From: Ruditapes philippinarum | Lineage: Eukaryota | Direction of reading: 5' to 3' | Assembly (NCBI RefSeq): GCF_026571515.1 | Contig: NW_026851983.1 | Coordinates: 1 to 60,307 of the forward strand | Length of the DNA: 60,307 nucleotides | Program-made: the position numbers and the translations under genes | In this document: one piece after another, positions 1 to 60,307 of the stretch | Layout of the letters: each line of letters opens with the position of its first letter | Numbering within the stretch: position 1 is the first letter of the stretch | The notes under the pieces: model-generated | Database searches by the model: none | Told to the model about the DNA's origin: nothing | Seen by the model: the letters and a program-made list of their open reading frames with translations, nothing else

Positions 1-534
1 TTAAAAATTATTGTGTGGGGGTTGATTTCAGGTACAGTATATTGTGGGGTTTAAAACAGTAATGGTTAAAACGTTTTATTTCATAGGAATCTATATTATA
101 TGAGTGCAGGTTGTTTGTATTATATGATTTATACTCAATTGTTTTATATCTAGAAGTTTTGTTATGTTTCAAATGTATAAAATGTGATGGTCCTTTACAA
201 GTATGATTTAATGTATATAATTTTATTGTAAATGAACACTCTAATAAACTATGTACTAGCAGCCTTTAATAACTAACATGTAATTTAAGTGAATTGGATT
301 TAAGTTTAATATTTTTAGGTTCTGTAAAGTGGAGACATTGATTAACGCTGGTAGTATTCATTTAAATTTTGTAAACAATGGAATTAAATCATAGCATATT
401 TATATATTGATTTTTCAAAGAAGAACAACTTCTATTTTAGGTGTCCCTTTTACTTGTTTGACGTTTGACGTCATAAATTTTGTAATCATTTTCAAAAAAT
501 TAATTCAAAAAAAATAAATCTATCCTCACTCCTG

Positions 535-710
535 TACATTTTATATTAGAACTATCATCTACATTTTATTTTATAGTGGCAAAACTATCCTTTCCATGTT
601 ATCATAGAGCTATACTTAAAATTTTATTTCAGAATGGTAAGAACTATCCTTTACATTTCATTTTAGAATGGTTAGCACTGTCCTTTACATCTTATTTTAG
701 AATGACCAAT
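535..710. repeat. degenerate ~33-bp tandem repeat
   Basis: About 5 diverged copies of tttattttagaatggtaagaactatcctttaca. Confidence 0.6.
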
Positions 711-3270
711 GAGATTCACTGATTTCAGTTTGTAATTTTAAAATGACCAATAAAAATTCTTCTTATATTCAGTCCTTCCCTGTTAATTTTACAGGAAGTC
801 AAACTGATAACAGACGGAATTTGTCCGGAAAAAAAATGCAGCAGTTATATACCGAAACATTATGATCTAGTTTAATTAATGTGTATAACCATATAATATG
901 TAAATTCTTTTAACATCTGAATTTTCTTACAAATTAAAACAGCTTGAGTTTTTGTATCGGGGGAACAATTTCTAAATTTGTTAATAGAGGTGATTTGGGG
1001 TTAGAATAAGGGCTTTATAATACCACTGGTGACAAGGTTAAATGTTCTAGGATTATTCTATTAGACTTCTTTTTCTGACTTTTTCATCTTCATTATAGAT
1101 TTTTTGGATTTTTGTTATTGTTTTTTAAGAATTCATCTATTAGTAGAACTTTTGACAGTTATTCATTTCAGATGAAGTTAACATTCTTCCAATAAAGATG
1201 AATAAATCGCTTCATTGTTGTTGTTTTTTTGTTGTTGTTGTTTTTTTTTTAATAAACCCCGCAACATTTCAGGTGCGACATTTTTCTGCTGTGGATAAGC
1301 ATTGATTCCAATATTTTTTCTACCTAAAACTATGTACAGTTTGGAGGGGAGGTGGGTACGTAGATACAAATTCTTTTAAACAAGACTGAAATTATTGTCT
1401 ATATCCACTGTAGTCATTACTCTTGATTCAACTTTTTTCTTCAGTTTTTTCCATGTAAATTACGCATTTCAAAACCATAATCTCACAAATATCGGAACAG
1501 AAATCATAAGTAAGAAATTTCTTTCTATATATTGGCTTATCTTGGGTGTCACTTTTGTCAAAACAAGTTCGGCTCTTTTTCTTTTGTCATGTATTAAAAC
1601 TTGATTGTTTCCTGTTATGATACAACCATATTTATGAGACTAAATTTTCAATAATCGTCTTGCAAGACATATCGGTGTGTTTGCGTGCTTTTATTAATCG
1701 AGCAGCTCTGTTCCGTCGTATCGATGCTTAGCATTGCAGAAAATTGATTCGGTAATTAATGAAGAAAACCTTTGTCTAATCATTCTATTGAAACGTGTTA
1801 ACTCGTTTTTATTATTTTATAAATGAATTACCAGTGAAACAAAAAAGTGATACAGCGTCATTATAAAATATAAATCACAAGGTATGATGTCGTTATGTTG
1901 CGAAATATTCGTATAATTTCCGTAATTAAATCATAGAATATTCAACATGGCCGACATCAAAAAGATGTTATCTCACCACACTGCATGTTTTATACCCCGT
2001 ATTAAAGTTATACGACCCTTAACGCTCATAATATTATTCGATATGAAATATCTATTATGCATATTACAGCGAGGAATCCGTCAGTAAAAGATAATTTCTT
2101 TGTAAGGAAAGGACATTACATGATGTGTTAGTAATCAAGATTTAAACTCTTGTCTTGTACCAAGGTGTTCCCGAGGGAAAATGCACAGCGCGCGTGGATC
2201 TTACTCGTTGGAGCAAACCATGGTAGCAAACCGTTTAAAATGATACATTGTCAATTATAGGTGTAATTCCATTCTTCACAATGTTAAAATCGATTTAAGA
2301 TTCTTTGATTCTAATATGTAACACTCCTATAAATAAAGAACGCAGTGACCTGACCAATTGTCACCACTCCCCGTGGATGATGGATTGCCAAAACAGTTTA
2401 TGGTTTTTCCTACGGAATAATAATATTATATTGACAAGTATAACTTAAGGTTAAGGAAATTAAGCGGTACAAAATATATATTAATGAATTTACTTTAAAT
2501 AATTTTGTCAACACAACAATACATTTTTTTTTATTTAGTCAAGGTAACAGGTTAATTGTAAACAAAGTAGAATCCTTATACACATGTATATACATAAAAA
2601 AATGTATTTGGCGTATTGAAATATCAAAATATAATGTAACACTTTCTGTCTGTGCAGATTGAATTCATTTTATCAAATGCTCTACGATAGATTATAGAAA
2701 TATTAATTTCATTAACTGTTACTTTTTCCAGAGTGAATTATAAAACAATATATATATATAAATATGTAAAAAAATATTTTTCATGGAAGAGACAGTGCAA
2801 TTATAGAAATGTAATTTAACTGTAGCAGAATTACATTTGAATGCGAAAGAATAATGTACTATAAAAGGAAATTTCACCAGAAATACACTCTAAAAGTAAG
2901 TTAAGATACATGTATACATGCATGTGATAACTGGAAACGCATGAACAGGTTCACATTTATTGTTGAAATACACAAAAATCTTGATATCACATCTTCAGAA
3001 TTATTTTTAACGTGACAATGTGACGTCTTAAAACATCGTTTTTCCCTTGTAAAATGTTTAGTGTGTGTTTCGGGTTTATGCAACTATCAATTGTATATAT
3101 AATCGCCGGATACAACTCTAAAACGACATGGATGTGTATAATAAGTAGTACAATTCCCATCATAGTAAACAGAACATACTCAGAATGCTTATTATAAAGT
3201 ATATCACAACTAATAAACTGGTAAGATAAAACAAAGATTTATACTGGTAAAATTTAGACCAATGAGAAAC

Positions 3271-3408
3271 TCTGGAAAAAGTGTGATCCCTCTGAAGCAT
3301 AAATCACACCAAAATTACATGACAATTGCAGACTCGGTTTGATTGAGTCTTTACATGAGGGATAATGAAAAAGTGCAACATCACTCATGCCGCCCCTAGC
3401 ACCGGCTT
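3271..3408 (+). other. structured dispersed element, copy 1 (subfamily A)
   Basis: ttgcAGACTC-ggtttgatt-GAGTCT hairpin; CATGAGgGAT-aatgaaaaagtgcaac-ATCaCTCATG hairpin; then ccgcccctagcaccggctt. The upstream flank aligns with copy 3. Confidence 0.8.
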
Positions 3409-3482
3409 GAATTTAAACACTCCCAAAATGATGACTTTCTTAAGTATTGCCACCTATTATTATAAGTATTGGTAATATCATT

Positions 3483-3561
3483 GTCGGTTATCCACGGTAT
3501 ATATTCCGTACTTCACGGTATATTTTCCGCATGTACGGAATATATACAGTGGGTAACCGAC
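3483..3561. mobile_element. short foldback / MITE-like palindrome
   Basis: gtcggttatccacggtatatattccgtac ... gtacggaatatatacagtgggtaaccgac, a near-perfect inverted repeat. Confidence 0.6.
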
Positions 3562-5516
3562 GGTATGATAGTATTATGACAATTCTGTATTATTTTACGT
3601 TTGAAATAATATTTAAATGTTTTGCTATTAAATGTTGAGAAAAAAAGGACTTATGTAGGAATGCCAGTAACAACATCCTCACATGATAGAGCTAATCTGT
3701 TTCTTGACGAGATTCGAACATTAAGCGGCAAGAGGCGCGTGATTCGAAGTAAGGCCGCACACTGCACTGTGGTCTTCATCACGGTGTACTTAAAATGCAA
3801 CAATATATATGTAAATGTAAACTATATAGTTAAATATCAAAATGAACGATTTGTTATCATACAATGAAATAGCATTAAATCACGAAACCACTGTTTTAAA
3901 CTATAGTATCACAAATAACACAGATCTATAAGTCATGACACAATATCAATTAATTATGAAAATAAAACAAACTGTAGATAATAATTGACTGAGAGTTATA
4001 ATATCATCATAACTTTCAATGATAACGGTCGTTATCAACATGACTCTGCAGTTTTACATTGTCATTACACTGAAAACAAATGTTTGTAACCTCAGAAATA
4101 TATCAAAATTTGAGAAAAAAGGAAATTAAAGAATAGTAATAAATAACCTTTTATTTTAGATAGTCTATGACATATTTTCACCCTATTGGTGGTATAAATT
4201 AATATTTAATGAAATATCTAGCACACAAAATGATATACAAACATTTTGTTTACAAATTTTAACATATTAACGATGCCCACTTGCTGAATCAATCACGTTG
4301 GTTGTCTCATAAACTAATATTTTGTAATCCTATCCGAAGATTACATAATAAACATGTTAACATGTTATTTTACTTGAGGCCAGCATCTGTAGATTTGAAA
4401 TGACACCTTTTGTTTTTTCCAGATTTGCTACCCCTGTAGCAGCGCTATATATCTGTTACTTGTCAAACAAAATTTGACATTGTTATTTAAGTCTCCGCTG
4501 CGAGTAATGTGTAATCTTTCCTTTAATATTCATATTTTCATATGATATTCAATTTATTTTTCAATAATTTATTTCAAGTTTGTAAGACAATTAGCCCCCT
4601 TGGGACATCTGTCATCAACTTACATTTGCGATAAAAGCTTTTAACTTTCAAATTGCGATCCTAAATTTAAACGAATATAACATAAACAGAAATACTGATG
4701 AAACGCATTCATTCTTGTTATTTGAGATACGTAACTAGAAAACCTTGCTTCAAATTATCCGATACAATACTTTCATTGAACAAATAAGAATAATTAAGTT
4801 CTATCTGCAAGCTCTATCCCGTCAGTTTCTGCCTAAAGAAATAATTGTTTTTAGCATGGTAAATAATCGATGTTCAGAGACAAAACTTCGGACAAAGCAG
4901 ATTTTCGGATAAGTTATAATCCCTTAATAACATAGTTACTTGATTACTAAGTCATCATAAATATTTACAAATAGGCAATAAAGATGCCGTGCACGGCGAT
5001 TATTACACTAGCTTTCATTAGACGATGTTCCTCGATGTGGCATAAAGGATGCGTGTCATGAGACCATACATGTACGAGAAACGTTGTATCTGATCCCACG
5101 AGATGCGCTTAAAGCAATTCCTAGACAAAACACAGGTACTCTGCTTCTCTTATCTTTCCAAGTTTTATATGTAGCAAGAGGAGAAACTAACCTAACTATG
5201 TTTGTTTTTCCTTGAATTTAGGGCAGCTTTAATAGAAGCATATTTTGATACGAAAAATGTGTGGTTTAAAATGATACATGTTAAAAACGATGAAGTTTTG
5301 TCTTATCAAACTTTTTCAATCGAAAGAAGGTCTAGATAATTTAATTTTGTATCAAACAAGTGAAAACAATTTCCTGTAAATATTTTGTCTTAAACAATAC
5401 ATAGTGCGCCTCCAAGAGCAAGTTATATAAAATCGCGACATAGCCAGAACTTGAAGGCTGAATCATACAAGGAAACAAAAAAGTTCCCAGCAACAGCTTA
5501 TATGTCTACATACATC

Positions 5517-6090
5517 AATAAGAAACCTTGAAAAAACGTGAAACACGATCCATTAGAAACCTTGAAAAATGTCAAAAACGACACATTAGAAACCTTGAAA
5601 AAACCGTTAAACACGACACATTAGAAACCTTGAAAAACGTTAAACACGACATATTAGAAACATTGAAACCGTTAAGCACGACACATTAGAAACCTTGAAA
5701 AACATAAAACACGATACATTAGAAACCAACATTAAACACGACATATTAGAAACCTTGAAAAACGTTAAACACGACACATTAGAAACCTTGAAAAACGTTA
5801 AACACGACACATAAGACACTTTGAAAAACCATTAAATAATTAAATACGACACATTATAAACATTGAAAACGTTAAGCACGACACATTAGAAACCTTGAAG
5901 AACGTAAAACACCATCCATTAGAAACCTTGAAAAACGTTAAGCACGACACATTAGAAACATTGAAAACGTTAAGCACGACACATTAGAACCCTTGAAAAA
6001 CGTCTAACACGACACATTAGAAACCTTGAAAACCATTAAATACGGCCCATTAGAAACCTTGAAAAACGCAAAACACAACACATTAGAAAC
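5517..6090. repeat. minisatellite, ~31-32-bp unit
   Basis: About 18 head-to-tail copies of cattagaaaccttgaaaaacgttaaacacgaca, with no unique spacers. Confidence 0.95.
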
Positions 6091-6092
6091 TG

Positions 6093-6217
6093 TTTCAAGC
6101 TCGTTTTTATTGAGCCTTTGATGGTCTTTTCTGGTAAATGCAAAGTGTCTTTCATACCCCCTAGCACCGGCTTAAGAAGTCCTCGACATTAAGACGATGA
6201 AATGATGTTCATAGGAC
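6093..6217 (+). other. structured dispersed element, copy 2
   Basis: GCTC-gtttttatt-GAGC hairpin, ctggtaaatgcaa loop remnant, ccccctagcaccggcttaag, then a GTCCT...AGGAC hairpin. Confidence 0.75.
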
Positions 6218-7703
6218 GACGATCAATATAAACACCCAGTAAAATTGTGATAGTTTCAACTATTTCACATTTGCAACGTCATTTCTACGTTAAAATTTAT
6301 CGTTATATTCACATTGATATTCGTCAAAGCTTAATTTTTTCTAACTAAACTGCTTCAGCAAGCAAATTAAACATAATTTAGTGAACAAACTCCCTGCAAC
6401 ACCTGAAAATGAACACAATGCAATATATTGTGTTTACATAGCTACTAAATCTTCATATGTACAGGTGTTAAGAATTTAAATTAATTTGTTGCTCTGTTCA
6501 CACTATATTGCATTTAGAAGTCACGAGAAAATCGTGCAGTTTGTCAAGGCAAACTACCCGCCATATTGAAGTTCACAGGAACGAATCCCTCCAGCTGTTC
6601 CGCTTGTGTTATCGCCGCTATTATCAGTTAGATAAGCATCAAATACGTTTCATTTAGAACATACATCAATCTAATTGAAAGAATAAAAGCGATAATCTCA
6701 CATTTTAAATGAGATCATCTTTATTATGTTCTTTTGCCGAGTTTTAACGCTCCATTGATGCGATTACAGATAGCAAATATTTTGATTAGAGTAATTTTAA
6801 AGCATGTAATAACATCTATTTTCCTAAATATTGCGTATATCCGATAGTACAATTTTGATTTATGACATAGAGTCATGGTGATTTTTTTCTAATCGCTTTC
6901 GATGATCAAAGCAAAATAATAACAACAAATTGCCTTTTAAATAAAAACTACGTTCAATTAAAGTAATGAATGCGCTTAATCTATTTTCATGTCACACAGA
7001 CAGAATCTATGTCTTCTTGATTTTAATTTAATTAATAAATTCATGTGAATCATATTCAATTATGACATGTGTTGTGTTTGTTCTCTTGATATGTTTTCAA
7101 GATAATTAGTTATTTAATTTAGCTACTTTTACTTCAGCTTCTCTTTCTCGCTTATGCATTTCAATGCTTTAACCGTAGACCTTTACTAAAACCTTTGGCT
7201 ATGATCATGGCTATGTTTTTTTTAACCTGTTGGCTGTATTTTGAATAATTCATTTATGAGTATTGTTTTAGTTAAATCTGTTTAATCTTGACTATTGAAG
7301 TATACATTGTTATTTTATTATTAATGTTTGTAGTTGGCACTCTTTGATAAGTTGCTTCCAGTATAATTAAGTAATACACTTTGATTCCAGTTATTTTTCA
7401 CGTTAAAAAAAGAACAACATGACTTTGTTGTCATTTTTATTCCAATCATGATGTGTGTATCAAACTGTTCTACAGTAAAAACTTGAACTGAGACCTGTTA
7501 TTGGTAAAGTAGTTTATTCAGGAGAACACTAAATGAAATATGTTCCACTGTTTTGTTGTTTGTTTATGTAACAAAGTAAAATAAAATAGTATTTTCATAA
7601 AAAGCGAAAAATTGTTGGACAAAAAGTTCTCATTTTCCGGACGACGTTTTGGTATTTCTAACGACACATGAAAAACACAAATTACATGCAGGTCAGCCAT
7701 ATG

Positions 7704-7891
7704 GTACATACTTCATTGATTCCAGCACATTTAGTGTTGAAGACTGTATACCGCTTCAGCCGGTGCTAGGGGGCGTGAGAGATGTTGCGCTTTTACATTA
7801 TCTCTCACATACCACCCAAATCAAACCAAACCTGCAATTGTCATATAATATTGGTGTTTCCTTGCTTCCGAGGGATCTCCTCTTGTCCAGA
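7704..7891 (-). other. structured dispersed element, copy 3 (subfamily A, inverted)
   Basis: Reverse complement reads ttgcaggtttggtttgatt...GTGAGAGAT-aatgtaaaagcgcaac-ATCTCTCAC gccccctagcaccggctgaagc GGTATA...TGTACC. Confidence 0.8.
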
Positions 7892-10020
7892 TTTTAAAAC
7901 GCCCGTAAATAAATCAAACACAAGATTTGACCACTTTATTTTCGAAAACTATTTATCATGAACAGTATCTATCAAGTGGCATGGAGAAATAACAAGAGAT
8001 TATACATCTGCAATTGGGGTGCCCTTTGCACACACCCCTCCCTTTTTCTTTCAGCAAATTGTATTTCCCTTTTCTATAAAAACTTGCCTTTTTTCTCTTA
8101 TAAGGTAAGCGAGGGACCTTACCAACCGCCTCACACCTGGACTTAGTCGAAATCTTCATCACATTTCTAAACTATGGGACACCTGATCTAAATGAAACAA
8201 ATCTGCCTCTCACCTATTCTTTAATTTAATGGTCCGTAACGACATAAAATATCATTATACAATTGTACTAGATAATGTGTAAAATTAATGGCTGCCTCCG
8301 ACACAAATTTATTTTTTTAAATACGAAACTATGTAAATTGGAATCGATTAGTTTGCTTAACTCTATAAATACATTTAATTCGGGGTTAACAGGTACGAAG
8401 GAAACTTAACATAGATTTGGAAAAAAAGATAAACACTTTCTTAGGCAATATCGTTCATTACTCTAGAAATAATAATAATAATAATAAATAATAATAATAA
8501 TAAATACCACATTTATATAAATAACATTTCAAAAACTGCTATGGTCTTCTTAGTTCGGGAGAAGTGAGATAATAGTATTTAGGTTTTTCCGTATTAAAAG
8601 CAGGGTTGACATTTTCGGTTGTTTAAGATATTGAATAATTTTACATGTAACTGGAATATCTTGACAGTATTACAACTGACGCGCATGCGTCGCCTATGTT
8701 AGTGTTCTATCCAAATTGTATTGCGGCTAATTATGCTCATTCATTTCCGTTAGGCATTGAGTGTAACCCATGAATAACATTCAGTTGTTTTGATGGTACT
8801 TGGTCACCAGTCTTTGATCACAGGCCTCTCAAATATACCACATTTATTTCAATATGTACTTTCATTTGTACAGTGTTATCCGACCATTTGAAGTACTTAT
8901 ATATTATATAATTATTGTCCTTGCATATAATACAATGTTGTATTAGTAATATATAATAAATGCAATTCAGCCACTCTCATTGGGACATTCTGCGACTTAT
9001 TTAGTTGAATTTGCATACTTTCTGGAAAATATACATGAGTCCATAATTAATATCAACTGTCATTTCATTCTATTTCAGATTGAATGTTTAAAATGAAATA
9101 CGTTAATTAGTTCCAAATGAATTCTAATTTACAGATAGATTGAAAATTTAATACAATCAAGTCTGGCTTTTCGTTCAATTCAGCAATAGCGTGTTAAAGT
9201 TTTATACATATTCGATTTAATTATATGTAGGTAATGACGTTTTTATTTTCATAAATATTATTTATTACATATATTCTAATCAACATTAATTAAGAGATAT
9301 AAAACAGTGCATTTAGGACGTATCTGTTGTATACAGTGTTTATAACAGGAAAAAATGCTCTTTTTGATACACATGAGCCACATATTTTTTGTACATAAAA
9401 CATTGGTTTACCACGCAATTGTCATCGTCAATCTCAATAGACTTGTGCTAAATCGTTCTGTTTTTTTTTTCTGGGTTTTCTTACTTTCTTTTGTTGTTGT
9501 TGTTGTTGTTTTAATTAAAAATATTGCCGTTGTCATCTCAAAACGTTCTTATACATTCCAAAAATCTACATTTTTCACTGCAAATATTATAGACCCTACA
9601 TATACATGTATATGTCTGTAAGTTGAGTTTATATTTTTGTGTCACAAGTTACTCAAAATGTCGTATTGTCAATTGTAATTTGTGTGATGACCATTATATT
9701 TATGTGATAAGAAAATGATTGACCAATTTAAACAATCTTCATTTATATCGTTCTTGCAATAGTCGTTGTAGCTAGCATGTCCTAAAACATCACGTGACCG
9801 AAATCCCAATCATAACATTGCTGCTGATGTTCCTTTGCTTTTGTTTCATATTCCTGTCAATATATTTTTTATCAGTCGTATTTAACAATTGTACATCGAT
9901 AGTTAACAATTCAATCCTTTATTTCAGATTTACAGTTTACATGAAGTTATCTCATGATCTGATATAATCAAGAAATCAAACAAAGGTTACAGTATCTACA
10001 ATAATCCTCAGTTTGGAGGG

Positions 10021-10326
10021 GATAGAGAAAAATAGATACCTTGAAGAACGCCCAAAAGAGCAAAATTGAATATGTTGCAGGGTCTTTTCATGGACGGTAC
10101 TGGTAAGTGCAAGCTATCGTCCATGTCCCCTAGCACCGGCTTCAGTAGAATTCAACATTTAACGTTAAGGTTAAATGTTGAATTTTAACACATCCGCAGA
10201 TGTGTTTATGCGTCTGTTATCATGGAACTTTCAAGGTGACAAGTACGTGCCATTCCATTCACAGCGGCGTGTGGTTCCCCTAGTTAATAAATGAGTGTGC
10301 CCCAAAACAAAATGAAATTTTGAAAG
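10021..10326 (+). other. structured dispersed element, copy 4 (subfamily B, hairpin 1 deleted)
   Basis: ATGGACGGTA-ctggtaagtgcaagc-TATCGTCCAT, tcccctagcaccggctt, a 17-bp hairpin AGAATTCAACATTTAAC/GTTAAATGTTGAATTTT and AACACATC-cgca-GATGTGTT; colinear with 56819-57126. Confidence 0.85.
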
Positions 10327-10391
10327 GGGGACAGAGGTAACAAAACCTGCTGATACATATAACAGACAAAAAAAATCAAGGGAAAAAGTCG

Positions 10392-10569
10392 TAGCCTGTT
10401 CGACTCGTGCGATGAATGCAGACTAGAATCAACCGGAAATTCCATGTCGTCAGCTCATGGTCTGCACTGTTCGCTATTCAGTGAATTGTTTCCTTTAAAA
10501 TGATAAATGGTTTTGTCCAGAATGAAAGCTTGGCAAGACATTTAAGATAAGTAGCGTGGTAAGGGCTAA
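10392..10569. mobile_element. degenerate non-autonomous DNA element / MITE
   Basis: catggtctgcactgttcgct resembles the internal motif of the palindromic MITE at 30459; ends in ...gtaagggctaa. Confidence 0.45.
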
Positions 10570-12144
10570 CATGTTATTAATCCGGTGTAATGTTATTGAC
10601 AACAGCTTAAGCAATTTTAACGAAAGTAATGTTGAGTCTAAATTGTAATTAGTATACATTGTATTGCTTACAGACACAAGAAACAATGTATCAGCGCCCT
10701 TTGTACTTGAATTTTCTTGCCTTCTTTGTCCGTTTTATATTAAAACAAATATAAGTTACAATTTTTCATAATAAAATAATTTAATGAATAAATCATACAT
10801 CACTGTCGCGGTGCATGCGTGAGGAATTATATTCGTGACATTCACATTCTGATGAAAATTTCCATGCATAATAATGCATGTGCTTATATACTGATAGCAG
10901 ACGTTTGATTTGCTCAGACTGCAAAATAATATATTCCGAATAATATGATTGCATTTCTGGAATCCCTTAACATGCAAAAGTACAAAACTTAAAAAATATT
11001 TAATGTAGGGCCTATCTCATTAGGGGTATATCATAACATGAATATGTCAAGGTCAAATAATAAAATTTATTTAATAAGAAGCATCAATTTTAGACCGTTA
11101 ATTCATTATATTTCAGAATATCATTTCTGAAAGAAAAATCTATTATGAAATATGTCCCTTCCGAAAATTCTTAGTACTCGCCTTTTTCTATTCATTTTTA
11201 TTATTCATTTTATACTTGTAGGAATATAATCCCCTATAATTCCTAAATATCGTTTTTGACAATACAGCGTTTTACATACATGTGAACATGTATATGTAGA
11301 ATCTATCTATATTCCAAATAAACAATACTATAAGCACATACATATGAAAATAAACACATACAACAAATTATAGTAATATGAAATAGTAATTGTTTGTAGT
11401 AGGCAACACCTAAATCTACCATTTTAATTCTGCACTGATTATTTCTGCACTGATCAATAGCCAGTCACAAGTCTTTCGGCACTTTGGGATTTAAGCTTAA
11501 GGCCCATCATGTACGTGTTAATATCGCTATGTATGTAAATGTTATATGTTATATATATTTGTATTGTAAATATATGATATATTTGTCTTTAAAATTGATA
11601 AATTCTATTTGGAAGATGTACCTGTGATGACCTTTGGGATCGGTGTATGTAAGAAAGTCCATACAGACGAATTTACGGTATGTCAGTCATACATACTTGT
11701 ATTTCATTGCGTTTTTATGAGGATTGAGGGATAATAACTTAAGATTGGATATAAAACTTAATCACACAAGTCAATTATGTCAATAAATCTTGCAGCTTCT
11801 CTTAAACGTAAATTATTCAACTGTTAAAATATCCAGAAGCTATGCTGAAATTAGGCTGATATACCTTGCAAAGAATTAATATAGATATTTATAGCTTAGC
11901 CCATTACATTTAATAACAAAAAAGAGAAATGAAAATTAGGACTGATAATTTGCATACCGATGCATTTATTTTATTGAACTTGAAACAATGTAAGGAAGTT
12001 AACAATACCAATGAATGTAACTTTTGTATTTGTGATAGGAAAATATATTAAATACGCTGATGGTGACTTTACTTAAGAACATAGTACATAGGCACGCATC
12101 AGTCAACAACCAATAATGCGTTGGAATAGTAATTTAAGGATTGT

Positions 12145-12277
12145 TGGCCGCGTTGGTTCAAACCCTGTTAGTGGCAAACCGTTGTTTCAGTAACAAGAAA
12201 TTTACACTCATTGGTTTCTGGAACAGATTTAAGAGTTTATCGCTTCTCACATAATCAAACTAAAATAAATTAGTATA
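12145..12277 (+). mobile_element. degenerate tRNA-derived CORE-like SINE
   Basis: B-box-like ggttcaaaccc, caagaaatttacactcattg core and taatcaaactaaaa tail; homologous to 31531-31705. Confidence 0.55.
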
Positions 12278-13227
12278 TACTAACAACTTATATTGACTGT
12301 TTCATTGTTTTGGACTCACTTAAAGGTCTCTGAAATGCAAGGAGAACCGTATTAATACACTATTAATTTTCTGTCATCATGTTGGAAATTACAAGAAAAT
12401 TAACTGAAAAAAGGTTCACAACAGCATTTAAAGCAAAAGAATTGAAATCTTTCTGTAGTCGCAATTTTGTTTTGGTAGCCGCATACCCGTAAAATGTTTG
12501 AACTGTAAAATGTATTTAGCGGTTATTCACCTCTAAATTTAAGCGATATTATAAATAGAAAATATGTTATTGTTTTGTTTGTAAAGTCGACATAAATTTG
12601 ACAGAGCGAACACCAGATGCAATATTTTCACGAGCTGCAAAGTCACTGACAGCTGGTGTTCACGAGTAAAATATAATTTCATCTTACATGCAAAACATAC
12701 AAAATCTCTGTTTATTGCATGCTTTTTGTGACAATTTTTACATGACGCGTGTAAATATTCATGTGATTCCCGTAATCTTGAACATACGACGGTGTGTATT
12801 TCTGATGAAAATTCCACATACGTGATTATTCTTTTCATCCGCAAACAAATATAGATTCCACTTCGGCAAGATGTACTACATGTATAAAATTGTATTTTGA
12901 TAGTTTCACTGTCAAAATATAAGAATATTATTTCACTCTATACAGAGAAGCAGATTAAATAATGCCCGTTCAGTCAGTCTCAATACTTTTTGTAGAACCG
13001 CTAACGACATACTAACACTTATGTAATTATTATACCGCACTTTGCTTGATAGAAAAGAAATTGTTATTGCTGAAACAACAAATGTTCACATTCTTTTAGC
13101 TTGTTTGTAAAATGATACAGCACCAAGTCAAAAGATAATAGCATCCTGCCATACCCTATACGTTCAAATACAGCACTATTCGTAGTTGTTGTCATAAAGA
13201 ACTCTTCGAGGAGGATCTTTGACGCTT

Positions 13228-13470
13228 CCCGGACGGTGCAGGTCACTTTCGTTATGATTGATCATGAAATCCTTCCTACGGTCATTCGCACTATACCTCT
13301 GCATTTGCATGTACAGAAGTTACCAGGTCCTTGCGAAAGTGAAGGCAACTTGCACTGGTAAACTGCATGACAGCCTGCCCAGGAACGATACGGTCGCTGA
13401 ACTGAGCTCTGGTAAATTCTGGATGGCTTACTAACGTGATGCGGAGTGAAAACTATCAACACCATCAGCA
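13228..13470 (+). mobile_element. MetaSINE-like SINE (5'-truncated)
   Basis: gattgatcatgaaatccttcctacggtcattc central domain; colinear with copies at 48101 and 56354. Confidence 0.7.
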
Positions 13471-14949
13471 TCTTTGACGCTATTTGACGAACTATGCTCC
13501 GAAAATGTGACGACGATCTGTATTCGGAGTAACAGTAGCTTCTAGTTGGATATAGATCTGCATATATCCGATGGAATATAAAATGCATAACATATTTGAT
13601 GATTATAGAATCAAACACACACGCACAAAACACACAGAGTTTTGGGACAATAGTTATAAGACACTCTAATCGTCTTGCAACAAATTATCGGTAACAATCT
13701 GAGCACACGAAGAATTAACTTCTTTTAGTTTGTTTATGTTTTTATTGGCAGTTACTGGTTCCGTTGTCATTCATTCTTTATATAGTAAGACATTAAGGCA
13801 AACTTTATTTATAGTCGGTTATGGTTATAAGTACATGTACAAAACTTAAAATCCGACATGTCATCATTTAGATCACAAGAGCTTTTCTTGACGTTGCGAT
13901 TGATTTTGCCGTATAGAACAACCGAGTTTATGGTTTGCAATTAATCGAATAGAGCTCCACATCGGAATTTCATTCGATGGATTCCTATAGGGTGGAGACA
14001 TAAATTAATGTAACAATCGCAACTTCTTGGATAAGGAATGATTATAGGCTAGGTGTTCCGAATGGTACTGTATTAGCGTTTGTATTAACACACTTTTTTC
14101 AACATGTTATATCACATTTAGTGAATATTTGTATCAATTGTTGTGGACAATACTTTTGAAAATACTCCCAGCAAATATGAACAAAATTTGTGACATAGAA
14201 GACCACTGAATAAATGACTACGTAGATTAATGTTTACTTTTTTTGGCGCTAACGGAAATTATCTTGGTATTATTCCGAAGTCCTTTCATGCTTAATCTAA
14301 CAAATCCAGGGTTAGAGCCTAATTAATGTTTACTAAGTCTTTTGTTAAATACTGACATATACCAAGAACCATGTAAAGTTTATGTATCATTATTTGACAT
14401 TTCATCCGGCCCTTGTTCAACGCCGTTTTTCTATACTTCAGTATTTAAAGTTACATAACGGGGTATTGCTTTTTTCTGTAAAAGTCCTTTAGAGTGATGA
14501 CGCAGTCCCATTATAAATGTAAAGCATTCAAAACAGAACTGTTTGCATATCCTTGGATTCTACTTAACTCATTATCGCGCTTATTTACTATGGCATTAAC
14601 TGATTAGTAAAGTGCAAAATACGTTACATCAAATTATTTATTTAACGACTACGAACCCTATTTCCACCTGCTAATATACAAAATGGAAGTGAAATATTTA
14701 CTAACCAGTCACAATAAACACATTATTCAGGCTTTTTTCGAATCCCTACAAGTTCAATACTCTGCTAATACAATACGCATATAAAACGAACAAATGTGTT
14801 GACACATTGAACAATACGTATAATGCCTTAGTTTTGTTAAATTTTACGATCCGGTGAGATTTAAAGCTCTTTGGCTAGTATCAATATTTGAATCTTGGAG
14901 ATTTGTACAGTCCATTTCATTGACAATGTAGTAAATTATTGATATAGCC

Positions 14950-15115
14950 AAGTTAAGCTCCCAATTCAAATTAGAAACATTCGCACAAACTTCTTTGCTG
15001 TAAACATTTACCTGGTCAACAGCGAGTGGTTCAGGTTGAAATAAATGGTCAGAAGTGAGGTGCTGCGCTTAATGAACCTTACTACAATCATTTTGAATTA
15101 GTGTGCCCGCTTTAA
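14950..15115 (+). mobile_element. possible highly decayed LINE ORF2 C-terminal fragment
   Basis: Short in-frame pieces LSSQFKLET and NHFELVCPL recall the RLSSHxLxIETGR ... DExHFLLxCP motifs; broken by stops and frameshifts. Confidence 0.3.
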
Positions 15116-16281
15116 AATTATTCATTGTTAACTATTACAAAGGGGCTTACAAAAGACAAAAGTCTACAAAACAATGCAATTATAACAGATACAGTGTTTT
15201 AAATCTAACTAACATGCAAGAATAAAAATCTATAAAGATTTATTTTTTTAAGATAATGCCTTTATTCCTCATCTACATATCTACATATTCAATTAAGACG
15301 AATCGTCTCCATAAATCAGAATGCCCAGCTTTTATTATGTACTGCCTGAAGTTATGTTTATGTCTTAGCAAAACTATAATAAAACTGATAGAGATATGAA
15401 CAAAATCCATCACAGATGATATATAGAGTACAGAATACAGGTCCAAACATAATAACTTACAGCATGTAAAAGTTGATGCACGAAATATTGCTTGCGACGG
15501 ACATCAAACGTAAAACATTATACATGTATTATATCACAGATATATAAACAACGGATAGGAAACTCCGAAAATAGACGAGAGTCCGATTCAGACCCACAAT
15601 CCTTTGCGCGCTTCGGTTATAATCGGGCTTTCCCGCTAGTCTCCGATTTTCACGCTAGCTCCATGATTATATCATTACGTAACGGAACATGTGCTTTTTA
15701 TTATGAATTATAATTAAGTCATTAACGTAGTCTTCAAGACATCTTTTAAATCTTGAGTCTAGTAAATTACGGGGTTGCGCCATCTAGAAGGCGCTACAGA
15801 TTCATGTTTTACTTTGATCATTATGGTTATGTATGTACAGAGCTGGTAAATTGTTAAATTAAATATAATCTAATTACGCGAATATTCTGTAAGATTTTAT
15901 CAATTAACCGAATCTTTTTAAAAGAAGCATACAAATTAGGTTTCCGAGTCATTTTGACTGGATGAAATATGACAAAATAAATCTAAATTATAGTTTAACT
16001 TTAATGAGATTAACTTTTAGTACTTTCAGCTGCAAACATGGTTGGTTTTCCATTGAAGTAAACCTTTATTTTTATCATACAACATATGGTTCCCGGTTTG
16101 TCATCAACCGATCTTTTACATCTTCAATGATTAAAGCTATGTTAAGCTTTTCCATGTCAAACGCTTTATGAGATTATCAGATTACAGCAGACGATATGTA
16201 TTCAAACATTATGCATGTATTGTTTCACTGTAAATGTATCAAAGTCCTCCTCGTGAAATCAAAGCAGAAGAGATGTTTATA

Positions 16282-16417
16282 TTGCAGACTCGGTTTTACT
16301 GTGTCTTTTCTTTACAGATAATGTAATATGCTAAAATCTCTCAAGCTCCCTAGCACCGGCTGAAGCTGTAGTGTTGAACAATTAAAGTATTTGAATCCAT
16401 GATCCCGGATGACTACA
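16282..16417 (+). other. structured dispersed element, copy 5 (subfamily A)
   Basis: ttgcagactcggttttactgtgtc ... agataatgtaatatgctaaaatct ... ctccctagcaccggctgaagc TGTAGT...ACTACA. Confidence 0.75.
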
Positions 16418-17628
16418 TTGGTATGAAGCACGGAACACATTTTTACGGCTGATCAATTAAGTCTACTTCTAAATCTGTGAAATAAGATATGCATGTTCAT
16501 TGGTTGTATTGTTGAAAAATTATTTCGAGGACCTTCCTTCTAAATTAACTTATTTCTTTTTAATTCTGCTCTGAAATAAGGTTGTACCGATTTATCTGTA
16601 AGATATTATTACACATGATCCTGCATATTACACACGAAACTAATCCTTAAAAACATCCGATAGATCTATGCATTTTCTTTTAATTACTTTTAGATATTAT
16701 TGTTATTATTATTATTCATAATCCAAAATCTAATATTTTATGTAGAATTTTTATGTATCTTTGCCGCACTGCTACTTAAATAGGCATTAATTATACTTAG
16801 AGCCGAAGCTTTTTGTCGCTTATGAAAAGTACCTGTCAAACAACACAGCCCGCCTGGCATTTGTAATTAGGAATCAAAGAAACTTGAGGGTAACGTGATC
16901 CGTTTAATCTGCAAAGTTGGTGTAAGGAAAGGGGTTCTTTAAACGCCGTATCCGTTTCAAAGGAAACTTGATACGGCGTGGTATATATTAATACGAATAT
17001 TCTTTCAGATAAATATTAAGAAAATTAAAAGATGCTAATAAATTTGGCATATCAGTTCATCTCTTATCCCGGGCAGCAAAGATATGTTAAATATTATAGT
17101 GGTATTTTCTTTGGTAATCATATTAGCTTTTAACTCCGTATTTAAACGCATTCATCTACAGGTTATGTTTAAGAAAAAACTTTTAATACCGGGCTTGGGA
17201 AACTTCTTTATTACAAAACAGGCGTGTTGAGGAATATTAATGAGACAATTATTTCATTATGAATATTATTAATAAAAGGTTTTGATATAAAAATTACACA
17301 AGATGTTATCGCGAGAGCAGAATGAGGAAATTTATTATCTCTTTTTTGGTTTAGACCTTCTATTTTATGTTGATATTAAAATTTAAATCATGGTGAATGA
17401 AGTGTATTTTGTTTGTTATTATTACCTCATCATTTACATTAATCTGATCAAGGTGTTATAGGTAGGTTTGGCTTGTACAGTATACATACTTTTATCTTCT
17501 AATTGAGGCTTGGCAAACTTTTCCTTTATCACAACAATAGCAAGGTATTGTAAGAAGCTACAAAACGTGTAGCTCTCAAAGATATTTAACATCACTTAAT
17601 TTTACACACAAAAAGAATGTCAGCTTAA

Positions 17629-17978
17629 AGGGACTCTGCTGAGGTTTTTATAACATGGCGGGACTATTGTTAATATTTTAGATGAATTTTCTATTTAATG
17701 TAGGTCCCGACCAATGACCTATGATTAAAATTTCAAATCATTCGCTCACTCCGTTTTTCAAGAATAATTATTCTAATTGTGAAGGAACTTTTTCAAGACT
17801 AATTATTCTAATTGTGAAAGAATTAACAAAAATGAAAAGCGTTGCAACGCTTTTCACTCATACCAGGCTACAGGGCTAAGAATACACACAAAAAAATCGA
17901 TAATATTTTGCATATTTTTTTATTTATGTTAAAAAAATCAAAAATGTTTCTCGGCTTTTGGACCTCAGTAGAGTTCCT
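17629..17978. mobile_element. non-autonomous DNA transposon with TTAA target duplication (Kolobok-like termini)
   Basis: TTAA|agggactctgctgaggt ... acctcagtagagttcct|TTAA; 17-bp TIR with 15/17 matches and AG...CT termini. Confidence 0.75.
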
Positions 17979-18135
17979 TTAACCACCTTATGAAGACATT
18001 GATTACTAGATATAGCGGTCATATAAATATGTCATGATTCTATCTTAAAACAAGAGCATTAAAAGAGCCGATTAAGATGAAGAATTTCTAGAATTTAAGT
18101 CATAATTTGATTTTCGTTTTCTTTAATTATACAAA

Positions 18136-18273
18136 TGAGCCGCGTCACTACAAAACCAACATAATGGGTTTGCGACAGGCATGGATCCAGACCAGCCTTC
18201 GCATCCGCACAGTCTGATCAGGATCCATGCTGTTCGTTATCAGATTCTCTACTTGTAATAGAGTTGGTAAGCA
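18136..18273. mobile_element. palindromic MITE family M1, truncated copy
   Basis: tgagccgcgtcac.acaaaaccaac...catggatccagaccagcc, the same family as 30459 and 37463. Confidence 0.85.
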
Positions 18274-18425
18274 ATGTATGTCATAGAGAGGGAGGAAGCA
18301 TGTTTTCAGTATTTGAAAGATGCGTGGATAACCTATCATTTGCTTTTTTTGGTATTGTGTTCATAGCTCCTGCCAATCGTTGGTGTTGGTTATTATTACT
18401 ATGATGTTGTGATAATGATGATGAT

Positions 18426-18572
18426 NNNNNNNNNNNNNNNNNNNNNNNNNNNNNNNNNNNNNNNNNNNNNNNNNNNNNNNNNNNNNNNNNNNNNNNNNNN
18501 NNNNNNNNNNNNNNNNNNNNNNNNNNNNNNNNNNNNNNNNNNNNNNNNNNNNNNNNNNNNNNNNNNNNNNNN
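18426..18572. other. assembly gap (147 N)
   Basis: Run of N next to a (GAT)n microsatellite. Confidence 1.
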
Positions 18573-18967
18573 TCCCGATGTTTCAAATGGAAGGGACATA
18601 AGTCAATTTAAAACCGAATAAAAAACGCCAAGCAGATAAAGAGTTAATCCCCTTTAAGAGTCCCATTCAAAACTGGTTTAAAGTATGTCGAATTCAATCC
18701 TTAATATTTTAAGTTTTAAACAAGATAATGCAGTTATTCATGTATATACACATGTTGTCTTATAAACATTTTTTTTTCAAATGGAAACTTTCTCAACAAT
18801 AAATTTTGGGAAATCGATCTCGATCGGGAATATACTGTATTCATATTCATCTAATATAAGTATTTCGTAAATATTCGTATGATTAAGCATATAAATTATT
18901 CGTTTCTTTTAAAGTATTTTTTATTAATTATAGGTTGGACATAACTTGAATATATTTGGTAGTACAA

Positions 18968-19354
18968 TGGCGCGCTATATGTTAGCGTTACGCTATAGGC
19001 GCGTGAATAAAAAGTGATTACATGTTTTTAAGAGTAAACAGTTCTTACTTTGGATAAGTGATTAATAAAATATTATATTCCTGTAACTAATAGATTTATT
19101 CACAGGAGATTGACAGTCTATCAATAACTGAAAAATATGAGCAAATAATCAAAAACATAACGGCAAATGTACCCTTCCAGTTTATTTATAGTATAGAGGG
19201 GTACATTTATCGTTATTTTTTAAATTTTTGCTTATATTTTTCAATTATTGATAGACTGTCAATCTCCTGTGATTTATTGAACTCGTCGGATAAAATAAGA
19301 TTATGCCCGTTCAATAAATTTAGTATTGACCTTACACTCATTCAATATCTTCTA
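18968..19354 (+). mobile_element. hairpin-ended non-autonomous element H1 (Helentron/HINE-like), partial, with nested insertion
   Basis: Homologous to 25351-25701 (gttagcgtta..ctataggcgcgt; ttacactcattcaatatcttcta). Confidence 0.65.
19101..19271. mobile_element. foldback MITE nested in H1
   Basis: cacaggagattgacagtctatcaataa ... ttattgatagactgtcaatctcctgtg, flanked by direct repeat ATTTATT. Confidence 0.8.
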
Positions 19355-19432
19355 ATATATTGGCCGCTACAACGTCAAGAAATGTGAGGCTATTTTCTTT
19401 TATGCTAACCAGGAAGGGTCTTGGTTTTATGC

Positions 19433-20806
19433 ATGTGATAAAATCTACATCACCCACAGTATATTATGCTGGCTGATTTTGTACACGTTGTGCGTTGCGT
19501 TGTCGATAGCGACAACACAACCTATATCGTTATCGCCTTTTCGTCTTGTCGCAAGCGAAACGCGCCAAATGGCGCGTTATCGCACTGTCGTCTTGTCGTC
19601 CTTTCTCTAGCAAATCACGCCAAATAGCGTGTTGTCGTGCGGCGCGTTTTCGCGATGCCTCCCTGTCGCTTGGCTTATAAGCCAATCCTTCGATTTGAGT
19701 CGAGCGACAAAGTGACATCGCGACAACACGTCGCACGGCAATGCATCGTTAGCGACAGGACGAAAAAACGAAAGTCCGACAACGCGCCATTTGGCGCTTT
19801 GTCGTGCTGTCGCTAGCGACAACATAACGCACAAAAGCGTTCCAAAGCAGCCACCAAAGTATATTACTCATAATGTATGAAATATAGCTCTTCCGAAATA
19901 TTTTTGGCTTCATTTTCATGATTCCGTAAATTAACATTAACATAAAAGTTAATTGTTACGATTTGTTCTAACACATTTCTCTATTTAAAAATATTATTAC
20001 TTCTCTCAAATTATTCTTACTCTAGTTACTCCGCGTGATGACGTCAGTCTTGTATTACTTTTGCATGGCAGCGTTCGCGTAGCCGTTGAACGCTTGGCCC
20101 CATCTTTAGAAAATGTGTTAGTTTTTCGTGAATAAGTAAGAAAATATAAACATTTTGGAAATGGAAATGTTCTCACTACTCCGTGTTATATAATTTTACA
20201 CATGTAGCACTGTTTGAAACAGTGAAATTTCCACTTTGATAATTTCACTGTTTTGAATTTAAGCCCCTTACGTTGTTTTAGTGAAATACCAGCGTGCACA
20301 GTACTGGGTACCAACTTAATGACGTGACGTCGTAAATGACGTCACGTTGAATTATTATTTGGCGCGCTTTTCATTCAGTATCAGGTTTAATGTCTTTTTA
20401 AAAGGTTTCTTTTCATATGATAAAAAGAAAATTTGTTTAGTTTAGTGTAAGATCGAAATATATTTCACCTTTGATTTATCTAATACTTATGAATGAAATA
20501 TTGAGAAATATTGATGAAATAAAATGCGTATTTTCAGTTTCCGTATTTTCACTGTAAAAAATATGTTCCACTGCAGTGAAACATATTTTCCGTATTTTCA
20601 CTGGTGTCTTGCCGCACTACTATTTTTCCTAAATTCAGCCAAAAGGGAAATCTTTCAAATGGTAATGCAAATAAAAAGATTTCATCTTGTGGTATGAAAA
20701 TTATCATATTTCACTCGTGGCTATCGCCACAAGTGAAATATTTATTTTCATACCACTCAATGAAAATAAAACCTGTATTTATAGAAAAAACTTAAATATC
20801 CTCTGT
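19433..20806 (+). mobile_element. non-autonomous element H2 (related to H1; ends aatatcctct) with nested MITE
   Basis: tgtgataaaatc..atcacccacagt start, cagcgttcgcgtagccgttgaa, terminal hairpin ttcactcgtggc..gccacaagtgaa; shorter copy at 33347-33790. Confidence 0.6.
19466..19857. mobile_element. cgaca/tgtcg-rich MITE with 8-bp TSD
   Basis: Imperfect ~45-bp TIRs; direct repeat AGTATATT at 19458-19465 and 19858-19865. Confidence 0.75.
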
Positions 20807-21417
20807 TTATTAAGTATTTTTCATACAAATTGGGGAAGGGAAATGAGTGTAAAATACTGAAATCCTGCTCGTGCATACGTTTATGAAATCGAAACTGTTT
20901 AAGATCATAGTACAAATATAAGCAAAATTATCTTCAAAACAAATATAGCATTTTGATAATATTGTGAATTCTATTGAATTTTAATCATTAAGCTATCGGA
21001 ATACGACGATAACTTTATGCAAATTACAAATGAAATATACATGGAATGTTTATTTTCCTAGCCTAATTTGTATAAAGATAAGTTGGAAATATGAGTATTA
21101 ATTTACCCCGCAACCATGATTTGCAGTTGCAACTTGTATCGTATCATTTTACTGTAAAGTACAGAGGAAATATGAATTTTAGTGTTTTCTTTAATATGAA
21201 AAAACACGAGTAATGATGCAATTAAAAAGTGATAACTAAAGACCGTAAAAAGTTATTTTGAATGAAAACACAGGAGTTTCGGATCATTAATTATTAATAG
21301 ACCATTTTGTAAAAAAAAGTGAGATTAAACATATTGAATCTAAATTACTTTCAATCAAACTTATGACGATACATTAACTACACGAACATAAAACTTGGAA
21401 AAACTTGCACCCCCAAA

Positions 21418-22674
21418 ATGCCTGGATTTTTAGTGGGCGTCGGAAAGGCGGGGGATGTGGCAGAACGCTCTCCGGCGGTAATATCCGCCAACCTCAAAGA
21501 AGATATGCTGCTACAGAAGAAGATGGTGGTGTTAAACCGGTCTGAGAGAAGTGTGGTGCATCAGATCAAGGTGGATCAAAAAGTCATGTACAAAAGGTTC
21601 CAGGCTCGTTTAACGTGCTCTAAGCTTGCGCATGCGCGTCTTATGGGGGAAACAAAACTTCAAATGCAGCTGAGAGCTAAGACGCTAGGTACACTTAACA
21701 CTGACATTGCAGGAAACTGTGATGAAGACTATGCATTTCTTGAAAAATTAGAACAAAGGCCATGTACATCGAGCTCATTCTCACCACGTGGTGAATACAA
21801 GCCTCCACTTTGGAAACAGTCTGAAGACACCAAACAGTGCGTTCATCCTAAATCAATACTTAATACAAAGAAAGAGAGATCTTCATCGGCTCGAGCATCA
21901 TTTAGTAACAGAAATATAACGGAAAATAAGGAAACGAAAGATAAGAGAAGAGAAAGTAATACTGAATCGTTGCCTAGTGACAGAGCTCCAAAACTACGTC
22001 CAGCAACTACACTTGGAACGAGAGTTGAGAACGAGTTCAATCGTCATCAGAGAAATATGGTAAAACAAGAAAATAATACAGAAGGAAGTCTGACGGAAGT
22101 GGAAAATGGCGTAGATAAAAGCGAGTCGCTCTCAAGTGCTAGAACAGGTATGGAGGGCGAAGACAACACTAATAGTTTGGGTGACAAACATACCGACACT
22201 TCAGATGATAGTATTGACGATGTTAAAAACAAACCTAACGTTGCATTCCTTGAACACTTTGATTTTACTGATAATCGTCCTAAAACAGTTGCCGATATTT
22301 CACAATGGAATACTTCTATCCCGACTTCACCCACATCACCTAAACAAATGTCTCGCCGGACCAGTAAAGCAGCCGATTTCTTCCAGGCAGAAGAGAAAGT
22401 AGATATGGTTGCTTTAAGACTTCAAGAAGCGAAGACACTAGACTTCACAGAAAATGTACACAAATTTTGTGAAGAGCTAGAAGAAATGAAGTGTTCACGC
22501 ACGCGCCCTGACATAGATTACTACTCTATGCGACTTCAAATGTCGTTGGATCAAGCACATTCAAAGTCTCTCGTTGAAGTACCTGGGACGCCTGAGGATG
22601 AACATGCAAGATCTATGGGAAATCTATTCGTTAAAAGTTTAACCTTGCCTCCAATTAACTTTTATACCGATTAG
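21418..22674 (+). CDS. uncharacterised 418-aa protein, intronless CDS; N-terminal coiled-coil, Ser/charged disordered middle
   Basis: Long ORF with higher GC than its flanks, aaaATG start context and AATAAA near 22850. The N-terminal helix (NLKEDMLLQKKMVVLNRSE...IKVDQK) loosely recalls CCDC190-type coiled coils (unverified). Confidence 0.85.
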   Translation: MPGFLVGVGKAGDVAERSPAVISANLKEDMLLQKKMVVLNRSERSVVHQIKVDQKVMYKRFQARLTCSKLAHARLMGETKLQMQLRAKTLGTLNTDIAGNCDEDYAFLEKLEQRPCTSSSFSPRGEYKPPLWKQSEDTKQCVHPKSILNTKKERSSSARASFSNRNITENKETKDKRRESNTESLPSDRAPKLRPATTLGTRVENEFNRHQRNMVKQENNTEGSLTEVENGVDKSESLSSARTGMEGEDNTNSLGDKHTDTSDDSIDDVKNKPNVAFLEHFDFTDNRPKTVADISQWNTSIPTSPTSPKQMSRRTSKAADFFQAEEKVDMVALRLQEAKTLDFTENVHKFCEELEEMKCSRTRPDIDYYSMRLQMSLDQAHSKSLVEVPGTPEDEHARSMGNLFVKSLTLPPINFYTD

Positions 22675-23152
22675 ATTGATAGTTTCCTTTAGTTAGATAT
22701 GTTGTGTTGAGGGACAATAGAGACAAACTGTTAATAGCAGACTTACCACCTATATAGTTGTCAATTATATTCCCATTTTATTGTAGTTGCTGTTGTTGTT
22801 GCTGCTGCTGATGCTCTGCTGTTGAGAAATATTTCAAAGAACTTTGTTGAAATAAAAAGATTGAATGTTTTAAGTAAATTCGAAAGTTTTAGAAAAAATA
22901 GAAATTTGTGCCAGATTTTAAGGTATATTCTGACGTTGATTTTATATGTTGTGCTGTTGCATTTGCGAGAATGTGCTGCTACTATAACCAATTACTGTAT
23001 ATTATTTAGATAAAAGATTTGAACAATGTTCTCGTTTTATGAGAAGACAATCATCTTTTTATGTTTATTTTTTCTGTGGCATGCATAAACAAAAATGTAA
23101 CAGGCAAATTGATTAAAACGTACATTTTTATTGACTAGTAACGGTAACTCAA

Positions 23153-25114
23153 TCACGTATTTGATATCTTTGAGGGAAGTATTGTGTCCCCTGTATTAGG
23201 GCATAATGGAGGTACAATATCACTGTAGGCCACAATGATAGAGTTAACATTCGTTGATTCTACCGCGCCGGGTACGTTAGTACAATCTTCGCAGTTATTG
23301 AATTGACTAAACTCGTCACATAGTTTTATTGGAGATCTGCTCATTCTTTCATCTATATAATGACTTTCAACAATCGGAGAATTTAGAATTTCCTGCAGGT
23401 CGAAGTCTGTTAAATCTCTGTCGACTGTTAGTTGTTTGTATGTGGAAAATTCTCCTACCGGAAATGGGCAAGTGTCGTCTGATGCAGTACTGTAGGCGCT
23501 CGTGCTGCTGTCAGTTGACCGGCATGATTGCATACCTGAGTCATCATCCTCTAAACTGCTGTAACCGGTCAGAGTGGAGTTTGATGCGACATTATCAATT
23601 GTTTCTTGTTTTATATGCACAGATGTGTCTTCGTTGTCATGGCGATTATTTTCATGCTCCTCGTTCTTGTGATTGCAACCAGCACCTTTACCCTCCTCCT
23701 AAATGAAAACCTAAATTGAATAATTTTGAATACTAATACGGGTACATAAATGATACATTAGCAGAAAGTTAATATCTACTTTGTGTCTATTGTATATTGT
23801 CGTCTGCTGGTGTTATATTGATGATATGAGTTTCCTTGCCAGTTTTATTTCATCCCAAAGCTTTTATTTATCTTATTTATAAATTATCTTTTATTTAAGT
23901 CTCATTGGCAAACTATTCATACACGCATACATAACGTTTATACAAATCCCCACATAGCCATTCCTAGGTTGAATATTTTGAGAACATAAGTATTAGGTTC
24001 AGACTTTAACATTCTACACATAATCTTGAAAATAGAAATGAACCAGTCCTTACTAAACCATTACATTACAAGTGGCAACAGTTATGACATGGATGTAACA
24101 GTACGAGGGTTGTTGCAATAAGTCGTACACAACTGCTTTAACATTTAGTATATGTATAATTTCTTGAAATAGTGTTTATTATAGTTCAAATTGACGGAGA
24201 TACACTTGTTCCAAATTATTAAAGGTTCTCCCTTTAAAAAATATTACAGTCATTGTCCACGACTTTGTGGGGCAACCCTCGTAATAAGAAATAAAGATTA
24301 CAACTTTCACCAAAACGTAATGCATTTTGTAAAGTTCAATGCAGTAAATTAGCTAATGTATTATTCTTTCGAGAATTAAAAACAAACATTATTTTCAAAT
24401 TCATATATCTGTATATTGCATTTGTACCAACTTAAATGTTACCCTCTGTTATAGTACATATTTACTATATTTCCTGTAAATATGATACACAATAAAACAC
24501 AAAGGAAAAAGTTGTTACATTTAAGATATTGTTTTGTAGAATGTTCTGTAAGTGCTCAATATACATGCTCTTAATCGCTGTAAACTACCTGCGTATTTAT
24601 TGCAATGCATGTATAATAGATTTAAAATATCTTGAAGTTCATGTTTTGTGAAGTTTGCAAATAATATAATTAAACACACTATTACAAATGCGTTGCAAGT
24701 GCACAGTTTACATCAGTTAAAACTGATCTACAAATGTAGACGAAAATAACAGGAAAATAAATGTAAATTTATATAAACTGATTTAACATCAACCGAGTGA
24801 TTCAAAATGAGTCTTAATTAGCACATTTGTATGTTATTCTGGGAGTGCACTTCATGGACTAACCGAGGAATCAATTGAGGCAAAGGTAATGGCCATAGCA
24901 TGGCTCGAACCCATGATCATATCCTGGACAAGCATTGAACTTTAAGTATTTAACACAGCTCATTCTTATATAAAAATATTTGAAAATGACTAGTACTAGT
25001 AAAACTTCAACTCACCTTACTAAGTTTTCTTTTTCTCTCGTAATAAATCAATGCAAGTAAGGAAACGACAAATGCAGAACCAAATAATTGCAAGTATGGA
25101 GTTGTTTTCCGCAT
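23153..25114 (-). CDS. two-exon orphan gene, 214 aa, N-terminal signal-anchor protein (exons 25114-25016, 23698-23153)
   Basis: Exon 1 aacATG encodes MRKTTPYLQLFGSAFVVSLLALIYYERKRKLSK and ends at AAG|GTGAGT (phase 0). Acceptor ttttcatttAG|GAG at 23699/23698 continues in frame into the 155-aa ORF of the track. AATAAA lies about 20 nt after the stop. Confidence 0.75.
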
Positions 25115-25170
25115 GTTTCCGGATGTTGTTAACGTTGGCGCCATATGACGTCAGACGTTACGAAGACGTA
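25115..25170 (-). promoter_or_regulatory. CpG-containing promoter of the minus-strand gene
   Basis: Perfect CRE TGACGTCA at 25146-25153, ETS-like CCGGAA and E2F-like TTGGCGCC immediately upstream of the ATG. Confidence 0.5.
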
Positions 25171-25350
25171 TCGATATGTAGAAATTTACTTCAATATGTA
25201 TACGTCGTTTAATCTAACTATTTTTAAAGGGCATTTTTGTAATTTCTCATTGATCATGGAACAGAACAATGTAAATTGGTGAAAAGCAATTCTGCAAGAT
25301 ATTTGAATAAGTACATGTGCAATGGCAAAGTCCCGTTACTAATAAATACA

Positions 25351-25701
25351 TTTATCACACACCCGTGCCGATTTTGCGATTCCGTAAATATGGTATTGCA
25401 CGGCCGTGCATATATTTTGACGCGACGTCATTAGCGTTATACAAACATAGTGTAAAGACGCGCTAAATGTTAACGTTATACTATAGGCGCGTCAATGTAA
25501 AATTACTCTTATTTCACTTTAAACGGTCTTTATTTTTGGTATGTGATAAATAGAATATTAAATTCGTGTAAGTTCAATACTGAATTCATTGCACTCGTTG
25601 AATAAAATAATATTATGCTCGCCACAGGCTCGCATAATATAATTTTATTCAACTCGTGCAATAAATTCAGTATTAAACTTACACTCATTTAATATCCTCT
25701 A
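25351..25701 (+). mobile_element. hairpin-ended non-autonomous element H1 (Helentron/HINE-like), full length
   Basis: tttatcacacacccgtgccg ... a ~55-bp-arm hairpin (25566-25684) ... aatatcctcta; four copies in the window. Confidence 0.75.
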
Positions 25702-26143
25702 TTTATAACCAGTTCCATATACTCAATGTTAATTAGTTTGTTTTGTTACTTACAAATGAAAAAGCTGGCTACGATATTATTATATATTATATCAACCCTA
25801 AAGATGATCCGCATTTTCAAAAAAACCAGCTGAGTGACAGTTTAAATATGATTGTGTTTGGAAAATTATTATAATTTTTCATTATTTTATTATTATTTTT
25901 GGACCCCATTGGAATAATCTTTTAGCAATTCTAGGGTAGCATAAGACATACATACTACTTAATTTATATAATAATATTTTTGTTGATTTTTATATATGTG
26001 ACAATATAGTTTGTGTTTACGTATATTTCCCTGAAAAAAATCAATACGATACAATTTAGTTAGGTTTGTGGATACGGGAAAAGGCGCGTGCAAACCATGT
26101 GTATTTAGCGCCAGTGTCATTAATGTTGACCCAGAAATCAGTA

Positions 26144-26468
26144 AATAAGTGTAGGTTCAACACTAAATTTATTGAATGAGTTGAATAAAATTATATTATG
26201 CGAGCCTCAGGCGAGGAAAATATTATTTTATTCAACGAGTTCAATAAATTCAGTAATGAACCTATCTATATAATTTTTTTTATCACATACCCTAAAATTT
26301 ATAGTTATAGTGCAAAAGAATGATTGTTCATTGACGCACCCGCTAATATTACGTGCGTTTTAATAACGCTTTGCTTATATAACGCAAATGGCGTCACGTC
26401 AAAATATATGCACAGCCGTGCAATACCGTTTTTACAGAGTCGCAAAAGCGGCACGGGTATGTGATAAA
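26144..26468 (-). mobile_element. H1 element, inverted copy
   Basis: Reverse-complement homology to 25351-25701. Confidence 0.75.
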
Positions 26469-28438
26469 TCATATCAATAATGACATTTTAATATCATATT
26501 GTATTTAACATATTAACTATGTAAAGAGATTATCAGTGTATACTTATATATTAATCCTATCAACTTTCTGTAGTATTTAATCAGTGACCGGGTTCAGGTC
26601 TACGCTAAATAATCCCTTATTTCAGATGTAGAACAGACTTTACTCCAAGCGACGATAAGTCGACTAAGTAAAATTGCCGACTGAATAAATTTTGTACTGA
26701 AAGACAATTGTCTTAATTTGATATATTTAAGTAAATGCATAAAGTTATTTTTATTTTCTTCTCCGAGAGAGAGGTGTAAACGTATCTGTTTCTTAACTTT
26801 AAGAATCGCTAGTTCGAACTCTTCTTGGGTAACGGCCATGTTTCACTTATTTACTATGATATTCCTGCTAGATTTATATATTAAATTATCTGGAAATAGA
26901 TCTATTCCTTTGCTATTATTCTTCGCCTGTTGCTATATAATATCTTTGGATATTTAGAACTTGAAACGCTTCGGACGCTTTGTTAAATTGTTCCGCCGCA
27001 TAATTTAGTGATATTTTAGGATGACTTTTAGCCGCTACATAAATAGTGTAACTTTAAACGTTCAAATCGATATAAATATTAACATGCCCTTTTCAGGAAA
27101 CCGATAAAAATCAATCACTTTATTGACTGTATCTACAATACTTGATCATTGTATAAATGTATATTCAATTTGGCACTATCGGCCCTATTTAACATTACAA
27201 TAGATTTTAAATTACAAGTATCGGCTAATATAAATTGTAAGGTATCAAGTTGACTAGCTAAAGTGCATTTTATTCTTCGCGGATTGTGCTTGTTTTGTTT
27301 CGTATACATGTGTTGAATTAAACGCTCGATTCTATCCTCTCTCTGTCAAAAACAGTATGCGAGACATGTGGAATAAAGGAATACATTAACAGTCTTTATA
27401 TGCACAAAACCAGGGTGTCAGGTAGGAATAAGTTGCTTAATGTGTAATAAAAAAGAAAAGACTGTGTTCGATGGGGGAAAAGATAATTTTCTATATTTTT
27501 GCTTTGAAGTAATCATAGCACACCTGACATAAAAAACATAAGAGCGGAAATACCAGGACAAAAATTACAGATTTATGGTTTCCTATTTTTTCATGGCTAT
27601 TACGAGGGAATTTACATTATACTTTGTGTTAAAGTAGTTAATGTTTAAATATTATATGCTTTATGCAAATTACATAATGTTTTGATGATTTGGGATAGGA
27701 TAAGATAAGATATGATAAGATAACGATCGTAGTTAAACAACTGATAAGAAAAGACAGGAAACATTACTGTCAACTTATATGCAGAATGCTTAAGATTTAT
27801 TCACATTCTGACAAAACATTTTATTACAATTGCGATCTTAAATTTTCAATGGTGATTTTTTTAAAGTCTTACAGACTAAAGCGCCACCTGTACTCAGTTT
27901 TATCACATCTTAGACATCGTGATGAGATAACAGGATAGATAAATATCGACTTTTTCACTGTAGATCTTAACTTATAAAGATAAACACCGACCTTTAAACC
28001 CGTTATCCTATTTGTCAATAATATTTCTATGGTCCCAAACAAAACCAGAGCCCAAATTATTGCAAAATTACATTAACCACATTAAATATCCCAAACCCAT
28101 TACAATGGTATATAGATATTATATTGAAATATTTTTGTTCGCTGTAGTGTATTAGTAATAGAATATATTATAAAGCCATAAACAAATGAGATTTAATCTT
28201 TAATGCATGCATTTATGTCTACAAAAAGGGATTTATCTTATCGCACGAAATTGTCGAACTTTAAATTAATAAACGTCTGAGATTTGAAACAGATAAAAAC
28301 AGTTCAACATTTGAGGAAAAAAAATCATGATTAAAGATACAGTTTAAAATAGTTTGACTTTATGTTCATCTATACCAATAAACCTTGAACAAAATCTATA
28401 AAACGGTTAACCTCTGTTATTATCCATCTACTTTTCAG

Positions 28439-28503
28439 CTGCGGGGACAAGTTTTTACAGTTGTGATTTAATGGTGAAAGATCGGATCTTTAATACAAAA
28501 ATG
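28439..28503 (+). other. candidate upstream (5'UTR/uORF) exon, possibly of the 35021 gene
   Basis: cttttcAG|...aaaATG|GTAAGT strong splice sites; a further donor ttg|GTAAGT at 29317 follows an ETS-like cttccg. Confidence 0.35.
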
Positions 28504-30458
28504 GTAAGTATTTTTAGCTTGGTTAACTGCTGTTTATTATTTGTTATAGTATTGTTACGGTAACTAAATGCAGCATTTGTATTCAGTCTGAATTATTTAA
28601 GTTTAATTTGCACCATTGAGCTTTACCCGTAAGGGAAAATTCACGGTATAAATAGGATAGGAAAGGTTTATATTTTCCTGTCAGCACATGTGGAAATCTT
28701 GTCCTATCTCCGGAAGTTACTTTTAAATTTACTTTGCTACCTCTCCCAGTCTGAATCACAATGTTTTTTTAGTCTTGATTTCAAAGCATTTTTTAATATC
28801 TGACCTAGAACAATGGAGTCGTATCCTGTAAGTACTGTCAATGACTAGCAACATATCACCACTCAGTGCAGTTTAAATCCCATAATTGCGGCCAGAGATT
28901 GCAAACTTCTTGATTTTTGTTCAGTAGCATTCTTCGGATTTTCCTCTCCTCAATTTTTCTTAAAATTCACATCCACGTCAAAGACAAAGTAATTCAGAGC
29001 ACAATGAACTTGTTCAGATGAGATATCATTAAGGAAGTTGTAGACAATTTAGCATCTTTATATCGTCCTAACATTTTTCAATTACATACATCAATAAAGA
29101 CACTCTTGAACGGCACGATTTAAACGATATTGTTTCCGTATATCAAATGTTTGATAAAAAAAAATGTAATATAACCCTCAACTTGAAGACTTAGTTTATC
29201 TGTATCACTTTAAAACTTGTTAGATGTTGAAGTCAACGGCAAGTAAATATACTCAAGATAAGAGTACTCTGTCTTTGATAACAGCGCAAAGTAACTTCCG
29301 TCTGCTGATCTCATTGGTAAGTTCGCGATTTATTTACGGACACAGGACTCAGTTCTATGAGATATCTGCTATTTTTTAAGGGTTTCCGGGAGTTAAGCAT
29401 TGTAAAAATTTATAACTGAAATTTCGTTTCTTGGGCAGATAATAAAAAGCAGTGGTTTCAAGTAGTCATTTTCGTTTAAACCAATCGCAACTTTTTGGGC
29501 CTTTCCTTATGTTGACGTTTATAATGCGGCCTTTTAGCATGTCGCAGTTGGATGTATACGTAATAACTGCGTGTCGCAAATGTTACTTTCCTGTCATAAT
29601 TAATATATTATGTAAACTGCGTGTCTTAATTTAAATACAAAATTTGTAGATCTACCATATCCAAATAAACCGGTTTTTTTCCCTTATTTTTCTTATCGAT
29701 ACGTTGTACAGTGTTTAAACATTACATGTATGTGATTTACCTTTTTAGAAAAATATCAATTCATAATTTTTCAAATGACATGCTGCACTTTTGACCTGAA
29801 TCATTTATGCATTTTATAGAAACCAGACTTGCTTATTTTACAAGCATTCAAAGCTATCTAAACAAACTAGCTTTGAAGTGCTTTTCAAGTTTACAAACCC
29901 ATTTAAATTGAAACACTTATCAAAATAATGGCTAAATATCGGTTAAACATAATGTTATTTTCATATTACTTACACATAAAAGAATACTAAAATCTAGACC
30001 TACCCATTGTAAAGTTTACAAAGTGACGATAAATCTGTCTGTATATATTTGGTCAACAATTTATCTCTTTACTCGGCATTTAATTATTTCATATTTATAT
30101 ATATGTTATTTCCTTTCCTTTATATATCAAATTTTAAAGTGCTTATTAGATTAACCACATACGTATGTTTACATGTAAAACATAAAGAAATACATACATG
30201 AACATTATAAAATAAGAAATTTGCGAGTTTTGATACTGCACGGCTTCAAACAGCAGACGTTACATACACAAATGTAAATGAATGTATCACTTCCTTAAAA
30301 AAAGAACAAAAAAACAACAATAAAATTAATTTAAAACAAATGATTAAACGAGCATACAAGAAATTTGCATGGAAGAACTACGCAAATGTGTCGTTTTGAT
30401 ATTTTTGTTAAGAAGCAAACAACAAACGACAATGGATCGTTTCAGTTAAGAGTTTATA

Positions 30459-30695
30459 TGAGCCGCGTCACGACAAAACCAACATAGTGTGTTTGCGACC
30501 AGCATGGATCCAGACCAGCCTGCTCATCCGCGCAGTCTGATCAGGATCCATGCTGTTCGCTTACCAACCCTATTACAAGTAGAGAAACTGATAGCGAACA
30601 GCATGGATCCTGATCAGACTGCGCTGATCGGCAGGCTGGTCTGGATCCATGCTGGTCGCAAATCAATTATGTTGGTTTTGTCGTGACGCGGCTCA
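30459..30695. mobile_element. palindromic MITE family M1, full length (237 bp)
   Basis: Long TIRs tgagccgcgtcacgacaaaaccaac...gttggttttgtcgtgacgcggctca. Confidence 0.92.
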
Positions 30696-31530
30696 TATGT
30701 TGTTGAATTCATTTTTATATAATTATGATTGTTGTTGTTGTAGTTGTTTCTTCTTTTTTTATACTTTTTTTAACAACGGTCATTAAATTGCTTACGTGTG
30801 AACGAGATTTTAATAATCACTCAACACGTGTGAAATCTATAATATCATTTAGATATTTAATAACTCTAGTCATAATATTTTTAGACAAATTTAACAATTT
30901 TATTATATTCTCAACGCTAGACCTATTTCATTTTCAATAATTCAATAGTGGCTCAAGAACTCATGTTTTTTATCCTTAAAAGCTGTTATTACAAAGATCT
31001 TTTTTCTGTAATGGTTAACATTTTTAATTCAATGACGGATTAACAAGTTTAAATACTATGTTTATATTTAGGATAGATCTATTACCGAATTTACATAAGT
31101 TTCAATCAAAGTTCACACCGCATAGGGATCAAGATAAGCGTCCGTCTCAATCAATTGCTCAAAAAATATAAATACAGTCGAGATATGGTAATAGGCATAT
31201 TCATGGATATCATAAAAAGGTATATATCTATATATACATCAGCAAGCTTAAAGTCTGCCTATTAAATCACAAGTTGTCATTAATCTTTATCCAGGAAAAA
31301 GTGTTGCCGATTTTTTTGTACAAGCTTTTTACTACATGATGCTTGTAGATGATTAGATAAGATAATAAAAACGATCAATCAAAGTTCTTTCATGAAGCAC
31401 TGCCAAAGCCAAGTAAAGAACAGTTTTATTAGTTATAGAAGTATCAGTACAGAAGTAATTGCAAACAAACTGTCCGAAAAGTCTTGTACTTGGTAAACCT
31501 AGCGTTTTAGGGGCTCAAATAACCATAAGT

Positions 31531-31705
31531 GGCGGTATGGCCGAGTGGCTAATGTGTCGAACTATTAATCTAAGATCGCTTACCTCGTGGGTGTGGCAAG
31601 CCTCTGTTTCCTTGAGCAAGAAACTTTTCACTCATTGCTCATTACTACTGGAACCTACCAGGAACGGACTATAAGCTTATAGCTTCATACTTAATCAAAC
31701 TTAAA
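31531..31705 (+). mobile_element. tRNA-derived CORE-like SINE
   Basis: tRNA-like head ggcggtatggccgagtggctaa (A box) and CORE-like tccttgagcaagaaacttttcactcattgct. Confidence 0.7.
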
Positions 31706-32580
31706 CAGAAAAACCTAAGATCGCACGATCAACCTATAACATATAAAGGTAATATTTGTATGTATGCTGTAATGTTTTTTAAGTCCTTTAGTTATCAAAG
31801 CATAACTTAGTTAAACTATGTTAGATAACTAGGTTTATCAAAGACGCGAATGAAAACAGTGAATTGATGTTGCGAATAAGATAAGCGTTGAAAAGAATCT
31901 CAAGTCTTCTGATATACAATTATTTTATTTTTAATTAAGAATAGTATCAATGATAATTGTAGGTTAACCTTTGTTTGAATCTTCTAATTAAACACGGTCA
32001 CGATATATGGCTATGGTGATACCGGAATCCGGTGACAAATTGAATACTTTCACGTACTCGTATAGAACAGTTGCTTTAAATATATACCTTTCTACTTGTT
32101 CATACAACTTGTTAAGTTCGTGGCTATTGATCTATTAGTAAAAATATTGTGGCTATCTCTTATCTATCCCTAAGTCAATGATCTATCTCTATATGCCGTA
32201 TATATAAACCATTCTCATCTTGTTCCCTCTATCATACTCACTATATGGAAGACACTGTTAGTTGTCATTAATTTTAACTGTATCTTTAATGCAAGTAAAT
32301 TTGATTGAAATAAATCAGGGAATACTTTTGGATTGTTAGAGCAAAAAGGTAAAAAAGTTAAGTATGACAAAATGTTAATATTATCTATTTGATGCATTCT
32401 ATATTTTTATTGTACCAACGTAGTTTGATATTATAATATTTAAGCAGCTAGGAAAATAGTTCGAAATTCTAGAATGCGAATATATTGCGAGTGAGGTGGG
32501 GGTGTGGGTAGAAGTTTGTGTGTAGTAGTCGGGGTGCGGGAGCCGTGACGGTGCCAGTGCTGTAGCATTGTCGATGTAAT

Positions 32581-32645
32581 TAGTTAAATACTACATAACT
32601 TAAGTTAAATACTACATAACTTAAGTTAAATACTACATAACTTAA
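32581..32645. repeat. 21-bp tandem repeat x3
   Basis: (taagttaaatactacataact)3. Confidence 0.9.
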
Positions 32646-33346
32646 CACTTCTTTAAATAATTGTTTTAAGAATGTATACATTGCATGACGTAAGTTTTCT
32701 AAATATTGTGATGAAGTCAAAATATATCATTGAGATGATTTTTTTTATTTCTAATACCGATGTAGTCGTCAAATTTCTCAAAACTGTCAACAAAATTGGG
32801 TAATTTCATGTGTGATTTGTCTTACAATAGAACCGTATGCGTGAGAAAGGTCGGTATAAAATATAAAGTTCATGATGTATATGAAGAAAGGAATTTTGAC
32901 GGAATTATAATGAAGCTAAATAAGTCGGAGTTTTAATTCCACTAATTCTCTAAATCCGATCGTAAATACATTACAAGATTATGAAGCTTTCTTTGAAACT
33001 AAGGTCCACTTATCGTAATATTTCATAGAGATAGGGTGTCAGAAATTCAGTAAGATACTCAACAGGGGGAAAAGGTCAATATACCAAAGTAATTATCATA
33101 GTACATATGGAACGGTCAGATTATAGAATTTTTTCTTATATAATATAAATTTCATCGAGTTCAAAGAGAGTAAATCGAGCGCAAACTGACTAATATTAAT
33201 AAGAGTCCGAGCTATGACTTATTGTCATTTTGTTGGAGTTCCGCTAATTTGAACCTTTTCAAAACAAAGTAAATACTTTTAACCGTTATTAAAACTACGA
33301 CAACTCCTTTTTATTTAAGCTTACCAGTTAGATACCGGGTTTAATC

Positions 33347-33790
33347 TGTGTGATAAAATCCATATCACCCACAGTGTATTTAACCACAGATTAACCACTG
33401 TGTGGGTCATGTAGCTCTGTCCAACTATTTTCATGTGCAAGTTTTTTATGTTTCCGTAATTTTGTTAATTAACATTAAAGCTTACTGTTGCGTTTTGTTT
33501 TAAATAGCATATTTCTCGATTCAAATATCATTATTTCTCTAAAATTGTTAACAATTTATCAGCAAAATGGACTAATAACATGAATCAATTTTTCTTTGAG
33601 CAGCGTTCGCGTAGCCGTTGAAAGTCTGACTTTATTTTTTACGTGTGTCTTTTCCCGCGCTACAGCATTATACATATTATAAGGCATAAAATAAAAAGAA
33701 AATTTGCTGGTTTTGAGTGAATATGATATACATGTATATCACACAACGAAGTGAGAAAAATATCCACCTTTTCACTCGCGCTAACCCGCC
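33347..33790 (+). mobile_element. H2 element, internally deleted copy
   Basis: Homologous to 19433-20806. Confidence 0.55.
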
Positions 33791-34386
33791 ACTCCCGCAA
33801 CCTACAGACACAAGCCCTATCGTTCCCGCCACCACTATCATCATCATCAAATGATAATTTTAACTAAAGCCTTAAATTAGATTGCACTATTTACAAAAAT
33901 ACAAATTTGACTGACACTGAAATTAAAAGATGGAAAATTGTAAGATTGTTACTTGAATGATTTACGCTGATATTCTATATTTATGTGGGAAAAAAATAAT
34001 GTATTATTATTATAATTTTGACTGTAATTACCGTTTTAAGTCATGTCGATACAAAACGGCAACCGTAAAAAAATCACTTTAAAGAAAAAAAAGTTGTATA
34101 AACTTGTATCAGATCCATACCGTGTGAAATGCACTTTGTATATCGCTTAAAGTATTTCATTGGCACATTACAAGTTACTTTGATCTTCATCCAACAATCA
34201 CATTTAATACATCAAATTGTAAGTCAGGGAATTTAAATGCAATGTCACGTAAGAACAAATTAACAAGAGCATGGACCAAGCTGAACTAAATACCAAATTT
34301 CCGTGTCATTCTGGTAGTTAGAAATTATCCATTGAATGGTTGTTAATTGCTAATAAAAAGAAAAGAAAAAAAAAGAAAACATAATT

Positions 34387-34558
34387 TGAGCCGCACCATG
34401 ACAAAACCAACACAATGCGTTTGCGACCAGCATGGATCCAGACCAGCCTGCGCATCCGCGCAGTCTGATCAGGATCCATGCTGTTCGCTTACAGACCCTA
34501 TAACAAGTAGAGAAACTAATAGTGAACAGCATGGATCCTGATCAGACTGCGTGGATGC
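34387..34558. mobile_element. MITE family M1, 3'-truncated
   Basis: Left arm plus centre of the 237-bp element. Confidence 0.85.
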
Positions 34559-35020
34559 AACACCAAATGTATGAAAGAAATATGTTGGCATATAAATTTC
34601 CTTATGAGCGAATGACGCATGCACAGAATCATGGCTTAACAGTTAAAAACCCTCTAAAGTAGTGTTCCTGAACATTTTATTCTGATTACATACATTTTTC
34701 ATCTGTGTTAAATAGAAGAGACAAGTTTCAAATCTTTCGATACTTTACCATAAGGATAACAATAAAATTTTACCATTTATAAATTTTACAGGAAAAAAAA
34801 TCATTAAATACAGCGTTTTACCCCTAAAATCTAAATGTTGCTTTCTGTAACGAATGTTCAGAAAATGTACAACAGTCCATGTACTATATTGTAACCGGGC
34901 GCCGGATACAGTACATATACATGTACAGTTATCATTAATACTACTCTGTTAACAAGATGCTGTCTATTCTATTGCTATAATATATATACCATATTTATTT
35001 GCAGGATTTCGAACTCAAGG

Positions 35021-36376
35021 ATGAGCGAGCACTGTGCTCTACCGCCACTGTCAAGGAATGACAGCTTTATTGCACCAAAATCTAGAAGAAACAGTAGACG
35101 AGGGTCTATTAGACAGAAAGATAATCAGGACAATACACCAGTAACGCGATTCAAAGAACTCGTAAGCGAGGACGTGTACCTGATGGATAACAAGACAAGG
35201 AAGATTAACACTAATCTGCTGGCTAACAGCTTAACAGCGCGTCTGCGTAGAAATCTACCAGATGGTACTGTTGAAAATGAAACCATTCAGAAATTAAGAC
35301 GTGATTCTTTAAAAGATTTTGTTCACCTTGACAATTTAGAGAAGCAATATGCAAGTGAACTTAGTCGAGAATCAAGCAGATTGGATAAGGAATCACTACA
35401 AGTATTGAAGCGTCAAAAACAAATGCAAAGACAGAGTGAAGTTCAAAAGCGGAAACTAGATAGATTAGAATCGTCTATGAGATCTAGATCAGGCTTGAGC
35501 TCAGCTTCTTTGTTCCCACTTATCATGACCAACGGTACCGATAGTGTGGAGCAAGAAACGGAAACATTTCCACAATTCGCGTCCGTGGATAAAGATGACC
35601 AGTCACACGTTAAAGTTTTCAAACTAAATGGAATATATCAGCCGACAAATAAATACTCTAGTCGTATAGAACCTTTAGACATATCCCCAAGAGATAAACC
35701 AGCAATTAAAGAAAACAACATACAGGAGTCGTTGAAACTAGCAGACACCGGAAGTCCCTCAGACTTATCGCCAAAATCAAGAATGAGTAAGAAAGGCTTG
35801 CGAGTTTCGTGGAGTAGACAAAGTAAATATTACCCAGATGGTAGAAGTGAAGTAGACAATATTAGATCACCATCCGTCGCAGACACGCGCGCAGATACGC
35901 GCATGTCTCAATATGACGTGCGTTCTGACGCCAATAGTCCAGATCGTGAAAAAGCAAATAAAACACCAACAAAACGAACATTTAACAGCCGTTTAAGTTT
36001 TCGAAGTGACACGTTTTTGCTTCAGAGTAAATTAAGACCGAAGGGACGTCGAAAAATTGAAACAATTGGTCTGAAATGGAAAATACCTCCTGGTGTTGAT
36101 GCCCATCAAATCATCGAAGAGGCACCACCACGTCCAACAGTAAAGGCGGGAACACAACGTTTGTCTCATAACCTTATGCCAGTAACGACTGCTTTAGCAA
36201 AGGAAGGAATGTCAACAAAGAAAACGTGCTGGCAGGTGAAGAAAGTTCAATCACTGTCAACTATAGAGATGTATAAAGCATGGCTAGAAAAGTTAGAAAT
36301 GTTGAAAAACAACGAGTCTCGGGACAGAACAAGAAATTTACATAGTAGAGCTACTGTTATGACGCAACCAGTTTGA
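35021..36376 (+). CDS. uncharacterised 451-aa basic Ser/Arg-rich protein with coiled-coil segment; CDS in one exon
   Basis: Long ORF; splice acceptor ttatttgcAG at 35003-35004 lies 16 nt upstream of the ATG, implying spliced 5' exon(s). Confidence 0.85.
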   Translation: MSEHCALPPLSRNDSFIAPKSRRNSRRGSIRQKDNQDNTPVTRFKELVSEDVYLMDNKTRKINTNLLANSLTARLRRNLPDGTVENETIQKLRRDSLKDFVHLDNLEKQYASELSRESSRLDKESLQVLKRQKQMQRQSEVQKRKLDRLESSMRSRSGLSSASLFPLIMTNGTDSVEQETETFPQFASVDKDDQSHVKVFKLNGIYQPTNKYSSRIEPLDISPRDKPAIKENNIQESLKLADTGSPSDLSPKSRMSKKGLRVSWSRQSKYYPDGRSEVDNIRSPSVADTRADTRMSQYDVRSDANSPDREKANKTPTKRTFNSRLSFRSDTFLLQSKLRPKGRRKIETIGLKWKIPPGVDAHQIIEEAPPRPTVKAGTQRLSHNLMPVTTALAKEGMSTKKTCWQVKKVQSLSTIEMYKAWLEKLEMLKNNESRDRTRNLHSRATVMTQPV

Positions 36377-36685
36377 TGAATATGTCTCTTCTAGTACACC
36401 ATATATTTTTAACTATGTTTACCGTAGCATTATAAAAAATACATGTAAGATGTCATAACAGCTAACTGTTTCTCTAGAGGATTGTATATGAAAGTGTTAA
36501 CTCAGAAAACTAAGTACATGCATCCTAAACAAGTGGTATGATTGAGATCGTGTGGTTTTTGACGAACATGTAAATCAACAAATGTTTTCTATTTCAAATT
36601 CTTTGCTAATGTCTTCCAATAAAACATACGTATAACCGGTTCCGATGCAGACCATTTGACTAATTTACATAACGAAGTTAAAATG

Positions 36686-36728
36686 GAGAGAAATAAGAAT
36701 CCCTCAAGAAAGCCCAACACGGCAAAGG
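36686..36728 (+). other. left-end fragment of the structured dispersed element
   Basis: gagagaaataagaatccctcaagaaagcccaacacggcaaa matches 56819-56861; absent from the paralogous site at ~42073. Confidence 0.7.
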
Positions 36729-37462
36729 CTGTTTTAGATTTTGGACTGAACAAAACAATTTCCAGATTCATGCTTTTGATAGAAAGATGTGTTGTGAATA
36801 GTTTTAGCTGATCACAGAATACAATTAACTCATAAGATTGAATCTGTTTTGCGTGAACGCATAAAGTTCCAGCGTTATTTGAGACAGCAAAGTAGTATTT
36901 GAGTGTACGAATTGCGACTTGTATTTACTATGATTATTTCAAAACTTTAATATCTAAATGTGTTTGATAGCAAAAACAATAATTACGTTATTGTTTGAAA
37001 AACAATATATGTAAGTTATATGTGATTATATTTGTGTATGTATAAATGCTGGTATTTTGGTATGTTTACTCTTAAATATGTTGCAATACATGATCTAACA
37101 GTGCTCATATGTCAACTTATTTTTATCTATTTATAAAGGTAAATGGCATTTACAACTTAAAGATACAAATAAATGTGCTTTAACTTAATAAAAAAATGCG
37201 ACACAAAAATACATGTAACTGATATACACCATTTATTAAATAATATTATAATTTTATAGAATAATATACTAGAAATAATTGCTGAATATATATAAAGAAA
37301 GCAAGGGGTCATGTTTGATGCAAATATGTGTCTATAGCTTTGATGAAATTTACCCTGTAATAACGCTTGGATTGTACAGCCATAACTTAATAGCAATTTG
37401 TGAAAATATGTGAAACAAGTACCATCACAAAAATAATCTTGTGTGGAAATTTAAGAACTATT

Positions 37463-37699
37463 TGAGCCGCGTCACGACAAAACCAACATAGTAGGTTTGC
37501 GACCAGCATGGATCCAGACCAGCCTGCGCATCCGCGCAGTCTGATCAGGATCCATGCTGTTCGCTTACAAACCCTATAACAAGTAGAGAAACTGATAGCG
37601 AACAGCATGGATCCTGATCAGACTGCGCGGATGCGCAGGCTGGTCTGGATCCATGCTGGTCGCAAACCTATTATGTTGGTTTTGTCGTGACGCGGCTCA
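37463..37699. mobile_element. MITE family M1, full length (237 bp)
   Basis: Near-perfect palindrome, very similar to 30459-30695. Confidence 0.92.
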
Positions 37700-38469
37700 T
37701 TTTTTCATTAGCTTTTTACTTTACTGAATACTTACAACGTATGGATTATTTTCTGCATTCATTAAAGCTGCAGAAAATCAACATTAAGGATATGTACATG
37801 TACTTAGATTTTAAGGCAAGTACAGGTAATAATTTACATGTTAATTACATTATATGAAAAATATTTGATCACATGGCTGGGTCAACAACAGTTTCGCCTA
37901 CTATTGACCTGAATCATCTTAAAACAAATATTGTGAAAGATTCATTTTTTTTAAATCTCAGTTAACTAGGGTCAACATCTTGCAGAACTCAAAACATTTT
38001 GATACCAAGGAGAGGTCCATATCAAAGTTCTTATCGAAAGACAAAATAACGAAATAACCTGTTTTAATCTTAATTAAAACTGCAAACTGAAACCATTTGA
38101 TTTTCAATGGATTTGTCAGTAATGCAAGGGGATTGCACACCTTTTTCAATAAATAGTGTCTTTACATTTTATTGCAATGTTTTGTTCTAAACTGGTAGTG
38201 TTTAAGATATCTTTAAGAAATGAGCAGTGGGGAAATATACATCAAAATTGTCCAAAACTGGAATTCACTGTAATGACCAACCTAGGCTATTAGTCGGTTT
38301 AATAAGTTCTCTCACACCGTATCAAAGACTTGACACGCGTCAGACAGAAATATTACAAAATGTTAACAAGCCTGATCGTCAACATTATAAAAACTGTAGG
38401 TTAAAGCCATATTTAGGAGCGCCCTATAAACTTTTCCGCACGTCCTTATCTCACAACTATTTGCATCAT

Positions 38470-38478
38470 TATAAAAAG
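38470..38478 (+). promoter_or_regulatory. TATA box of C1qDC gene A1 (conserved in A2, A3)
   Basis: TATAAAAAG 39 nt before aaacATG; the same spacing is seen in the paralogs. Confidence 0.55.
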
Positions 38479-38508
38479 CCGTCGGATTTTAATGAAAGCG
38501 ACTTAAAC

Positions 38509-39739
38509 ATGGAGATCAGACACGTACACTTAGTTTGTGTAGGATACATTATTTGGTTTTACACACTGCTTACTGCTGCAGCTTTCACAAATGAGGATAC
38601 CTTGAAAATAGTTCTCTCAGAATTAGAAGATTTAAAGATGAAGGTCAACACATGCGAGAAGAGAATGGTCATCAACGACCACAAGCTAATGGCGGTCACC
38701 AATGAACAGAGATTACTAGTAGCTAACATGGAAGAAAGACTTCTCGCTGCAGAGGAAAATCTTAAAACTACCGCAGAATTATATGAGAAAAAGTTAGCCA
38801 AGTCAGACAGTAAACTCCGTGCCGTTGAAAGGAAACTTACAGTGTTTGAGGAGATGTACGGTCGCTTATCAAACAAAGGAGAGCCAATTAAAGACGTTGG
38901 GGAAACTGATTTGAACGTGAATACCACCGATTTTGACGGGGAAAATAGAAAACACAGTGCTGATGAAGAGAAGTTAGCATCCCTAAATGGGTTCCATGTT
39001 TCTGAAACGGTATATGACAGCACTTTAGGGGAATCTCTGTTGACAGATACTGACAATAACCACGGAGATATAAGGGACACTAACAACATCGACAATACAC
39101 GACGCTCATATACTCAAAAATCAGAAAGGGGTAACAAAACTTAATTAGTAGATAAAGATCGTTTTGAAAACTCCTATTTAATCATAAATTAATTCAGTAG
39201 TGTTCAAAGACATCATATAATACAAATATAAACATGTATTTATATATACAGCAATGCCATGATAATGCAATAGTTTTTTTCTCATTTTAGCATCGCATAC
39301 CATATATCATAAGCGACTTGTGAATCCAGCTGTCAACCATCGTGTTGCCTTCACAGCGCACTTATCAGTCGACAAAGCTACCGAACTTGGGAAAGAGCAC
39401 ACAATTCCCTTTAATCAACTCCTGTTAAACGAAGGCCAGGCATATGACGCTATCACAAATACGTTCATATGTCCAGTGAACGGTATATACATCTTTCAAT
39501 CAGCTTTAATGAGTCCTTTACAGGAACGTATCCAAACTGAAATGGTAATAAACGGTGCATGTATTGGTAGAATGTATGCGAACGGTGCAAGTAATGGATA
39601 TGATCAGGGATTTAATTCTGCAACTGTACAATGCAATAAAGGTGATCACGTGTGGGTCAGAGTACACTATCATTATGGCACCAGCATTTATAATCTATTA
39701 TATTCTTCGTTTTCTGGACACATCCTATGGGAAACATAA
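38509..39739 (+). CDS. C1q-domain-containing protein A1 (signal peptide + coiled-coil + gC1q), 356 aa; exons 38509-39130, 39291-39739
   Basis: Hydrophobic leader, heptad region and phase-1 GT-AG intron; gC1q motifs VAFTAHL, IPFNQLLLNEGQAYD, FICPVNGIYIF, KGDHVWV, SSFSGHIL. Confidence 0.93.
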
Positions 39740-40489
39740 ATACTTCCTTTCAATTATTTTAATGCCCTTATCACTTTTTTCAATTAGTAATTTGAAATGT
39801 ATTAAAGACAAATACATGTATGTTTGGAATAACACATGTATATAATAAACATGCAAAGTCGCGAATTCTTTTGTGATTTTATTGACAATTACACCAAACA
39901 AACAAAACTGAGCACTATGAAGCAAACTATCTCTTATATCATAGTTTGGAGATATTTTAAAGCTACATGCCTCCAAATAAGTTAAAATATTTCAATAAAT
40001 GCAAACTTGAGAAGAAATTTACTAAGATTGTAGAAAAGTAAAAAGATTCAAGATTCAAGTAATAATTTCAATTATTTTTTGGATTAATTACTAAATTTTT
40101 TAGGGTTTTAATTTATTTCTTTTGGTTTACAAAAGCAGCAAGGGTTTTTTGTTATAGTTTTTTCCCCTTTTTTTGGGAATTACGTGTGTTCATGGGAATT
40201 GATAAAGGGTTTTTTCAAATTTACACAATTTAAAAAACATTTTTCCCAAAATTTTTTTGAAAAATTTTCAAAGAATTTTGGAGGCCCTGCTGCTTTTTAA
40301 GGGCGTTTTCCCACCCATACACGCACAAGGGGCGTTTAACTGGAGTTTCCCAAATAATTAAAAAAATCGAAATGGGCCTATTTTGAAATAATTTAAGCTT
40401 TCATTTCCCTGCATTTCCCACAAACACAGCCCTTTTCATTTGATTGAAGAAGAATCCAAATTTAAATTTTAAAACATGTTTGGGCAACG

Positions 40490-40760
40490 GAAAAGAAGAA
40501 AAAAAGAAAGCCAAAAAAAAATAAATTGAAAATAGGGTTTTTTCGGTTTTTATAAAGAGGTGGGAGTGGGGTTTTTCAAAATTCCAAAAATTTCTGCCCG
40601 GCTAAAAGCATTTAATTTGGGGAAAATTTCTGAAAATTTGTATTTTAAAAACATTCCGGCGTTGAAGAAAAGAAATTTTAAAGAACACGAAAAGTGTTCC
40701 ATTCTTGAATGTGACGCCCTGGGGTTTCCCGTAAAAGAATGCCCCTGATTTTTAAAAAAA
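40490..40760 (+). other. garbled copy of the structured element inside a low-accuracy segment
   Basis: Positionally homologous to 54505-54787 but distorted by homopolymer runs (tttctgcccggctaaaagc for tactagcaccggcttaggc). Confidence 0.55.
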
Positions 40761-42452
40761 ATTTTAAATTTTTAAAAAACACAATTTTTTAAATTTGTTA
40801 TATTGTGTACTTAAAAAAAGGGAAAATTATTGGGAGGGTTTTTTCTATCCTATCACAAAAAAGAATAAGTAACCCTTAAAAGTAAATGTGTTTTTTAAAA
40901 ACGCTTCCCAGTGCTTTTTTGTCTTTTTAAAATTTCTTCTTTTTTAACAATTATTTCAAAACTTCAATAACACTATGTGTGCTGCTTTTTTCTTTTTAAT
41001 ATTAGAAATTATTATGTTAAAATGATAGAAATTCGGTAATCTATGAGTACTTGTTAAAATGTGGCAATACATGAACTTACAGTATTTATATGTATACTTG
41101 TTTTTTTTCTATCTACAATTTACATTTAAGTAATGACATCAACACATATGCCTGTTCTAAGACTAATAAAAAACAAGGGCTCGTTTTGTCGCAAAATACG
41201 CCCATCATTAAAAAATTTCGACAGAGATGTCGGCATTATAGATATACAAATAGGAGATATGCTCTGGGCAATATCCGGACAATATCTGGAATTGTGATCA
41301 CAAAAGCTCACCTAGTCACTTTGTGAAAGGTGAGCTAAAAACTAAAATATAGGTCACTAGGTCAAGATATCTCAACTGATATATGAGTTCAACTCTATAT
41401 CAGAGACCATGCTTAAGGTCCAAAATTTATAGCTGTATGTCAAATAACTAACAAATTTTTACTTAATGCATGTAAGGAAATCCCATGGAGGCCCCGCCCC
41501 ATCCAAGGGCAAGGCGTATTTTGACCACAAGGCTATAATTTGATCGATCTTTGTAGCTGTCCACTATAGTCTGTCCCACCAGATTTGAATATTTCATTTT
41601 TTATTAAATATAATAGTAAATTCATTTACATTAATGTCATGTTAACCCTGACGTCAATATCTCTAGGCATGTTTTTCACATTTTTCAAAAAGTCAGTAAT
41701 ATTGTCAAAATGTTAGAATTATTTTTTCCCGTTGACTTACGTTGTTACTTGACGTGACGTCCATATCAAAATGGTTGCGCCATTACTGACGTCGTGTAGG
41801 GTTCGTCTCATAATAAGCGTGAAATTTAAATCGGTTATTATAAAAATTTGATTATTCTTATTTACTTACTGATCAATAAACCTTTTACAATACGATTTTT
41901 CAATAGTAATGCGTAGGACAAAAAAGCAATAACGATGACCACAATTTATCATATTTAAAAGCTTTAAAAGACGTTAATCAACAAATGTTTTCTATTTCAA
42001 ATTCTTTGCTAATGTCTTCCAATATAGCATACGTATAGTCGGTTCGACTTATTTACATAACGAAGTTAAAATGCTGTATTAAATAAGTGACTAAACAAAA
42101 CAATTTCCAGATTCGTATTTTTGATAGAAAGATGTGTTGTGAATAGTTTTAGCTGATCACAAAATGCAATCAACTCAAAAGACTGCATCTGTCTTGCGTG
42201 AACGCATTATTTGAGACTACATAGCAGTATTTGATGTACGAATTGATATTTGCAATTGCGTATGTATAAATGCTGGTATTTTGGTATGATTACTCTTAAA
42301 TATGTTGCAATACATGACCTAACAGTGCTCATATGTAAACTTATTTTATCTATTTACATAGGTAATTGGCAATTTATAGACACAAAAATATGTTTAAGTC
42401 ATTAAAAATGCAACACCACAAATACATATGACATTATGACTGATACACACCA

Positions 42453-43257
42453 TTTATCACATACCCGTGCCGCTTTTGCGACTCCGTAAGATGGTATTGC
42501 AAAGTCGTGCATATATTTTGACCTGACGTCATTTAATGACGCGCTAAATGTCAATCGGAACGTCCTCGGCTATTATCTATAACAACCTCGGTGAAAGTAG
42601 TTCTATCACGTGGTTGCAGATATAAACAGAAACAAAGATAACGTAAAACGAATGTATATATATGTATTTGACATCCAAAGGAAAATAAAGTCTGTTCGTA
42701 CAATAATGATTGAATATATGTTGACAACCATTTTTAAGTTAAATATAACCACTGATGTACAATTCTAAACAAATCAGACAATGACATTTAATATTTTCGG
42801 TTTCTACTACCATAATAATAAGTATATGAATAATATATTGTTCGCTTTTATATCTATGAATGTTGACATTTACTTGATTGAAAATAAACTTGTCAACAAC
42901 TCCCAGCATTAAATTACTATTTGTTTACATGTTTAGTTTCTTAGCGTAGGTTAGACCGAAATAACGTATCCGTTCTGGGTATTCATACTTTTGTGTCCGA
43001 AGACTGGCGGAAATGGCCGAAAAGTTGCGATTGGCTAAATGTTAGCGTTATACTGTAAGCGCGTCAATGAAAATTTTTATTTTTACTTCAAACGATTATT
43101 ATTTTTTATGTGATAAATAGAATATAAAATTCGTGTAAATTCATTACTGAATGTATAGAATTCGTTGACTAAAGTAATATTATGCTTGCCCGAGATAATT
43201 TTATTCAACTCGTTCAATAAATTCAGTATCAAACTTACACTCATTCAATATCCTCTA
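42453..43257 (+). mobile_element. H1 element with nested insertion; empty site in the paralog at ~37231
   Basis: Filled ccATTTAtcac...ctctATTTAataaataat versus empty ccATTTAttaaataat. Confidence 0.8.
42552..43033. mobile_element. non-autonomous DNA transposon with 9-bp TSD (Mutator-like)
   Basis: GCTAAATGT duplicated at 42543-42551 and 43034-43042; imperfect TIRs caatcg...cgattg. Confidence 0.75.
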
Positions 43258-43424
43258 TTTAATAAATAATATGATAATTTTATTGAATAATATAGTCTAG
43301 AAGAAAATGCTGAATATATATACATGTATAAAAAATTAGGGGTCATGTTTGATGCAAATATGTACGGCCATGATTCTATAGCAATTTGTGAAAATATTTA
43401 CGGAATGTAAAACAAGTACCGTCT

Positions 43425-43631
43425 ATAATGGTCTCATTGGCCTCCCGTGCTCACAAAATTCGACTTGCATACATATTTAGTATCATTCAGTGAATTACTG
43501 AATTCAAAATTTATATGTCACCTGTTGGTTGATAGTAACATTTAAGGACATAAATGGTGACATGTCCGGGGTCAGTACTCTCAGTGCCTGAAAGAGCGGA
43601 TGGACCCTCATTAACCCTAGGATACATACAT
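43425..43631 (+). mobile_element. short retroposed insertion with 13-bp TSD and (TACA)n tail
   Basis: ACAAGTACCGTCT at 43412-43424 and 43632-43644; the insert ends ggatacatacat. Confidence 0.65.
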
Positions 43632-44366
43632 ACAAGTACCGTCTTTTGACTTTACAAAAATAGTCTTGTACGGAAATAACATACTTCGGGAAATCTTTAG
43701 AACTATTTTTATGTGCTATTACGGGGCTGAATATACGCAACATCTGGCTTTTTTTGCTTTTGTTCACACCAATTTAGATGAAAAAGGTTTGCTCAAATGA
43801 CTTGAACAGTTTTGTCTACCAGCTATTTGAATCATTTCAAAACGAATGGTGTGTGCACTTGCAGCACTCAAAACATTCTGACACCAAAGAGTAGTTCTTA
43901 TCGAAAGACAAAATTACAAAATCGTTCCCGTCTTGATCTTAATTAAATCTGCAATCTGAAACCATTTGATTTGTAAGCGATTTGCCACTCATGCTGAGGT
44001 TGTAGCACATATTTCAATACAAAAGTGTCTCGACATTCTGTCTAAACCAGTAGTGTTAAAGATATCTTTAAGACATAGACAGTGGGGAAATAAGAACATC
44101 AAAATGGTCCAAAACTGGAATTCACTGTAATGGCCGACCGAGGCTTTTAGTCGGTTCAATTAAATTCTCTCATACCGTGTCAAAGACTTGACACGCGTCA
44201 GAAAGAAATATTACAAAATGGTAACAAGTCTGATCGTCAACATGATATAAAATGTAGGTTAAAACCATATTTAGGAGCGAGCTATAAACTTTTCATCATG
44301 GCCTTATCTCACAAGTATTTGCATCATTATAAAAGGCCGACGGATTTTAATGAAAGCGACTTAAAC

Positions 44367-45587
44367 ATGGAGAGCAGACACGTACATGTAGTTTTTGTAG
44401 GATACATTATTTGGTTTCACACATTGCTTACTGCTGCTCGTTCCACAAATGGGGATACATTGAAAATGGTTCTCTCAGAACTTGAGGATTTAAAGACGAA
44501 GGTCAATACATGCGAGGAGAGACTGGTAATCAACGACCACAAGCTAATGGCGGTCACCAATGAACAGAGATTACTAGTAGCTAACATGGAAGAAAGACTT
44601 CTCGCTGCAGAGGAAAATCTTAAAACAACCGCAGAATTATATGAGAAAAAGTTAGCCAAGTCAGACAGTAAACTCCGTGCCGTTGAAAGAAAACTTACAG
44701 TATTTGAGGAGATGTACGGTCGCTTTACTAACAAAGGAGAGCCAATTGAAGACGTTAAAGAAACTGATTTGAACGTGAATACCACCGATTTTGACGGGGA
44801 AAATAGAAAACACAGTGCTGATGAAGAGAAGCTAGCAAACCTGAATGGGTTCCATGTTTCTGCAACAGTATATGACAGCACTTTAGGAGAATCTCTGTTT
44901 ACAGATACTGGCAATAACCACGGAGATATAAGGGAAACTAACAACATCGACAATACACGACGTTCATCTACTCAAAAATCAGAAAGGGGTAATAAGCTTA
45001 ATTTGCAGATAAATATCGTTTTGAAAAGTCTTATTCAATCATAAATCATTTAAAATGTTTTGATAGACAATATAAAATATAAATATGTATTTATATCTAC
45101 AGCAATGCCATGATAATGCAATAGCTTTTTTCTCATTTTAGCATCGGATCCCATGTATCATAAGCGACTTGTGAATCGAGCTGTCAACCATCGTGTTGCC
45201 TTCACAGCGACCTTATCAGCCGGCGCTACCGAACTTGGGAAACAGCACACAATTCCCTTTAATGCAGTTCTGTTAAACGAAGGCCAGGCATATGACGCTA
45301 TCACAGACACGTTCATATGTCCAGTAAACGGGATATATATCTTTCAATCAGCATTAATGAGTGATGGGGAGAAAGTTATCCAAACCGAAATCGTAAAAAA
45401 TGGTGTGCCTATTGGTAGAGTGTATGCGAAGGGTACAAGTTATGGATATGATCAGGGGTTTAATTCTGCAACTGTACAATGCAATAAAGGTGATCACGTG
45501 TGGGTCAGAGTACACCTTCATTATGGCACCAGCATGCATAATGATTTCTTTTCTTCGTTTTCTGGACACATCCTATGGGAAACATAA
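44367..45587 (+). CDS. C1q-domain-containing protein A2, 355 aa; exons 44367-44988, 45142-45587
   Basis: Intact paralog of A1 with the same phase-1 intron and gC1q motifs. Confidence 0.93.
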
Positions 45588-46087
45588 AAACTCTATTTCA
45601 ATTACTTTAATGTCCTTATCACTTTTTTAATTAGTGATTTGAAATGTATAATAGGCAAATACATGTATGTCTGGAATAACACATGTATATAATAAACATG
45701 CAGAGTCGCGAATTCTTTGGTGATTTTATTGACAATGACACAAAATCAACGAAACTGAGGACTATGAAGCAAAATATCTATTATATTATAATTTGGAGAC
45801 CTTTAAAGCTACATGCCTCCAGATAAGTTTAAATATTTCAATGAACGCAAACTTGAGACAAAAATTTAATAAGATTGTAGAAAAGTAAAAAGATTCAAGT
45901 AATAATTTACAAGTTATATGCTATGAATTTTCAGGATTTATAACTATATTTTTCATATTTTGACCCCTTTTTGGTAATTTACGTGTGTTGCTAGTTCCAA
46001 TGATAATGTGAAAAGTCCATGCCATGCCTACAAGCACATTCCTAACATTTGATTGATGAAGAACTCAAATTTAAATTTTGACAATGA

Positions 46088-46383
46088 AATAGAAAGAAAA
46101 GCACAGTCCCTAAGAACGCCAAAATTAAAATATAATTGAAAGTGGCTCGGTTTGATCAAGAGGCGGCAGTGGTTATTGCAAGCTACAGATATACTAGCAC
46201 CGGCTTAAGCATAATATGATGAAAATGGTGAAAAATTGTATTTAAAAACACCCGACGGTTTGTTCATACGGCAGTGATCGATATAACCTTCACTGTGGCA
46301 CGCACGTGCCATTCTATGACATGTGGCGTATGGTAACCAAGTAAAAAAAAGCATGAGTCTTAAATAAAATGAAATTTTGAAAG
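46088..46383 (+). other. structured dispersed element, copy 6 (decayed)
   Basis: ggctcggtttgat ... ggttattgcaagcta ... ctagcaccggcttaagc ... cacgtgccattc ... aaaatgaaattttgaaag. Confidence 0.75.
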
Positions 46384-46529
46384 ACACGATTCTTTATTAG
46401 TTTTATTTGTGTACTTAAAAAGTGAGGTCATCTATGGAGATTATCTATCCTATCACAAAAACGAAAAATTTGAAAAACAGAAACAACAGTCTACACATTA
46501 AAGTAACTGTGTTGTTTGTAAACAAAGTA

Positions 46530-47456
46530 TCCGAGTGCTTAGTACACCCCATCCCAGGGCAAGGCATATTTTTACCGCAAGGCTATAATTTGATCAAACT
46601 TTGTCGCTGTCCACTAGATGTTTTATACCCAAACATTATCAAAATTTAGTAATTTGACCTTAAAGGTCAAGGTCAGTTATGGCTTACATTCAAGGTTAGT
46701 CTGGTCATCTTAAAGGAACATTCCAAAGGATTGTAATGTCCAAGCATGAAGACAATTCATTCATTAACAATAAAGCAATAGCCACTTTGGTCCATTTTTA
46801 GGTATATTTTCTAAGTTTTCAAGGGCATGTTGACGCAAAATACGCCAATCACAAAAGCTTTTGACAGAAATGTTGGCATTATAGATATGCATATAGGAGA
46901 TGTTCTGGGCAATAAAATATCCGGAATAAAACAGTATACTAGTATTTCATCATCTTTTGTGACCTTGATATTGCATATATTGACCGAACTTACATGTGTC
47001 TCAGACGTAGTAATGAAAATGACCATTTGTATAACAAGCCATCAATAAATGATGACAAAATAGTCCTTATGCCAATCTTCATATTTTTACCTGAAATTTG
47101 ACCTCTATGCGTGACCTTGGCCTTGGCTGCAGGGACCTGAATTTTACGCGCGACACTCTGCCTAACAATGGTAAACATTTATGCCAAGTTATATTGAAAT
47201 TCCCTCAATGTGTAAACGTTTTGCTTCGGACAAGCGTTTTTCAATGAGCTCTAAGTGTAACCTTGACATTTAAGCCTAGAGTACAGCTGGCCCATGCAAG
47301 TGACACGGCTTGTCAAGTTGCCATAGTGGTCAATATTTCTATGTAATTTTAATAAAATCCCTCTATGTGTGAAGGAGATATACTCCGGATAAAATTGGAC
47401 TCCGTCCGCCCGCCTGTCCGACCTATAAAACGGCACGTTTTTGAAACAGGTGTATT
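46530..47456. mobile_element. HINE/Helentron-like 'tgaccttga' repeats (related pieces at ~41150-41570 and ~54930-55340)
   Basis: Recurrent tgacct/aaggtcaagg modules, an aacaag start and a (gtcc)n-like tract near 47400. Confidence 0.5.
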
Positions 47457-48100
47457 ACTGAAAAGGTATACCTTTAGTTCTACGAAACATTTTAAATTAA
47501 AACTGAATTAAACCTTTAAATTACACCTGATGCACAGATCTTGATTCTTTAACAGACTAAAATGTCGAAAGAAAAGAAATCGTAATTTGACTTCAAAAGT
47601 ATCGTCCAAAGAAATTAAGACCTAAAATGTTACACTTATGTTTATTTCAATGTGCAAATTGTGCTGTATGAAAATATTCCAAATTATGTATTTAGTTTCA
47701 CTAGTTAATCAATCCGAGTCACTTGGGTCAAACTTTTTTTAACATTAAAACATCTAATTCCACGTTAATCTTATTGGAAATTTCGATTCAAAATGAAATT
47801 GGTGAAGAACGTGTCTCAATCAAAACGTGTTAATGTGACATTATGCCAATCAATCCAAGAGAACATGTATATAGTGAATCACAAGGTGAAAGTCAAAATA
47901 AGTTAACATTTTGCCGTAACTCCTTTCAATTTCATAATTTAGTTCGCAAGAACGACACGTAACTCATGTACACATGGAAATGTCATGCTTAGTAAACTAT
48001 TGTAATTTTTAAAAATTCATGTAAGACAGGAACCTTGAAAAAATATTTGTCTCAGACCAGACAGGAAATAGCTGTTAACACTTTTTACTCGCTACAACTT

Positions 48101-48376
48101 GAGCCGTCCGGTTAGCTCAATAAAGTAGAGCGTTGGACAGGTCGATTCCGGACCGCGCAGGTCACTTTCGTAGTGTTTGATCATGAAATCTTTTCTACGG
48201 TCATTCACACTACCTTTGCCCTAGCATGTACAGAAGTTATCAGTTCCTTGCTAAAGTGAAGGCAACTAGTGCTGGTAAACGGTTTGACACCTTACCCGGG
48301 CACGATGCGGTGACTGAACTATGCTGGGTAAATTTAATGACTCGCTGTCATAACTACCAACACCACCACCACCACT
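48101..48376 (+). mobile_element. tRNA-headed MetaSINE-like SINE
   Basis: A box tagctcaataaagtagagcg, B box ggtcgattcc, ttgatcatgaaatcttttctacggtcattc domain and (CAC)n tail. Confidence 0.75.
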
Positions 48377-48584
48377 TAAACTTGGTATTCTCCAATAAGC
48401 ACCATTCAACGTATTTCTCCTTTCTGATCAAGACCATGTGTCACTAATAAATTGATAATAAGCGTAATTTACAATATGATAAGAAATGTAGGTTAACACC
48501 ATATTAAGAAGCACGGTCAAGTGTCAACGAGTTCTATCTCCGAAAACAAATTGCGATATCATAAAAAGCCACAACGACATAAAC

Positions 48585-50332
48585 ATGACTATCAAAAACG
48601 TACATTTAGTTTTGTTTGGTTATATTATTTTGTTTAACACACATCTAGCTGCTGCTGATGCTGCCACAAATGGTGATACATTGACAAGAGTTCTCTCTGA
48701 ACTTGAAGAATTAAAGGCGAACGTCAGCACATGCGAAGAAAGACTGATGGTAGTGGAGGATCACAAAAATGACAACACGTTGAAAGCGTCCACAAATGAA
48801 CAGAGATTGGCTCATATGGAGGAAATGCTTCTCGCTGCAGAGAGAAAAATTAGAATAACCGAAAATATTTATGAGAGAAAGTTAGCTCAGACAGAGGGTA
48901 AACTTCGTGGAGCAGAAACCAAACTAAACGTCGTTGAAGAGCTACATGACCGCTTAGCACACATAGAGCAGTTGATCGTGAGCTTTAGTTCCAAAGATGG
49001 TGACATTGAATCGGTCAAGGAAGCAGCCAACAGTTTGAGAATACAACTGCCACAGAATCCGATGAGGGAAAATATATCTAATGCAAAGATATTTGGTATC
49101 CACGAAGAAAAACATGGGGATGAAACCGACAATAAAACCAACACTCAAAGAGATGACTTTAACAATATCGCTGAAACACGACGATCATCTAGTCGAAAAA
49201 TAGATAGAGGTAAGAAACCTCTTATATTCAAAACTGTGTTTCTATGATGAAAATACGATGGCACGATGATGAAATGGTGAATCGCAATGGTATAACATGA
49301 CGGCAAAATTCGATGGGAAAATGGTGGACGCACGATGGGATAATGCAGTATTACATCACCATTTTACGATTGTACCATCGTATTATAGCGTTTTCATCCT
49401 GATTTTGAGGAGAAAAATAACGCCAATAAACACGTTAACAAGTAAGATTTATGTTTTGAACCTTGCCAATGCAAAAGTTCATTTAAAAGGCGGTAGAGGC
49501 GCACATAATTCGTGTGTAACATTGCCTTTTTCATAACATCTTGAGGACCAATCGTTTTAATTGAATCCAAATTTAATACATCAAAAATACTTTGCATGTG
49601 TTTAGGACCAATATTGTATTTATTGGCGAATGCAATAAAAATATTGTTTACGCCAAGTTTGTATAACGCAACAAACGTCAGTCAAAATATCTACACATTG
49701 TTTATAATAAATTGATTATCCTACAACCATAATGGTAACAGGATAAGGAATTTAAGTTCCCCTCGTCTATCTTGCTTTTCTGTCAAACCCCTCGTGACAA
49801 TGTAGAAAATCAAATCAAAGATCAGATACTATATCAACAATAGAACATTACATATAAGATTTGAATTTCTTTTTTGTATATTTTTAGGGTCCAACTTTCC
49901 CTACTCGAAGCGACTTTTGGGTGTAGTCGTAAATCACAGGCCTGCTTTTTCAGCCTTTTTATCCGATCACGTATCTGGACTGGGAAAAGAGCAAACAATT
50001 CCATTTGATGACGTTTTGCTAAATGAAGGTAATGCGTATGACCCAGTTCTGCATGCATTCATATGTCCGGTCAATGGGATATACATGTTCCAATCAGCCG
50101 TTATGTGTAATCATAATCAATATATGCAGACTGAAAGGATGGCACAACATTGACAAGAATGTACTCTTCGGGAGCTACCGGTAGTGATGGGTATGATCAG
50201 GGCTTTAACTCTGCCATTGTGAGATGTAATCAAGGGGAAAGAGTATGGGTTATAGTGCATAATACATACGGGACAGCAGCATTCAGCTGGCGGTACTCTT
50301 CTTTTTCAGGCTACATTCTGTGGGAAGTGTAA
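48585..50332 (+). pseudogene. C1qDC gene B1 with frameshift in gC1q; exons 48585-49209, 49888-50332
   Basis: Exon 1 and splice sites are intact. After MQTE (~50135) about 7 nt are missing, splitting gC1q into two ORFs (49917-50153, 50150-50332). Confidence 0.8.
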
Positions 50333-52565
50333 TTTTACTGTAAAGAAATAATGTCATTAAAGTATAACAAAGCTTCTTAAAGGAAATGAGAATTTATTGC
50401 CCTTTGTATAAAAATATACATCAAATTAACATAAGTAAATATTGAAATGAACACTTCAGTGATAAGGTAGATTAATCTAAGAACACAATATGGTAAGGCA
50501 CTTGTAACTTTATTAAAACAAAAAATAAAATAAACTGTTGCCTATTTAAATCAGCAAAAATTTATTCTATTTTTGAAACACAAATCTGAAGTACCACAGG
50601 TTGAGAACACAATGGCTACAAGTTCTAAGTCGTAACATGATTAACATGTGTGTTATGAAAGGGCCCTTAGAGCACAAATGAGAAATGAAAGTACATGTAT
50701 AATTTTTGATGGGTTTTATGTAGCACCAACACAACATAAGTCATATGGCCACTTTTCTGGTGGAGGAAAGCCTCAAGCAAAGGCGGGAACCCGAGTAGAA
50801 CCACAACTGAAAGGAACACATGCAAGGGCTAACATATTTGAAATACATGTAAAATACATAAACATATAGGAACACAAGAAGGTAAAGCATGAAGACTATG
50901 ATTTTGAACACAACAGTTACAACAAGTTCTTCATTACTAAAGAAGAACACAAGTTTCTATAATTTATAATACCTTAGAGTAAAGCTTATATACAAGTGGC
51001 AATCCCCTTAAAGTAAAGAATGTAAAAGTATAAACTTCAAATCTCTCTCCAAATGATATCTAGAAGAAATATATTAAGAACTGTGTGTTTCATCTTTATC
51101 ATTTCAGTTGTATAAGGCAGTAGAAAAACAAATTTTATTATACAGCATAATATTCCCGCATTTTTTTTTACTTTATATGTGTTGCATAATTTTTAAAGAA
51201 TCCAAAGACAATCATATACAGATTAATTCTGTCTATAAACTTATCTAATAGATGACTTTTTTACAAATTATTTAACACTATTTAAATCATTGAGCAGCTT
51301 TTTTACAAGTTATCTAACACTTTGTTAAAGCATTGTGCAAAGTCCAGGGAGGAAAACTGTATCAAACTTACACTGGCAGTGCAAGGCTTTATACATAAAT
51401 CTGGACAAATTAACTATTCTGCATCAAACTATGCTATAATCAATTGGTAGAAGTCTAATAATTATTTACTATAATTTGATTAGGTAATTGGGTCTTAGAA
51501 GAATAATGCGTGAGGTACAGCTGCAAAGCTTTGTAATTAATCTCTTAATGTAGTGAAAATTTAAGTGTCAGGTGTGTTAGAATCATCAATATATCAATCT
51601 TTTTGTTGAATACAAAAATTCAATTAAGTTTAAAAATTAATTGTAAAACAAATTCTATTCTATATTTTGTATCAAAATAATTTCATGCTGCAGTAAATGC
51701 ATTGCAGTAAGAAATTCTAATATATTTTGTTCAGAGATAAAATAAGCTTTAAAACAATTTTTCAGCTGTATATTGTGTGACAATTCATATAAACGGGAAT
51801 TGTAGTCGCTTAACAAGCTTTTAAAACATTCATTAATAATTACTTATGAATACTTTTGAAACAAATATATATTTGCCTATGATTATATTTAATGTTCTGA
51901 GCCAAGACTAAGGGTTTGCCGACCTTTTTAAGGTAAGGATACATGCCAAGAAAATGTCTGTCATTTCAACAAAATTTGAATTACATTCTCTACTACAGAA
52001 TTGTTTTGAATAATAAACAGCAGTAAGTTAAAACTTAAACCTAGTAAGAAATCAATCAAATGGAATGCAAAAGGTTAGGGGTTTTCTTTTTGTTTCACAA
52101 AATATTCCTCACTAACCCGTCTTGATCTTAATTAAATTTGCAATCTGAAAGCTTTGATTTTTAAGCGATTTGTCACTAATGCTTAAGTTGTAGCAGATAT
52201 TTCAATAAAAAGTGTCTAACATTGTATTCCCATGTTTTGTTCTAAACCAGTAGTGTTTAAGATATCTTTAAGAAATAGACAGTGGGGAAATAAGTACATC
52301 AAAATTGCCCAGACAGGAAATCACTGTAATGACCGACCGAGGCTTTTAGTCGGTTCAATTAAGTTCTCTCATACCGTATCAAAGCCTTGACACGCGTCAG
52401 AAAAATAATTTACAAAATGGTAACAAGCCTGATCGTCAACATGATAAAAAATGTAGGTTAAAACCATATTTAGGAGCGCCCTATAAACTTTTCCGCACGT
52501 CCTTATCTCACAACTATTTACATCATTATAAAAAGCCGACGGATTTTAATGGAAACGACTTAAAC

Positions 52566-53751
52566 ATGGAGAGCAGACACGTACACTTAGTTTGTTTAGG
52601 GTACATTATTTGGTTTCACACACTGCTTACTGCTGCTCGTTCCACAAATGGGGAAACATTGAAAATAGTTCTCTCAGAACTTGAAGATTTAAAGGTCAAT
52701 ACATGCGAGCAGAGACTGGGGATACACGACAACAAGTTAATGACGGTCACCTATGAACAGAAATTACTAGTAGCTACCATGGAAGAAAGAATTCTCGCTG
52801 CAGAGGAAAATCTTAAAACAACCACAGAATTATATGAGAAAAAGTTATCCAAGTCAAGCCGTTGAAAGAAAACTTAAAGTGTTTGAGGAGACATACGGTC
52901 GCTTAACTAACAAAGGAGGGCCAATTGAAGACGTTGAAGAAACTGATTTGAACAAGAATACCACCGATTTTGACGGGGAAAATAGAAAACACAGTGCTGA
53001 TAAAGGGAAGCTAGCAAACCTGAATGGGTTCCATGTTTCTGAAACAGTATATGACAGCACTTTAGAAGAATCTCTGTTGACAGATACTGACAATAACCAC
53101 GGAGTTATAAGGAAAACTAACAACATCGACAATACACGACGTTCATCTACTCAAAAATCAGAAAGGGGTAATAAGCTTAATTTGCAGATAAAGTCTTATT
53201 CAATCATAAATCATTTCAAAAGTTTTGGTAGACAATATAAAATATAAATATGTATTTATATCTACAGCATGCCATGATAATGCTTTAGTTTTTTTCTCAT
53301 TATAGCATCGGATCCCATATATCATAAGCGACTTGTGAATCGAGCTGTCAACCATCGTGTTGCCTTCACAGCGACCTTATCAGCCGGCGCTACCGAACTT
53401 GGGAAACAGCACACAATTCCCTTTAATGCAGTTCTGTTAAACGAAGGCCAGGCATATGACGCTATCACAAACACGTTCATATGTCCAGTGAACGGGATAT
53501 ACATGTTTCAGTCAGCTTTAATGAGTTATTTTGAGGAACATATCCAAACTGAAATCGTAATAAATGGTGCATGTATTGGTAGAATGTATGCGAAGGGTGC
53601 AAGTACTGGATATGATCAGGGGTTTAATTCTGCAACTGTACAATGCAATAAAGGGGATCACGTGTGGGTCAGAGTACACTATCATTATGGCACGAGCATG
53701 TTAAATGATTTATTTTCTTCGTTTTCTGGACACATCCTGTGGGAAACATAA
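52566..53751 (+). pseudogene. C1qDC gene A3 with exon-1 frameshift; exons 52566-53167, 53306-53751
   Basis: Net 14-nt loss at ~52857 (aagtcaagccgttg versus aagtcagacagtaaactccgtgccgttg); the gC1q exon is intact. Confidence 0.82.
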
Positions 53752-54504
53752 AAAACTCTCTTTCAATTACTTTAATGTCCTTATCACTTTTTTCAATTAG
53801 TAATTTGAAATATACAATAAATAAATACATGTATGTTTGGAATTACACATGTATATAATAAACATACAAAGACGCGAATCCTTTTGTGATTTTATTGACA
53901 ATGACACAAAACCAACAAAACTGAGCACTTTGAAGACAAATATCTCTTATATCATATTTGGAGACATTTCAAAGCTACAGGCCTCCAGATAAGTTAAAAT
54001 ATTTCAATAAATGCAAGCTTGAGAAGAAATTTACTAAGATTGTAGAAAAATTAAAAGATTCAAGATTCAAGTAATAATATACATGTTATATGTGATAAAT
54101 GACTGAATTTTCAGGATTATAAGTATATTTCTACTGCGTTACGAACGTAGTAAGGGTTATATTTTCATATTTTGACATCTTTTTGGTAATTTACGTGTGT
54201 TGCAAGTGCCATTGATAATGTGAAAATTGCTTCCTTTTGGTTATTTCACAATATCATACATTTAAATACATTTTTAAAATTTCATGAAAATTGGCATAAA
54301 TCTGGTGGAATGCTGCTTTAAGTCGTATCCCAACCCATACAAGCACAGTGTGTTAACTTGAGTCCAAGTATAAAACAAAATCGACAATGGTGCCTATTCA
54401 TGAATAATTTTAAGCTACGATCCATGCCATGCCTACAAACACAGCACTTACATTTGATTGAAGAAGAATTCAAATTTAAATTTAGAAACATTGTTTTGAC
54501 AACG

Positions 54505-54787
54505 GAATAGAGAGAATAGCGCAGTCCCTAAAGAACGCCACAATTTAAATATAATTGAAAGTAGTGCTGGCTCGGTTTGATTAATAGGCGGTAGTGGTTA
54601 TTGCAAGCTACAAATATACTAGCACCGGCTTAGGCATATGATGAAAATGGTGAAAATTTGTATTTAAAACATCCGGCGTTGATCGATAGAACTTTCATTG
54701 TGGCACGCACGTATCATTCTATGACATTTGGCGTTTGGTTACCAAGTAAAAGAATGCATGAGTCTTAAATAAAATGAAATTTTGAAA
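54505..54787 (+). other. structured dispersed element, copy 7 (segmental duplicate of copy 6)
   Basis: tgctggctcggtttgatt ... ttgcaagcta ... ctagcaccggcttaggc. Confidence 0.75.
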
Positions 54788-56353
54788 GACACGATTCTTT
54801 ATTAGTTATATTTGTGTACTTAAAAAAAGTGAGGTCATCTATAGAGATTATCTATCCTATTACAAAAACGGAAAATTTGAAAAACAAAACAACAGTTTAC
54901 ACATTAAAGTAACAGTGTTGTTTGTAAACAACGTATCCGAGTGCTTAGTACACACCATCCCAGAACAAGGCATATTTTGACCCCAAGGCTTTAATTTGAT
55001 CAAACTGTGTCGCTGTCCACTAGATAATGTTTTATAACCAAGCATGACAAAAATTATTAATTTGACCTTAAAGGTCAAGGTCAGTTATGACTTACAGTCA
55101 AGGTTAGTCTGCTCATCTTAATTAAAGGAACATTTCAAAGGATTGTAATGTCCAAGTATGAAGACAATTCTTTCATTAACAATAAAACAATAACCACTTT
55201 AGTCGATTTTTAGGTATATTTTCTAAGTTTCCAAGGGCAATGTTGTCGCAAAATACGCCTGTCACAAAAGCTTTCGACAGAGATGTGGGCATTATAGATA
55301 TGCATATAGGAGATTTGATCTGGGCAATATAATATCCGGACATAATTAGTAAAATGTATATTTCATCATCTTTTGTGACCTTGACATTGCATTTATTGAT
55401 CTTAATTACATGTGTTTCAGCCTTAGTAATGATAATAAACATTTGTGTTACGATTAAGGCCCCCACGGTTATACGTTTAAACGGCTTCGTTTCGATTTTC
55501 ATTCCTAAACGTTTACGATATTTTTACCGTTTAATCGAAATAACCATATTGTCTTACAAAATATCTTAATCATTGCCAGTAATCACGGCTTTTATCAATT
55601 CCAGTTTGTTTATTCCAAATTAAAAATGGAAAATATGTGTTTACAACCGTCCACACAGCATCACCGTGCAATAATTGCTTATGGCATAATACATTTTTGG
55701 AAAAGTTGATTTTCCTTTGATCTTTCAAAAGAGCGAAATGGGGATACCATGCAGAAAATGTGTGCCGACACAATCGTGATGAGCCCTGAACATCTACGAT
55801 CCCTAAATAAATGTTGACTAAATGGTCCTTATACAACGTTACAGTCGTTGAAAATGCTACTAAAATGTCGAAAGAAAATAAATCGTTATTGGACTTTAAA
55901 AAGTATTCCCCAATGAAATTAAGACCTAAAATGTTACACTAGTTTATCAGTCCCAGTCACTAGAGTCAAACATCTGATTCCACGTTAATCTTATTGGAGA
56001 CAAACTGATAAAATCCCGATCCAAAATGAAACTGGTGTGAAAACCATTGGTTTTGAAGAATCAAAACGTTTTAATGAGACATTATGCCAATCAAACCAAG
56101 AGTACATGTATATATTGAATCAACAGGTGAAAGTCAAAATAAAGTTTACTTTTTGCCGTAACTCCTTTCATTTTCATAATTTAGTTAACAAGAACGACAA
56201 GTAACTCATGTGCACAAGGAAATGTATGTAAATACTCATGCTTAGTACACTATTGTACGTTTTAAAAAAATCATGTAAGAAAGGGACCTTTAAAAACATT
56301 TGTTTCAGACCAGACAGGAAATAACTGTTAAACACTTTTTACTCGCTACACTT

Positions 56354-56617
56354 TGAGCCGTCCGGTTAGCTCAATAAAGTAGGGCGTTTTACTGGTCGAT
56401 TCCGGACCGCGCATGTCACTTTCGTTGTGTTTGATCACACTATTCCTTTGCCCTAGCATGTACAAATGTTATCTTGCTAAAGTGAAGGCAACTAGTGCTG
56501 GTAAACTGTGTGACAGCTTGCCCAGGCACGATGTGGTGGCAGAACTATTCTCGGGTAAATTCAATGTGACTCGCTGTCATAATCCAGAGTGTAAACTACC
56601 AACACCACCACCACCAC
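56354..56617 (+). mobile_element. MetaSINE-like SINE (duplicate of 48101 copy)
   Basis: Same head and tail, with an internal deletion. Confidence 0.72.
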
Positions 56618-56818
56618 TTCAACTTGGTGTTCCCCCATAAACACCTTTCAACGTAGTTTTCCTTTCTGATCAAGACCATGTGTCACTAACAAATTGATAA
56701 TTAGCGTAATTTACAATATGATAAAAACTGTAGGTTAAAACTATATTAAGAAGCACTGTCAACGAGTTCTTACTCCGATAAAAATGCGATATCATAAATA
56801 GCCACTAGTCGGAATGAA

Positions 56819-57126
56819 TAGAGAAAATAAGAATCCCTAAAGAATGTCCAACACAGCACAATTGATAATGTTGCAGGCTCGGTTTGATTGAGCCTGCTCA
56901 TGGACGGTACTGTCAAGTGAAACTACCGTCCACGCCCCCTCGCACCGGCTTAAGCAGAATTCAACATTTAATATGAACTGGTACAATTTTGAATTTAAAA
57001 ACATCCGCAGATGTGTTCATATGGCGGTCATCCTGGAACCTTTAATGTGACACGTAAGTGCCATTCCATGAAAAGCGGCATATGGTCCCCAAGTTAAAAA
57101 AATGCGTGTGCCCTAATCGAGAAAAC
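56819..57126 (+). other. structured dispersed element, copy 8 (best preserved, ~308 bp), located between TATA-like box and ATG of gene B2
   Basis: GCAGGCTC-ggtttgatt-GAGCCTGC; TGGACGGTA-ctgtcaagtgaaac-TACCGTCCA; gccccctcgcaccggcttaagc; flanked by AATGAA on both sides. Confidence 0.85.
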
Positions 57127-57144
57127 AATGAAAACGACCTAAGC

Positions 57145-59460
57145 ATGACTACCAAAAACGTGCACTTAGTTTTATTTGGTTATATTATTTTGTTTAACAC
57201 ACAGCTAGCTGCTGCTGCTGTCACAAATGGAGATATATTGACAAAAGTTCTCTCTGAACTTGAAGAATTTAAGGCGAACCTCAGCACATGCGAAGAAAGA
57301 CTGATGATAGTGGAGGTTTACAAAAATGACAACACGTTGAGTGTCCACAAATGAACAGAGATTGGCTCACATGAAGGTAAGACTTCTCGCTGCAGAGAGA
57401 AAACTTAGAATAACCGAAAATATTTATGAGAAAAAGTTAGCTCAGACAGAGAGTAAACTTCGTGGAACAGAAACCAATCGTCATTGAAGAGCTACATGAC
57501 CGCTTAGCACACATAGAGAAGTTGATTGTAGGCTTTAGTTCCAAAGATGGTTACATTGAATCGGTCAAGGAAGCAGCTAATAGTTTGAGAATATAACTGC
57601 CGCATAATTCGATCAGGGAGAAGATATCTAATGCAAAGATATTTGGTATCCACGAAGAAAAACATGGGGATGAAACCGACAATAAAACCAACAATCAAAG
57701 AGATGACTTTAACAATATCGCTGAAACACGACGATCATCTAGTCGAAAAATAGATAGAGGTACGAAACCTCTTATATTCAAAACTGTGTTTCTATGATGA
57801 AAATACGATGGCACGATGATGAAATGGTGAATCGCAATGGTATAACATGACGGCAAAATTCGATGGGAAAATGGTGGAAGCACGATGGGATAATGCAGTA
57901 TTACATCACCATTTTACGATTGTACCATCGTATTTTCATTATCGTATTATAGCGTTTTCATCCCGATTTTGAGGAGAAAAATAACGCCAATAAACACGTT
58001 AACAAGTAAGATTTATGTTTTGAACCTTGCCAATGCAAAAGTTCATTTAAAAGGCGGTAGAGGCGCACATAATTCGTGTGTAACATTGCCATTTTCATAA
58101 CATCTTGAGGACCAATCGTTTGAATTGAATCCAAATTTAATACATCAAAAATACTTTGCATGTGTTTAGGACCAATATTGTATTTATTGGCGAATGCAAT
58201 AAAAATATTGTTTACGCCAAGTTTGTATAACGCAACAAACGTCAGTCAAAATATCTACACATTGTTTATAATAAATTGATTATCCTACAACCATAATGGT
58301 AACAGGATAAGGAATTTAAGTTCCCCTCGTCTATCTTGCTTTTCTGTCAAACCCCTCGTGACAATGTAGAAAATCAAATCAAAGATCAGATACTATATCA
58401 ACAATAGAACATTACATATAAGATTTGAATTTCTTTTTTGTATATTTTTAGGGTCCAACTTTCCCTACTCGAAGCGACTTTTTCGAAGAAAAACATGGGG
58501 ATGAAACCGACAATAAAACCAACACTCAAAGAGATGACTTTAACAATATCGCTGAAACACGACGATCATCTAGTCGAAAAATAGAGAGAGGTAAGAAACC
58601 ACTTATACTCAAAATTGAGTTTCTATGATGAAAATACGATGACACGATGGAGAAATGGTGAATCGCAATGGTATAACATGACGGCAAAATTCGATGGGAT
58701 AATGGTGGACGCACGATGGGATAATTTCCAAGATGCAGTATTACATCACCATTTTACGATTGTACCATCGTATTTTCATTATCGTATTATAGCGTTTTCA
58801 TCCCGATTTTGAGGAGAAAAATAACGCCAATGAACACGTTAACAAGTAAGATTTATGTTTTGAACCTTGTCAATGCTAAAGTTCATTTAAAGGACGGAAG
58901 AGGCGCACATAATTCTTGCTTAACATTGCCTTTTTTCATTACATCTTGAGAACCAATCGTTTTAATTGAATCCAATTCAATACATCAAAAATACTTTGCA
59001 TGCGTTTAGGACCAATATTGTATTTATTGGCGAATGCAATAAAATTTTGTTTACGCCAAGTTTGTATAACGCAACAAACGTCAGTCAAAATATCTACACA
59101 TTGTTTATAATAAATTGTTTATCCTACAACCATAATGGTAACAGGATAAGCAATTTAAGTTCCCCTCGTCTATCTTGCTTTTCTGTCAAACCCCTCGTGA
59201 CAATGTAGAAAATCTAATCAAAGATCAGATACTATATCAACAATAGAACATATAAATATAAGATTTGAATTTCTTTTTTGTATATTTTTAGGGTCCAACT
59301 TTCCCTACTGGAAGCGACTTTTGGGTGTAGTCGTAAATCACAGGCCTGCTTTTTCAGCCTTTTTATCCGATCACGTTTATCTGGACTTGGAAAAGAGCAA
59401 ACAAGCTGGCGGGTACTCTCTTTTTTCAGGCTTTTCAGTTTCTGGTTGGGGAAAAAAAAA
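57145..59460 (+). pseudogene. C1qDC gene B2, heavily disrupted
   Basis: Paralog of B1 with a -2 frameshift (~57340), a -5 deletion (~57478), CAA>TAA (~57594), an internal ~830-bp tandem duplication and loss of most of gC1q at 59404/59405. Confidence 0.85.
57797..57939. mobile_element. acgatgg-rich foldback MITE in type-B intron (also at ~49247 and ~58628)
   Basis: atgaaaatacgatggcacgat...aaatggtga / tcaccatttt...attgtaccatcgtattttcat. Confidence 0.7.
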
Positions 59461-60307
59461 AGGTGTTAAAAATTTTTTCTGTAAAGGGAAAAAAAAGGTT
59501 TTATTTAAAGTATAAAAGCTTTAAAAGGGAAGGGGAGAAATTTTATTGTCCTTTGGTTATTAAAAAAATTTTAATAAAAATTTTAAAAATAAGTAAAATA
59601 TTTTAATGAACACTTCAGTGATAAAAGGGAGATTAAATTTAAGAACCCCAATGGAAACACTTCCCAACTTGGGCCCAAAATTTAAAACAGCAAAAAATTT
59701 TTTTATTTTGGGAAAACCCAAAACTGAAGATCCACAGGGTTAGAACCCAAAAAGTTCTTTAAATTTCGTTAACATTTAAAATTTAAAAAAGTTTTGTTTT
59801 GGAAAAGGGCCTTTTTGAGCCCCCAATGAGAAATGGGAAATAAAAAAGTAAATTTTTTATGGGTTTTTTAAAATTTTGCAAAACCCAAAACAACACAAAA
59901 AAATTTTCCACTTTTCTTAAAAATAACAAAAAACGGGAAAGCCGGTTTGAACCACAACTGAAAGGAACACATTTCAATTTCAAGGGCCCCAAAAAAAATT
60001 TGGTTTTGGGGGAAATTTTCCTTGCTTTAAAAAAATAAAAAGTTTAAAAAAATAGGGAAACCAAAAAAGGAAAAGGATTGTAAATTTATGAATTTTTTTA
60101 ACCCCAAAAAAGGGAAAAACAAGTTTTAACAAAAATTTCCTAAAGAAGAACCCCCAAGTTTCTAAAAATGTATTAAAACCTTTAAATAAAGGGTTAAAAA
60201 ACAAAGTGGCCCAATTTCCCTTAAAAAAGGGGAAAATAAAAAATATAAACTTTCAAAGATACCTTTAAGAAAGAAAATTTTTTAATTTAAAAAAGGGAAA
60301 GTGGAAA

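What the first reader, a model, noticed from the sequence alone, without database searches (positions are those of the whole stretch)
3271..57126. Unnamed dispersed element with near-invariant CTAGCACCGGCT core and covarying multi-hairpin structure
Seen: eight copies (cores at 3326, 6093, 7757 minus, 10075, 16282, 46144, 54565, 56871) share the order TTGCAG - P1 (loop GGTTTGATT) - P2 (loop xTGnnAAGTGCAA) - GCCCCCTAGCACCGGCTT - P3, although some copies have lost or degraded a stem. Stems differ but still pair. P1 is GACTC/GAGTC versus GGCTC/GAGCC. P2 is GTGAGAGAT/ATCTCTCAC versus CATGAG.GAT/ATC.CTCATG versus ATGGACGGTA/TATCGTCCAT. P3 has unrelated sequences in copies 2, 3, 4 and 5 (GTCCT/AGGAC, GGTATA/TGTACC, AGAATTCAACATTTAAC/GTTAAATGTTGAATTTT, TGTAGT/ACTACA). 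Loops and the linker are the conserved parts. I see no tRNA head, poly(A) or microsatellite tail, TIRs or ORF. Inference: conserved loops with compensatory stems indicate selection on a folded RNA or ssDNA, such as an undescribed ribozyme, structured ncRNA or the cis-element of a novel non-autonomous mobile family. I cannot match it to hammerhead, HDV, twister, pistol, tRNA or snRNA consensus.
Basis: partly seen in the sequence, partly recalled or inferred. Interest (0 to 1): 0.9.

Follow-up and report, generated by a model that had tools for sequence, protein, structure and literature searches.

The report
Structured end of biv-TRIM clam repeats
The "unnamed" hairpin element is the conserved, folded end of a very abundant bivalve repeat already published as biv-TRIM (plus a 630-bp relative), and its copy structure suggests it spreads by reverse transcription of multi-unit RNA, not as the miniature LTR element it was named for.

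Summary
CTAGCACCGGCT occurs 8 times in the window (0.03 expected) and 22,454 times in the 1.4-Gb genome. Its flanking hairpins covary.

The element is not unnamed. Its 283-bp form matches biv-TRIM (Satovic et al. 2019, PMC6934838): the published primers and inner-domain motif map onto my consensus. A 630-bp family, which includes the best window copy at 56818-57130, shares both unit ends with it.

What I add:
- Every insertion has one fixed end, in a T-run. The other end falls anywhere, 59 to 1914 bp away.
- Units join head to tail, and I found no regular target duplication.
- The strand opposite the published orientation folds much better (283 unit: -107 vs -69 kcal/mol).

This fits 5'-truncated reverse transcripts of multimeric RNA, with the motif as a 3' recognition module. 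It contradicts the LTR/TRIM model.

I found no hammerhead core, Rfam ribozyme or tRNA head. RNA-seq showed low, embedded, unstranded signal and no discrete ends.

Other first-stage notes in this scan had already flagged the 284-bp and 630-bp repeats on other DNA of this genome.

The parts
56818..57130 (-). c8. This is the best-preserved window copy of the 630-bp family: the first 313 bp counted from the fixed end, 94.9% identical to the family consensus. The motif reads on +; the inferred functional strand is -.
56874..56896 (-). P1 hairpin of c8: 7-bp stem CAGGCTC/GAGCCTG with the conserved 9-nt loop GGTTTGATT.
   Evidence: helix 3: 2 pairs with changes on both sides
56899..56934 (-). P2 hairpin of c8: 11-bp stem. 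In most copies the loop carries AAGTGC, which is complementary to GCAC in the linker (a possible pseudoknot). In c8 the loop has decayed to GTGA.
   Evidence: helix 2: 5 pairs with changes on both sides
56939..56950 (-). Near-invariant linker 12-mer. Here it reads CTCGCACCGGCT, one mismatch from the consensus.
   Evidence: 22,454 exact copies in the genome
3268..3410 (-). c1. A 283-bp-family (biv-TRIM) copy covering units 1-141 from the fixed end, 89.5% identical to the consensus. It is truncated just after the 12-mer.
6049..6190 (-). c2. An old 630-like copy, 73% identical to the consensus.
7713..7894 (+). c3. A 283-family copy (positions 1-184, 78% identity) and the only window copy with the motif on the - strand. 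The inferred functional strand is +.
10022..10371 (-). c4. A 630-family copy (positions 1-391, about 79% identity) in which the P1 hairpin has been deleted.
16225..16413 (-). c5. A diverged 283-like copy, 74% identical over positions 58-195. The fixed-end tail has decayed, so the left boundary is approximate.
36683..36726 (-). A 44-bp stub of the 630 family (positions 1-43 from the fixed end, 93% identity).
46087..46364 (-). c6. A decayed 630-like copy lying inside a 3-4 kb segmental repeat.
54507..54769 (-). c7. The duplicate of c6, in another copy of the same segmental repeat.
40540..40720 (-). A third, strongly decayed duplicate of the c6/c7 insertion, in the oldest copy of the segmental repeat. 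The 12-mer is no longer recognisable and the boundaries are approximate.

Best explanation
The motif is the conserved, folded 3'-terminal module of a superfamily of short non-coding mobile repeats of bivalves. One form is the published biv-TRIM (283-bp unit). The other is a 630-bp relative.

Most likely mechanism:
- Head-to-tail arrays are transcribed on the strand complementary to CTAGCACCGGCT.
- The RNA folds into a 5' hairpin domain and a large 3' domain. A long-range helix closes the 3' domain, which contains a small hairpin (loop CUYAAGC), the linker GGUGCUAGGGGGC, P2 and P1.
- The reverse transcriptase of an unidentified autonomous element (a Penelope-like element or a LINE) recognises this module.
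- It primes on the U-run that lies 14-16 nt after the closing helix and copies back through one or more units.
- It falls off at random, leaving 5'-truncated, sometimes multi-unit insertions without poly(A).

Shown: the fixed and random ends, the tandem wrap-around, the covarying helices, the strand asymmetry of folding and the identity with biv-TRIM.

Inferred: an RNA intermediate, recognition by a reverse transcriptase, and the identity of the partner.
For: 1. Family identity. The only paper in the library that holds the 12-mer is the biv-TRIM paper. Its primer TDR-R and inner motif TGATCCCAAAGGAC each map on my 283 consensus with 1 substitution, and TDR-F maps with 4. All three are collinear, and the period equals their TDR plus inner domain (units).

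2. Abundance. There are 22,454 exact 12-mers against 45 for the control pattern.

3. One fixed end. It reads ..CTCTATTTT(A) in the 630 family and ..CCAGA(A)TTTT(T) in the 283 family, on the complementary strand, in more than 100 copies.

4. The other end is continuous. Lengths run from 59 to 1914 bp (630 family) and 62 to 1165 bp (283 family), with no peak at unit length. Copies wrap head to tail through 1 to 3 or more units.

5. The insertion ends do not coincide with the published TDR borders. Flank scans showed no regular short target duplication.

6. The complementary strand folds better. The 283 unit gives -107.4 kcal/mol (z -8.3) against -69.4 (z -1.5). The 630 unit gives -195.0 (z -7.0) against -177.0 (z -6.1).

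7. Both families share one architecture. The closing-helix 5' strand starts at nt 85-87, and its 3' strand ends 14-16 nt before the 3' end. The core CCUU/AGGG, with its U·G pair, is kept, while neighbouring pairs change on both sides between the families.

8. P1, P2 and P4 covary. G·U pairs number 44 on this strand against 26 on the other.

9. Copies are found inserted into other elements: a Helentron ORF, a LINE and a Naiad remnant.
Against: - No autonomous element carrying the module was found. Four canonical Penelope-like loci lack it in about 4 kb of 3' flank. The search could not be widened.
- The RNA evidence is weak. In two RNA-seq runs the family makes up about 0.01% of reads. Both read directions are equal, 86% of reads run on into unlike sequence, and no ends pile up.
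- Target duplications, expected for target-primed reverse transcription, were seen convincingly only once: 34 bp in L049, with 68 bp of extra sequence.
- G·T pairs also form in single-stranded DNA, so the strand asymmetry does not prove RNA.
- The covariation rests mainly on two large families plus a few old lineages. It therefore represents few independent events.
Confidence: 0.62

Rival explanations
1. It is a true TRIM, as published: a miniature LTR retrotransposon with two terminal direct repeats around an inner domain, moved by the integrase and reverse transcriptase of an LTR element. Under this reading the tandems and solo repeats arise by recombination.
For: This is the published interpretation. 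It rests on TDR-inner-TDR clones, a purine-rich heptamer before the TDR, and arrays of the form TDRx_I(x-1). A GGGGCGA-like stretch sits at the matching place in the 630 unit.
Against: - In this genome no insertion starts or ends at a TDR border. One end is always a T-run about 47 bp inside the 'TDR' (TDR-F maps at 237-256 of the 283-bp unit), and the other end is random.
- There are no TG..CA ends and no regular short duplication.
- The authors themselves found no PBS and no partner.
- The better-folding strand is opposite to the published orientation.
Confidence: 0.04
2. It is a non-autonomous rolling-circle DNA element (Helitron/Helentron-like). Under this reading the hairpins are single-stranded-DNA signals near a fixed terminus, tandems arise by read-through of the terminator, and insertion occurs at T-rich sites without duplication.
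For: The copies show head-to-tail multimers, no regular target duplication, a fixed end flanked by T and hairpins close to that end. Helentrons are present in this genome: a RepHel-APE ORF lies in L049. Bivalve satellite-like repeats are known to ride on Helentrons (discussion in PMC6934838).
Against: - The one adjacency to a Helentron ORF is an insertion into it. It is bracketed by a 34-bp direct repeat that includes the ORF's stop.
- There is no 5' TC or 3' CTRR terminus and no inverted sub-terminal repeats.
- The far end is spread continuously over more than 1.9 kb. This looks like limited processivity rather than use of alternative DNA signals.
Confidence: 0.12
3. It is a retrozyme-like element with a new self-cleaving ribozyme. 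The conserved pseudoknot-capable core would cut multimeric transcripts into units that circularise. Rolling-circle reverse transcription of the circles would then give the multi-unit, 5'-truncated copies.
For: - The units are tandem, the loops and linker are invariant while the stems covary, and the loop GCAC(U) can pair with the linker (G)GUGC.
- The RNA fold is compact and highly paired.
- Fewer RNA reads than DNA reads cross the unit junction. The depth ratio across it is 0.06-0.08 in RNA against 0.18 in the DNA-like run.
- Naiad Penelope-like elements, abundant in bivalves, lack hammerheads (PMC8557442).
Against: - There is no hammerhead core and no Rfam ribozyme match.
- No place was found where RNA molecules begin or end.
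- Expression is low and mostly embedded in other transcripts, unlike the abundant circular RNAs of known retrozymes.
- The fixed end lies about 55-120 nt away from the conserved core, not in it.
Confidence: 0.07
4. The short copies are the heavily 5'-truncated 3' ends of one or more autonomous LINE or Penelope-like elements whose 3' UTR contains these tandem units. Under this reading there is no separate non-autonomous family.
For: The fixed 3' end, the random 5' end and the absence of poly(A) are what strongly truncating LINE/PLE families produce. In R. philippinarum the median locus is only 126 bp.
Against: - None of about 100 copies in hand continues into coding sequence.
- Copies wrap from unit end to unit start for up to 3 units here and up to 58 units in the literature.
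- Two families with unrelated middles share both unit ends. This fits self-contained units better.
Confidence: 0.15

Closest known systems
biv-TRIM (Satovic et al. 2019, Sci Rep 9:19962, PMC6934838)
   Same: It is the same sequence family as the 283-bp unit. The primers and inner motif map onto it, the period is the same, and it shows tandem arrays, a very high copy number and mostly sub-unit fragments. No PBS and no partner were found for it.
   Different: The paper orients it on the other strand and models it as an LTR-type element. It does not describe the fixed T-run end, the continuous truncation, the covarying hairpins and closing helix, or the 630-bp relative that shares both unit ends.
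Metazoan non-LTR retrozymes / Penelope-like pLTR derivatives (Cervera & de la Pena 2020, PMC7229834; Li et al. 2026 preprint 10.64898/2026.07.22.740005)
   Same: These are also short non-coding units in head-to-tail tandems with compact RNA folds, and they are presumed to be mobilised by a Penelope-like reverse transcriptase.
   Different: They are defined by a type-I hammerhead ribozyme and abundant circular RNAs. Here no hammerhead core exists on either strand, and no circular or discrete RNA was seen.
Naiad-type Penelope-like elements (Craig et al. 2021, PMC8557442)
   Same: They show partial tandems, strong 5' truncation and no hammerhead, and they dominate bivalve genomes. A Naiad-type remnant is present in L057.
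   Different: Naiads are 3.4-4.4 kb coding elements that prefer (TA)n targets. I could not show any shared sequence between a Naiad 3' end and this module.
Stringent-type LINE/SINE 3' tails (for example eel UnaL2/UnaSINE1; from my own knowledge)
   Same: In both, a conserved 3' stem-loop with covarying stems and a conserved loop is recognised by the partner's reverse transcriptase, is shared by otherwise unrelated non-autonomous families, and is followed by a short terminal tract used for priming.
   Different: SINEs have a Pol III head and are single units. These elements have no tRNA, 5S or 7SL head, carry internal T4 runs and form multimers.

Membership tests
biv-TRIM sequence family | Sequence match to the published TDR primers and to the conserved inner-domain motif TGATCCCAAAGGAC | tested here: met
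   On the 283 consensus, TDR-R maps at 126-145 (1 substitution), the inner motif at 182-195 (1 substitution) and TDR-F at 237-256 (4 substitutions). All lie on the same strand and in the published order. The 630 family matches only TDR-R and the unit ends.
biv-TRIM sequence family | A period of about 280-300 bp (TDR 202-218 bp plus inner domain 77-80 bp), with tandem arrays and many sub-unit fragments | tested here: met
   Copies are spaced 283 bp apart in arrays. Copy lengths range from 62 to 1165 bp.
TRIM / LTR retrotransposon (class) | Insertions are bounded by the two terminal direct repeats, with TG..CA-type ends and a 4-6 bp target duplication | tested here: not met
   All copies start at a T-run inside the 'TDR' and stop at arbitrary positions. 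No regular duplication was found.
TRIM / LTR retrotransposon (class) | A primer binding site complementary to a tRNA next to the 5' repeat | not tested
   The authors could not identify one. I did not repeat the search.
Retrozyme (hammerhead-bearing) | A hammerhead catalytic core (CUGANGA ... GAAA) within three helices | tested here: not met
   No CUGANGA occurs on either strand of either consensus dimer. Rfam hammerhead models give no hit, even at E<=10.
Retrozyme (hammerhead-bearing) | Abundant unit-length circular RNA | tested here: inconclusive
   About 0.01% of the RNA-seq reads read from runs X23 and X24 belong to the family. The signal is unstranded, 86% of reads run on into unlike sequence, and there are no end pile-ups. 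The libraries were not designed to detect circles.
SINE | A Pol III head derived from tRNA, 5S or 7SL RNA | tested here: not met
   ARAGORN finds no tRNA-like sequence in five loci. There is no Rfam hit to 5S, 7SL or tRNA. Several internal T4 runs in the unit would stop Pol III.
Helitron / Helentron non-autonomous element | Defined 5' and 3' termini (TC...CTRR, or asymmetric inverted repeats plus a palindrome), with insertion between A-T or T-T and no duplication | tested here: not met
   Only one end is defined, and no TC/CTRR or sub-terminal inverted repeats are present. The T-rich flank and the lack of duplication are compatible with this class. The neighbouring RepHel-APE ORF in L049 is a target of the insertion, not part of the element.
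Penelope-like (Naiad) non-autonomous derivative | Sequence shared with the 3' end or pLTR of an autonomous PLE | not testable with these tools
The protein search returned only fragments of 442 aa or fewer. Four canonical PLE loci lack the motif.
Penelope-like (Naiad) non-autonomous derivative | Partial tandems and strong 5' truncation | tested here: met
   Shown. The features are as described for Naiads in PMC8557442.
Known self-cleaving ribozymes (twister, pistol, hatchet, HDV-like, hairpin) | A match to the family covariance model | tested here: not met
   No such family appears at E<=10 on 156-1301-nt queries covering both strands. The whole-genome twister-P5 search was uninformative because only 80 of 14,721 candidates were scored.

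The most novel reading that the evidence does not exclude
biv-TRIM and its 630-bp relative are not LTR elements. They would instead be a hammerhead-less counterpart of retrozymes: multimeric or circular structured RNAs mobilised by Naiad-type Penelope-like elements, which also lack hammerheads. Their invariant pseudoknot-capable core (GGUGCUAGGGGGC plus the P2 loop) would be either the Naiad reverse transcriptase's recognition module or a new self-cleaving motif.
Probability: 0.12. Interest if true: 0.8.

Novelty: new member of a known kind. Interest (0 to 1): 0.35.

Why it matters
The published name places this very abundant bivalve repeat among LTR elements, although no PBS, partner or mechanism was found. 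It has about 22,000 core copies in this genome and makes up about 0.75% of the reads read from the DNA-like run X21.

The copy anatomy shown here points to a different mode of spread. It also gives a concrete, testable RNA model: a definite strand, the helices and a priming tract. That matters in three ways:
- Repeat annotation of clam, mussel and oyster genomes would need to change.
- The claims of horizontal transfer built on this family would need a second look.
- It bears on what replaces the hammerhead in the Penelope-like elements that dominate bivalve genomes.

If no special partner or activity emerges, this is an ordinary non-autonomous retroelement with a well-conserved 3' recognition structure.

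Tried and rejected
**RNA family and ribozyme searches**
- Rfam on the whole window at gathering threshold gave nothing.
- Rfam at E<=10 on 401, 1301, 1001 and 156 nt gave only chance hits such as PYLIS_3, snoU2_19 and SNORD43.
- The whole-genome twister-P5 search was uninformative.
- I had noticed a twister-like look (AAGCCGG...AGGGGGC and a CUYAAGC loop). No model supports it, so I dropped it.
- No hammerhead core was found.
- ARAGORN found no tRNA.

**Helentron lead**
- The ORF beside a copy in L049 is Pif1-helicase plus APE. The copy is an insertion into that ORF, so I rejected the lead.
- A LINE (L048) and a Naiad remnant (L057) next to copies are likewise targets of insertion or lie in the opposite orientation.

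**Target duplications**
- Two apparent long direct repeats (L017, L052) proved to be host tandem repeats.

**Partner search**
- The GIY-YIG family search listed 139 sites, but the loci could not be cut out.
- Four canonical PLE loci were fetched and lack the motif.
- A search of protein representatives with the Naiad RT piece returned only short fragments.

**Reads**
- Run X21 is labelled RNA but behaves like DNA. Both read directions are equal, loose ends carry GATC, and depth is about 10,000-fold. I used it only as a DNA-like control.
- The 'goes back 630' joints in that table arise because I laid a circularly permuted unit. They are not evidence of circles.

**Other**
I redid the step from references.
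- Earlier-findings look-ups by sequence returned nothing.

Full report

The 12-mer CTAGCACCGGCT occurs at 3396, 6161, 7758(-), 10130, 16350, 46194 and 54619, and with one mismatch at 56939. That is 8 matches against 0.03 expected. An alignment of the eight sites with flanks shows that similarity extends far beyond the hairpins.

In the whole assembly (1.41 Gb, 15,874 contigs) the exact 12-mer occurs 22,454 times. The reversed control pattern occurs 45 times. The assembly gap at 18426-18572 lies about 2 kb from the nearest copy and plays no role. I did not try to fill it.

**2. What the copies are**

A search of the genome with the best window copy (56800-57160) gave thousands of candidates. 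All scored matches start at the same base and are 92-95% identical.

Reading the flanks shows two things:
- The left end, in the motif's orientation, is fixed.
- The sequence continues to the right for a different distance in every copy. It wraps from the end of a 630-bp unit into the start of the next, for one to at least three units.

The window copies c1 and c3 belong to a second family with a 283-bp unit that behaves the same way. The two families have unrelated middles but homologous unit ends.

Measured from the fixed end, copy lengths are spread continuously. They run from 59 to 1914 bp in the 630 family and 62 to 1165 bp in the 283 family, with no peak at unit length.

On the complementary strand the fixed end reads ...CTCTATTTT(A) or ...CCAGA(A)TTTT(T). 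The boundary is fuzzy by a few T's and occasionally runs one to four bases further.

Scans of the flanks found no regular target duplication. Two long 'repeats' were host tandem repeats. One copy, in L049, is bracketed by a 34-bp direct repeat plus 68 bp of extra sequence.

Within the window:
- c6 and c7, plus a decayed copy near 40.6 kb, are one old insertion that was copied with a 3-4 kb segmental repeat.
- A 44-bp stub lies at 36683-36726.

**3. It has a name**

The only paper in the library that contains the 12-mer is Satovic et al. [quoted passage not shown] On my 283-bp consensus, the TDR-R primer and the conserved inner-domain motif each map with one substitution, and TDR-F maps with four. 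All three appear in the published order. The period equals their TDR (202-218 bp) plus inner domain (77-80 bp).

The paper reports:
- 27,489 loci in Ruditapes philippinarum, with a median length of 126 bp;
- arrays of up to 58 units;
- transcripts in TSA;
- presence in 11 bivalve species;
- no PBS, no autonomous partner and 'no clear mechanism'.

The only other paper that mentions biv-TRIM does so once, in passing. The 630-bp family shares the TDR-R region and both unit ends but is not described there.

Other first-stage notes in this scan had already flagged a '284-bp tandem repeat' and a '~630-bp dispersed/tandem repeat' elsewhere in this genome.

**4. Which strand, and what fold?**

I built consensus units from 54 copies (283 family) and 80 copies (630 family). 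The strand complementary to the motif, which is also opposite to the published orientation, folds much better:

| Unit | Complementary strand | Motif strand |
|---|---|---|
| 283 bp | -107.4 kcal/mol (z -8.3 vs dinucleotide shuffles) | -69.4 (z -1.5) |
| 630 bp | -195.0 (z -7.0) | -177.0 (z -6.1) |

On that strand both families share one plan:
- a 5' hairpin domain at about nt 10-77, with apical loop GUAAAA;
- a long-range closing helix whose 5' strand begins at nt 85-87 and whose 3' strand ends 14-16 nt before the 3' end;
- inside it, a small hairpin with loop CUYAAGC, the linker GGUGCUAGGGGGC, P2 (11 bp) and P1 (7 bp);
- a single-stranded U-rich tail.

The closing helix keeps a CCUU/AGGG core that includes a U·G pair. 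The adjoining pairs differ on both sides between the families. It carries 3 G·U pairs in the 283 unit. Its 5' strand is the 'conserved inner-domain segment' of the paper.

On a 22-sequence alignment, the small hairpin, P2 and P1 pair in 84.2% of cells, against 23-39% with slid partners. Seven pairs change on both sides (36 cells), one P2 pair shows four Watson-Crick types, and 0 of 500 shuffles reach the observed score. G·U pairs number 44 on this strand and 26 on the other.

The conserved P2 loop (GCACU) can pair with the linker (GGUGC). Both are nearly invariant, so this pseudoknot is untested by covariation.

A caveat applies to all of this. The covariation rests mainly on two large families and a few old lineages, so it represents few independent events.

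**5. What it is not**

- **Known RNA families.** No Rfam family reaches threshold. At E<=10 on queries as short as 156 nt, no ribozyme, snRNA, 5S, 7SL or tRNA model appears.
- **Hammerhead.** There is no CUGANGA core on either strand of either dimer.
- **tRNA-like head.** ARAGORN finds none.
- **TRIM.** The model fails on copy anatomy (section 2).
- **Helentron.** A Helentron-type ORF (Pif1 helicase plus APE) lies next to a copy in L049. It is the target of that insertion, not its parent.
- **Other neighbours.** A LINE in L048 and a Naiad-type Penelope remnant in L057 (GIY-YIG upstream of RT) are likewise interrupted by copies or oppositely oriented.

**6. RNA evidence**

Twenty runs from 13 studies hold the stretch, and four raw RNA-seq runs of the species were offered. 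I laid a 630-nt stretch with the unit junction in its middle.

Run X21 is labelled RNA but behaves like DNA. Both read directions are equal, loose ends carry GATC, depth is about 10,000-fold and 0.75% of the reads read belong to the family. I used it only as a control.

Runs X23 and X24 gave the following:
- about 0.01% of the reads read belong to the family;
- the two read directions are equal;
- 86% of laid reads run on into unlike sequence, meaning the copies are embedded in other transcripts;
- there is no place where molecules begin or end.

Depth falls across the unit junction more steeply in RNA (to 0.06-0.08) than in the DNA-like run (to 0.18). That is compatible with many explanations. 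So the copies are transcribed at a low level. Neither the strand nor a discrete or circular RNA is shown.

**7. Mechanism**

Several features are the signature of 5'-truncated reverse transcripts of a template longer than one unit:
- a fixed end in a U/T-run;
- a continuously distributed far end;
- precise head-to-tail wrap-around;
- no poly(A);
- a conserved, covarying fold placed just upstream of the fixed end on the better-folding strand.

The module would be the site where the reverse transcriptase binds. The U-run would be where a nicked A-rich target primes. The template could be a multimeric transcript of an array or a circle.

This is how Penelope-like elements and stringent LINE/SINE pairs behave. 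Craig et al. 2021 (PMC8557442) describe partial tandems and strong 5' truncation for Naiads, which lack hammerheads and dominate bivalve genomes. I put 0.62 on this reading.

The rivals are:
- 3' ends of an autonomous element rather than a separate family (0.15);
- a rolling-circle DNA element (0.12);
- a new ribozyme-bearing retrozyme-like element (0.07);
- a true TRIM (0.04).

**8. What could not be done**

The partner was not identified.
- Four canonical Penelope loci fetched before that lack the motif.
- A search of 1.84 billion protein representatives with the Naiad RT piece from L057 returned only fragments of 442 aa or fewer.

Other first-stage notes claim 'twister-like' motifs in Naiad 3' ends. 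I could test only that this module matches no twister model.

**9. Verdict**

The element is a known repeat family (biv-TRIM) plus a new 630-bp member. The covarying multi-hairpin core is best read as its 3' cis-acting RNA module on the complementary strand. The ribozyme idea has no support so far.

The useful new points are the copy anatomy that contradicts the TRIM model and an explicit RNA architecture shared by the two families.

Noticed in passing
L049:1755-3185 (- strand): A 477-aa open frame has a Pif1/UvrD-type helicase C-terminus followed by an Exo_endo_phos (APE) domain. That is the Helentron RepHel-endonuclease arrangement. Its last 34 bp are duplicated on both sides of a 283-family insertion, together with 68 bp of unexplained extra sequence.
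   Followed up: partly
L057:390-2830 (- strand): This is a remnant of a Naiad-type Penelope-like element. A GIY-YIG nuclease (YVGQTGRSL...) lies upstream of an RT that carries the motif RYLDD. The remnant has frameshifts and an internal duplication, and a 283-family copy is inserted in the opposite orientation at 1480-1635.
   Followed up: partly
L085-L088: Four different Penelope-like elements have the GIY-YIG domain at the C-terminal end of the ORF (the canonical type). They are mutually almost unalignable at the DNA level. None has the 12-mer core in its 3' flank, although L085 has an unrelated-looking 283-family insertion about 530 bp downstream of the stop.
   Followed up: partly
L048:697-3068 (- strand): A LINE with an APE domain and an RVT_1 domain is split by a 283-family copy inserted in the same orientation, between the two domains.
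   Followed up: no
window 38055-40861, 43927-47030, 52113-55446: A 3-4 kb segment is present three times at 82-87% identity. Each copy carries long + strand open frames (for example 38224-39141, 44151-45041, 52350-53748) with no Pfam match. Two further long ORFs without a Pfam match lie at 21367-22671 and 34895-36373.
   Followed up: partly
window 1-8000 vs contig C180 of the same assembly: Contig C180 carries a second version of this region. It is 97% identical over 3230-4000 and 84% identical over 7100-7900, and it has a shorter version of copy c3. It is probably the other haplotype or a recent duplication.
   Followed up: no
run X21: This public run is labelled paired-end RNA-Seq but behaves like genomic DNA cut at GATC. 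Both read directions are equal, the repeat has about 10,000-fold depth, and loose ends begin or end in GATC. It may be a mislabelled Hi-C-type library.
   Followed up: no
window, all copies: Seven of the eight independent insertions have the motif on the + strand, which is the strand of nearly all long open frames in the window. If the functional strand is the complement, the copies lie antisense to the local genes, as is usual for retroelements in introns. The numbers are too small for a test.
   Followed up: no
L033:~2330-2420 and L023:1326-1502: Pairs of 630-family copies lie tail to tail. Their fixed ends face each other and are either 26 bp apart or abutting. This could reflect repeated use of one T/A-rich target on both strands, or a by-product of integration.
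   Followed up: no

What the first reader, a model, noticed from the sequence alone, without database searches (positions are those of the whole stretch)
56801..57147. Filled/empty site evidence that the structured element is mobile; it sits in a C1q gene leader
Seen: gene A1 reads tataaaaagcc-gtcgga-tttt-aatgaaagcgacttaaacATG, and A2/A3 are nearly the same. B2 reads cataaatagccacta-gtcgg-AATGAA-[308 bp element]-AATGAA-aacgacctaagcATG. B1 lacks the element and some flank (gccac|aacgac). AATGAA may be a 6-bp target duplication, or microhomology, since other copies also contain aatgaa near their ends. Inference: the insertion separated the TATA-like box from the ATG and may have contributed to B2 decay; B1 may record a later deletion or excision.
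Basis: partly seen in the sequence, partly recalled or inferred. Interest (0 to 1): 0.7.

Follow-up and report, generated by a model that had tools for sequence, protein, structure and literature searches.

The report
Truncated Naiad hitchhiker in C1q leader
A broken-off piece of a very common non-coding repeat sits just before the start codon of a damaged clam immune gene; an empty sister gene shows it was inserted with six bases duplicated, and its ends indicate it was likely copied there from RNA by a Naiad (Penelope-like) retrotransposon enzyme.

Summary
The insertion is real. A B-type paralog on contig C4848 carries the empty leader with one AATGAA; B2 has two, around 308 foreign bases. 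These are not a whole element but the first half of a 630-base non-coding unit with one fixed end, one ragged end and head-to-tail arrays, a long relative of the published biv-TRIM. It shares 89 of 110 bases across its junction with a 4.3-kb Naiad retrotransposon of the same genome and is read on the minus strand. Four of the six right-hand repeat bases also belong to the element, so AATGAA is likely a staggered-cut duplication joined by microhomology. Six of 11 resolved filled/empty pairs show the same 5-8 base pattern, 3 show small deletions, and two ragged ends carry telomeric filler. B1's 13-base deletion is most simply unrelated to the element. An effect on B2 decay cannot be shown: element-free neighbours are broken too. 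The scan had already linked this family to Naiad and biv-TRIM on other DNA; the junction anatomy is what this locus adds.

The parts
56819..57126 (-). Truncated copy of the 630-base family I unit (unit bases 1-307 from the fixed end); RNA sense is the minus strand, so it is a 5'-truncated copy with its fixed 3' end at 56819
   Evidence: (14 substitutions, 2 indels over 312 against the family consensus)
56813..56818 (+). Left AATGAA: target sequence; its last AA is the inferred primer that pairs with the U run of the template
57127..57132 (+). Right AATGAA: duplicated target; 57127-57130 (AATG) is also element sequence (microhomology), 57131-57132 is host only
56873..56897 (-). Hairpin 1 of conserved module B, 9-base loop; stem covaries between families I and II; loop is a repeated insertion site in other copies
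56901..56932 (-). Hairpin 2 of module B
56935..56950 (-). Most conserved motif of module B; this copy has one substitution in it
56793..56801 (+). TATA-like CATAAATAG of B2 (CATAAAAAG in other B genes, TATAAAAAG in A1 and A3); promoter role untested
57145..57760 (+). B2 exon 1 (signal-peptide-like start, coiled-coil-like stretch) with a 2-base deletion at 57338, a 5-base deletion near 57475 and a stop at 57594-57596
   Evidence: (first deletion lies inside a 241-base contig of run X1 with no difference)
48568..48587 (+). B1 leader lacking 13 bases (TAGTCGGAATGAA); same deletion in C4848:28961
38470..38511 (+).

Best explanation
The 308 bases are a truncated copy of a 630-base non-coding repeat inserted into the leader of C1q gene B2, likely by target-primed reverse transcription with the enzyme of a Naiad (Penelope-like) retrotransposon. 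Shown: empty paralog, one fixed and one ragged end, tandem arrays, shared junction with a Naiad of the same genome. Inferred steps: the endonuclease makes a staggered cut six bases apart around AATGAA; the free plus-strand end ...AA pairs with the U run just before the unit junction of a tandem or circular minus-strand RNA and primes copying; copying stops after about 310 bases; the cDNA end AATG anneals to the other overhang, and fill-in leaves AATGAA on both sides. The insert adds 314 bases and ten extra ATGs between the TATA-like box and the start codon; whether that mattered is unknown.
For: Empty site with one AATGAA. Fixed end in nearly all, ragged end in all of 75 distinct loci; 0 of 80 family I copies stop at the unit junction although it is passed 23 times. 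89 of 110 bases identical to the junction block of a Naiad family in G000; 11 of 29 Naiad loci show that block in the 900 bases upstream of the query, one more hit being a family II insert; Naiad units are 4263-4292 bases, N-terminal GIY-YIG, KR block, DKA, in-frame TGA codons, 3' end fixed before 2-6 T in 15 listed ends. Published Naiad_Scon starts with the same block (46 of 55 by eye against the subfamily consensus) and ends like family I. Minus strand folds better with G-U pairs (module A 9 vs 1). Junction repeats of 6 or more: 13 of 141 against 4.1 expected. Six of 11 resolved pairs have 5-8 base repeats partly shared with the truncated end. The base before the A run follows each family's own wrap-around sequence (T 27, C 8 in family I; T 6, C 16 in family II; p=3e-4).
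Against: Most copies show no clear duplication; the first test on 65 copies matched the null, and at least three of the 13 long repeats are doubtful (internal deletion, nesting). Three of 11 resolved pairs have deletions. The Naiad lacks module B. No RNA of unit length, strand bias or circle was seen. The 11 pairs were picked because the host resumes nearby; most of the 24 nested starts did not resolve. Pfam gave no family for the Naiad protein; the assignment rests on motifs and on comparison by eye with Naiad_Mmer.
Confidence: 0.8

Rival explanations
1. A longer copy inserted with a duplicated target and was later shortened by a microhomology-mediated deletion between its internal AATG and the right AATGAA.
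For: 4-base microhomology at the right junction; internal deletions occur in other copies.
Against: Copies 98-100% identical to consensus are just as ragged; Naiad copies are truncated on the same side. It still needs a duplicated target.
Confidence: 0.11
2. A rolling-circle DNA element (Helitron/Helentron or Replitron type): fixed 5' end, run-off 3' end, tandem copies from a DNA circle.
For: Tandems, hairpins, no fixed-length duplication; a 9-base hairpin loop is hit by 5 of 24 nested starts. Replitrons give variable duplications (PMC10288648, passages).
Against: No stop at the unit end; fixed end varies in register and pairs with the target; none of 10 long Helitrons carries the modules as its own end, the one hit being a separate family II insert; direct sequence link to Naiad.
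Confidence: 0.04
3. An LTR-type miniature retrotransposon, as biv-TRIM was published: TDR-internal-TDR with solo and tandem forms made by recombination.
For: Family II fits biv-TRIM in size (283 vs 202-218 plus 77-80), in the conserved inner 14-mer (one mismatch) and in the GGGGAGA tract of one subfamily.
Against: One end is ragged over the whole unit; no fixed-length duplication; the paper found no primer binding site and no LTR partner.
Confidence: 0.03
4. The element was ancestral in B leaders and was deleted elsewhere, or the junction is an assembly chimera.
For: No read or contig shown bridged the junction (tables cut); the contig end beyond about 59400 is of poor quality.
Against: All 7 A genes and 3 other B genes lack it; the copy is only about 5% from a young consensus while A and B differ far more; the empty site is restored exactly by removing it and one AATGAA.
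Confidence: 0.02

Closest known systems
Naiad clade of Penelope-like elements, clam selenoprotein type (Naiad_Scon, Naiad_Mmer; PMC8557442: section 6, passages, supplement part 23 and search hits)
   Same: 5' truncation, partial tandems, no hammerhead, shared 5' block and 3' end; a close Naiad family is in this genome
   Different: No coding sequence; 630 bases; carries module B that the local Naiad lacks; targets A-rich sites rather than (TA)n; duplications can be read, which the paper says was often impossible for Naiads
biv-TRIM (PMC6934838: parts 1-3 of 5 of the main text; supplement search found no sequence)
   Same: Family II matches its unit size, inner 14-mer and tandem arrays; family I shares both conserved modules with family II
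   Different: Family I has about 350 extra bases; end structure and partner argue against the published LTR-type classification; identity to biv-TRIM rests on motifs, not on a full alignment
Non-autonomous Chlamys PLEs such as MRC1 and Chlamys-N4 (PMC8557442, PMC9977147; passages)
   Same: Non-coding, head-to-tail, 5'-truncated passengers of an N-terminal-EN PLE; MRC1 was also first filed as an LTR element
   Different: Green algae; microsatellite targets
Non-LTR retrozymes (PMC7229834 passages; bioRxiv 10.64898/2026.07.22.740005 parts 1-2 of 5)
   Same: Short tandem units thought to be moved by PLEs through circular RNA
   Different: No type I hammerhead core on either strand; no Rfam ribozyme match

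Membership tests
Non-autonomous Naiad/PLE passenger | Termini shared with an autonomous PLE | tested here: met
   89 of 110 bases across the junction with local Naiad; Naiad_Scon ends
Non-autonomous Naiad/PLE passenger | Fixed 3' end, variable 5' truncation, partial tandems | tested here: met
Non-autonomous Naiad/PLE passenger | Inverted truncated copy at the 5' end | tested here: inconclusive
   Inverted pieces near ends exist but several are older host copies
Non-autonomous Naiad/PLE passenger | Mobilisation by Naiad protein through RNA | not testable with these tools
   Only indirect: strand-biased G-U pairing, priming pattern
Non-LTR retrozyme | Type I hammerhead in each unit | tested here: not met
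   No CUGANGA core; Rfam negative; hammerhead cores were seen in other PLE families of the genome
Non-LTR retrozyme | Abundant circular RNA | tested here: inconclusive
   No strand bias or piled ends; two of the runs behave like DNA
TRIM (LTR type) | Two precise ends with constant short duplication | tested here: not met
   Ragged end, variable duplication or deletion
TRIM (LTR type) | Primer binding site | not tested
   PMC6934838 itself found none
Helitron/Helentron | Defined terminator end and termini shared with a Rep-helicase element | tested here: not met
   0 of 80 family I copies stop at the unit end; 0 of 10 long Helitrons own the modules
C1q-domain gene (host) | C1q domain PF00386 | tested here: met
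   A1, A2, A3, B1 exon 2; B2 exon 2 starts like B1 but runs into poor sequence

The most novel reading that the evidence does not exclude
Naiad reverse transcriptase primes inside a circular or multimeric RNA, at a U run set off by a downstream hairpin in the manner of a telomerase template boundary, after a 5-8 base staggered cut; the far target end stays free long enough to gain telomeric repeats, and the passengers' own hairpin loop is a preferred cut site. biv-TRIM and its 630-base relative would be the minimal substrates that show this.
Probability: 0.35. Interest if true: 0.7.

Novelty: new variant of a known kind. Interest (0 to 1): 0.4.

Why it matters
The single insertion is ordinary: one of thousands, in a gene array where broken copies are common. 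Its use is as a readable integration scar. The Naiad paper could often not see target duplications because Naiads sit in microsatellites; short passengers in unique or known sequence give filled/empty pairs, a priming rule and two telomeric fillers that can be tested with a 283- or 630-base RNA. It also argues that a published bivalve 'TRIM' is misclassified.

Tried and rejected
Rfam: only weak or unrelated hits on the element and its tandems. First duplication test on 65 copies was null; the larger test gave a modest excess. Helitron partner: module A 170 bases behind one Helitron stop looked promising but is an internally deleted family II insert with its own fixed end, and that Helitron had no close second copy. 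Hammerhead-type PLEs: module hits in 30 + 20 + 20 GIY-YIG loci were scattered inserts. Thirty RVT_1 loci: two scattered hits. No exact pattern match in viral or metagenome contigs. One search covered a flank by mistake and was ignored. Reads: no listed piece bridged the B2 junction; runs X5 and X8 showed other B alleles or paralogs only; small-share runs are not used as evidence. X21 and X22 are labelled RNA but have GATC junctions, so they say nothing on expression. Dating decay by N:S failed: B2 12:5, B1 10:3, others 9:2 and 5:4. Motif search of papers found one unrelated hit; 'Naiad' with 'non-autonomous' or 'bivalve' and 'biv-TRIM' returned no paper on such passengers; subscription papers, Repbase and Dfam were not searchable.

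Full report
Observation. The five genes are C1q-domain genes with a first exon coding a signal-peptide-like start and a second exon with PF00386. B2 has AATGAA at 56813-56818 and 57127-57132. A search of the genome with the B2 upstream region found two more B genes on contig C4848, an array 85-92% identical to this one. C4848:14227 has the B2-type leader with one AATGAA and no insert, and an open exon 1; C4848:28961 has the B1 deletion. Removing the insert and one AATGAA from B2 restores the empty site, so the event is an insertion.

What was inserted. The 308 bases had 4834 first-look candidates in the genome, a lower bound. The other copies start at the same left end but run on past B2's right end and stop at scattered places; many return to the start after 630 bases. 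Of 80 family I copies none ends within -10 to +5 of the unit junction, which is passed 23 times; 5 of 61 family II copies do, with 50 passages. B2's copy is the first 311 bases and differs from the consensus at 14 sites and 2 indels. A sister family of 283 bases shares two conserved blocks, module B after the junction and module A before it. Family II fits biv-TRIM in size, inner 14-mer and purine tract (PMC6934838, parts 1-3 read); I took this lead from earlier scan notes. Both modules fold better on the minus strand, with G-U pairs and covarying stems, judged on three subfamily consensuses each. Rfam finds nothing convincing and there is no hammerhead core.

Partner. Helitrons, hammerhead-type PLEs and RVT_1 elements that I sampled do not own the modules. 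Earlier notes pointed to Naiad. A Naiad fragment in locus L194 led to a family of 96-97% identical copies. Its unit is 4263-4292 bases, has an N-terminal GIY-YIG region, a KR block, DKA, RYLDD and in-frame TGA codons, ends at a fixed point before 2-6 T, is truncated at the 5' side and forms partial tandems. Across the junction it matches family I at 89 of 110 and family II at 88 of 122 columns. The published Naiad_Scon starts with the same block and ends like family I (by eye). Naiad sense is the window's minus strand, so the fixed end at 56819 is the 3' end and B2's copy is 5'-truncated. Module B is not in this Naiad and its function is unexplained.

The junction. On the left the host ends in AA, which matches the template's U run. 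In 141 copies the bases before the fixed end follow the family's own wrap-around sequence for up to six bases, and the base before the A run differs between families as their templates do (p=3e-4; the last two A were partly set by my anchoring). This implies a template that continues past the junction, tandem or circular. On the right, AATG is both target and element. With a blunt insertion that match would be chance; with a six-base stagger it is explained by annealing. Family-wide, repeats of 6 or more bases are in modest excess (13 of 141 against 4.1; null in the first 65; some of the 13 are doubtful). Where the target is known, 6 of 11 parsed pairs have 5-8 base repeats, 2 have 3 or fewer, and 3 have deletions, one overcalled by the script because the host is diverged; a twelfth case was not parsed. 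Two ragged ends, L209 and L211, hold CCCTAACCCTAA as filler, the only two such strings in 729 kb of loci. Five of 24 nested starts fall in the loop of hairpin 1, four at one position; some of the 24 may be template restarts. Craig et al. state that duplications were often not discernible for Naiads (PMC8557442, passage); microhomology joining without duplication is reported for a rotifer Penelope (PMC3846280, passages).

The gene. The insert adds 314 bases and raises the ATG count between 56813 and the start codon from 2 to 12, of which the empty leader has one. From textbook spacing the insertion point lies about where a start site would follow the TATA-like box (inference). No RNA read covered B exon 1 in the 6% of run X23 that was read, so promoter function is untested. 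B2 has two frameshifts and a stop; the first lies inside an identical contig of run X1, which may be the assembled animal. A3, B1 exon 2 and C4848:18482 are frame-broken without an insert (some may be assembly errors). The element's divergence (about 4.5%) is like B2's private divergence (19 sites in exon 1, 14 upstream), so the insertion is about as old as the B2 branch, but order and cause cannot be told. B1's deletion is shared with C4848:28961, and the two derived bases beside the ATG join B2 to the empty gene; exon 1 instead favours B1+B2 (10 sites against 3), so the array is mosaic and excision is unlikely rather than excluded.

Verdict. A real but ordinary insertion of a truncated non-autonomous Naiad passenger, a variant of a known kind already noted by this scan on other contigs. 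Tandem expansion of bivalve C1q genes is known (PMC6835236, search listing only). The new content is the junction anatomy. bioRxiv supplements, Repbase and Dfam could not be seen and may hold this family.

Noticed in passing
L209:1900 and L211:1313: Two telomeric repeat units as filler at the truncated end of two independent insertions; the only two such strings in 729 kb examined.
   Followed up: partly
L105, L140, L149, L209, L211: Nested insertions cluster in the 9-base loop of hairpin 1, four after the same seventh base.
   Followed up: partly
runs X21, X22: Labelled RNA-Seq but with GATC ligation junctions like Hi-C; 1.3% of their reads lay on the two families.
   Followed up: partly
window 5524-6204: An old family member whose 33-base subterminal segment is amplified into an array of about 15 or more copies.
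   Followed up: no
window 38492-38503, 44350-44361, 52549-52560; C4848 leaders: A three-codon upstream frame (ATG, two codons, TAA two bases before the main ATG is reached after a fourth-codon stop) is kept in most A leaders and the empty B leader, lost in B1.
   Followed up: no
window 58483-59404: Duplicated piece of B2 exon 1 and intron; sequence beyond about 59400 looks like unpolished contig end.
   Followed up: no
window 46083-46374 and 54505-54779: Old diverged family member behind the A genes, duplicated with the array and also present on C4848.
   Followed up: partly
window 18114-18272, 30437-30730, 34352-34629, 37441-37717: Another repeat with 103-106 base inverted arms 31 bases apart.
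   Followed up: no
L156-L185, L326-L345: Several young C-terminal GIY-YIG Penelope-like families with hammerhead cores near the 3' end.
   Followed up: partly
L246-L265: Ten Helitrons with open frames of about 2000-2600 codons, several flanked by arrays of a roughly 165-base repeat.
   Followed up: no
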